Shown: piece after piece, positions 1 through 39,985 of the stretch | Layout of the letters: each line of letters opens with the position of its first letter | Position numbering within the stretch: position 1 is the stretch's first letter | Origin: Promethearchaeota archaeon | Lineage (GTDB): Archaea > Asgardarchaeota > Lokiarchaeia > Sigyniarchaeales > SOKP01 | Direction: 5' to 3' | DNA: 39,985 bases | NCBI GenBank assembly: GCA_029838195.1 | Contig: JALGVJ010000032.1 | Span: 1 to 39,985, forward strand | Translations under genes and position numbers: made by a program | The notes under the pieces: generated by a model | Told to the model about the DNA's origin: nothing | What the model saw: only the letters and a program-made list of their open reading frames with translations | Database searches by the model: none

Positions 1-113
1 CGTGATTTTCCGAAAGGGCGACGAAATCAGATGTGATATAATTGAGAGTTTTGTCGGCATGAGATTTAAAAAACTTAAAAAGCAAGCCAAATTATAAACT
101 TAAAAACACCCTC
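1..113. repeat. Left copy of window-terminal inverted repeat
   Basis: 1-113 aligns ungapped with the reverse complement of 39872-39984; 10 mismatches (positions 14,15,27,36,47,58,82,88,90,107). Confidence 0.95.
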
Positions 114-444
114 ATAAAAATTCCTTCATAAAAATATTAAAATTATGTACCTTAATACGAGAAAAAGAGATAAAACTTAATATATCTTACTTATCCTTAT
201 GATTAAGAAAAAGATTATAAAAAAATATCTTCCAAGAATTTATCTTTTTTAAAATTTTTCTTTAAATTTTTATTTTTCCATGATACATGATTCATTAAGG
301 AAGGAGCAATTTTAATTAACATGAATCTTACTGGAACGAAACCGGATTCTCCAATAATTATTATTTTTCTTTTTTTATTGAAAACTTTAGAATCTATTTT
401 CATTTCAATTGAGCCCATTTTTGATTGTCTAAAATTGATGGAAA

Positions 445-505
445 TTTAAAGGTCATTTATCGATAACCGACAAAAATTCACTCAATCCCGTCTCAAGTCA
501 TGGCG
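445..505 (+). repeat. Degenerate internal copy of the terminal-repeat core
   Basis: TTTAAA-ggTCATT-(9-nt insert)-CCGACAAAA-attca-CTCAAT resembles the right-end TTTAAA-tcTCATT-CCGACAAAA-cc-CTCAAT; CGAC at 468-471 is followed after 30 nt by GGCG. Confidence 0.55.
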
Positions 506-824
506 GATTAATTCATAGAAGTTATATCCCACAATAATGATTATTTTCATGCCCTTTCAGCATGAGAATGTTTTAACCCGCTGTAGAACGGGGTCACTCG
601 CTTTTCGACAAGATTCAAGGGGGGACAGATACGTTTTCCGTCGGGGGATCTTTAAAGATTTTTAAGATTCAGTTAAAAATAAAAAATTAACACTCCTCTA
701 AATTAGTAATAACGGAAATGAATAGGAAATAAATTTAAAATAGAAAACATGCATTATAGAGAAATATATTGCTATTTCAATTATAATGAAAATGAATTAA
801 ATTTAGCCACGAGGTTTCTTTTTA

Positions 825-3083
825 ATGAAAGACGCTGAATTAAAAATAATCAGAACGGCATGTCCGGCTCATTGTGGCATTGATTGCTGTGGTATTTTAG
901 CTCACGTGAAAGATGGAAGAATTATAAAAGTAGAACCGGCAGATTTTCCGAATGAAAGAGACAAAAGAATATGCTTGAGAGGTTTAGCAAGTATAGATAT
1001 TACATATCATCCTGATAGGTTAAAATATCCTTTAAAACGCGTGGGAGCGCGAGGGGAAGGAAAATTTGAACGCATTTCGTGGGAGGAGGCATATGACATC
1101 ATCATCCAAAATTTTCGTAAAATAGCGGACAAACATGGATGGCGATCGATAGGATGGGTCTTAGGAGGGCCGGGAGCAGGTACCACGAAATTTGGGGCAT
1201 ATTTGAGAATTGCAAGCTTAACACAATCAACTCGAGTAAGTGCGTGGGGATACGGCGATGCAGGCCTCCCTTGTGGAAGCCGAATCATTTTTGGCAGTCA
1301 TTTTCCCTATATTTACTTGTTTGGAAAATTCTGGCAGAGACAATACCCCGATCTATTAATCGTGTGGGGCACGAATCCTGCCGAGAGCATGCCCTTACAG
1401 ACCATGAGAAAAATATTAGAAGCTCGAGAAATCGGCACGCAAGTCGTCGTGATTGATCCCAGGTTCACGGTAACTGCCTCAAAAGCAGATGAATATATCG
1501 GACTGAAGCCTTCAACGGATAGCGCACTTGCTTTAGGATTAATGAACGTGATTTTTGAAAAAAATCTTCATGACGTGGATTTTATTCGACAGCATACCAA
1601 TGGACCGTATTTAGTGAGGTTGGACAATGGAAAACTCTTAAGAGGTAAGGATATAGGCGAGAAAAAAGCGAATGCCTATATCATCTGGGATGAAAAAAGC
1701 GATAGTGCTAAAAAGGTTCGAAGAAGCAACGTGATGGACGCCCGCCTAACAAGAGAGTTCGAAATTAATGGAATAAAATGCAAACCAGTATTACAACTCC
1801 TCATGGACCTTGCAAAAGAATACACGCCAGAAAAAACAGAAGAAATCACGGGTGTACCTGCCTCATTGATCAGAAAATTAGGAGAAAAAATCGGTTTGAC
1901 AAAAAATACCACGTTCTATACTTACATGGGATTTACTCGAACATATCATGGAGACATCTCATTAAGGAGCATGGCAACCGTAGCAAGCATTACCGGAAAC
2001 GTGTCCACGTCATTTACTTCGGGATACGTGCCCGCTGTTCTTAATTGGGATCCCTTTTTAAAAGCCGTTCCGGACAAGCCCTCTTTCCATCGATTAGGTA
2101 TTTTAAACCTTTATGATGCCGTGATTTCGGGAAAACCCTATCCCATTCGGGCAGCATGGTTTGCCTTTATCAATTTTTTGAATCAATGTGTTAATTGTAA
2201 TAAACTAATAAAGGAATTTTATCCTAAATTAGAATTCATAGTTCAAACGGAATTATTCATGACACCCAGTGCTCGATATGCTGACATAGTGCTTCCCGTT
2301 TGTTCTTTCTATGAGTTTTCCGATTTTCTCCCCCATCCTTATCCCTACCTTCAATTACAGCAAAAAATTATTGAACCTTTATACGAATCAAAATCCGATG
2401 TGACCATCGTTAAAGAACTCGCAGAAAGAATGGGTTTTGGAGAATATTTTAAAGGAGGCGAAGAAGGAATGATCGACTTAATCATGGATCATCCTTCTTT
2501 AGAAGGAATTACTCGGGAAACATTAAAAAATTCAGCAAAATTATTGAGAGAACTTCCCGAAGGAAGTAACTTTCCCCTAAATTTCTCCACTCCTTCGGGA
2601 AAAATTGAACTATATGCGGAACAGTTAGTAGAAGATGGCCAAGCTTTACCTGTTTATTTGGAACCAATCGAAGCACCGATTGGCTCAAAAAAGACAAAAT
2701 ATCCATTAACCTTCATTCAAGGCCACACGCGCTACAGAACTCATTCCATGTTTGCAAACGTGTCCCCCATTAAAGACCTTTCTTCAGAACCTTTCGTGGA
2801 GATAAATCCCATTGATGCGGTGGCTCGAAACATTCAAGATGGTGATGAGGTAATTGTTTTTAATGATAGAGGCCGGATGATATTAAAAGCGAAGCTCACT
2901 GAAAGCGTCGGCCCGGGAGTTATAAATATAACAGAAGGATGGTGGATCGATCAATTCAAAAAAGGAAGCGTCAATCATTTAACTCACGATATCATTAATC
3001 CCGTACAAAATAAAATCTATGAACCCAACATGCACATGAATGATGTGGCGGTAGAAATAATTAAAAAGGAGGAAGGAGTTTAA
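825..3083 (+). CDS. Molybdopterin (Mo/W-bisPGD) oxidoreductase catalytic subunit, DMSO reductase superfamily
   Basis: N-terminal Fe-S motif CPAHCGIDCC...ICLRG, RLKYPLKRVG, WGTNPAES, VIDPRFT, YADIVLP, TPSGKIE, C-terminal RTHSMF...INPIDA dinucleotide-binding domain; GAGGT upstream of the ATG. Confidence 0.93.
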   Translation: MKDAELKIIRTACPAHCGIDCCGILAHVKDGRIIKVEPADFPNERDKRICLRGLASIDITYHPDRLKYPLKRVGARGEGKFERISWEEAYDIIIQNFRKIADKHGWRSIGWVLGGPGAGTTKFGAYLRIASLTQSTRVSAWGYGDAGLPCGSRIIFGSHFPYIYLFGKFWQRQYPDLLIVWGTNPAESMPLQTMRKILEAREIGTQVVVIDPRFTVTASKADEYIGLKPSTDSALALGLMNVIFEKNLHDVDFIRQHTNGPYLVRLDNGKLLRGKDIGEKKANAYIIWDEKSDSAKKVRRSNVMDARLTREFEINGIKCKPVLQLLMDLAKEYTPEKTEEITGVPASLIRKLGEKIGLTKNTTFYTYMGFTRTYHGDISLRSMATVASITGNVSTSFTSGYVPAVLNWDPFLKAVPDKPSFHRLGILNLYDAVISGKPYPIRAAWFAFINFLNQCVNCNKLIKEFYPKLEFIVQTELFMTPSARYADIVLPVCSFYEFSDFLPHPYPYLQLQQKIIEPLYESKSDVTIVKELAERMGFGEYFKGGEEGMIDLIMDHPSLEGITRETLKNSAKLLRELPEGSNFPLNFSTPSGKIELYAEQLVEDGQALPVYLEPIEAPIGSKKTKYPLTFIQGHTRYRTHSMFANVSPIKDLSSEPFVEINPIDAVARNIQDGDEVIVFNDRGRMILKAKLTESVGPGVINITEGWWIDQFKKGSVNHLTHDIINPVQNKIYEPNMHMNDVAVEIIKKEEGV

Positions 3084-3085
3084 AA

Positions 3086-3664
3086 ATGAAAAAGAAATTT
3101 GTCATGATCATAGATCAAAACAGGTGTATCGGCTGCGATTGCTGCACGATCGCCTGCATAAAAGAAAATAATACTCCTTATCATTGGATCGAAGTAGAAA
3201 CCTTAAATACTCCTAACAAAGACACACCACAAGGGAAATTTCCCGAACTCACCATGGACTTTTTACCCAAGCTTTGCAATCATTGTAGCAATCCTCCATG
3301 CGTTTCAGCCTGTCCGGTGGATGCAATTCAAAAAAGGGAAGACGGAATTGTTGTCATCCTTAAAGAACATTGTGACGGTTGCCAATTATGCCTGAATGCT
3401 TGTCCTTACGGAATCATTAAATTCAATGATGTGATGAGCGTTGCCGAAAAATGCAATTTTTGCGTGCACCGTGTAGAACAAGGTCTTGAACCGTTTTGCG
3501 TGACTTGCTGTGAGGGGCAGGCGATCTATTTTGGGGATATAAACGATAAAGAATGTAAGATTTCTCAATTACTTGTTGAATTAAAAACATTTGTTCTCTT
3601 GCCCGAAAAAGGAACGGATCCCAACGTGTATTACATTCCTCCGCGACCAAGAAAAAGATTTTGA
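3086..3664 (+). CDS. Four-cluster [4Fe-4S] electron-transfer subunit (DmsB/NrfC-like)
   Basis: CIGCDCCTIAC, CNHCSNPPCVSACP, CDGCQLCLNACPY, KCNFC...PFCVTCC; begins 2 nt after the catalytic-subunit stop. Confidence 0.93.
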   Translation: MKKKFVMIIDQNRCIGCDCCTIACIKENNTPYHWIEVETLNTPNKDTPQGKFPELTMDFLPKLCNHCSNPPCVSACPVDAIQKREDGIVVILKEHCDGCQLCLNACPYGIIKFNDVMSVAEKCNFCVHRVEQGLEPFCVTCCEGQAIYFGDINDKECKISQLLVELKTFVLLPEKGTDPNVYYIPPRPRKRF

Positions 3665-4107
3665 ATCTTTTTTTTAATAACTCTTTTTATTTTACAATTA
3701 TCCTTTTTCTCGGTGTTATATCGATTAGATCATTTAATACTTCCTTGAAAAGGATGGTATTTTATACCTAATAATTATTGAGCACGATTTTTAAGTAGTT
3801 TAATATCAAATTATCTTTCTCTCGCTATTCTTGATAATAAAATTCGCCCTATTTGGCCTAAAAACTCGAGAAAAGTTAAAGATAACCCTTCACCAAAATT
3901 ATCAGTTCTTCTTAGAAAGAAAATTCCCAACACACGGCGACCACTTCATGCTTTAAATTAGTACAGATTTTCGAAATTTTGGGATATTAATTGTTTTTAC
4001 CAGCTTGGATGTTATTTCTTTTTTCGCTTTTGGTTATAAAAGAATCCAGTTTAATCACCAAAAAAAGAGATCCCGAATCACCAAAAAGGATTAAATCATT
4101 AATTATT

Positions 4108-5241
4108 CTATAGACGAGCTAAATAAGAACTCAGTCTTCCAATTTGAATTTTTAGAGATAAGTAGGTCCTCCATTTCGAACGATAAAGTGCTCTTAATAG
4201 AAACCACACCATGATAATTGTCAGAAAGATGGGAAACCATATTTCTGTCGCTTGAAATCGACCCAAGAATAAAAAAAATAAAATATTATGGGCAAGATAC
4301 ACGGTCAATGAATAATATGAAAAGTAAAACAAAAATCTACCATTCTTTTCATTATCAAACGCTCCTGCCTCTTCGAGCACTAACAAGCTCGTACTCAATA
4401 AAAGTAAAATGCCAAAGGTATACACGAACCAAGAAAAACTTCGACTAATCAAAAAATCGGGAAAATTAAATAACTCCGTACCGTGCCCATAGATATCTCC
4501 TAACCGCAATTGAAATACCATGCCAAAGAGTAATAAACAAGGGGCAATGAAGAGCGAAGGATATAGAATTTTTATCTTTAAGCTTTCCCTCCTCTCGAGA
4601 ATATCTTCATTATTATAAATACCATGAAGTAAATCTCCAATGATAGTGCCCAATAGAAAGAACGGAAAAAAACCTAGTATGAAATCCAAATCTAAAGAAT
4701 TATAGAGAAGGTAAAAAAGTATTCCTCGCATGCTTTTCTCGTTCTGATAAGGTAATAAGTAGATTAATAAGATTTGGTTTCCAATGAGAACAAGGATAAT
4801 GACGAGGATCCGGGTAATGATCGATTTGTTCAATAAGGGCCACGTTAAAAATAAAGAAACCGCAATCGTCAATAAAACGAACCAACTCCAGATTTTTCTC
4901 ATATCCCCGTAAAAAAAAGCCACCACCAAGTTATACGCCATGGCCAGGCCAAATATTAAAAAAGCCCGAATGAAATATTCTTTTCTAATGATATTATTAC
5001 TATTAAAATCCTCTAAAATCTTTGATTTTTCTTGCCGATTCCGCACGGAAAAACACGTACTAATCCCTGAAATAAAAATGAAAGCGGACGCCCCAATAGG
5101 GTCAAATATTGCAAAAAGTAAATGCGCAATGTACATGTCCTCTTCCGCCATCCACCACCCACTTAAATGCCCAATGAACATCCATAACATGCTTAAACCG
5201 CGAATGGTATCAATAGTTTTTATTCTCTTAATGGGCCCCAT
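4108..5241 (-). CDS. Polytopic membrane acyltransferase-like protein (DUF1624/HGSNAT-domain type)
   Basis: N-terminal RIKTIDTIRGLSMLWMFIGH, FIFISGIS, SYYSLTVYLAH; about 9-10 hydrophobic segments. Confidence 0.75.
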   Translation of the reverse strand: MGPIKRIKTIDTIRGLSMLWMFIGHLSGWWMAEEDMYIAHLLFAIFDPIGASAFIFISGISTCFSVRNRQEKSKILEDFNSNNIIRKEYFIRAFLIFGLAMAYNLVVAFFYGDMRKIWSWFVLLTIAVSLFLTWPLLNKSIITRILVIILVLIGNQILLIYLLPYQNEKSMRGILFYLLYNSLDLDFILGFFPFFLLGTIIGDLLHGIYNNEDILERRESLKIKILYPSLFIAPCLLLFGMVFQLRLGDIYGHGTELFNFPDFLISRSFSWFVYTFGILLLLSTSLLVLEEAGAFDNEKNGRFLFYFSYYSLTVYLAHNILFFLFLGRFQATEIWFPIFLTIIMVWFLLRALYRSKWRTYLSLKIQIGRLSSYLARL

Positions 5242-5481
5242 GAGCTTTTTTGTTTCATAATATTATTTTACTTACCATTTGGTTTATCAATATCTTCTAA
5301 TGAATAATTAAATCTTTCATGATAAAAAAGAACTGCATTTCATGAATGGTGCTTAATTAATGGAAATTATAATTAAAAATAAAAACTTGTAATCTAAAAA
5401 AATAGCAATATCCAAAATAAAAAGAAAGAAAAAAAATGAAAAAATAAAGGGAAAATTAAAGGATGAAATAAAAATAAAAAT

Positions 5482-5766
5482 TTATAAACCAAATAACAAA
5501 ATATTTTCAATAATATCATGAAACTTTTCTAAATTTTTCTCCCCAATCGCTTTATCTATATTGGTTTTTAAACTCAGGAGAGTACTTAACCCCTTTACAA
5601 CCGTGTTCTGGATAAAGCTATTAAATTGAGATTTCTCTAAATTCTTCTGCTTGAAATATTCCACCCGTTTCAACATTGCATCCATGTGTTCCTTCGCCGT
5701 GTTCGTCCTTAACTCCGTTAATTGTCTTATTTTTAACCCATCCTTCTCTATTATCTTTTGCGACAC
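5482..5766 (-). CDS. Hypothetical helical protein, probably co-transcribed with tes
   Basis: 94-aa ORF starting 18 nt after the tes stop, with an AGGTGA Shine-Dalgarno-like sequence upstream. Confidence 0.7.
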   Translation of the reverse strand: MSQKIIEKDGLKIRQLTELRTNTAKEHMDAMLKRVEYFKQKNLEKSQFNSFIQNTVVKGLSTLLSLKTNIDKAIGEKNLEKFHDIIENILLFGL

Positions 5767-5784
5767 GTTTTCTTCACCTTTACC

Positions 5785-7512
5785 TTATTTCTTTTTCTTT
5801 TCTCCTCCATTTCTCGCAACTTCTATCTCAACATTTAATTGCCCCGTGGTCGTGTCAAATTCACTCTTAATTTTCTCCGTGGCTTCCATCTTTATGATAT
5901 TCTCTATGATAGGACGATGGAGAGTATTCATCGTACAGAAAGGAATCTCTCTCACGGAACCATCCGGCATGGCAACTCCAAAATGTACTATACATCGTTT
6001 AACCCGATCAAGATCCATGTTATATGCATCCTGGAAATGCATGGAAGAGAGGAGTAGCGTGCCGTGAGTGAAGGAACTAATGCTCTCCCAATCGCCATTC
6101 AATAATAACCTGCTAAACATTTCCATTAACTTGCCGGGCTTCTTGGTGTATTGTAAAATTCCAAGCAAGAATCGTGCCCTCAATTGGGTCTTGTCAAGAA
6201 ATTGTAAGCCTTTATCTAAGGTTTTTCCAAAATCGCCCAGAATCCCCTCAAAGAATCTAATGGGCTCTTTCTCCCGATGCTTAATCCTCTCCCAAAATCG
6301 ATTGCTAAAATCTACAATCTTCAAGGGATCAAAATAATCCGTAATGGGTACCATCTTATTGCTGTCAGGCTCCGTGACCATATAGGTGGCAAAACCACAA
6401 TCCGGATGACACGTGAATTCGACGGGTTCTACATCTGCTAAGTAAGCAATTGCTCTCCCGAATTCCACTATCGTTGTTAGCGGATACCACGCATCGTCCA
6501 TACTAATAGCTCCACCTGTTTGACGCTCAATTTCCTTAATTACATCCGCATTGGTAATTCTCAAATCCTCCATTTCCTCCACTGTAATCCTTCCGCACAA
6601 TGATACGGGCTGAAAAGTAATTCCGCGCACCACGTCAATGTTGTCTAAGGCAAACTGAATGATGTTTCCGATTTCAATGTCCGTAATGCCCTTAACTACG
6701 GTGGCTACTAAATTAATGGAGGACAATCCCACTTTCCGGCAATTTTCCACCACCCGCATTTTGTATTCCATGAGATTCTTAATACCCCGCACTTTTTCGA
6801 GCGTGGCGTTATTGATGCCATCAAATTGCAAGTATAACGTGTCCAAACCCATTTCATATACTTTTTTCGTCCACTCTAATCCCCCGTTCTTTCTTTGGAA
6901 TCCATAGCCATTGGTAGCCACGATGACTTCTTTAAATCCTTTATCTTTTGCCATTTTGCAGATCTCAGGAAAATCTTTTCTGACGGTGGGTTCCCCGCCC
7001 GAGAACATGATGGCGGGAGGTGGTATGGGCTTATTTCTGAAGTGGTCCATGATTCTCTCAATTTCTTCGAGACTGGGTTCAATCCAATAGCCAGATTGCT
7101 TAACATTAGCAAAGCAGAAATGGCAGTTGAAATTACAGCGATTGGTTAAATCAATTAAGGCGAGTGAGCACGTGGATAAATGTTCTTGACAGAGGCCGCA
7201 ATTATAAGGGCAGCCTCTGGGGTCATCACCGATTAAATCTGGAGGATTTGCTTCACCATTTTTCAGAAATTGCCAGATAATTTTCCCGTTTTTGTCTTTT
7301 CTTTTATAATGAGTCCACTTGTAGTATTTTGAGCTAGAAGATATTTTATCTTTAAATTCTCCGTGTTCATTGCATTTTTTTTTCATCCAGATTTCGCCAT
7401 TTTCTTCGACGACTTCGGCGGGGATTCTTTCGAGGCATTCAGGGCAAACACTGAAGGTTTTTCGGTAGTAAGGCGTGTTTAAATATTCTTCTTCACTATC
7501 GAGATGATACAT
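5785..7512 (-). CDS. tes: Radical SAM tetraether lipid synthase (Tes/GDGT-MAS, MJ0619 family)
   Basis: Family-diagnostic cysteine sets: SVCPEC...KKCNEHG, GCPYNCGLCQEH, radical SAM CNFNCHFC, FSGGEPT, YLQFDG, FTCHPDCG, HFQDAYNMDLDRVKRC, IPFCTMN. Confidence 0.88.
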   Translation of the reverse strand: MYHLDSEEEYLNTPYYRKTFSVCPECLERIPAEVVEENGEIWMKKKCNEHGEFKDKISSSSKYYKWTHYKRKDKNGKIIWQFLKNGEANPPDLIGDDPRGCPYNCGLCQEHLSTCSLALIDLTNRCNFNCHFCFANVKQSGYWIEPSLEEIERIMDHFRNKPIPPPAIMFSGGEPTVRKDFPEICKMAKDKGFKEVIVATNGYGFQRKNGGLEWTKKVYEMGLDTLYLQFDGINNATLEKVRGIKNLMEYKMRVVENCRKVGLSSINLVATVVKGITDIEIGNIIQFALDNIDVVRGITFQPVSLCGRITVEEMEDLRITNADVIKEIERQTGGAISMDDAWYPLTTIVEFGRAIAYLADVEPVEFTCHPDCGFATYMVTEPDSNKMVPITDYFDPLKIVDFSNRFWERIKHREKEPIRFFEGILGDFGKTLDKGLQFLDKTQLRARFLLGILQYTKKPGKLMEMFSRLLLNGDWESISSFTHGTLLLSSMHFQDAYNMDLDRVKRCIVHFGVAMPDGSVREIPFCTMNTLHRPIIENIIKMEATEKIKSEFDTTTGQLNVEIEVARNGGEKKKK

Positions 7513-8054
7513 TATTAAGTTCCACCATAAATTTTAATAAATAATGTAATTATTCAACTTAAGCAGTGATTTATTTAAAAAGATATTCCAACTTATAATA
7601 ATATTATTATAATTAGGAAAGTTTTCTATTTAAAGATTAGGCGCCTTCTTTTTTAAAAATATGGGGGGCATTTAAATAGGAAGGATTCGTTTTTTCTAAT
7701 TCATGATGAGACGCGAGCGAGTTATTATAATTTTTTTTAAAGGTTCTAAAAAATTTGTTAAAGGTGATAAAACTCGGAGATTCAATACACCCTTTATGAA
7801 TTAGGTTTGAAATTTTGGGAATGGCTTTTAATTTTTTTATTCAAATTCGGGAATAATAGATAAATCCGCTTGAAAGAAAGATTAAACTCATGAAACTTGA
7901 AGAACATTCGCTTGTTAATTCCGAGTAAGCCTTTTTAGAAATGAAATTTAAACTATTTATATTACATGGCATCAAATTAAAATTAATAATTGCAGGTTCA
8001 AGTATGAATTCAGCATGATAAACATGAAAAAAGATACTATAGAGGGAGATTAAA

Positions 8055-9452
8055 ATGAGTAAAGATGAGGAGCTAAAACACGAGACTCATGGTTTTCTTG
8101 AAATTAATTCCTATAGTTTATCCCAAGGGCTTATTAATTTCAATACGGGTGCGTTTGGCGCCTACGTGTTCTTTTTCTACGAAACGGAGGTTTTATTGAA
8201 CGTGGTGTTGCTTGCGATTGTTTTCTCGATTTATAGCGTTTGGGATGCGATAAACGATCCTCTTTTGGGCAGTCTAATGGATAGGCCTTATAGATTTACT
8301 CGAAAATGGGGGCGTAGGTTTCCTTTTGTGGCGATGGCCATTTTTCCATGGGGTATTTTATACATTTTTTTGTTTACTCCACCAGCTGCGGATGTCATGG
8401 GAGGATGGTCAATTTTTATCTATTTGTTAATCATTTTAATTGCGTATGACATGTTCTACACGATTTGGGACGTATCTTCTGAAGCCTTATTTCCTTTTAA
8501 ATTTCGGGATTATAAGGAGCGTAGAAAAGTGTCGGGCACGAAAGCTTTTTGGGGAATCATTGGATTGGTTTTAGGAATGGTTGTTCCCCCGCTTTTCGTG
8601 GAGTATGGAAACAAGCAATCTTATATAACCCAAGCAATTATTTTGGGTATTATTGCCGTCATCGTGGGCGCTTTAATGTTGCCAGGGCACGTAGAAAGTA
8701 AGGAGATAATAGAAGAGTATCTTACAACATGGGAAATGCGGGGAAAGAGGGTGAGCTTCATTAAAGCTCTTGCTGAAACGTTAAAAAAGAAGAATTTCTT
8801 ATTGCTCATTTTATTGCATTTCACTTATACAATTTTGACAGGATTATTAATTGCTTCCTTGAATTATTTCATCAGGTATAATTTGAGAGAAGATCCGGAC
8901 GTGTTTCTCATTATCATGTTAGGTTACATCATCGTGAGCTTGAGCACCATTCCGCTCTGGATCAAAGTGTCTCATAAAATAAATGATAACAGGAAAATGA
9001 CGTTCATTGGTTCTATTGCAATGGCCTTAGCCACGTTGCCATTATTTTTTGCGAATTCGGTCCTCATAGCGGCCTTTATTGGAGCATTTATCGGGTTAGG
9101 AGGGGGGATTTATTTTGTCATGCAAGATGCGATTTTTGCCGATGTTTTAGATGAGAACGTGGTCTTGGATGGCGAACGTAGAGAAGGCACGTATTTTGGC
9201 GTGAAATTTTTCTTAGGGCGATTTGCCGGCGTTTTTCAATCATTCGTGTTAGCGTTCATTCACGTAACCACGGGATTTAATCCGGAGGTGGAAGAGCAAA
9301 CACCGTTGGCACTATTGGGAATTAGAATGCATTTAGCTCTCATTCCAGCAGTCGCCTTGCTTCTTGGAGCGATAATTTTTTATAAATGGTATGATTTGAC
9401 ACCTGATAAGATCAAATCCATTCGAGCAGAATTAATAGAATCCAAACTTTAA
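8055..9452 (+). CDS. MFS transporter, GPH/MelB (MFS_2) family
   Basis: WDAINDPLLG...KWGRRFPF, DVLDE...RREGTYFG; about 12 hydrophobic segments. Confidence 0.9.
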   Translation: MSKDEELKHETHGFLEINSYSLSQGLINFNTGAFGAYVFFFYETEVLLNVVLLAIVFSIYSVWDAINDPLLGSLMDRPYRFTRKWGRRFPFVAMAIFPWGILYIFLFTPPAADVMGGWSIFIYLLIILIAYDMFYTIWDVSSEALFPFKFRDYKERRKVSGTKAFWGIIGLVLGMVVPPLFVEYGNKQSYITQAIILGIIAVIVGALMLPGHVESKEIIEEYLTTWEMRGKRVSFIKALAETLKKKNFLLLILLHFTYTILTGLLIASLNYFIRYNLREDPDVFLIIMLGYIIVSLSTIPLWIKVSHKINDNRKMTFIGSIAMALATLPLFFANSVLIAAFIGAFIGLGGGIYFVMQDAIFADVLDENVVLDGERREGTYFGVKFFLGRFAGVFQSFVLAFIHVTTGFNPEVEEQTPLALLGIRMHLALIPAVALLLGAIIFYKWYDLTPDKIKSIRAELIESKL

Positions 9453-9656
9453 ATTTTCTTTATTTTTTATTTTTTTTTTCCCTTGATATAATCCATCTTA
9501 TAATTAAAGGAAAAAATTTTAGTGATTAGAAGCGAACTTTAGTTCGCAAGGAATTTTTTTTCCATTTTTTTGTTAGTTTACCATATAAAGTCTCGCGGTT
9601 CTTGAAAATCAATAAAGCATTAATAAAATAAAAAAAAGAATTAAAATTATTGAAAA

Positions 9657-10100
9657 TTATTTTTTTCTGCCATAGAGTAGATATGCGAGAATATAGGTTT
9701 CCAAGATCATGAGGGGATAAAAATATCCAGTGGTGGTTTCTAACCAGAAATAAGAAATAAGATTCCTGTTTTGAAATACTCCGAAGAACAAAGCATCTAA
9801 TAAAAAATTTAAACCGCAAACAATGCTACCGAGCACTATTGCATCAATAGCCCAAGAATCGGCAATAATCGGGTGTTTTGATTCATATTTCCATAAATAG
9901 AGGAGGAGGACAAACAGAGAAACAAGGGCATTAACGATGAGCAAGGAAATGTACAATTGAATATTTGGATTAGGAATGGGTTGATTTGTAGAATAATCGA
10001 AAAAGGCGGCTCCGACAATCAGGAATGCCCAAATCCAAGAGGCGATACCTAAGATCACGCTTAATAGTAATGATTTTTTATTCATGCTTTTCACGCTCAT
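9657..10100 (-). CDS. Hypothetical membrane protein with about 4 TM helices
   Basis: Hydrophobic ORF. Start re-assigned to the ATG at 10100 (MSVKSMNKK) because the track's start at 10175 overlaps the 43-aa gene. Confidence 0.75.
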   Translation of the reverse strand: MSVKSMNKKSLLLSVILGIASWIWAFLIVGAAFFDYSTNQPIPNPNIQLYISLLIVNALVSLFVLLLYLWKYESKHPIIADSWAIDAIVLGSIVCGLNFLLDALFFGVFQNRNLISYFWLETTTGYFYPLMILETYILAYLLYGRKK

Positions 10101-10141
10101 TTTTAGTAAATGATCGGTAATAATACCGCCATGGATGACAA

Positions 10142-10273
10142 TTATCCACGGGGCGTAAACGCATTTGCCGGGCAAAATTTAGCGTCTAAAGTGGCGGGGA
10201 CTTCATGTCCGAAGCAATCTCCTTTCGTCTCATCTATAGGCTTATAATGCTTGCAATCCTTACATTGTGCCAT
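10142..10273 (-). CDS. 43-aa four-cysteine small protein (candidate Fe-S or Zn binder), absent from the ORF track
   Basis: Manual translation: MAQCKDCKHYKPIDETKGDCFGHEVPATLDAKFCPANAFTPRG*. AAAGGGA upstream; GC content like coding DNA against AT-rich flanks. Confidence 0.8.
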   Translation of the reverse strand: MAQCKDCKHYKPIDETKGDCFGHEVPATLDAKFCPANAFTPRG

Positions 10274-10442
10274 TATTTTTCCCTTTTTACTTTTTTTATT
10301 TTTTTTTTTGATTTATTTTAAGATAAATTTTTTAACAAGAAATGATTAGAATGATACGCATAAATAACTCGTGGATTTTGAAACAAAATTTTAATTCGAG
10401 TCACATACTACTTTCTTAACCAAGAGAGTTGAAAAATTAATC

Positions 10443-11459
10443 ATGCTAAAACAGCTCTGGAGGTATTTAAGTGAGATTGGTTTGTCCGACATTCAAATCC
10501 ATCTATATGAATTCATCCTAAGAAATATAACCGCCACGATTAATGAAATAAAGGAGGCATTACATTATTCATACGCTCAAGTTAATTATAACATGTCCGT
10601 TTTAGAGGAAAAAGGATTAATTTTTTCTTCTAAAGGAAAAGATAAACAATATCATCGTATAGATCCGAAAATTGCGTTAAATAGAATCTTGGAGGATCGT
10701 TATAAAAGATATCAAGAACAAATTAATGCCCTTGAAGAATATTTAAAAGCCGAAGAAAGTGAGAGAGGGGCATGTTATAAACATTTAACATTTTATCATT
10801 ATTCCGACGTGAATCTGGCCATGGAAAATATTATTAAGTTAATTAAAAATGCAAGAGAAGAGATATGCATGTCTTCTTTACCTCCTACTTTTTTGAAAAA
10901 CATCGAGGGCGCTCTCCATGAAGCTTATTTGCGGGGAGTTAAAATCGAATTGTATTATTCCACTCGGGATTTTATTGAAATAACTAACTATTTTGAACTA
11001 ATCACGAATATTTTAAGAAGAATACGATTAACCATCATTGAGACGGAAGAAAAAACGTGCCAATTACTCCGATATAATGATATCATTGCCAACAATGGTA
11101 TCTTGTTAATAGATGATCTTTATTTTAATTCCATTATCTATTTAGACGAAAACTTTTTTCATTTCAACGGATTTACGGATTCCCATTTAGTAAAAACGGT
11201 CAAAAAATTCCTTCGGATTAAAACGGTCATGAAACGAGTAAAAATGGAACATCCAGAGTCCGTTAAACGGGTAATAAACATCATCCAAGAAAATGAAGGC
11301 ATTAGTACGAGAGAGATTGGACTAAAATCTAAAATTAGTGGTACCAAATTAAGAGAAATATTGGATTCACTTCTCGCAGAAGGTATCATTAAGGAAACCA
11401 AGAGTAAGAGTACGATGGGAGGCAAACCTAGAAAGGAATATTCCTTCATTAAAAATTAG
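10443..11459 (+). CDS. TrmB-family transcriptional regulator
   Basis: N-terminal wHTH (LSEIGLSD...LEEKGLI...YHRIDP), effector domain (LIKNAREEI...AYLRGVKI) and an extra C-terminal wHTH (GISTREI...LLAEGII...GGKPRKEY). Confidence 0.8.
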   Translation: MLKQLWRYLSEIGLSDIQIHLYEFILRNITATINEIKEALHYSYAQVNYNMSVLEEKGLIFSSKGKDKQYHRIDPKIALNRILEDRYKRYQEQINALEEYLKAEESERGACYKHLTFYHYSDVNLAMENIIKLIKNAREEICMSSLPPTFLKNIEGALHEAYLRGVKIELYYSTRDFIEITNYFELITNILRRIRLTIIETEEKTCQLLRYNDIIANNGILLIDDLYFNSIIYLDENFFHFNGFTDSHLVKTVKKFLRIKTVMKRVKMEHPESVKRVINIIQENEGISTREIGLKSKISGTKLREILDSLLAEGIIKETKSKSTMGGKPRKEYSFIKN

Positions 11460-11617
11460 TTTAAAGAACAAGGTGCTTGTTCCTCATTTTTTTTTTAAGA
11501 TCTAAATTGCTTGCTTAAAGAGAAAATACAAAAATAAATATTATTTATTTGTTAATGATTATAATTCATTAGGGAAAATTATTAATTAAAAATAGCAATT
11601 AAAAGAAGGTATGGAGC

Positions 11618-13321
11618 TTGGGAGCGCAAGATTTAGAAATTTATAATCTAAATTATTCAGGAGCATTTAACAAGATGAGCTCTAACGTGGCTCCTCTAGA
11701 ATTATTCTCTTTATATAATATTCTAGCAGTTTATGTTTATAATAAGAAAAAAATGTATATCTGGATTGGAAAGAATGTTGCTAATAGTTTAAAAATTTAT
11801 ATTCCAAATATTCGAGCATTATTTTTGGAAGAATTTCCTGAAAAGAAGATCCTAAGGAACATAACTATTGAGTCAGGATTTGAAACAGCAGAATTTTTGG
11901 AGAATTTCGATTTTTCTAAAGAAGAATTAATGGCGCATCTTAAAAAGCAAGAGAATAAAGTAAATCCCGTTCTTTCCAAGATCAATGAAATGAAAGAGGA
12001 AATAGAATATCTCATTGAAACGGAGAATTATGATACTGCAATCGCAAGAGTAAGAGAAATCATTGAACTGGCTCGAGCTATTGAAGATCAAGCATTAGTA
12101 AGGGACCAAGAAAATTTAATTGATCGCATTAAAGAACTCAAGCACAGAAAAGAAATTGATATCATCGCAAGGATAGATGAGTTAAGAATAGTCAAACAAA
12201 ATCATTCTCAAATTGGTAATTATAATAATGCCATTCAAGCAGCGAGAGAAATCATCAGCCTGGCGAAATCGGCTAATCTCGAATTGATAATTAGAGAAGA
12301 GGAGGAATTTATTGCAAGATTCACGGGGAAATATGATCCACAGAAATTGGTAATTAAAGCGAGAGAAACAAGCTTGAAATTGAAAAAACAACAAGAAGAA
12401 TTGCTAGCAAATAACAAGATTCAAGAAGCTCATGCATTAGTTGCGGATTTCATTGAGAAGTATGGAAGATTTTGTGATTTGACAAAAATTCTTTCAGCGA
12501 AAACCGTATTAGACAAGGATAAAATCACATGGAAGGACTTTCTTGAAACGAGAGAGAAAATGAAGCAAGAATTAGCTGATCTCGAAAAGCAATATCTCCA
12601 AGCTGTAAAGTTAAATAACGCTAGGAAAGCATTAACTATTCTTGATACCGCTTGGAACATTCTTTTTTCAATAAATGATGACGAATTGACAAGGAAATGG
12701 GCACAATTAGAAGAAGATTCCTCCATAATTTCTAAAAAGAGAGAAAAAGAAGAAAAATCGGAATTAATACGGGAGCTCGAGCAATCGATAAATCTTAATT
12801 TACACGAACTAAATAAAGAACAATTGAAAGAACAGAGTTCTAATTTCAAGAAATATATTGAATTTGCACGGGGAAATAATCTTGATGATTTACTAAATGA
12901 ATTATCGAGCAAGAATGAAGAATTATTAATACGAATTAATGAACTTGAGAAAATAGAGCAAGAAATAATGCGATTGGAGCCAGAATTAAAAAATGCTCGA
13001 AATGAAAATGATTTTAATAGTGCCATTACTATTTGTGAATCATTAATTGCTCTCTCTAAGCAAATGAGTTCAATAGATCTTGTCGAAAAATATCAAGAGC
13101 TATTAAAAGCCATTAAAAATGAAAAGGAATCTTTAGAGAAAAAAAAAATAGAAAATCGGCAAAAAAAGCAGCAAGTTGAACAATTTAAAAAGAACATTAG
13201 AGAGCTAAATGAAGAGGGAAAGCAATTTTTTTTTCAGGGAGACTTAAAAAAATCCCTACAAACGTATCAAAAAATCATTGCATTATTTAATGATTTTAAA
13301 AAGTTAACTATTCAACAATGA
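11618..13321 (+). CDS. Gelsolin-like domain fused to a long helical-repeat rod
   Basis: Residues ~1-100 carry MYIWIGK and IESGFETAEFLENF, matching the gelsolin-domain consensus (YxWxG...EGxExxxF). The rest is helical repeats such as ENYDTAI, GNYNNAI, NDFNSAI. TTG start with GGAG upstream. Confidence 0.7.
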   Translation: MGAQDLEIYNLNYSGAFNKMSSNVAPLELFSLYNILAVYVYNKKKMYIWIGKNVANSLKIYIPNIRALFLEEFPEKKILRNITIESGFETAEFLENFDFSKEELMAHLKKQENKVNPVLSKINEMKEEIEYLIETENYDTAIARVREIIELARAIEDQALVRDQENLIDRIKELKHRKEIDIIARIDELRIVKQNHSQIGNYNNAIQAAREIISLAKSANLELIIREEEEFIARFTGKYDPQKLVIKARETSLKLKKQQEELLANNKIQEAHALVADFIEKYGRFCDLTKILSAKTVLDKDKITWKDFLETREKMKQELADLEKQYLQAVKLNNARKALTILDTAWNILFSINDDELTRKWAQLEEDSSIISKKREKEEKSELIRELEQSINLNLHELNKEQLKEQSSNFKKYIEFARGNNLDDLLNELSSKNEELLIRINELEKIEQEIMRLEPELKNARNENDFNSAITICESLIALSKQMSSIDLVEKYQELLKAIKNEKESLEKKKIENRQKKQQVEQFKKNIRELNEEGKQFFFQGDLKKSLQTYQKIIALFNDFKKLTIQQ

Positions 13322-13367
13322 GTAAAAAATTCATTAGACCATGACTAAAAAATAACTGCGTGAAATC

Positions 13368-15788
13368 ATGAGTGAGCAAATAGAAGAGATTTTTGAAAAA
13401 TTTAAAAATATTTTTAGTTCGCGTCAAGAAGAAATTAAAACGTTCTTGAAAAAACATTATGGTCATTTATTTAAAAATCAAATCATAGAAAATGTGGAGA
13501 AAATTGACGCCACCGAACGGATTGAAAAGGCGGGCTTTCATCCGGAACTCTCAAGTTGGAAAAATATTTATGGAAATATCATTGTTAGTTCCTGTGAGAT
13601 AATAAATGGCAAAAAAGTACGATATGACTATAAATTTTCTTTTGTTGAGGAAAAATTAAGCGAGGAGAAAATTGAAATTGTAGAAAATGCGTTAAATGAA
13701 GTTAAAAACTTAGAATCAAAATTATTATTTGATGATGCTATTGCGAAAGTTGATGAGATTATAGAATTTATTCGGTTAGATGATGATAAAGTATTTAACA
13801 AGAGGTTAAACGACCGCCGTCGGGAAATAATTTCTGCAAAGCAAGATTTTGAAGATTCCATGGGAAAAATCCGCTTATTGGAAGAAAAATTGGAGGAGCA
13901 AAAAGAAGCAAATGATTTAAATGCGGCAATAATTACATGCGAAAAAATTTTTGAGATTTCCCGTTCGATAAAAAATGTTGAATTAATTAAGAAATTCAGG
14001 GATAAATTAGAAAAATTTAAAAAGAAACAAGCTGCTCTAGAGGAAATTGAAACATTAGAAACTAAATTGAAAGAATATCAAAAGCAGGGAAATTTAGAAG
14101 GTGCTCTTGAGAAATGTGATGAAATTCTTAAAATTATTCAACGATCAAGAGAGCCATCTCTCCTTAAGAAATTTTCAGATATTAAACGAGATCTTGAAAA
14201 AACTCTTGATTTATTAAAGCAAGAGCGGGAAAAAACTTTATCAACCATTTCAGAATTGGAAAAAGAAGTTGAATCTTTTCAGGCGGAAGGGAATTTTGAA
14301 ATGATTATAAATCATTGTGAAAAGATCATCTTTCTTTCAAACCAGATTAATGAGCCTGCTATAGCTGAAAAGCATGTAAAAATAAGGGAAAAAACGGAAG
14401 AAAAAGTAAAAATTTTAGCTAAAATAAAGGACTTGGCTAAAGAATTAGAAGAATTAAGGGCATCTAAGAATTTTAATGATGCCCTTAAAATCTCTGATCA
14501 AATTCTTGAGTCGTGTAAAAAAATTGAACGGGATGATCTAATTAAAAAATACTTAAACGTGAAAGAGAATATCCAAGAAAAAATCAAAGATTTGGAAGAA
14601 AGTAGAGAAAATCTCCTTCAAGAAATTAATAAAAATGAAAAAGAATTAGAAAACAAAAGAAATATTAAGGATTTTAAGGGAGCTCTAAATACGTGCGATA
14701 AACTCATTAACCTTACTTTAAAATTAGAAGATGAGGGTTTAAAAAATAAATATGAGATGATAAAGAAAGCTATTTTGGAAGAGAAAGCAGAATTAGAGGC
14801 TAAAAAAGAAAAAGAGAAAAAAGAGCAGCAATTATTACTAGAGAAAGCTCGGGAATTAAAAGATGTAATCCCATTCGAAGAAGAAGATGTTTTACCTCTC
14901 ATTGAAGAATTTTCCATAAATGAGATTTTAAAGGGAATTCCGGATGACCCCGATCTCCTTTTGGAAGAAATTAATACCCTGCTAGATTCACATCGAGTAG
15001 AAATTAAAGAAGAATTGAAAAATAAAACGCTATTACGCAGTTCCTCCGGAGAACTTTTGGAATTGAATAAAGAAATGAAAATAAAGCCCCCGGAGAAGGA
15101 ATCAAAGAAAAGTATCCATGAAGTTGCTTCGGGATTCGAAAATCCTTTTGATGAATATCTCGAAGAAGCCATTATCTCCGATATCATCCCATTCAATTAT
15201 GAAATTGAGAAAATTGAATTAAATGGCGAGGAAGTAAAAAACATGGTGGAAAAATCTCTAAAGAAAGAAGGATTAGAGCTCAATTGGCAATTTACTAATG
15301 TCCCACCAAAAGAGAAAATGGTCATTAATTACGATTTAAGAAGAAGAGTTTCAAGAACTATAATTTTCATGCTTAAGGATCAACTGAAAATAATTAAAAC
15401 TCATTCAAGATTAAAACAATTGGGATTTGAAGGCCTTTATGAAGCAGAATTACCTTTTACCAACAATTTTGGAGAACTTGAAGGTGTAGTAGTGGAAGAT
15501 ATCATTCCTCTTTATTATCTTCATGTCATACAAAAACCTAAAGATGAATTACCTGCTGAAACCATCGTAGCAGATATGGGAGATATCATCAAGTGGAACA
15601 TTGGAACGATGAAAAATGAGACTAAAATTTACAATTACATGCTAATTGAATTATATCTTTTCGAAGAAACGAAAATACAATATGATCAATTAAATAGAAA
15701 AGCCTTGGATGCATTAGAACAAGAAAATTTTGAGGAAAGTTTTGAAAAATTCAAGGCCATTAAAGATTTACTCGAAAAATTTACCTAA
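13368..15788 (+). CDS. Helical-repeat protein with two C-terminal Ig-like beta modules
   Basis: Tandem helical repeats, then two related modules: FENPFDEYLEEAIISDIIP...LNWQFTNVPPKEKMVINY and FTNNFGELEGVVVEDIIP...IKWNIGTMKNETKIYNY. Confidence 0.7.
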   Translation: MSEQIEEIFEKFKNIFSSRQEEIKTFLKKHYGHLFKNQIIENVEKIDATERIEKAGFHPELSSWKNIYGNIIVSSCEIINGKKVRYDYKFSFVEEKLSEEKIEIVENALNEVKNLESKLLFDDAIAKVDEIIEFIRLDDDKVFNKRLNDRRREIISAKQDFEDSMGKIRLLEEKLEEQKEANDLNAAIITCEKIFEISRSIKNVELIKKFRDKLEKFKKKQAALEEIETLETKLKEYQKQGNLEGALEKCDEILKIIQRSREPSLLKKFSDIKRDLEKTLDLLKQEREKTLSTISELEKEVESFQAEGNFEMIINHCEKIIFLSNQINEPAIAEKHVKIREKTEEKVKILAKIKDLAKELEELRASKNFNDALKISDQILESCKKIERDDLIKKYLNVKENIQEKIKDLEESRENLLQEINKNEKELENKRNIKDFKGALNTCDKLINLTLKLEDEGLKNKYEMIKKAILEEKAELEAKKEKEKKEQQLLLEKARELKDVIPFEEEDVLPLIEEFSINEILKGIPDDPDLLLEEINTLLDSHRVEIKEELKNKTLLRSSSGELLELNKEMKIKPPEKESKKSIHEVASGFENPFDEYLEEAIISDIIPFNYEIEKIELNGEEVKNMVEKSLKKEGLELNWQFTNVPPKEKMVINYDLRRRVSRTIIFMLKDQLKIIKTHSRLKQLGFEGLYEAELPFTNNFGELEGVVVEDIIPLYYLHVIQKPKDELPAETIVADMGDIIKWNIGTMKNETKIYNYMLIELYLFEETKIQYDQLNRKALDALEQENFEESFEKFKAIKDLLEKFT

Positions 15789-15839
15789 TTCATGTTATTC
15801 TCTTAAATCAAAACCGTTCCTTTTGTTGCTCAATTATCC

Positions 15840-17252
15840 TCATTTATTATTGTTCTTATTCCCTATGTATTCTTCAATTAATCTCGTACGTAAAGCGTGT
15901 AAAGATTTGGAAATACTAACCTTATATTTCTGAGGATTCAATAGCCTGGTGGATGCTTCTGAGAGATGGGTAATATCTTGTTCCATGGTTTTCTGGGCTT
16001 CCCGCCATCCTCCTAATTTTTTGATGATTTTTCCCTTTTCCATTTTTAATTCAAGCAGTTGTTCCACGCGATGGGGATTTTTAATTTTATAAAAACGTAA
16101 GGGATTTAAGGGATCATATACAAAATCCTCTTCCAAGTGCTCTTTATCATGCAATTCCATGATATCTCCCGTCATGTAATCATCTTTATCATAAATTCGA
16201 AATAATTTCTTTTTTGAAGGAATAGTGGTCTTCTCTACATTACTAGATATTTTTAATCTGGGCTTCCCTTCAAATTCTACTAATTTATACACGCCTCCCA
16301 GAGCAGGATCATCATAACAAGTAGCCAATTTCGTGCCTATACCCCACAAATCAACGACGCCATGATTTCGCTTGATCTCAGCAATGACGTATTCATCTAT
16401 ATCATTTGATGCTACAATCTTGGTTTCCGTGAGTCCGGCATCATCTAAAAGCTCTCTTACTTTCCTGCTAAAATACGCTAAATCTCCTGAATCAATTCTT
16501 ACGCCATCCAATTTCTTTCCTTTTTGTTGGAGTTCTTTTCCAACAATGATCGCATTTTTGCAGCCTTCAATGATGTCATACGTATCTATTAACAAAATAC
16601 AATTATCAGGATAAAGTTCTGCATATGCCCTAAATGCTTTCAATTCGGAGTTGAATGCCATGACCCATGAATGGGCTTGGGTGCCACTAACTCGAATTCC
16701 TTGCATTTTTCCTGCCAGCACGTTTGATGTTCCCACGCATCCTCCTACCATTGCTGCCTCGCTTGCGGTTAAACCCCCATTTGGCCCCTGAGCTCTTCTT
16801 AATCCAAATTCGAGGATGGGTTGCTTTCCAGAAGTTAACCACATCCTATTCGCTTTTGTAGCGCATAACGTTGGAAAATTAAAACAATTCAATAAATAAG
16901 TCTCAATAAGTTGACATTGAATCAAAGGCCCCTCCACTTCCATGATAGGCTCATAAGGAAATATTATGCGACCATCCTCAAGGCAACGAATGGTTAATTC
17001 GCACTTCCAATTTGCTAAATACTCTAAAAAAGCTTCCGAAAAGAGTTTTTGCTCTCTCAAGTATTCAATGTCATCCTCTTTATATTGCATTTGGCTAATG
17101 TTTTTGATCGCTTTATTTAGTCCATAACAAACCGCATATACGCCCTTAAATGGTGCTTGTCGAAAAAATAAATCAAATACAGCATGCTTATCTGCCATTC
17201 CTTTCAGTAAATAGCCATTCGCCATGGTAAGCTGATAAAAATCGGTTAACAA
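15840..17252 (-). CDS. pncB: Nicotinate phosphoribosyltransferase
   Basis: LTDFYQLTM, EFGLRRAQG, GTSNV, GTQAHSW, LIDTYD, GVRIDSGDL, SNDIDE, GIGT, GGVYKL. The true start may be ATA at 17276. Confidence 0.95.
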   Translation of the reverse strand: MLTDFYQLTMANGYLLKGMADKHAVFDLFFRQAPFKGVYAVCYGLNKAIKNISQMQYKEDDIEYLREQKLFSEAFLEYLANWKCELTIRCLEDGRIIFPYEPIMEVEGPLIQCQLIETYLLNCFNFPTLCATKANRMWLTSGKQPILEFGLRRAQGPNGGLTASEAAMVGGCVGTSNVLAGKMQGIRVSGTQAHSWVMAFNSELKAFRAYAELYPDNCILLIDTYDIIEGCKNAIIVGKELQQKGKKLDGVRIDSGDLAYFSRKVRELLDDAGLTETKIVASNDIDEYVIAEIKRNHGVVDLWGIGTKLATCYDDPALGGVYKLVEFEGKPRLKISSNVEKTTIPSKKKLFRIYDKDDYMTGDIMELHDKEHLEEDFVYDPLNPLRFYKIKNPHRVEQLLELKMEKGKIIKKLGGWREAQKTMEQDITHLSEASTRLLNPQKYKVSISKSLHALRTRLIEEYIGNKNNNK

Positions 17253-17501
17253 CCCAGATAATGTTTCAGAAATTATGCTCTACCCCCATAATTAATTGAA
17301 TATTATTCTTATAGTCACTGTCATGAGATGATAAAATTCTAAAAAAAATCTTGTGAGAATGAAAATAAATAATTATTATAATTAAGCTCTATTTAGTAAA
17401 TTCAAAAAATTAAATATTTTAAAAATTTTTCCATGAAATTTAATTAGATTTTCCTAATAAATTATTCTATTTATCATCTCAAGCTTTTTAGGAGAAATTC
17501 T

Positions 17502-18449
17502 TTAGAATTTTGTAATCTTTCTCACGTTTTTAATCAAATATGCTTTTAAAAAGGCATCTATATTCAATTGACCACTAAAACTTATTTTGTCTCCCTTCTG
17601 AGGCATGTTTTTATGGTACAATTTTTCACTTAACCTCACTTTTAGCTCATTAACTTTTATCACATTTTCTTCTCTAAATTCACTCTTTCTTGCAATTTTT
17701 GGACCGATCTTAACATTTTTTAATGACAAGAGATAATAAGATACAATATTGCCCTCAAATTCATATTCTCTTTGTTGGATTTTGGTAATTTCACTCTCAT
17801 ATACAGTTACTGATTGTCCATTTAGAGATGCTAAAGGATCATCTATTTTTATAAGTCTCATGGTATATACAGTGATCTCTTTACCATTTTCTTCAATCGT
17901 TTTGGTTTTAATTTCAATATTATTAATTATATCGTCAATATCTTCGGGTAAAGAAGTCAATGTCCAATTTTTTAATTTGAAAAATCCGTTTTTCGCTGAA
18001 AAAAGGAATCCTGCCCAAAAATGATTGCAAAATCCTAAATTTCCTCCGATTCTACAATCGCAATCTCTTTCTGGGTCGTCGATATTTGAATCGGTGATGG
18101 ATAAATAGGAAACGGTTTTCCAATTAAACCCTTTAAAAACAAGTTCTATTTCATGATTTTTTTCGTTGAGGATTTTAATATAACTTAGATTTTCTCGTTC
18201 GATACCTTTAATTTTCTTTAAGGCCACTTCAATTTCATTCGAAATGATATTTTTTTCTTGTTCCTGAATTAATATTGAGATTTCATTCTCATCTAAGGAA
18301 TTTGTTATAAAATCTATTAATTCATTCTTTTTTAATCTGGAATAACCTTTTAAATTGACTGATTTGCAAATTTCTTTTAATTCTTTAACGTTTAGCGATT
18401 GAAGTAAATAATTTAAAGAGGTTTTATCATCAATTTTTCGATTTGCCAT
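17502..18449 (-). CDS. SAP/Rho-N-like + SWIM zinc finger + probable OB-fold protein
   Basis: LNVKELKEICKSVNLKGYSRLKKNELIDFI (SAP/Rho_N-like), CDC-x8-CNH (SWIM CxC-xn-CxH), beta-rich C-terminus ending KGDKISFSGQL...IKNVRKI; GAGGTG upstream. Confidence 0.7.
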   Translation of the reverse strand: MANRKIDDKTSLNYLLQSLNVKELKEICKSVNLKGYSRLKKNELIDFITNSLDENEISILIQEQEKNIISNEIEVALKKIKGIERENLSYIKILNEKNHEIELVFKGFNWKTVSYLSITDSNIDDPERDCDCRIGGNLGFCNHFWAGFLFSAKNGFFKLKNWTLTSLPEDIDDIINNIEIKTKTIEENGKEITVYTMRLIKIDDPLASLNGQSVTVYESEITKIQQREYEFEGNIVSYYLLSLKNVKIGPKIARKSEFREENVIKVNELKVRLSEKLYHKNMPQKGDKISFSGQLNIDAFLKAYLIKNVRKITKF

Positions 18450-18797
18450 TTCACACCTCGGAAAAGAATAATGTTAAATCATTATAACGAATTGTTTCAA
18501 ATTTAATTAAGATATAAAGAATTTAAACTCTTCTCTTCTTAAGACGAGCAGATAATTTCTTTAAATTTTTTGTTTGGAATGGTTTAAATCATCATTTATT
18601 GAACATGTGGGCGCTTATCAGCATTTCTTTTCAAGATTTCTCTTCATGAAACTAATATCTTCCACACTCGTATTATGCGAAATTCATGATATTAGGCTAT
18701 TTAGGGATGGGTTTAAATATATGACTTGAAATTTAAGTTACTATTAATTTAATTAAAAAAATATTTAAATAAAAATTAAAAAAAGAGGTTCATTATC

Positions 18798-19019
18798 ATG
18801 ATAGAATATTATCTCGATTATTTTGGTCAAATCAAGTTTGCGGAAGAAAAGAGCATGAGCGCCGTGGATTTTGAGCGGTCTTTTAAGAAATTCTTTTCAG
18901 AAAATAAAAGACCCTTAGAAAAATCAAACCTAAGGCAATATGGAAAGCTTAAATTTGCAGAGCTCTATTCTAATTCGCTAAATGATTATAAAAATTCTTT
19001 AAAAGAGTATTTTTATTAA
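18798..19019 (+). CDS. Small hypothetical protein
   Basis: 73-aa ORF with GAGGT 8 nt upstream of the ATG. Confidence 0.55.
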   Translation: MIEYYLDYFGQIKFAEEKSMSAVDFERSFKKFFSENKRPLEKSNLRQYGKLKFAELYSNSLNDYKNSLKEYFY

Positions 19020-19222
19020 AAAAATGTCTTCGTTTTAAATGATATAGAGAACTTTTGAAAATATTCTTTATTCTTATTTTCATTAATAGAATAAATTCAT
19101 TTTTATATTATGAAGAAAATCACTCGGTATTAATTTAAATTATTAATGGAAGATTTTTATTTTTGAATGATTTAATTTAAAATGGATGATGGCCATTAAA
19201 AGAAAAACAATTTAATGCTAAT

Positions 19223-20125
19223 TTGAATGGTTTAGAATCTCTGATTAAGCATTTGGATGAAATGGGAAAAACTGAAGCAATTCAAAGACTCCATAATTTA
19301 TATTCGCTGACAGATGATAAGGAGACCCGGGTTAAGATCCTGGGGCTTCTTAACCGGCTACATGATACCACTCATTATGAAGAAATAGAAAATTATTTCG
19401 TTTCTGACGAAGATCCGGATGTTAGGATTGAAGCAGCAAAGTTATTAGCCTTCAATTATGAGGGGAAAACCGCTTTAGCTCCTTTATTATGGGTGCTAAA
19501 AAATGAAAGAAAGCTCGAAATAAGACGAGCAGCATTAAGATTATTGGTTCCATTGGCAAGGAAAAAAGAATATGAAGCGACCATCATTACTGTCTTAAAA
19601 GAAGCATTAAAAAGTGAAGATAAGAAAATTCAAATGGATGCTGCGGAATCATTAGGAATTTTGGAAGAACCTTCTGCTACAGAAAATTTATTGGAAGTTT
19701 TGAAAACCGGGAAAGATAAAAATGTCAGGATCAAGGTTATTCAAGCCTTAATCTCACTAAAAGCTAAAAAAGCCATCCCCCATTTGTTAAATAATCTAAA
19801 ATTAGAAAGTTTAGATGAATGGGAATTTACATTTAATGCATTGCTTCAATTAACCTCTAAGAATAAATTACATGAATTATTGCTTCAAAAACTTGAGAGG
19901 TTAAAGGAAAAAAAAGATGAAGTAGATTTAAATGAGAAAAAACAAGGTATTGCTCGGGCTTTGGGACATTTAGGCAATAAAGAATCCGTCCCTTTCTTAC
20001 TGGACTTGCTAAAAGATTATCATGAGTGGGTAAGAGAAGAAGTTCTTCAGGCACTAGACAAAATTGACCCCCAATGGAAAAAAAATTATCGAACAGAACT
20101 GAAAAAAAGAAAAATTTATCCATGA
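19223..20125 (+). CDS. HEAT-repeat (PBS lyase-like) protein
   Basis: Repeats DEDPDVRIEAAKLL, IRRAALRLL, IQMDAAESLG, VRIKVIQAL, ARALGHLG, WVREEVLQALDKI. Confidence 0.85.
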   Translation: MNGLESLIKHLDEMGKTEAIQRLHNLYSLTDDKETRVKILGLLNRLHDTTHYEEIENYFVSDEDPDVRIEAAKLLAFNYEGKTALAPLLWVLKNERKLEIRRAALRLLVPLARKKEYEATIITVLKEALKSEDKKIQMDAAESLGILEEPSATENLLEVLKTGKDKNVRIKVIQALISLKAKKAIPHLLNNLKLESLDEWEFTFNALLQLTSKNKLHELLLQKLERLKEKKDEVDLNEKKQGIARALGHLGNKESVPFLLDLLKDYHEWVREEVLQALDKIDPQWKKNYRTELKKRKIYP

Positions 20126-20362
20126 ATCATGCCTCATGTCAACTAAAAAAATAATTTTCCTTTAATCTTAATTTTGAATTCTGAAAAATGAGAAACTATC
20201 TTTTTCATCAAGAATTATCGGATTTCTATTCGCAAGTGCCATTTATTTACTAAAAGAATTAAGTTTAAATCCCTAATTTTTCCTTATATTATTAAAGAAT
20301 AATAAATAATTTTTTTTTTTAAACACCATTACCATAACTTGTTTAAATGACCTTATAGAAAA

Positions 20363-20821
20363 ATGATTGATAAAGAAAATTGTTGGACTTGCCAGCTGGA
20401 TTGGTTAAATATCGTCCGATTGTTAGGACTCGAAACTATGGACCAAATTCCGGAAGAAAAAAGAGAAAAAGCCATAAAACGAGTTGCTAAAGAATATTCA
20501 ACAGAAGTCTTGTTAAGCTTAGACCCTTCCGAATTAGATCAATTAGTCGCAAATGAATTAACCGACTTGATGAGAAAGGAACTCGACCAAAAAAGAAAAG
20601 AACTCGAAAGATTGGAAAAAAAATACAGCGAAAAAGTCATTCCTTTAAAGCGAGGAGGAATCATCCGTATTGACCCGAATGATTTGAGAAACTTCGACGG
20701 AGATATAGAAAAATTCATGAGAAGCATTTATAAGAAATTTCTTAACAATAAGGACAAGGATGATGAAAACGATGATGATGACGATTACTTCCGAGAGGAT
20801 AATACCGGCTATTATATTTAA
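20363..20821 (+). CDS. Hypothetical protein with N-terminal CxxC and acidic C-terminal tail
   Basis: 152-aa ORF; CWTC, central coiled coil, DKDDENDDDDDY tail ending GYYI. Confidence 0.75.
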   Translation: MIDKENCWTCQLDWLNIVRLLGLETMDQIPEEKREKAIKRVAKEYSTEVLLSLDPSELDQLVANELTDLMRKELDQKRKELERLEKKYSEKVIPLKRGGIIRIDPNDLRNFDGDIEKFMRSIYKKFLNNKDKDDENDDDDDYFREDNTGYYI

Positions 20822-20923
20822 ATATTAAAAAAAATTTATTTATTCTTGTTTTAATTTTCACTTGACCAAGATGCTCAAGGGAAAAAGTAAAGAAAAAAAA
20901 TACTTCTTGTTGTTAGGTTTTAA

Positions 20924-22534
20924 TTAGAGGATTTTGGCTCTAAGATATTTAATTTCAATCTTTAATGATCTTTTATATAGTACAAAGAATAACAAGTAGG
21001 TTCCTGTAGACCACGCTATCCACGAAATTATCTGGAAATAATTCAAATTAATTAGATATTCCAAGAAATTTTCAAGTACAACCCCTCCCATATCATTGAC
21101 GATATCAGGGAACTTGACCTTTCTCGGATACAGCTCAATGGCAATTACTTCATGGGTATTTCTCCGTAAATTCTTGAAAATATTATCAAGTGATTTATCT
21201 TCAGGATTAGTCAATTTTATTTTAATAACCGTCGTCAGATCCTCATTAATATGAGTATCCGACCCCCCAATGCAAATTAATCCATTTTTAAGGCAAAAAT
21301 CTCTAATTTCTTCCTCTTGAACACTCGGACCATTCACTATTTCGAATCCATCCACGCCCCAATCCCGAAGTTGTTCGTAAGTATAAGGTACGCCAAGTCC
21401 TCCTTCCTTCTCGTTCCATTTGCTATTATAATGATTTACCGTGACATATCCCCCTTTCTTTTTCACGTATTTTATCATATCAGACGCATTTAAGGCTAAA
21501 GGCCCTCCATCGACTTGCGATTCCAAGGGAACGATATCTTCTTCGATCCCGTAGATATTCATGTGAATGTCATTTTCATGATCCGTCCATTCTTGAGCAA
21601 TCCATACCACGAAATCCAGATTATTCTTTTGAACATAATTCCTTGCAATGGTTGCTCCTCGAATATTATCATGATCTGAAAATGCAGCTCCTGAAATACC
21701 ATGGGCTACATACCATTGAACCCTTTCTTCGGGAGTGGCCCAACCGTCTGACATGATGGTGTGCACGTGAAAATCGAATAAGAATTCATCTTCTTCTAAT
21801 TCCGTTGTAATCACGTGCGTGGGATAAATAGTATACATTAGAAGCATGTGAGCCTCTAAGACAAGCAACATGGTACCAAATAAATAAACAGACTCTCTTC
21901 GAACAAATCTCCAATGGTAAGTAAGTTGAACCCTGCTTTTGGGGCGTTGGTATCTCTTTTTATTAGAATATTTAAATTTTATATCATGGCGGAAGGTCTT
22001 GATTAACAACTGAAGAATTCTGCCCAAAAGAACTAAAAATCCCGCATGAATGGAGATGTAAATGATTTGATTCCAAAATCGATTCACGAAAAAAAATCCA
22101 TTATTAAAATTACCAATTCCTACAATGATCAAGATAGCAAGCATCATTATCCCAAGAATAATAAATGAAGATCTCATGAAATCTTTAAAAAGAAATGTTA
22201 AGAGCTGAAACCGTTCAGAAGGTTTTAGACCTCTCCGTTTTAATAGGAAGTAAGCGCTTCTAAATATGATGATAAAGATTACAATCCCTATAAGGTACTC
22301 AAAATGGGTTTCTAAGGAAAACATGAGACCATAGAAGGGTTCTACAAGATATCTATTCCATGGTAACGTAGAAGTAAATTGATCGCTTACGTCTTGATTG
22401 TGCAATCCATCATGGAAAATTACCACTTTTTCCGTAAAAAAGGAGAGAACAAGTAGAAATCCGAGCCAGAGTAAAAATAAAAAACTAATCAAGTAAAAGA
22501 ACGTGTTCTCTTTTATTTTGTGATGAGCACGCAT
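20924..22534 (-). CDS. Membrane-anchored PHP-domain metallo-phosphoesterase
   Basis: DFHVHTIMSDG, FSDHD, AQEW, VNH, GGSDTH PHP motifs; about 5 N-terminal and 1 C-terminal TM helices. Confidence 0.8.
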   Translation of the reverse strand: MRAHHKIKENTFFYLISFLFLLWLGFLLVLSFFTEKVVIFHDGLHNQDVSDQFTSTLPWNRYLVEPFYGLMFSLETHFEYLIGIVIFIIIFRSAYFLLKRRGLKPSERFQLLTFLFKDFMRSSFIILGIMMLAILIIVGIGNFNNGFFFVNRFWNQIIYISIHAGFLVLLGRILQLLIKTFRHDIKFKYSNKKRYQRPKSRVQLTYHWRFVRRESVYLFGTMLLVLEAHMLLMYTIYPTHVITTELEEDEFLFDFHVHTIMSDGWATPEERVQWYVAHGISGAAFSDHDNIRGATIARNYVQKNNLDFVVWIAQEWTDHENDIHMNIYGIEEDIVPLESQVDGGPLALNASDMIKYVKKKGGYVTVNHYNSKWNEKEGGLGVPYTYEQLRDWGVDGFEIVNGPSVQEEEIRDFCLKNGLICIGGSDTHINEDLTTVIKIKLTNPEDKSLDNIFKNLRRNTHEVIAIELYPRKVKFPDIVNDMGGVVLENFLEYLINLNYFQIISWIAWSTGTYLLFFVLYKRSLKIEIKYLRAKIL

Positions 22535-22639
22535 GATATAATATCGTTCTTTTTAAATTTAAATTTTCTCTTTTAGGTGGATAATAGAATTGGAAAATAA
22601 AAAAAGCAGTCCTATTCGTGCGAAATCCATGGTTCCTTT

Positions 22640-24025
22640 CTAAATTTGAGAGGAAGAATCGCGTTGCTGTTCATATTTCAGTTTTTTTTTAACGTGTAAT
22701 TCTTTTAAATCTCGGCGCAATTGTTCATATTTTTCTCCATAATAGGGGAAGAGATAAATGAAAATTAAGCTAATGGCGTGGATGATGGAGGGTACCACGA
22801 ATAAGAGCAATTTTATTCCTATAATGGCTGTTGCTTTTTGGACTGTAGAACCGGTTATAAACCCAAAAGCTAAAAGAACGTAAGTGGCAATGATGGGACC
22901 AATGCTGTCTGCGGGTTTAAAAATAAGAGAACTCGTGCCTTGAAAAATGCTTTCTCTTCTGGATCCATGCTTTAATTCGTCTTCATCAATAGCAACTGTT
23001 AATAACGCAAAATCAAATACCCCGAAACCGCTAAAAAGCGAGGTAACTGCCAAGCAGATCCAAATTATTGCCGTCATGTTCGTGTTCAAAACAATAAAAA
23101 AACTCACGATACTGGAGCAAATTAATAACGATTTAAAAGTTAAGATCGTCTTTCGCATTCCCCATTTCGGTTCCATTCTCATGCAGATTGCTTGAGAGAA
23201 AAAGCCTATTCCCATTGTAATTAATAAATAATAAAAGGAAATAAATGGCCCGCTCCCTAGAATGAGGATATACGCAAATACAAAAGAAAACCCCATTGCT
23301 CTTGCGATGTTTCCAAAAAAAATATAAGCTGTCCTCGTTAGAAAAGCACGTGATTTTAATATATCTTTCATCGCTTCAATTATCGTGTATTTATGTTCTA
23401 ATCTTAACTCTGGTCTCTCATGGAGATTTTTTACCGCAATAATGTATAAAATGATGCAAATGATGGCAATAAATCCGTTAAATATTTGAAATGCTTGAAG
23501 GCTTATATCAAAAATTGATTGAGCAAAAATCACCGGAATTCCTGCGACGGCCATGGCAATGTTTGAATAAAATGAAAGCTTATACCTCATTTCCATGTTA
23601 TCAGACATTTCAGACATTAACGACATGTAGAGACCTATAATCAGCGAGAGAAACGTGTCAAAGATGCAAATGCTTATAACAAAATGGAGAAAGATGATGA
23701 TTTGATTATCATAGCTCCAAGGAAACCAGATAAAAAAGAAAAATATGGCCCATAAAGGTCCAAACCATTTAATGTAAATCAATCTTCGGGAGCCCCATTT
23801 ATCCACATCCGTATGATCGCTGATATTTCCCGTGATCGGGTCATTTATAGCATTGACCGTGGCATAAATTATCTGACCAATGACGAACAAGGATTGTTTA
23901 AGGCCGAGATAATTCCAGAAGAAGTTAACATACATGAGAAGGAAGATACCAGCCAATAAGGTGTTAGCAATGGATCCTACGGCATATATGAACATCGTTT
24001 TTCTTGGTAATTTATTATATTCCAT
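22640..24025 (-). CDS. MFS transporter, GPH/MelB (MFS_2) family
   Basis: NAINDPITGNISD...KWGSRR, IDEDELKHGSRRESIFQG. Confidence 0.88.
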   Translation of the reverse strand: MEYNKLPRKTMFIYAVGSIANTLLAGIFLLMYVNFFWNYLGLKQSLFVIGQIIYATVNAINDPITGNISDHTDVDKWGSRRLIYIKWFGPLWAIFFFFIWFPWSYDNQIIIFLHFVISICIFDTFLSLIIGLYMSLMSEMSDNMEMRYKLSFYSNIAMAVAGIPVIFAQSIFDISLQAFQIFNGFIAIICIILYIIAVKNLHERPELRLEHKYTIIEAMKDILKSRAFLTRTAYIFFGNIARAMGFSFVFAYILILGSGPFISFYYLLITMGIGFFSQAICMRMEPKWGMRKTILTFKSLLICSSIVSFFIVLNTNMTAIIWICLAVTSLFSGFGVFDFALLTVAIDEDELKHGSRRESIFQGTSSLIFKPADSIGPIIATYVLLAFGFITGSTVQKATAIIGIKLLLFVVPSIIHAISLIFIYLFPYYGEKYEQLRRDLKELHVKKKLKYEQQRDSSSQI

Positions 24026-24289
24026 GATGATTATTCTCTGAGTGGTATTTACTTATTTTTAAGATAATATTTTTATATTAATTATTTTGCTCTAATTCTT
24101 TTAAAACCTTTCTCTTTTAAGAATTTCAAATCGGTGTTTTTTCGTGCTGGGGGAAAAAATGATGAATGTTCTCTCCAGTATTTAAAGAAGTAAAGGAATT
24201 TTCTTCAAAATGTCGTAAACTAATTAAAACATGAAGTATTTGCATATCTAATCTCTCAAAGATATTCATTATTCATTACCTTTCATGAA

Positions 24290-25621
24290 TTGATGATCGT
24301 GGAACATGAACGGTGGTTAAAAAGAAAAGATTTGGAATATAAAAGTGATTTTTTACATTTTGCTGGCATGAATCTCTTTGAACTTGCCAAGAAACATGGC
24401 ACGCCTCTTTATGTTATCAGCGAAGACATCATTCGACAGCGGTATAGAGAATTAAAAAAAGTGCTTAATAGCGAATATGAAAATAATGATATTCATTTTG
24501 CCGTCAAAGCCAATTCAAGTTTAACCGTCTTGAAAATCCTGCAATCAGAGGGAGCTAATTTTGATTGCACCTCACGAGGCGAGATTTTTACATGTCTAGC
24601 TGCGGGAATTTCCCCGGAACAAATAATTTACACGGGCAACATGTTTACCAACGAAGATTTCGAATATGCGATAAAAAATAAAATCATGGTAAATTTAGAT
24701 AGCATTAGTCAATTGAAACGACTTATTGAAACTTACAAGCGATTAAATATTCCTTCTTCCGAATATAAACCCATTTCTTTTCGGATTAATCCTGAATTTG
24801 GAGCCGGGCACCATCCTCACACCATCACTGCCGGAAAGCACGTGAAATTTGGTATCTTAGAAGAGCAAGTAGTAGAAGCCTATACAAGAGCTAAAAATTC
24901 GGGATTTAGCAAGTTTGGCATTCACATGCATATTGGTTCGGGAATCATTAATTATAAAGACTACGAGCAACCCATGATTAAATTCCTTTCCATTATACGA
25001 AATTTGCGGGAAAAATTAGATATTTCTTTCGAATTTATTGATTTTGGGGGAGGATTGGGGATTCCTTACCGTCCTGAAGAGGAACCTTTAGATTTAGAAG
25101 GATATAAAAATATCGTGCTCAGGCCCTTTAAAGAATTTGTCTTATCCACTTCCATGGGAAGTGTAAATTTTAAAATAGAACCCGGTCGGTATTTATCGGC
25201 AGAATCGGGCGTGCTCCTCACTCAAATCAATACCATTAAGAATAATGGATACAAATTATTTGCGGGCGTAGATGCTGGGTTTAATACCTTGATTCGCCCT
25301 ACTATGTATGGCTCATACCACCACATCATCCCTTGCAAGCTCTCCAAAGAGAAAAATGAACTGGTCTATGATATAGCAGGTCCCATTTGCGAATCGGGGG
25401 ATATCTTGGGAAAAGAAAGAAAGCTACCTGAACTCTCTGAAAATGATTACTTGGCTATAATGGATGCAGGTGCCTATGGATATGTCATGAGCAGTCAATA
25501 TAATTCGCGACCCAGGCCAGCTGAGGTGTTGCTAACTCAAGGGAAAGATGTTCTCATTCGAAAACCGGAAACCCATGATGATTTGATAAAAAATCAACTC
25601 ATTCCGGACCATCTTAAGTGA
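24290..25621 (+). CDS. lysA: Diaminopimelate decarboxylase
   Basis: GTPLYV, FAVKAN (PLP lysine), RINP, KFG, HMHIGS, DFGGG, EPGRY, GPICESGD, GAYG...SQYNSRPRP. Confidence 0.95.
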   Translation: MMIVEHERWLKRKDLEYKSDFLHFAGMNLFELAKKHGTPLYVISEDIIRQRYRELKKVLNSEYENNDIHFAVKANSSLTVLKILQSEGANFDCTSRGEIFTCLAAGISPEQIIYTGNMFTNEDFEYAIKNKIMVNLDSISQLKRLIETYKRLNIPSSEYKPISFRINPEFGAGHHPHTITAGKHVKFGILEEQVVEAYTRAKNSGFSKFGIHMHIGSGIINYKDYEQPMIKFLSIIRNLREKLDISFEFIDFGGGLGIPYRPEEEPLDLEGYKNIVLRPFKEFVLSTSMGSVNFKIEPGRYLSAESGVLLTQINTIKNNGYKLFAGVDAGFNTLIRPTMYGSYHHIIPCKLSKEKNELVYDIAGPICESGDILGKERKLPELSENDYLAIMDAGAYGYVMSSQYNSRPRPAEVLLTQGKDVLIRKPETHDDLIKNQLIPDHLK

Positions 25622-25783
25622 AGTACCTTGTTTTTATCTTCTTTTAACCACTTTTTTCTCAAAATCACTATTGAAAAGGCAGAAAATTTTCTCTTGCAAG
25701 GGTTAACGTTACCGTGAATTGCGTGAACCAATCAAAAACAGAATAAGGTAAGAAAATAAAAAATTAAAAAGGAATGTTTTTTT

Positions 25784-27193
25784 TTATTTTTTCTTTTTTT
25801 TAGGTTCGAGTTTTTTAATGATGATTGCTTCTGCATGAATTTTACAATTTTTCAAGATAATCTTGAAACCCCCCATTCCCCCAGCTCCGGGTATGGTTAA
25901 GGCTTGCGTCCCTATGGGAATCATAGCACCCGCCTCTTCCGCATATGCTTCTTCTTCCTCTTCTTCTTCGACTTCCTCTTTCCATGTTTTTACGATGGGG
26001 TGATCGTGTTCGATTAACCATTGTTTTAATTCACTCAGTTCAGCAACCTCTTCTTGCGTGGCAATCTTGTCTCTTATATCTTCTGGTAAGAAATCATAAA
26101 CGCGTTCCTTTACTGATTTGCCCATCCAAACAACGGTAGAGATTCCACCGTCATATTGCTGATACTTAGGCGAGATGATATATTGGATGCTTATGCCATT
26201 AAATCCCGGCATCTGTTTTCCCCCTCCGGTTTGGTTTGCCATGGCACTGAAAGGCAAACCATTAATTGCAACGCCTTCATGACTTCTATCGATGATTCCG
26301 TGTCCGTTTACTTCCGGAATGTAAAAATCAATAGCTTCGAAGCAGCCGCAAGAGGTATGCGGATATTCCATTCCCGAGTACAGATATACTCTGCTTAACT
26401 CTCCAAGAGAACGTTTTTTCATGGTTTCATTAATGCCGGTGTATTCTCCTGCTAATTTATTTAAACATTCTCCGGGAGGAATTTCAAAAATGGGTCCTTT
26501 AGGGTCGACCTTAGCAGCGGCTCGTGCATCGAACCAATTGATAGAGCCACAGAGCGAAGTACGGTCGGGGGTAATGCAACACACGTGCGTGGGAGCAAAA
26601 GATTGACAAAGCACGCAGCCATAAAACATGTCTACATCTTCATCGTGTAATCCTAGGGCTCTCTCATCTCTTTTGGAATAGGTTTCCATGGCCATTTCAT
26701 AAGGCTTTTCAATCTCTTTCTCATCCGTGATGATCGTGACTTGTGCCTGTTCTATAATCGGAAGTTCTGCTTTAAAGAGCCTGATTAATACTTGTCCAAG
26801 CATTTTAAAGGAATTAAAACCTTTTGCTACGGCCGTTTTGGAAATGCGCATCCAATTGGTATATCGCTGGTTTAAATGCATGACTCCATTAATAAAATTG
26901 CAAAACTCATGAATTCTTCTCTCAAATACTGCTTCTAAATCTTCTTCCAGTTGTTTTCCGGCAACTTCTACCAGAATACCAATGGGATATCGTGAGCCCT
27001 CTTCCATATCTTTGAGATCAGGTCCTTTCAGTATTACTTCTCCATCTTTTATCTGTTTAGCATCTCGAACCTTTACGAGCTCAAAATGTTTCTCTATTTT
27101 TGGTCCACCGAGCTCCACATACATTTGGTTTGCTCGAATTCTCTCTCCTTCGTATACAGGTCCAACATCCACAGGAATATCAGAAAAGCTCAT
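25784..27193 (-). CDS. cdhC: Acetyl-CoA decarbonylase/synthase complex beta subunit (acetyl-CoA synthase)
   Basis: YEGERIR, ERRIHEFCN, HLNQR, FYGCVLCQSFAPTHVC, HTSCGCFE A-cluster ligands, acidic linker; archaeal-type length without the bacterial N-terminal domain. Confidence 0.96.
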   Translation of the reverse strand: MSFSDIPVDVGPVYEGERIRANQMYVELGGPKIEKHFELVKVRDAKQIKDGEVILKGPDLKDMEEGSRYPIGILVEVAGKQLEEDLEAVFERRIHEFCNFINGVMHLNQRYTNWMRISKTAVAKGFNSFKMLGQVLIRLFKAELPIIEQAQVTIITDEKEIEKPYEMAMETYSKRDERALGLHDEDVDMFYGCVLCQSFAPTHVCCITPDRTSLCGSINWFDARAAAKVDPKGPIFEIPPGECLNKLAGEYTGINETMKKRSLGELSRVYLYSGMEYPHTSCGCFEAIDFYIPEVNGHGIIDRSHEGVAINGLPFSAMANQTGGGKQMPGFNGISIQYIISPKYQQYDGGISTVVWMGKSVKERVYDFLPEDIRDKIATQEEVAELSELKQWLIEHDHPIVKTWKEEVEEEEEEEAYAEEAGAMIPIGTQALTIPGAGGMGGFKIILKNCKIHAEAIIIKKLEPKKKKK

Positions 27194-27242
27194 TTTCTAA
27201 TTTAACTCTTTTAATTTTATTTTAACTTTATTAATTTTAACT

Positions 27243-27779
27243 TTATAATTTTTCGATTAATTTTTCTAAAAATTGTTTCCAATCCTCATTACTTAAATTA
27301 GGCAAGCTAAAACGAGCATTCGGATGGGAATACTTGTCTAAGTCTACAGTTTTCAGCCAATTCGTAAAATTCTTGAGCCTACTTAATGTTTGACTCACGT
27401 AGAATACTTGATGCCCACCAAAAATAGCCATTCTATATTGACCTTCGCCATCTAATCCCTGCCAATTCTTATCCGATAACCGATTGGTGATGTTAATTAA
27501 AGACATGTCAAATAACTTCTCTTCCGGAATTTTCTCTTTTAAATACTTATATGAATGCCCCGTCGATATCACGTGACAATCTAATTTATTCGCAATTTCT
27601 GCAAAATATTCAATGACTTGCTTGCCATCCAGCGTGAAATTCTTACTTAATGCTTCCGAACCAATGACGAAAACTTTTTTTATCGGTGCTTTTAATATAT
27701 TTGCCATAACTGCGGGATCATGAACTGAGGTACCCATTTCAGGGCCCGGGATGTTAGCTTTCTGGTATGGTCTAGCCAT
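27243..27779 (-). CDS. cdhB: Acetyl-CoA decarbonylase/synthase complex epsilon subunit
   Basis: ANIPGP, WQGLDGEGQY, YVSQTLSRLKNF, HPNARFSLPNL; directly upstream of cdhC. Confidence 0.9.
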   Translation of the reverse strand: MARPYQKANIPGPEMGTSVHDPAVMANILKAPIKKVFVIGSEALSKNFTLDGKQVIEYFAEIANKLDCHVISTGHSYKYLKEKIPEEKLFDMSLINITNRLSDKNWQGLDGEGQYRMAIFGGHQVFYVSQTLSRLKNFTNWLKTVDLDKYSHPNARFSLPNLSNEDWKQFLEKLIEKL

Positions 27780-28140
27780 ATTGTTTTCCTCTGTAATTTA
27801 TATTTTAAATTCTTTTAATTGTTATAATTTAGTCTATTAATAATAGCTTAAAAATTTTAGAATTTCTTTAGTAAAGTTCCTATAATATAATTAAAAATTT
27901 TTGTTGCGATGATTTAGAAAAAATTCTAAAGGGTATAATAGTGAATCGTGATAAAATTTAAAAAATCATGTTTTTATTAAAATTAACGTCAATCAAACGC
28001 AACTCCTTTTTTATTATTATAACACGACTTTTCTTGTAATTAATTGAAATAAACCACTTTGATAAAATTGAAAAATATTTTAAGGAGGATGATTTTTTCG
28101 GACATAAAAAACATAAATATTATACCAAAGGGAATAAAAA

Positions 28141-28440
28141 ATGTGTGAATTTAAAGTATTCAATAAGGAAAATAAAGATCAAATTGCAGAAGATGTGGTC
28201 ATTGTAGAATATACCAAAAAGAATGTATTAATTTTAAAAGATGTTCTTGGAATCCCAAAGAAAATGGATTCCGCGCTCATCCGAAGCGTGAACACGCTAA
28301 ATCAAACACTAATCATCCAACAAGATCCTCTCATTCAAGATTTTTTAAACCTGTTAGATAAAAAAAATGCTAGCACCCTTAAAAAAGAGGATATTGAAAC
28401 TTTTCAAGAAAAGCTTGAAAATTTAAAATCCCATATTTAA
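28141..28440 (+). CDS. cooT: CooT-family nickel chaperone
   Basis: N-terminal MC (Cys2), IAEDVV...LKDVLG...IRSVN pattern; divergent from cdhBC. Confidence 0.7.
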   Translation: MCEFKVFNKENKDQIAEDVVIVEYTKKNVLILKDVLGIPKKMDSALIRSVNTLNQTLIIQQDPLIQDFLNLLDKKNASTLKKEDIETFQEKLENLKSHI

Positions 28441-28580
28441 ATTTAGTTATAATGATAATTTTCCAAAAGGTAATTCTCCCCCTCGTTAAACAAATTCTTG
28501 TAAACCCAACGGAAAAATTGTTCATTTAGGGATGAATCAAATGCTAAAACAAAGAAAATGTTTCAACATAAAATATAAAT

Positions 28581-28609
28581 AAAAAAAAAACGCGGAAGGT
28601 CTCCCTTTC
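28581..28609 (-). terminator. Putative terminator downstream of alba
   Basis: Minus strand reads GAAAGG-GAGA-CCTTCC (short stem, GNRA loop), then GCG and T10. Confidence 0.4.
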
Positions 28610-28678
28610 TTGCCCAAGTATTTTAGTTTTTCTCTTTTTCTTAAGCTTGCGACACGTTCAATTCAAATTGTCCTTTCT

Positions 28679-28966
28679 TTACTTTTCTTCTGGAGGCAGA
28701 ATTTCAATTTCAATGGCACTAACGTTTGATTTGGTTCCGTCCTCATTTTCGATTTCTTCCGTCCCGATTTTAATCTCTCCATATCTTGAACCGGGTGCGA
28801 AGGTTCTTATGAGAATTTCTGCCACATCCACAGCTCGGGTGATGGATCTTCCTCGTGCTAGCAGCCTACAAGGCTTGCCTGCTCCAAGATTGACCATCGC
28901 AGCGAGTACATAGCTCATGGATTTTTTTCTGCCAATAAATACTTTCGAATCATCTTTTTCTCCCAT
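28679..28966 (-). CDS. albA: DNA/RNA-binding chromatin protein Alba
   Basis: VFIGRK..MSYVLA, LARGRSITRAVDVAE, IKIGTEE, NVSAIEIEI; AGGTGA upstream. Confidence 0.95.
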   Translation of the reverse strand: MGEKDDSKVFIGRKKSMSYVLAAMVNLGAGKPCRLLARGRSITRAVDVAEILIRTFAPGSRYGEIKIGTEEIENEDGTKSNVSAIEIEILPPEEK

Positions 28967-29206
28967 TCTCGATCACCTTTTTTTCCAATAATCGACTTAA
29001 TTCTCTGCTTTTTTATTTACAATTTTTTTCCGAGAAATAGTTTCTCTTCGTATCATTATTTATATAGATAATTATGATTAATAAACTAATCTCAAGATTT
29101 AAACATTATGATTGAAAGACACAAGTCATCATAGCAAGTCAAAGTTCAAAATCAGGGTTTAAATTCATTAAGAGCATTCAAGCCTCTTGGCCGTAAATAA
29201 GTAATA

Positions 29207-29992
29207 TCAAGATTTCAAGATTTTTTCCTTGAAGTTATTCAAGAAGTCTTCTCTATTTTTTGCCATTAACCAGTTTGTGAGAGCTTCTCTTTCAAATTCA
29301 TATGCTCGAGCGTAAGATTTATCAAGAAATTGATTGCTGCACAGTTTTATGAGATCGAGTACAAATTTATTTTTATTAGAGATAAACTTGGCTTTATTTA
29401 AAGCAGATTTCATCAAATCCTCTTTATTTTCGACCACCTCATCGATTAATCCGATTTGTAATGCTATTTCAGCAGGAATCTTTTCAGCAAACATTAATAT
29501 TCGTTTAGTCCACGGAATCCCTATGATTTTAGCCATGAGAGCCACGGTTCGTCCCCCAGGAAACACGGAAATTAGGATTTCGGGCATTTGAAAATAACTA
29601 TCTCTCACGGCGATGCGGTAATCTGTGCATAAAGAATAAGCCACACCATCCCCCATGGCCTTTCCATTTATCGCACAGATGGAAGGCTTTCCATTGAATA
29701 ACATGTCAGCTATGGATGCTGCGGTTCTTTCATAATCTAAGCCAGCTGCATGATCGCTAGGCTTTATGGAATTAATATCCATGCCTGTTGTAAAGCTTGA
29801 ACCTTTTCCCGTAAGAATGACACCCACAATGGAATCGGAAAGCTGACAAGTTTTCAAGACTTTTTCGAGATCTTTTAGCATGGGAAGAGTTAAAGCATTG
29901 GCTTTTTGCGGTCGATTGAAGGTAATCACGCCAAATTTTTTTTTAATTTCAAGTTTAACATGGTCTCCCACGTCTAAATTTTTTATCGACAT
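29207..29992 (-). CDS. Enoyl-CoA hydratase/isomerase (crotonase) family protein
   Basis: ITFNRPQKANAL, FTTGMD, AINGKAMG, FQMPE, ALQIGLIDEVV. Confidence 0.9.
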   Translation of the reverse strand: MSIKNLDVGDHVKLEIKKKFGVITFNRPQKANALTLPMLKDLEKVLKTCQLSDSIVGVILTGKGSSFTTGMDINSIKPSDHAAGLDYERTAASIADMLFNGKPSICAINGKAMGDGVAYSLCTDYRIAVRDSYFQMPEILISVFPGGRTVALMAKIIGIPWTKRILMFAEKIPAEIALQIGLIDEVVENKEDLMKSALNKAKFISNKNKFVLDLIKLCSNQFLDKSYARAYEFEREALTNWLMAKNREDFLNNFKEKILKS

Positions 29993-30082
29993 GAATTACA
30001 TAAAATTTGAAAAGCTTTATACATTTTCTTCCAGAAAATCAATCAGAGACGCGTTATAAAGTGAAGGAGGAAATAGTAAAAC

Positions 30083-30868
30083 ATGAAAATTGGTTATGTT
30101 CAATCGCACCCGATTTTTGGAGATAAAGAATCCAATTTCAAGGAAATAGGAAAACTAATAGCGGGCAAGAAAATGGATTTAATGGTATTGCCGGAATTAT
30201 TTTCTACGGGATATGCTTTTATTTCCAAGGAAGAAGCAGAGACTCTTGCTGAAGAAAAAAATGGTCCCACGGCAGAATTTCTTCAAGAGGTTGCTAAAAA
30301 GATAAATGGTATGGTAGTTGGAGGATTCGCAGAGAAAAGTGGTTCTAAGCTCTATAACTCTGCAATGATGGTCAAAGAAGAAGGCGTCTTAAGCGTGTAT
30401 AGAAAAATTCACTTGTACTATAAGGAAAAACTCTGGTTCCAACCCGGAAACTTGCCCTTGCGAGTTGTGGAGGGAAATGGCATTAAAATTGGAATGATGA
30501 TCTGTTTTGATTGGATCTTTCCCGAAACCATGAGAACGTTATCATTATTAGGTGCGGATGTCATTGCTCATCCCGCAAATTTAGTCCTCCCTTATTGCCA
30601 AAAAGCCATGACCACGCGATGCCTTGAAAATCGAGTACATGCCATCACGGCTAATAGAATTGGCTTGGAAAAACGAGGTGATGATCAATTCCTCTTTACA
30701 GGTAAAAGCCAAATAACCTCTATTGACGGCTCCATTTTATCCTCTGCTCCTGAAAATGAAGTACACGTAGATATCGTGGAAATTAATGTAAAAAAAGCAA
30801 GAAATAAAAAATTAAATGAATTTAATGACCTCTTCAAGGATAGAAGACCAGAATTTTATAAATTCTAA
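30083..30868 (+). CDS. Nitrilase/carbon-nitrogen hydrolase family protein
   Basis: Catalytic triad E (VLPELF), K (YRKIH), C (ICFDW); ANRIG; C-terminal DRRPEFY. Confidence 0.92.
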   Translation: MKIGYVQSHPIFGDKESNFKEIGKLIAGKKMDLMVLPELFSTGYAFISKEEAETLAEEKNGPTAEFLQEVAKKINGMVVGGFAEKSGSKLYNSAMMVKEEGVLSVYRKIHLYYKEKLWFQPGNLPLRVVEGNGIKIGMMICFDWIFPETMRTLSLLGADVIAHPANLVLPYCQKAMTTRCLENRVHAITANRIGLEKRGDDQFLFTGKSQITSIDGSILSSAPENEVHVDIVEINVKKARNKKLNEFNDLFKDRRPEFYKF

Positions 30869-30942
30869 TTTTTTTTCCTTCTTGAATTATAAAACAATAA
30901 AAAAGAATGGCAAAAAAAAAAAAAAACCAAACTAAATCGTGA

Positions 30943-31719
30943 TTAGGTAAATTTTGCCCGAAATTCCTTGATGAATTTCGTCTTATCTTCATGGACATAC
31001 CAATCGGAAGCCTCTTTTTCAATCTCATATGCTTCATGATACGACATGGAAGGAAAATGATTCACGCATAATTTAATTGCATTTAAAACCGTTTGCTGTT
31101 TGGTGGATAAAAATCTTGCTACTTCCAATGTTCTATTTAGCAACTCATCCCGTGATTCTACAACCTCATCAATTAATCCGATTTCTAAGGCTTTATCGGC
31201 TTCTATTTTTTGAGCAAACATGAGTAGTTTTTTAGACCAATTGATACCAAGAATCTTTGAAAATAAGATAGTGCATCCTGTTCCGGGAAAGATTCCAGAA
31301 TAAATCTCAGGCATTTGGAAAAAACTATTCTTAGTAGCTATTTTATAATCACAGCATGTTAAAAATACCACGCCCTCCCCCATGGTACGTCCATTGACTG
31401 CGCATAAGGTGGGCTTTCCATTAAATAATAACTCACAGACACTCGCTGCAGTGGCTTCCAATTCTTTTACAGCGGCATGGTCACTTCCATCAATAAATTT
31501 TAAATCCATGCCCGTACTGAAAGAGTCTCCATTATTAGTTAGAATAATCCCTCTAATGCCCTCCTCCTCTTGGCAAAATTCAATTGCTTTTTTGAGATTT
31601 CTCAATTGCTCAATCGTAAATGCATTGGCTCTATGGACTCGGTTAAGAGTGATCACACCAAATCGTTTTTGTACCTTGAATTCAATGTATTCTCCAAAAT
31701 CAAAATTTTTTGATTTCAT
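30943..31719 (-). CDS. Enoyl-CoA hydratase/isomerase (crotonase) family protein, paralog of 29207-29992
   Basis: ITLNRVHRANAF, FSTGMD, AVNGRTMG, FQMPE, ALEIGLIDEVV. Confidence 0.9.
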   Translation of the reverse strand: MKSKNFDFGEYIEFKVQKRFGVITLNRVHRANAFTIEQLRNLKKAIEFCQEEEGIRGIILTNNGDSFSTGMDLKFIDGSDHAAVKELEATAASVCELLFNGKPTLCAVNGRTMGEGVVFLTCCDYKIATKNSFFQMPEIYSGIFPGTGCTILFSKILGINWSKKLLMFAQKIEADKALEIGLIDEVVESRDELLNRTLEVARFLSTKQQTVLNAIKLCVNHFPSMSYHEAYEIEKEASDWYVHEDKTKFIKEFRAKFT

Positions 31720-31841
31720 GTGAGGTAAAAAGAAAAGATGCTTTAAAAATGAAAAAGATTAATAGGAAATGTCTCACATCAACATATATTTTAAGAATAA
31801 AATGATCTTAAAAAAAAATAAAAAATTAAAGAAAAAGTAAT

Positions 31842-33239
31842 TTATAATTTCAATTGTCTTATTCTTTCTTGATGCTCTATTACCTTGTGAGGCTTTAATT
31901 CGCAGAATTTCCAATAGACAAGAGTACCAAATAAAATACATATCATGGGAACGAGTGCCAAATGAACGTGAATTCCCCATACGGCTTCCTGGGTTTGAGT
32001 CGCCGAACCTTCTACAAATCCCGTTAGCTCATGGGTGATGGCGAAACTAAAACTTTGTATTATCAAACCCAATCGTCCAAAAAATTGTTGTATGCCCGTG
32101 AGCGTCCCTTCTTCTCGCTTTCCATATATAGCAACATGTTCATCGATTAGATCTGACATTACCGGAAATATCATTGACCAAAATCCACCAAGGGAAATCC
32201 CCCAAAAGAAAATGTTAATAATAATTCCGATATAGGATTCAAGAAAGATTAGAGGTGCCGTGAATATGCCCATGAGTAAGCCGGATATGATAGTAACTTT
32301 TCTATTATCATTGGTCTTTTTAGCTAACCATACCCAAAAGGGTATTGAAATTAGCGTGCCTATTAGCATGCTTGCCATCATTAACGTAGTTGCTCTTGCC
32401 TCCATCTCTAAAATAAATCTAACAACATAGGGTATTGAGCCGGTCATCGAAGGTACAAGTGTCTGATACATGAGATAAAGAACAATGTATGAGGCGAATG
32501 ATTTTTGTTTGAATGCAATGATTACTTGTTTAACAAAGGATTCTCGTTCTTTTTTTTCAATAGTTTTGGATAAATATCGTTCAATTATTTCTGGATCTTC
32601 TCGAAATCCTGGAATGGCTAAAAGCATTGTCACCAAGCTGACGAGCAAGCAAACAATTGCTTGAAGAACATAAGATTCCAAATCTCCGAACGTGATGATT
32701 AATGGAGGTAAAATTGAGCCTAATGCAACGCCTATCACTCCTAAAGCAATTTGAATTCCCGTTGCCGTTCTTCTCTCATCAACTGAGCGGAATTTATCGG
32801 GAAAAAGCGCTTGAAAATTAACAAAAAACAACGTATGAAAGGAATCAAAAAGAACAGTCGCAAAAATTAGCCAAAAAAACAAGGTCCAAGCTCCTGTTTC
32901 AGTTTGGGGATTCACTCGAGGTGGGGAAAATAAAAGAAAATAACAAATTCCCAGAGGAATTCCTCCAATGAGAATCCATGGGAAGCGTCGTCCCCATTTA
33001 CGGGTAAATTTAAAGGGTCGATTGGTTAAATATCCAAATAACGGATCATTAATGGCGTTATATATCGCGAAAATCGTTAGAGCCGTGCTGATATACCAGA
33101 TATTCAAGCCCACTTCACTTTCATAGAAGAAGAAGACGAAAGTATTGAACGCCATGAGGAGAAATTCACGAGACAAGGATCCAAATCCGAAACTTGCCAT
33201 GTTTAGCTTGCTATGCCTTATTTCAATATCGCTTTCCAT
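31842..33239 (-). CDS. MFS transporter, GPH/MelB (MFS_2) family
   Basis: YNAINDPLFGY...KWGRRFPW, DLIDE...KREGTLTG; visibly similar to 8055-9452. Confidence 0.9.
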   Translation of the reverse strand: MESDIEIRHSKLNMASFGFGSLSREFLLMAFNTFVFFFYESEVGLNIWYISTALTIFAIYNAINDPLFGYLTNRPFKFTRKWGRRFPWILIGGIPLGICYFLLFSPPRVNPQTETGAWTLFFWLIFATVLFDSFHTLFFVNFQALFPDKFRSVDERRTATGIQIALGVIGVALGSILPPLIITFGDLESYVLQAIVCLLVSLVTMLLAIPGFREDPEIIERYLSKTIEKKERESFVKQVIIAFKQKSFASYIVLYLMYQTLVPSMTGSIPYVVRFILEMEARATTLMMASMLIGTLISIPFWVWLAKKTNDNRKVTIISGLLMGIFTAPLIFLESYIGIIINIFFWGISLGGFWSMIFPVMSDLIDEHVAIYGKREEGTLTGIQQFFGRLGLIIQSFSFAITHELTGFVEGSATQTQEAVWGIHVHLALVPMICILFGTLVYWKFCELKPHKVIEHQERIRQLKL

Positions 33240-33741
33240 TTATAATCCTTTATTTTTAATTCAAATTAAAAAATTTAAAATGTTAAATAGTGAATAGGAT
33301 GTACTATTATATATAATTATCTTTCATGAAGCAATTGTTTAAAGAATTCAAAAGGTTCAGAACTTAATTAAAATTAAATTTCATGAATCCAAATTTAATG
33401 AATGAGAAAGTCAAATATATTCCATTATCCATGAAAAATCGTTATTGTAAGTTGTTTTCCTATTATTTTTTTTATTGAAATTACCCTTTCTTCTTGCTCT
33501 CTATAATAATAAAAAAAAGTTAATAATATAAACGCATGTATCCGTCAAGAGAAAATCCGTCAAGGAGTTTCCATTCGACTCCTGTTAAAAAATGTACCTC
33601 AACTCGTGACTCGATAGTGGTAAAAAATTATCAAAGGCGGTGGGATCTTTAATTCCAATGAAATCCCTGTAGCAGAGCAAGCATTTTTTTTTAAATTTAT
33701 TTGGTTTTAAACAAGAAATGGATTTTTCTCTAACGAGCCCA

Positions 33742-34392
33742 TCATTTAAGAGATTTCCATACTTCAATCATTAGCATGGCGGTCCAAGTGCAAAAGCCAT
33801 ACACGACAATTTTTTGCATAATAACATTCATGAACATGAAAAATCCAAAGATGAACAGGAGAATGAGGATTGAAAAGCCAATGCTAATGATGGAATATAT
33901 AATCGAATAATTCTTGTTGATCAAAATGGCGATGGAATAGACGATTATGGCTATAGCAAATAACAAGAAAAAATAGATCGTGGTAATCACGTGTTCGATT
34001 AGGTGTGTATCAGCAGCGTATATAGCAAGAAGCATGAGCAAGGGGGCAGAAATGATTCCTAAAATCGATCCAATCCGGCTTAAAACCTTCATGAGTAAAG
34101 TATCTCGAAACAGCATGGTAACTAAAATCCAAAAATCAATGAGAGCAAGTCCGGCAACCACACAGGAAATGACAAATAACGTTCTCGAAATAGGATTAGG
34201 AACCCCATTTCTCGTAACGGTGGTTCCTAAATCACTCAAATAATGGCCAATAAAATTATATCCATCGGGATATGCAAGCATGGCAATGAACGTGATAATA
34301 ATGAATTGGAGTGCTCCGGCAATTGCGAATATACACAATAACTTCATTCTTGAAGAGGCATTTTTAATTTCATTCATGGGTAAGATTTTCAT
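33742..34392 (-). CDS. Membrane protein, DUF998-like
   Basis: YPDGYNFIGHYLSDLG motif, conserved His (IEH), about 6 TM helices. Confidence 0.65.
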   Translation of the reverse strand: MKILPMNEIKNASSRMKLLCIFAIAGALQFIIITFIAMLAYPDGYNFIGHYLSDLGTTVTRNGVPNPISRTLFVISCVVAGLALIDFWILVTMLFRDTLLMKVLSRIGSILGIISAPLLMLLAIYAADTHLIEHVITTIYFFLLFAIAIIVYSIAILINKNYSIIYSIISIGFSILILLFIFGFFMFMNVIMQKIVVYGFCTWTAMLMIEVWKSLK

Positions 34393-34531
34393 TAGTTTAT
34401 TTTATTTAATTTAATATTCTTTTTCCAAAGAAAAAAAGTTAACCTTTTATACAATATCTAAGTAGTTATTATAAAGAACATGAAAAAATGCTGGGAAAAC
34501 TAATTAAAAAATAGATGCAAGAAATATTTGG

Positions 34532-36631
34532 ATGCAGGAAATAAAAAAAAAGAACCGAGCTGAAAAAACATTACTCAAGAAGGATTTAAAGGCTTGTTCC
34601 AATTTGAAAACGGTGTTTAATGAGATAAATCAACACCTTTATGGTAAATTGAAACATACCGATACGGATACACGAACGCGTTCAAAAGAGATAATTAATC
34701 TATTATCATGTAAATTAATAGATGAAGTTTCCAAAAAGCCGGAGGAACACGTGGATTTTTGCTTGAGAAAAGGAGAAGAACAAGAAAGTGTAGCTCGCAG
34801 GATCAAAACATTTTTTAAAAATCAAGTAAAAAAAAAATATTCGGAAGTGATCAATGAAAACGAGCAGATCACGTTAAATGACGAGTTAATTTTTCTAATC
34901 GTGAAAGAATTGCAAGGATACTCTTTATTAAATTCTTCTACAGATGTATTAAAAGATGCTTTTGAAGTATTTGTCGGGAAAATCTTAAAAGATGAGAGAG
35001 GCCAATTTTTTACACCATCTAATGTCATTAAATTCATGGTTAGTTATTTGAAACCGGAACTTAATTCTAAGATTTTGGATCCGGCTTGCGGTCATGGGGG
35101 CTTTCTATTGGAAATAAAAGAATATTTATGGGAAAAATGCAAGAAACAAGGGATTTCTCATGATAATGAACAAGAGATGAAAAAAAAGATCGTTTCTAAC
35201 TTATATGGTATTGATAAGGATTTACTTCTTGCACGCACCTGTAAATTATATTTAGAAATTTTGAGTGGAGGTTCAGCAAAAATTTTTTGTGAAGATTCCT
35301 TGGATCCCATCAGCTATTATAAAGAAGCAAAAAATTACATAAAAAATGAGGAATTTGACCTCATTTTGACTAATCCTCCGTTCGGAAAAACCATTCCAAT
35401 AGATGATCAAAAGATCTTGTGTAATTATGAACTTGCACATTCTTGGATAAATAAAAACAATGGGTGGGAAAAACAAGGTACCTTGAGCAAGAAACAACCC
35501 CCACAGATATTATTCATTGAACGATCTATTCAACTTTTAAAAGAAGGAGGGAAATTGGGGATCATTTTACCCGAAGGACTGTTTGGAAATCCCACGGATC
35601 GTTATATTTGGCATTTTTTAAAAAAAAATGGTAAAATTTTGGGAATAATAAGCTTGGATCAAAATACTTTTCAACCCTATACATGTAATAAGGCGAGTAT
35701 TTTATTTTATCAGAAAATGAAACATCCTCCAAGCGACTATGATATTGATTTTGCCATTGTAGAGAATGTGGGACATGATAAAGATGGAAAAATTCTCTAT
35801 CAATTGAATAAAAACGGAACGGTTAAAATAAATTCTTCCGGGACTCCCATGATTAATGATGATTTGATCGATCTTCACGAGAAAATAGAGAAGGCCGAAC
35901 CTTTTAATGTTGATAAACAACAAAAAATTTTCAAGCTAAAGCTGAGTCAAATTAAAAATGATATTTTCATACCCAATTATTACATTTCTGTAGAAAAAAC
36001 TCTGCAATCCTTGAAAAAAAACCAAAATTTCTTGTTATTGTCATTCAAAGAATTAGTAGAAAAAAAGATCATTTATACGAGAAAAAATGGATATTTACCT
36101 CGAGGGGATGAAATTGGCTCAAAACTTTATGGATTGGGGGATGTGCCTTTTATAAGAACCAGCGATTTTTTTAATTGGGAAATTAATTTAAAATCAAATA
36201 AAAAAACCTCTGAAGAAGTATATAATCTATATAAAGAAAAGCAAAATATTGAAGTAGGAGACATTTTACTGGTAAAAGATGGAAGTGCCAATTTAATAGG
36301 TAATACCGCTTTCGTCACGGAATTGGATACTAAAATCATCATTCAAAGCCATATTTATCAAATAAAAGTGTTAAAAAACAACATGAAAATTGACCCCTAT
36401 CTCCTCTTATATCTTCTAAATTTAGACGTGGTACAAAAACAATTTCAAGCCATAACCTTCATACAAGGCACTATTGCGACGATAGGAAATCGCATCATGG
36501 AAGTCATCCTACCCGTACCCTCAGATCCGAAGAAAAGAGAAGAAATTTCCGGACAAGTAAAAAAAATTATCGATACGAAAACAAAACTTAGAAAAAAACT
36601 CTTAAAACTCTCCCTTGAAGGCTTGCTTTAA
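34532..36631 (+). CDS. N6-adenine DNA methyltransferase (HsdM-like) fused to a C-terminal specificity (HsdS/TRD-like) domain
   Basis: GQFFTP, DPACGHGGFL (motif I), NPPF (motif IV), GIILPEG; C-terminal VPFIRTSD...GDILLVKDG...IGN. No nuclease motif recognised. Confidence 0.85.
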   Translation: MQEIKKKNRAEKTLLKKDLKACSNLKTVFNEINQHLYGKLKHTDTDTRTRSKEIINLLSCKLIDEVSKKPEEHVDFCLRKGEEQESVARRIKTFFKNQVKKKYSEVINENEQITLNDELIFLIVKELQGYSLLNSSTDVLKDAFEVFVGKILKDERGQFFTPSNVIKFMVSYLKPELNSKILDPACGHGGFLLEIKEYLWEKCKKQGISHDNEQEMKKKIVSNLYGIDKDLLLARTCKLYLEILSGGSAKIFCEDSLDPISYYKEAKNYIKNEEFDLILTNPPFGKTIPIDDQKILCNYELAHSWINKNNGWEKQGTLSKKQPPQILFIERSIQLLKEGGKLGIILPEGLFGNPTDRYIWHFLKKNGKILGIISLDQNTFQPYTCNKASILFYQKMKHPPSDYDIDFAIVENVGHDKDGKILYQLNKNGTVKINSSGTPMINDDLIDLHEKIEKAEPFNVDKQQKIFKLKLSQIKNDIFIPNYYISVEKTLQSLKKNQNFLLLSFKELVEKKIIYTRKNGYLPRGDEIGSKLYGLGDVPFIRTSDFFNWEINLKSNKKTSEEVYNLYKEKQNIEVGDILLVKDGSANLIGNTAFVTELDTKIIIQSHIYQIKVLKNNMKIDPYLLLYLLNLDVVQKQFQAITFIQGTIATIGNRIMEVILPVPSDPKKREEISGQVKKIIDTKTKLRKKLLKLSLEGLL

Positions 36632-36675
36632 GTGTCATTCAATTTGATCTATTTACACGGGTGAATGCGAATTCT

Positions 36676-37158
36676 TTACCAAAACTCGCGGAAAAATTGC
36701 TTAATGAGAGCCTTGAAATTCGCTTCAAAGCGTTCTATGGAACTAAAAAAACCATCCACTCGTTTTTTATATATTTCTTTTCTGAGATCCACAAAAGGAG
36801 ATATGTTCGAAGAAGTACGATGCTGATTAAAAAAAACGCTCTCGTATTTACTTAAAATTGAATTAAAAAAATCATTTATCTTAATAAATTCCCGGAAAAA
36901 ATAATTATCATTATAAATTTCACTCCACGTTTCCTTGGAACATGATAAATCTTCTTGATTTTCTTTTTGATTGAGGATGGCGTTGTATGCATCCTGTAAT
37001 TCAATAAATTTTTCATTTGCCTTTGGATCCCCTTTATTTAAATCAGGATGATATTGTTTGGCTAATTTATGGTAAGCTAATTTTATTTCATCTTCAGAAG
37101 CTCCTTCCTTGACTCCTAATATTTCAAAATATTTTTGGAAGCCTTTCATGGGAATCAT
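36676..37158 (-). CDS. J-domain (DnaJ-like) protein
   Basis: YFEILGV...[18 protein letters not shown]...FIELQDAY; no zinc-finger or substrate-binding domain. Confidence 0.88.
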
Positions 37159-37403
37159 GCAAAAAATTTCATGTTTAATTCTCGATTAATTATAAATATT
37201 CTAACTTTACTAAAATCTTAAAAAATAATTCATGAATTTAAATTTTAATTATGATCAGCCCATTATTTTTCTTTTTTTTAAATTATATATCATTTTTAAA
37301 AGATGAAATAGTTTATTTGAATAACTATTATAAAATTTTAAATATAAAGTTATCAAATTATTTAATGTAAATATAATAAAAATTATCGAATTAGGTAATT
37401 CTA

Positions 37404-39188
37404 ATGAGTGAAGAAATACCAACACCTTGGTTTAATTTTTGGCCAGAAGGAGTACCAAAACATATTGATTATGAAGAAATTTCCCTTGGCGACTTATTAA
37501 GAAAATCTGCAGAAAAATATCCGAAATCCCAAGCCCTTTTTTTTGAGGGCTGGCGTTGTACCTATGAAAAATTAGATTTATTAGTTGATCAATTTGCAAC
37601 GGCTCTCTTAAAAATAGGGGTTAAAAAAGGAGATACTATTGCTATTGATTTACCAAATTCCCCTCAATTTGTAATTGCTTATTATGCGACCGTTAGATTG
37701 GGAGCAATAGTAAATCCAATTATACCTTTACATAAATTTGTTGAAATTGCATATCAAATAAATGATTCTAAAAGTAAAATTTTAATAATTCTAGACGCAC
37801 TTTATGAAGGATACTTGAAAGGAAAAGATCTTTCTAAAATGAAAACATTAAAAAGTATTATTTTAACGGGAATAACAGAATATCTCCCAAAAATTAAAGC
37901 GATTTTAGGTACTGCTCTTGGAAAAATCCCCCACATGAAAAAAAGTGCTTGGCCAGCCCGTGTTGGAAATATTGACTTTTATAAATTTCAAGAATTGCTT
38001 CAAAAAGGTATTCCTATTGATGTGCCGGATGTTAAAATCAACCCTAAAACTGATACCGCAACCCTCATTTATACTGGCGGAACTACAGGGATTCCAAAAG
38101 GCGTAGAACTCACGCATTATAACCTTTCTGTAAATGCACAACAAGGAATTGCTTGGATTGAAGGACAATTGCCCGAAACTAAGAAATATCGGGGTAAGGG
38201 AGGAGTAGGGTGCTTGATTCCTTTTGGACATGTTTTTGGCATTTCCACGGGAATGAATTTAGGAATTGCAAATGCATACAAACTCATTCTATTCCCTTCT
38301 CCTCCAGAGAAGAGATCAGATGTATTAAAATATCTCATGAAGGAACAAGCAATGTATATTCCAGCAGTTCCCACGCTTTACAATCAAATAAATCAAGACC
38401 CTGATTCTAAAAAATATAAGGGGAAATTGACATCATTAATTGCTTGTTTAAGTGGAGGTGCTGCTTTACCCGCCGAAGTAAAAAGAACTTTTGAAGATTT
38501 AACGGGAGCCTTAATTATTGAAGGTTATGGTGCGAGCGAAACATCTCCTATAGTTACTGGTGGACCGTTTCATCGTTATAAGATTAACTCTACCGGACTT
38601 CCCATGCCGGATACATTGATAAAAATTGTAGATGCCGAAAAAGGTACAAAACTTTTAGAGATTTGTCCTAAGGAAAACTGCAATGAATGTGGAGAAAAAG
38701 AGGCTGAAAAATATATTGGAGAATTATGCGTAAATGGGCCTCAAGTCATGAAAGGTTATTTCAATAAACCTGAGGATACTGCTAATGCATTAAGAAAAGA
38801 TTCACAAGGAAGAACATGGTACTATACTACGGACATTGCTTGTATTGATAGAGAAGGTTATCTTCATATAAAAGACAGAAAGCGGGATATGATTAAATAC
38901 AAAGGACATGGTGTTTTTCCGGCAGAAGTTGAAAATTTAATGTATCAATACGAGCCTATAAAAGAAGTGGGCGTGATTGGAGTACCACACCCCGAAGGTC
39001 CTGGAGAAACTATTAAAGCTGTGGTTTCATTAAAAGACGAATATAAAGGAAAAATTACAGAGAAGGACATCCAAGAGTGGTGCAAAGAAAACATGAGCCC
39101 ATATAAATATCCTCGTATAATTGAAATAATTGATGAACTTCCTAAAACTCTTGTTGGGAAAATACTTCGAAGAGAATTACGGAAGTAA
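37404..39188 (+). CDS. Long-chain acyl-CoA ligase (AMP-forming, FadD-like)
   Basis: YTGGTTGIPKG, EGYGASE, GPQVMKGY, DRKRDMIK, LPKTLVGKILRRELR. Confidence 0.92.
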   Translation: MSEEIPTPWFNFWPEGVPKHIDYEEISLGDLLRKSAEKYPKSQALFFEGWRCTYEKLDLLVDQFATALLKIGVKKGDTIAIDLPNSPQFVIAYYATVRLGAIVNPIIPLHKFVEIAYQINDSKSKILIILDALYEGYLKGKDLSKMKTLKSIILTGITEYLPKIKAILGTALGKIPHMKKSAWPARVGNIDFYKFQELLQKGIPIDVPDVKINPKTDTATLIYTGGTTGIPKGVELTHYNLSVNAQQGIAWIEGQLPETKKYRGKGGVGCLIPFGHVFGISTGMNLGIANAYKLILFPSPPEKRSDVLKYLMKEQAMYIPAVPTLYNQINQDPDSKKYKGKLTSLIACLSGGAALPAEVKRTFEDLTGALIIEGYGASETSPIVTGGPFHRYKINSTGLPMPDTLIKIVDAEKGTKLLEICPKENCNECGEKEAEKYIGELCVNGPQVMKGYFNKPEDTANALRKDSQGRTWYYTTDIACIDREGYLHIKDRKRDMIKYKGHGVFPAEVENLMYQYEPIKEVGVIGVPHPEGPGETIKAVVSLKDEYKGKITEKDIQEWCKENMSPYKYPRIIEIIDELPKTLVGKILRRELRK

Positions 39189-39560
39189 AAATCAAATTGA
39201 AAAATTATTTTTTTTTATCGAATATAAAAAAGAGATAATTCCATAAATCTTTTAAAAGGTAATTTATTAAAGATTAAGAGAAATTGCATCATTTGTAATT
39301 TAAATTAAATTATTACATGTCCCAGTAATTTTAATCGAAGTTCTCTATTTAAAATTCTTTTTTTCATTTATGAATCTAAAACTTGTATAAAAGGAAATGA
39401 TAAGGTTGTTAAAATGAATTAGTATTTTACTCTTAAACCGTTGAAATGTTAAATCAAAAAAATGATTAAGAAATGGGAAAAAAAATGTACCTTGAATAAT
39501 AAATGGGAACATGAAATGATGTTTTTTTTTACTAAAATTAAAAAATGCATCAAAAATCAT

Positions 39561-39851
39561 TCACTCTTTTTTAATTATGGGAATTAATTGAATGGCTCCA
39601 TAGGGACACCTTTTGAAACATACAGAACAACCTCCACAAGATTTTTCCGTAATAATGGTAATAGCCTTTCCCTCAGAATTATATGCTCTTATTTTTAAAG
39701 GACAAAATTTGATACATGTTCCACAAGATCTACATTTCGAAATTATAGTAAAAGCAGAATATTTTATACTTGATAATTCATTAATTTTTTTCTGTAAACT
39801 CTTAGAAGCAGATTTCATGCTTTTATGGGGGGAAGAGGTGCTTCTTTCCAA
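39561..39851 (-). CDS. 2x[4Fe-4S] ferredoxin
   Basis: CRSCGTCIKFCP and CGGCSVCFKRCP; start codon uncertain (TTG 39851 or ATG 39818). Confidence 0.82.
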   Translation of the reverse strand: MERSTSSPHKSMKSASKSLQKKINELSSIKYSAFTIISKCRSCGTCIKFCPLKIRAYNSEGKAITIITEKSCGGCSVCFKRCPYGAIQLIPIIKKE

Positions 39852-39871
39852 AAAATAATTATTTATTATTA

Positions 39872-39985
39872 GAGGGTATTTTTAAGTTTATAATATAGCT
39901 TGTTTTTTAAGTTTTTTAAATCTCATTCCGACAAAACCCTCAATTATAACACATCTGGTTTCGTCGCCCCCTCGGAAAATCACGT
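39872..39985. repeat. Right copy of window-terminal inverted repeat
   Basis: Reverse complement of 1-113 (103/113 identical) plus one extra terminal base. Confidence 0.95.

Follow-up and report, generated by a model that had tools for sequence, protein, structure and literature searches.

Insertion sequences (IS) of the IS1182, IS5 and IS4 types, which encode a DDE_Tnp_1 (PF01609) transposase, carry a single open reading frame of about 490 aa, terminal inverted repeats (TIRs) and a short (4-bp) target duplication, and they occur in many copies per genome; in most IS4/IS5-type elements the repeats measure 15-30 bp. Tn5 and Tn10 place two inverted copies of one IS around other genes. A comparable picture can come from de Bruijn assembly, in which contigs end at repeats with k-1 overlaps, stopping at a fixed length inside the repeat and sharing that stretch exactly with other contigs. 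Asgard archaea commonly carry IS elements, with a mean of 8.5 per genome (PMC13343696), so a further element adds little to the biology of the group; what we offer is the description of an active, uncharacterised IS that lies behind about a dozen of one genome's assembly breaks.

The DNA analysed here (the window) is an entire contig, C31, of 39,985 nt, from an Asgard (Promethearchaeota) metagenome-assembled genome of 94 contigs. An earlier note on this DNA had described ungapped inverted copies with 10 mismatches at its two ends, their outer 13 nt identical, with TTTATAA facing outward at both ends and no recognisable transposase, integrase or replication protein inside. All of these observations were borne out. 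Our repeat search of the window recovered positions 1-113 and 39872-39984 as inverted arms of 113 nt, 91% complementary, and found nothing comparable elsewhere in the window, where the next longest pairs were AT-rich, 46-47 nt long and 72-74% complementary. Pairwise alignment of the two arms gave the 10 mismatches and the identical outer 13 nt (TCGGAAAATCACG), and in each arm TTTATAA is directed out of the window, 16-22 nt from the inner edge. We conclude with high confidence that the unique chromosomal DNA of C31 is flanked by two copies of one multicopy IS, inserted independently and in opposite orientations. Their left (IRL) ends and the DNA between these make up the following features of the window.

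1..113, minus strand: terminal 113 nt of the IRL of IS copy 1, with its tip at 113 and the element leaving the contig leftward (115-nt identity to C25:238-352; Logan contigs).
19..56, minus strand: CGAC...N30...GTCG blocks with a conserved ATTAT centre, IS nt 58-95 (twin at 39929-39966; invariant in 29 IRL and IRR sequences).
92..98, minus strand: TATA-like block TTTATAA, directed into the IS at 16-22 nt from its tip (twin at 39887-39893, plus strand; a near-invariant block in 29 aligned IS ends).
114..117, no strand: ATAA, read as TTAT on the strand of the IS, a putative 4-bp target-site duplication made by copy 1 (partner at C58:114-117, predicted from these 4 bp only).
118..39867, no strand: ordinary chromosomal DNA, 39.75 kb long, between two IS insertions (GC, housekeeping and metabolic genes, context in relatives).
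39868..39871, no strand: ATTA, the putative 4-bp target-site duplication of IS copy 2 (partner TAAT at C64:7075-7078).
39872..39985, plus strand: terminal 114 nt of the IRL of IS copy 2, with its tip at 39872 and the element leaving the contig rightward (IRL identity; overlap length).

The DNA between the repeats has the features of the chromosome. Its GC content (33.8% over 118..39867) matches that of the genome (33.5%), and homologues of the genes at its two ends lie in chromosomal context in relatives. A Pfam scan of 30 ORFs of at least 90 aa in the window matched molybdopterin oxidoreductase, CdhC, the CODH epsilon subunit, CooT, Alba, NAPRTase, Orn/DAP decarboxylase, MFS transporters, enoyl-CoA hydratases, N6 DNA methylase and acyl-CoA synthetase; six of the 30 had no Pfam match, and none matched a transposase, integrase, replication or viral family. 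An open frame ending RDFPKGRRNQM and a stop seems to read into the left end of the window; we judged it a coincidence, the IS gene starting ~295 nt from the tip and running in the opposite direction.

The repeat belongs to an IS of ~1837 bp with TIRs of ~96 nt, a 489-aa DDE_Tnp_1 transposase and a 4-bp target duplication. It is laid out as a left end (tip GAGGGTATTTTTAAGTTTATAAT), a leader of ~295 nt, the transposase gene, ~72 nt and a right end. Within this genome no full-length copy is assembled, and the ends fall into two types: type-A ends, like those of the window, open into an ORF directed away from the tip, and type-B ends follow an ORF directed toward it. The two are linked through an intact transposase, since a single 489-aa protein (P0033) is 90% identical to both the A-side and the B-side fragments, and in metagenome contig L036 the A-type part (from IS nt 69), the gene, the B-type part and the right tip follow one another unbroken, with C90 flank beyond. 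The site occupied in L036 is empty in C90, at C90:34639. The copies that flank C31 would be full length as well. IRL and IRR (the right end) align over ~96 nt, with the first 47 nt ~92% alike, and an alignment of 29 IS ends is ungapped over 100 columns. Relatives contain complete 1.84-kb elements with the same tip, TIRs of 69-96 nt (96 nt at 82%; 69 nt at 71%) and 4-bp duplications. Automatic local alignment of the TIRs in metagenome loci over-extended into AT-rich flanks, and tips there were then set by motif.

Full-length transposases from relatives scored 40.8 and 37.5 bits against PF01609 (gathering cutoff 23 bits), and P0033 carries this domain as a precomputed database annotation. Together with TIRs bracketing the gene and a short direct target duplication, this identifies the element as an IS with a DDE_Tnp_1 transposase. 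Public homologues, in Promethearchaeota, are named IS4/IS5 family transposase, and the motifs ILIWDCQF, ILADAGPYS and IRTEIERQF, candidates for the catalytic D, D and E residues, could be seen by eye in the translations; a PDB sequence search with the transposase gave no meaningful match. The best NCBIfam model was IS1182 (NF033551), of similar length (488), though P0033 scored 49 bits and two relatives 48.7-49.1 bits, which places the transposase outside that family, whose curated equivalog cutoff is 270 bits. Scores against the IS1634, IS982, IS5 and IS1380 models were lower still, so that no curated family model fits, and a literature search on IS1182 family features returned no directly usable description.

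The TTTATAA block is a putative transposase promoter, and the CGAC...GTCG blocks are probably subterminal transposase-binding blocks rather than a hairpin. Should the TATA-like blocks drive transcription at both ends, antisense RNA would be produced from the right end over the 3' end of the transposase gene. A tentative extension, which we consider possible but rather unlikely, is that the element is the type of a distinct family or subgroup restricted to Promethearchaeota or, as a second reading, that recombination between the inverted copies flips the 40-kb cdh-bearing segment in part of the population. The idea of a distinct family draws on scores far below every curated IS model, on the unusually long ends of fixed geometry, and on the inward-facing TATA-like block and invariant CGAC-N30-GTCG dyad present at both ends.

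Copies of the IS are spread over the assembly. We found about 28 end matches, including internal copies on large chromosomal contigs, and at 12 contig ends the IS breaks off 112-115 nt from its sharp tip. The earlier note's proposal of a dispersed repeat that breaks the assembly stands, while its view of that repeat as an undescribed MITE, ncRNA or recombination site does not, the repeat being the outermost 113-114 nt of an IS that encodes a transposase. It was also right that collapse of the two copies alone cannot explain the ends, as each is identical or nearly so to other copies. Positions 1-115 of C31 are identical to C25:238-352, and C25 goes on for 237 nt further into the IS; the first 70 nt of the copy 2 IRL are identical to IRLs on C30, C38, C50, C91 and C94, of which the C50 copy extends 486 nt into the IS.

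The cut length is a property of the assembler. An exact terminal overlap of 114 nt with another contig or place in the assembly occurs at 66 of the 188 contig ends, and because only ~12 of these belong to this IS, the overlap cannot be peculiar to it. The copy 2 segment at the right end, at 114 nt, equals this modal overlap; that between the left end and C25 is 115 nt, a one-base discrepancy that is only partly explained. In the mechanism we propose, both IS copies would turn their left ends toward C31, giving its ends the look of an outward-pointing inverted repeat. A de Bruijn assembler with an overlap of 114 nt (k about 115) would be unable to pass the repeat, and each flanking contig would have halted k-1 nt after the IS tip; such a stop would account for both the ~113-nt length and the shared cut point. 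The assembler thus sets the length of the repeat and creates the appearance of a "bounded segment". With the repeats pointing outward, the lack of a mobility gene inside ceases to be a puzzle: the window is what lies between two elements and is not itself an element, and the transposase gene of the IS adjoins it just beyond each contig end.

Evidence from beyond the contig ends agrees. At the left, Logan contigs run from window position 3 past the end into the IS interior, and Logan contigs join other flanks at 113/114; word depth in the contigs of the IS end is 4-5 times that of the unique part. Logan contig cover has gaps in the window (e.g. 1513-1848), which are uninformative. The right end would likewise continue into the IS, as judged by sequence identity and synteny; reads leading from the ends into an IS are what the earlier note had named as counting against its reading, and at the left end such extension is seen directly. 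On contig C105 of the relative G003, the last gene of C64 and the final two genes of the window have homologues that adjoin one another, in the predicted orientation and with no IS between them, which independently supports the adjacency of the right ends of C31 and C64. The left neighbour may be C58, proposed from a 4-bp match only. Synteny at the left junction gave no close homologue of the C58 methyltransferase in five relatives, and in G003 the sequence upstream of the oxidoreductase homologue had no match in this genome.

Target duplications were sought by matching flanks in reverse complement. Eight of 10 A-ends paired with B-ends at k=4 and none at k=5 or 6; control matching at shifted offsets mostly gave 0-2 pairs, with raised values at offsets 15-17 that T- and A-runs probably explain. 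Apart from T-runs upstream and A-runs downstream, no target-site consensus was found. The two complete elements in relatives are flanked by the 4-bp duplications ATTT and TTAT; none was seen in metagenome contigs L037 and L053, which may be chimeric assemblies across repeat copies. Each IS flanking C31 seems to carry a 4-bp duplication of its own, TTAT/ATAA for copy 1 and ATTA/TAAT for copy 2. This points to two independent insertions, and not to a composite transposon, a linear replicon, a MITE or an ncRNA.

A composite transposon like Tn5 or Tn10, formed by the two inverted copies and the 39.7 kb between them, or a segment inverting by recombination between the copies, would fit the geometry of a segment bracketed by inverted copies of one IS, and the IS family appears recently active (the L036 site being empty in C90). 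Movement as a unit would, however, require outer flanks that are reverse complements, in a single duplication around IS, cargo and IS. ATAA (C58) and TAAT (C64) are not, a result that depends on which contigs are taken as neighbours (synteny confirms C64) and that is partly circular on the left, where partners had been picked by their duplications. In G003 the genes across the right IS stand in ancestral order, the IRLs are only 91% alike and represent distinct sub-variants, and the GC of the segment equals the genome's. Nor is the arrangement surprising: with ~10 long copies in 4.5 Mb and breaks at each, about a quarter of the contigs that end in the IS on both sides are expected to show an IRL/IRL pair. 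We regard this alternative as very improbable, and mobilisation of the segment as a unit finds no backing in target duplications or synteny.

Less probable again is that the 113-mers are a self-standing short element (a MITE, an ncRNA gene or a recombination site) and no part of an IS. The sharp inner boundary, the many copies, the TATA-like motif and the conserved CGAC-N30-GTCG dyad would suit such an element, but wherever no contig end intervenes, the copy runs on into the leader of the IS and its transposase gene, whole or in remnants. A MITE would be short and non-coding with both terminal repeats close together, and there are no tip pairs a few hundred bp apart. The hairpin that the earlier note had seen in the outer half was given up: folding was no better than in shuffled sequences (z -0.4 to -1.2), the dyad shows no covariation beyond shuffles (paired cells 70.7%, against 71.3% in shuffles), and the repeat matched no Rfam family and contained no tRNA. 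A linear plasmid or virus that truly terminates in these inverted repeats, to which an inverted repeat exactly at both ends of a 40-kb contig would point, is hardly credible, and neither are adapter or chimera artefacts. Ten other contigs finish with the same termini, internal copies lie on large chromosomal contigs, public contigs pass positions 1-3, the 114-nt overlap explains the cut at all 12 ends, the segment has no replication or viral genes and the genome's GC, its flanking genes are syntenic with a relative's chromosome, and the same sequences occur in independent metagenomes and so are not adapters.

Two independent insertions of one IS, as we conclude for C31, have practical consequences. 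A short-read metagenomic contig with inverted repeats at both ends and a repeat length near k should be read as an assembly break and not as a bounded element. The 4-bp target duplications and synteny also give scaffolding hints for this Asgard genome, namely C58-IS-C31-IS-C64 and six or seven other joins.

Set against the systems named at the outset, C31 resembles Tn5 and Tn10 in having two inverted copies of one IS around other genes and differs from them in the separate duplication of each IS, the unmatched outer flanks and the ancestral gene order at the right IS, a pattern suggestive of two separate insertions. From contigs that de Bruijn assembly ends at repeats it does not differ in kind, its left end lying one base over the mode. 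The element itself departs from the IS1182, IS5 and IS4 types in its long ends (~96 nt), its invariant blocks of fixed geometry and its ~295-nt leader before the start codon, and is an uncharacterised member of a known superfamily.

The two termini of the window, which is the complete contig C31 of the 94-contig, 4.5-Mb G000 assembly, were confirmed by repeat search and pairwise alignment to be inverted, ungapped copies that are 91% complementary (10 mismatches), share their outer 13 nt, and carry a TTTATAA reading out of the window at both ends. The repeat search found no second comparable inverted pair within the window. As the earlier note had stated, no mobility gene is enclosed: a Pfam scan of the 30 ORFs of at least 90 aa found no transposase, integrase or replication protein. 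The ORFs are metabolic or housekeeping (molybdopterin oxidoreductase, CdhC, CODH epsilon subunit, CooT, Alba, NAPRTase, decarboxylase, MFS transporters, enoyl-CoA hydratases, N6 DNA methylase, acyl-CoA synthetase).

Features of the window
1-113: left terminal repeat
9480-9570: repeat of ~90 nt in the spacer separating an MFS gene from the following ORF, containing GCGAAC-TTTA-GTTCGC, with 24 further copies in G000 (19/24 at 93-100% identity); it fits a gene-less non-autonomous mobile element
34532-36631: 699-aa ORF with N6_Mtase and Eco57I-type methylase domains, a candidate type IIG or orphan restriction-modification enzyme
39872-39984: right terminal repeat

The repeat is dispersed, the window's 130 terminal bases matching 28 places in G000. 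At GAGGGTATTTTTAAGTTTATAAT all copies share an abrupt inner edge, and the flanks past it are unrelated. Twelve contig ends are cut 112-115 nt from this tip, and contig-internal copies run far past the window's cut point; the 113-nt terminal repeat is thus only the tip of a larger dispersed element. The ends fall into two types that have their first 50-96 nt in common.

End types in G000
Type A (both window ends, C25, C30, C38, C50, C71, C73, C87, C91, C94): a leader, then an ORF pointing away from the tip and terminating in ...ILIWDCQFIRSN
Type B (C33, C43, C46, C49, C58, C62, C64, C78, C80 and several remnants): preceded by an ORF pointing to the tip, with ILADAGPYS and IRMEIERQF

A single insertion sequence (IS) accounts for both types, A being one end and B the other. 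Same-family relatives encode intact 489-aa ORFs uniting the A and B parts, within terminal inverted repeats that have the same tip; two complete elements, of 1838 bp (G016:C134) and 1823 bp (G005:C126), have terminal inverted repeats of 96 nt and 69 nt, and each is bordered by a 4-bp direct repeat. A public homologue, the intact 489-aa protein P0033, shows 90% identity to each fragment, to type A at residues 68-253 and to type B at residues 359-489. Metagenome contig L036 joins the parts without interruption: starting at IS nt 69, it carries A-type sequence (98% to C50), then the gene, then B-type sequence (100% to C43), and reaches the right tip. From it we deduced an element size of ~1837 bp.

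Alignment of 29 left and right ends of this IS group, ungapped over 100 columns, delineated the following blocks.

Conserved blocks in the 29 IS ends
nt 1-14: tip, invariant
nt 16-22: TATA-like, near-invariant; a putative promoter
nt 34-36: TTT, invariant
nt 58-61: CGAC, strictly invariant only at nt 60-61
near nt 72-76: ATTAT, invariant
nt 92-95: GTCG, invariant

The hairpin proposed for the terminal repeat was not borne out: folding energies were ordinary, and the 29-end alignment showed no covariation in the extensions of the CGAC/GTCG dyad. The dyad is constant and its extensions lack covariation, so we read it as a putative conserved binding sequence rather than a hairpin.

The equal cut at both window ends is accounted for by the assembler. 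For each of the 188 contig ends we determined the longest terminal stretch recurring exactly elsewhere in the assembly; exactly 114 nt were shared in 66 of them, just ~12 of which derive from this IS. This overlap is the trace of a de Bruijn assembler with k ~115. A contig leaving unique DNA halts k-1 bases after the sequence turns shared, and 113-114 nt of the IS are kept because shared sequence begins at the IS tip. The left end is identical to C25:238-352 over 115 nt, one base above the mode; the right end retains exactly 114 nt and has no exact twin in the bin. The two ends are not collapsed on one another, as had been noted; each collapses on other copies.

Public Logan contigs from four hydrothermal-vent metagenomes, compared with window 1-2500, continue the loose end at position 3 into IS-interior sequence known from C25, and one of 1870 nt crosses the whole left terminus. 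Several different flanks join at 113/114, including the ones belonging to the C1, C25 and C87 copies. In the best-matching run, word depth was 15.8-17.9 for IS-end contigs versus 3.3-4.5 for the unique part; these depths are not copy numbers, but the contrast is consistent with multiple IS copies. We conclude that the "40-kb bounded segment" is a k-mer assembler's leftover of chromosome between two IS copies, and that the repeat itself is real.

We then took the 4 bases lying outside every A tip and matched them to the reverse-complemented 4 bases lying outside the B tips. Maximum matching gave 8 pairs at exactly 4 bp and none at 5 or 6 bp; shifted control offsets mostly gave 0-2, and offsets 15-17 gave 4-5, probably owing to T- and A-runs. 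From this pairing the order is predicted to be C58-IS-C31-IS-C64. Gene order in a related genome independently confirmed the right-hand join: on G003:C105, homologues of the acyl-CoA synthetase and ferredoxin genes in the window are followed directly by that of C64's last gene, in the predicted orientation, with only a 35-nt spacer at the site of G000's right-hand IS. The left-hand join is predicted from the 4-bp pairing. Should C58 be the left neighbour, the ATG start of a class I methyltransferase gene would follow directly on the IS (TTAT|G; C58:113-120 with window 114-140). The gene would then be severed from its AT-rich upstream region, now on C31, and the transposase gene would point to it, such that read-through could express the methyltransferase.

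Inverted IS arms flanking the window would also have the right geometry for a composite transposon or an invertible segment. However, each IS has its own apparent duplication, the outer flanks differ, the right IS sits within an ancestral gene order, the left ends of the two copies are different sub-variants, and the window's base composition is that of the genome; these observations counter the suggestion that the segment is inverted or mobilised. Of the proposal of an undescribed dispersed repeat at which the assembly breaks, the repeat and the break stand, but the internal copies, the ordinary folding energies and the failure to find either an Rfam match or covariation contradict a free-standing MITE or ncRNA. 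Contigs that run on past the end, twelve ends cut alike and the occurrence of this sequence in independent metagenomes contradict true linear ends or artefacts.

The IS right end at L036:1766-1849 abuts C90:34639 with 100% flank identity, and C90:34636-34643 is continuous in G000; this insertion polymorphism points to transposition in the recent past of a closely related population. Other copies are nested, truncated or decayed. At C25:238-415, one copy (tip C25:350) lies inside the left end of another, of which just 63-64 nt from the tip (C25:414) are left on this side, the break adjoining the invariant CGAC block. Solo right-end remnants at C40:33951-34394 and C60:21313-21758 are truncated at one and the same IS position, ~446 nt from the right tip, stopping after ...GTTAAGACAAAAATT, with unrelated DNA beyond; a diverged (71%) C76 remnant aligns to them over about the first 445-550 nt, and to C70 over ~620 nt. 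Another repeat family, also on C17, C26, C48, C79 and C87, bounds the 2.1-kb contig C33 with two inverted copies of 206 nt (C33:18-223 and 1881-2086), one of which interrupts C33's IS remnant. A 220-nt direct repeat (90%, spaced 2.5 kb) has one copy just beyond a decayed IS copy and the other downstream of an MFS gene (C87:130175-130394 and C87:127448-127663).

Asgard archaea commonly carry IS elements (PMC13343696). Public homologues of this transposase are labelled IS4/IS5 family transposase, Promethearchaeota, and most are carried on ~1.8-2.3 kb contigs, as expected of collapsed repeats. The transposase exceeds the threshold for Pfam DDE_Tnp_1, yet its best NCBIfam model, IS1182, scores 49 bits versus the 270 required. 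Within the DDE_Tnp_1 superfamily, this IS is an uncharacterised member that falls outside every curated family model.

Follow-up and report, generated by a model that had tools for sequence, protein, structure and literature searches.

A gelsolin-headed helical-rod protein and its headless paralogue: a candidate actin-linked scaffold in one order of Asgard archaea

The gene at positions 11618 to 13321 of a 39,985-nucleotide stretch of DNA from a Promethearchaeota archaeon (GCA_029838195.1, JALGVJ010000032.1:1-39985; hereafter the window, by which the whole stretch is meant) raises the question of what a gelsolin-like domain would do at the head of a long helical rod. The initial annotation saw in it a candidate actin cross-linker or scaffold of spectrin/alpha-actinin design, and pointed out that the repeats of the rod also resemble MIT/TPR-like bundles, which would suggest an ESCRT link instead. 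In literature searches we found no paper describing this protein family, nor any linker or scaffold connecting Lokiactin with further parts of the cell. The gene and the region preceding it are as follows:

11460..11617, + strand: upstream intergenic region, with a T-run behind the TrmB-like gene and then an AT-rich stretch up to the TTG (sequence read)
11618..13321, + strand: gene for the gelsolin-headed rod protein P0001 (567 aa, TTG start)

The encoded protein has a computed mass of 66.7 kDa and a pI of 5.9. We consider the TTG start correct, because homologues align to P0001 from residue 3-4 onwards, and P0010, the closest of them, has an identical start position. As its longest computed hydrophobic run does not exceed five residues, we read P0001 as a cytoplasmic protein. 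The intergenic region likely acts as the own promoter of a unit formed by this gene and the one downstream of it.

The N-terminal portion of P0001 is the part on which any relation to actin would depend:

11618..11917, + strand: gelsolin-fold head, residues 1-100, with a WxG signature at W49/G51 and a predicted long helix at 62-72 (profile, AF2, Foldseek, VIA)

A profile made from the alignment of 21 family sequences (A1, mean column identity of 63%) matched nine PDB sequences, every one of them belonging to the gelsolin family (gelsolin, villin, adseverin and Asgard gelsolins); the best were the Lokiarchaeota 2DGel (E 5e-4) and the Thorarchaeota ProGel (E 4e-3), followed by adseverin and villin. 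The AF2 model computed on the same alignment (pLDDT 89, pTM 0.82) showed the succession of strands and helices that characterises gelsolin domains (strands 6-11, 17-19, 35-40, 45-50 and 80-85, helices 62-72 and 91-94), with a mixed beta-sheet packed between one long and one short helix. When this model was used as the Foldseek query, 102 matches were retrieved at E<=0.001, led by the ProGel/actin complex (7c2f_B, E 1.4e-6), indicating that residues 1-100 do adopt the gelsolin fold. In VIA-align the head superposed on all 88 residues of ProGel in 7c2f_B (Z 12.6, rmsd 1.9 Å, 17% identity), and the best 50 rows were gelsolin-family throughout. The presence of an N-terminal gelsolin-like domain, claimed in the initial annotation from the sequence, was therefore borne out by the predicted fold, by the profile and by the top matches of both structural comparisons. 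Together, these data confirmed that residues 1-100 are a true but divergent gelsolin/cofilin-fold domain, whose nearest relatives are the Asgard gelsolins. The divergence is reflected in the Pfam results: PF00626 (Gelsolin) gave no match to P0001 at E<=1, and when the entire genome was scanned with this model, eight other places were found, not the P0001 open reading frame.

Gelsolin domains are expected to carry calcium-ligand positions; these were not apparent in the head alignment, as read without superposition. As the expected positions are seemingly not kept, calcium regulation of the head is unlikely. On the structural side, the head matched domains 3 and 6 of the gelsolin family, which are not known as the principal actin-binding ones, as well as it matched domain 1 (Foldseek, VIA). 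Among the conserved residues, W49 is invariant and G51 is kept in at least 90% of the family alignment; they form the WxG signature by which Akil et al. 2022 spotted gelsolin domains. Numerous further residues of the head, including I62 and R66 on the long helix, are invariant among proteins that are otherwise 30-50% identical. The Asp of the DWG motif of gelsolin domains (PMC7444086) is seemingly not retained: at the position where it would be expected, P0001 has Y and the family consensus P, counting the register without structural superposition. The LKKQ stretch immediately behind the head (residues 107-110) was considered as a WH2-like motif and was dropped, as it is unconserved in the family alignment.

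The remainder of P0001 is a rod in which the following elements were delimited:

11918..13318, + strand: helical rod, residues 101-567, a chain of about seven three-helix bundles with long uninterrupted helices in common (AF2, DSSP, VIA)
11975..12154, + strand: repeat 1, residues 120-179, motif ENYDTAI at 136 (repeat HMM domain E 1.1e-20)
12167..12346, + strand: repeat 2, residues 184-243, motif GNYNNAI at 200 (repeat HMM domain E 5.1e-20)
12347..12760, + strand: divergent helical stretch, residues 244-381, with the variant motif NNKIQEAHALV (weak HMM matches; helical in AF2)
12761..12949, + strand: weak repeat copy, residues 382-444 (repeat HMM domain E 7.7e-4)
12959..13138, + strand: repeat, residues 448-507, motif NDFNSAI at 464 (repeat HMM domain E 6.4e-21)
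13172..13303, + strand: terminal helical hairpin, residues 519-562, GDLKKSLQTYQKII (match to P0030; sub-threshold TPR_1)

The motif x-(N/D)-(Y/F)-x2-A-I-x6-I-x-L occurs at residues 136, 200 and 464, and the spacing of 64 aa noted earlier between the first two copies is exact. A repeat HMM seeded with six motif-centred segments recovered the copies listed above plus a partial one at residues 525-562; judged by this sequence profile, the repeat copies in P0001 and in the downstream protein are far beyond chance. The variant motif of the divergent stretch is common to P0001 and to headless partners in other genomes (class Y alignment). A full-length AF2 model, built on an alignment of 34 sequences (A6), made residues 101-566 wholly helical, which agrees with the roughly 460 aa of helical repeats originally described. 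This model had a pLDDT of 88 and a pTM of 0.36, implying that the local structure of the rod is confident and its overall shape uncertain. According to DSSP, the rod alternates between long helices of about 40 residues and short ones of about 17 (101-134, 138-154, 158-198, 202-218 and so on up to 543-566), and the helices 158-198, 292-331, 355-391 and 423-462, with pLDDT values of about 88-93, each span two bundles. VIA-align placed the limits of bundles at 118-181, 181-236, 313-368 and 445-513, and single repeats superposed on three-helix bundles, including designed minibinders, at 0.8-1.6 Å. In the predicted structure, the third helix of a bundle thus continues without a break into the following bundle, of which it forms the first helix.

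How this rod relates to known ones can be answered separately for its design and for its building units. The comparison with spectrin and alpha-actinin holds for the former: a putative actin-binding head is followed by a rod of three-helix bundles joined through continuous inter-repeat helices, and the two paralogous chains, encoded by neighbouring genes, recall alpha and beta spectrin by analogy only. It does not hold for the repeats themselves, which span about 64 aa with helices of 17-20 residues, as opposed to about 106 aa in a spectrin repeat, and which lack a sequence match to spectrin; the head is also different, calponin-homology domains occupying that position in spectrin and alpha-actinin and a gelsolin fold in P0001. 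Pfam gave neither a spectrin nor an MIT match to P0001, and in full-length Foldseek the listed matches of the rod were confined to TPR proteins and designed repeats (TM<=0.17), with no spectrin chain among them. The resemblance to spectrin would represent, at most, a convergent design.

Regarding the building units, the likeness to MIT domains stands for the single bundle. A repeat of P0001 superposed on the MIT domain of NRBF2 (2crb) with an rmsd of 1.4 Å over 64 residues and a Z of 9.0, and on the katanin chain 5lb7_B, which we take to be its MIT-like domain, with an rmsd of 1.6 Å over 67 residues and a Z of 9.4; for helical bundles, Z values below about 13 are non-specific. The tandem MIT of calpain-7 (8uc6) belongs to the same comparison. 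The motif G-N-Y-x2-A-I of P0001 resembles helix B of the TPR, yet TPR_1 matched only the last repeat, with 15.7 bits and a cut-off of 27.8, the matches to designed TPRs were likewise sub-threshold, and no TPR in P0001 exceeded the Pfam threshold. A TPR superhelix was rejected as a model for the rod, as the LGN/Pins TPR match had a TM<=0.17 and an rmsd of about 30 Å (Foldseek); instead of winding into such a superhelix, the bundles of P0001 are predicted to be chained through continuous helices. As for the ESCRT link, nothing was found in support of it: Pfam identified no ESCRT, GTPase or longin gene in the window. Both earlier comparisons were thus partly right, the design being spectrin-like and the bricks MIT/TPR-like, and the family illustrates that a spectrin-like design, namely a head on chained three-helix bundles, can come from TPR/MIT-like units.

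The gene located downstream of P0001 proved informative about its possible role:

13322..13367, + strand: spacer between P0001 and its partner, 46 nt, without a long T-run (sequence read)
13368..15788, + strand: partner gene P0002, 806 aa, with an N-domain (1-95), six clean repeats (103-477) and a C-terminal module (490-806)

Considering the short spacer, P0001 and P0002 are probably co-transcribed. The repeats of P0002 are homologous to those of P0001 and the protein lacks the gelsolin head, being a headless rod paralogue. Its N-domain is class-specific and its C-terminal module is strongly conserved; hhalign of the gelsolin head against the N-domain gave a probability of 8%, and the N-domain alignment (A3) retrieved nothing significant among the PDB sequences. 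Of the related loci, 19 lie on a contig that continues beyond the gene with the head, and in all 19 the next gene encodes a headless rod in the same orientation; the same arrangement was found at 8 further loci taken from genomes, the gap between both genes ranging from an overlap to about 150 nt. The sizes of the two partners vary: head-bearing proteins of about 350 aa accompany headless proteins of 322-392 aa, those of 540 aa accompany 317-331 aa, and pairs of 770 with 656 and of 643 with 686 aa also exist; one pair of 569 and 811 aa reproduces the arrangement found in the window. The genome to which the window belongs encodes a single head of this subfamily and a single C-terminal module, in adjacent genes separated by 46 nt. 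The TrmB-like regulator and the NAPRTase that flank the pair were considered as members of the unit and ruled out, since they are kept in the closest relative only; the conserved unit is therefore the pair.

Homologues of P0001 fall into length classes of about 350 aa, 540-570 aa (to which P0001 belongs) and 760-920 aa. In the longest class, which includes many relatives of 760-790 aa, the head, the rod and the C-terminal module are joined in one chain; fused relatives of 761-794 aa are about 31% identical to residues 4-533 of P0001 and about 36% identical to residues 165-805 of P0002. The module, termed beta (alignment A2), shows 41-62% identity across 129 Asgard proteins and had no significant sequence match in Pfam or in the PDB. 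The proteins that bear it have three kinds of N-terminus: a gelsolin head, a domain of the P0002 type, or none. The terminal hairpin of P0001 matched the hairpin that follows the module in a fused protein (P0030, residues 725-760; 39% identity over 36 aa, E 2e-7), and for this reason P0001 looks like a fused form from which the module is missing. Two large genera keep the pair and lack the module (0/54 and 0/42), implying that this element is optional.

In 400 genomes of the phylum, searched at E<=1e-8, the head subfamily was confined to the order of the window: it was present in 82 of 134 genomes of one family (f1), in the only genome of another (f19, 1/1) and in 8 of 14 of a third (f20), and in 0 of 266 elsewhere. 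A scan of contigs identified 21 loci, 20 of which are labelled as Asgard or uncultured archaeon and one as a bacterial MAG; a Thorarchaeota label was found on none of the 21.

Two closed genomes in family f20, of 4.36 Mb and of 6.04 Mb in one contig (G159), encode fused members; the size of the former fits the cultured Prometheoarchaeum syntrophicum MK-D1 and that of the latter Lokiarchaeum ossiferum B35. Two family members of the 6.04-Mb genome have computed monoisotopic masses of 98.39 and 102.90 kDa. The molecular masses of the proteins recovered by Lokiactin co-immunoprecipitation (Co-IP) in L. ossiferum are given in Supplementary Table 2 of bioRxiv 10.1101/2025.11.30.690169, and by mass plus locus number and genome position the 102.90-kDa protein fits GNAMCCOK_02880 and the 98.39-kDa fused protein fits GNAMCCOK_03181. 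The candidate for GNAMCCOK_02880 combines a head of the same subfamily with one or two repeats and also contains an extended AREEAEQK array. In that study GNAMCCOK_02880 was enriched with Lokiactin (log2 1.32, adjusted p 0.023), and GNAMCCOK_03181 was detected and not significantly enriched (log2 0.78, p 0.34) (bioRxiv 10.1101/2025.11.30.690169). The bearing of these data on an association of the family with actin is indirect and mixed. Two conspicuous Co-IP-enriched proteins, of 95.1 and 101.24 kDa, were also considered as family members and discarded, as their masses do not match.

The reading that we favour, to which we give about an even chance, is that P0001, with its gelsolin head, is one subunit of a heterodimeric scaffold of rods attached to Lokiactin. 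The head would dock on Lokiactin, of which the genome encodes its own copy (P0243), and the rods of P0001 and P0002, as suggested by gene order and paralogy, would pair side by side as a heterodimer. Such a dimer would place the putative actin-binding head and the C-terminal module of the partner on one stiff spacer, with an estimated length of about 20 nm based on the helix lengths. A single spacer bearing both elements would argue for a complex that serves as a scaffold or linker connected to actin and is not just a factor that severs filaments. More specifically, and only tentatively, the two genes may encode a heterodimeric, mini-spectrin-like linker in which one chain carries the Lokiactin-binding head and the module of the other binds membrane, coat or cargo. 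If this were true, the pair would represent a prokaryotic linker between actin and another structure, a kind of protein with no described counterpart.

Other readings of the head and of the rod have to be weighed against this scaffold. P0001 could be a regulator of actin dynamics of the 1DGelX type, its head capping, severing or nucleating filaments and its tail binding the filament side, with the neighbouring rod being separate or modulating; we consider this unlikely. Akil et al. (PMC7444086) defined ProGel, 1DGelX and 2DGel, all three of which act on actin in vitro, and P0001 falls, according to its AF2 model, within the loose architecture class of 1DGelX as described there, in which a gelsolin domain is combined with a coiled-coil domain X. 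The Thorarchaeota 1DGelX (KXH72031.1; PMC7444086) and B35_GelX (bioRxiv 10.1101/2025.11.30.690169) share with P0001 an N-terminal gelsolin domain on an extension predicted to be helical or coiled coil, and, like the P0001 subfamily, are Asgard-specific. The Kd of 1DGelX for rabbit actin is 7.7 uM, and its nucleating and severing activities are independent of calcium; ProGel binds rabbit actin very weakly (Kd 337 uM) (PMC7444086). Furthermore, the head of the relatives of about 350 aa shares about 30% identity with ProGel over 67 residues (E 0.0055; identity counted by hand from the alignment). By structure and by profile, the head was matched best by ProGel (7c2f) and domain 1 of the Asgard 2DGel (7whg, 7c2g), and it retains the WxG signature; the structural alignment with ProGel has an identity of only 17%, and in P0001 the domain heads a protein of 567 aa. 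The extension of P0001 differs from that of 1DGelX/GelX in being a defined array of three-helix bundles of about 64 aa. Against a stand-alone regulator, the consistent presence of a headless rod paralogue beside the gene and the conserved C-terminal module added in fused relatives, both differences from 1DGelX/GelX, favour a scaffold. Moreover, the P0001 head subfamily, unlike 1DGelX/GelX, was found in the order of the window only, and its absence from 266 of 266 genomes outside that order at E<=1e-8 indicates that the Thorarchaeota 1DGelX is probably a different subfamily. A further possibility, which we regard as very unlikely, is a homodimeric cross-linker of the alpha-actinin type, in which two P0001 chains would run antiparallel through the rod and expose a head at each end, bundling filaments. 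A head on a rod with continuous inter-repeat helices would suit it, and ProGel and 1DGelX do bundle filaments in TIRF assays (PMC7444086); but with a headless rod as its conserved neighbour, P0001 is better explained as part of a one-headed heterodimer than of a two-headed homodimer.

The head could also have no affinity for actin and act as a protein-protein module like that of Sec23/Sec24, where a gelsolin-like domain, not known to bind actin, lies within a larger non-gelsolin protein; the rod pair would then scaffold trafficking components of the GTPase/longin type or ESCRT-III. Sec23/24 chains were indeed among the Foldseek matches, single repeats resemble MIT domains, and the fused relative of L. 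ossiferum was not significantly enriched with Lokiactin. We nevertheless find this improbable. The match to Sec23/24 is far weaker (TM 0.38-0.41, rmsd of about 9 Å) and P0001 lacks the other domains of these proteins, its nearest relatives in sequence and structure being the actin-binding Asgard gelsolins. The MIT-like Z of about 9 lies in the non-specific range for helical bundles, and Pfam found no ESCRT, GTPase or longin gene in the window. Finally, a protein with a head of the same subfamily co-purifies with Lokiactin in L. ossiferum.

The actin-linked scaffold reading would make the conserved, expressed pair of a gelsolin-headed and a headless rod, sometimes with the module, a concrete candidate for a Lokiactin linker. 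Since fused relatives are encoded in the genomes that fit L. ossiferum and MK-D1, and both L. ossiferum candidates appear in proteomes, the proposal can be tested at the bench in cultured species. Both GNAMCCOK_02880 and GNAMCCOK_03181 are listed in the published whole-proteome table (bioRxiv 10.1101/2025.11.30.690169).

The closed 6.04-Mb genome of a relative (G159) encodes a protein that combines a head of the same divergent gelsolin-fold subfamily as that of the 567-aa P0001 with one or two of the helical repeats and an array of about 45 AREEAEQK octads in tandem:

L080:4921-7524, minus strand, octad-repeat protein of 867 aa

Both its computed mass (102.9 kDa) and its genome position fit GNAMCCOK_02880, an entry that was enriched in a published Lokiactin co-immunoprecipitation and that the preprint does not discuss as a gelsolin-homology protein (bioRxiv 10.1101/2025.11.30.690169).

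In P0001 a short motif lies immediately C-terminal to the gelsolin head:

11936-11947, LKKQ, P0001 residues 107-110

Its position corresponds roughly to that of the WH2-like motif (LRRV/LKDV) of Asgard 2DGels. Family members do not share LKKQ as a conserved feature, and it falls within a predicted long helix.

The genome of the window holds at least six further Pfam-level gelsolin-domain matches, spread over five open frames, one of which (367 aa, on C6) has two gelsolin domains, together with four actin-family genes, among them a Lokiactin of 381 aa on C91:

C6, C53, C54, C86 and C22, Pfam-level gelsolin matches
C91, C49, C70 and C41, actin-family genes

The most conserved part of the whole family is the C-terminal module of the headless partner P0002, which shows 41-62% identity among 129 Asgard proteins:

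13368-15788, plus strand, P0002 gene; C-terminal module at residues 490-806

The stretches NYDLRRRVSRT and VEDIIPLYYL are invariant, and sequence searches of Pfam and the PDB with the module gave no match. It is wholly absent from two large genera, both of which retain the rod pair.

Directly 5' of the pair, and separated from it by a T-run, lies a regulator with a second winged-helix domain at its C-terminal end:

10443-11459, plus strand, TrmB-family regulator

This gene adjoins the pair in the closest relative only and is therefore probably not dedicated to it. The surroundings of the pair are metabolic (825-3664 and 25784-27779), and the neighbours comprise a molybdopterin oxidoreductase with its 4Fe-4S subunit and the beta and epsilon subunits of CODH/ACS, as well as NAPRTase, an N6 DNA methylase and three MFS transporters; Pfam detected no cytoskeleton or trafficking genes in the window besides the pair.

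An arrangement typical of the family, a 352-aa head-rod gene with a 383-aa headless partner, was also observed on a 22.9-kb contig (L055, DATKTW010000003.1) whose record is titled as a Nanopelagicaceae bacterium MAG, and which is probably a mis-binned Asgard contig.
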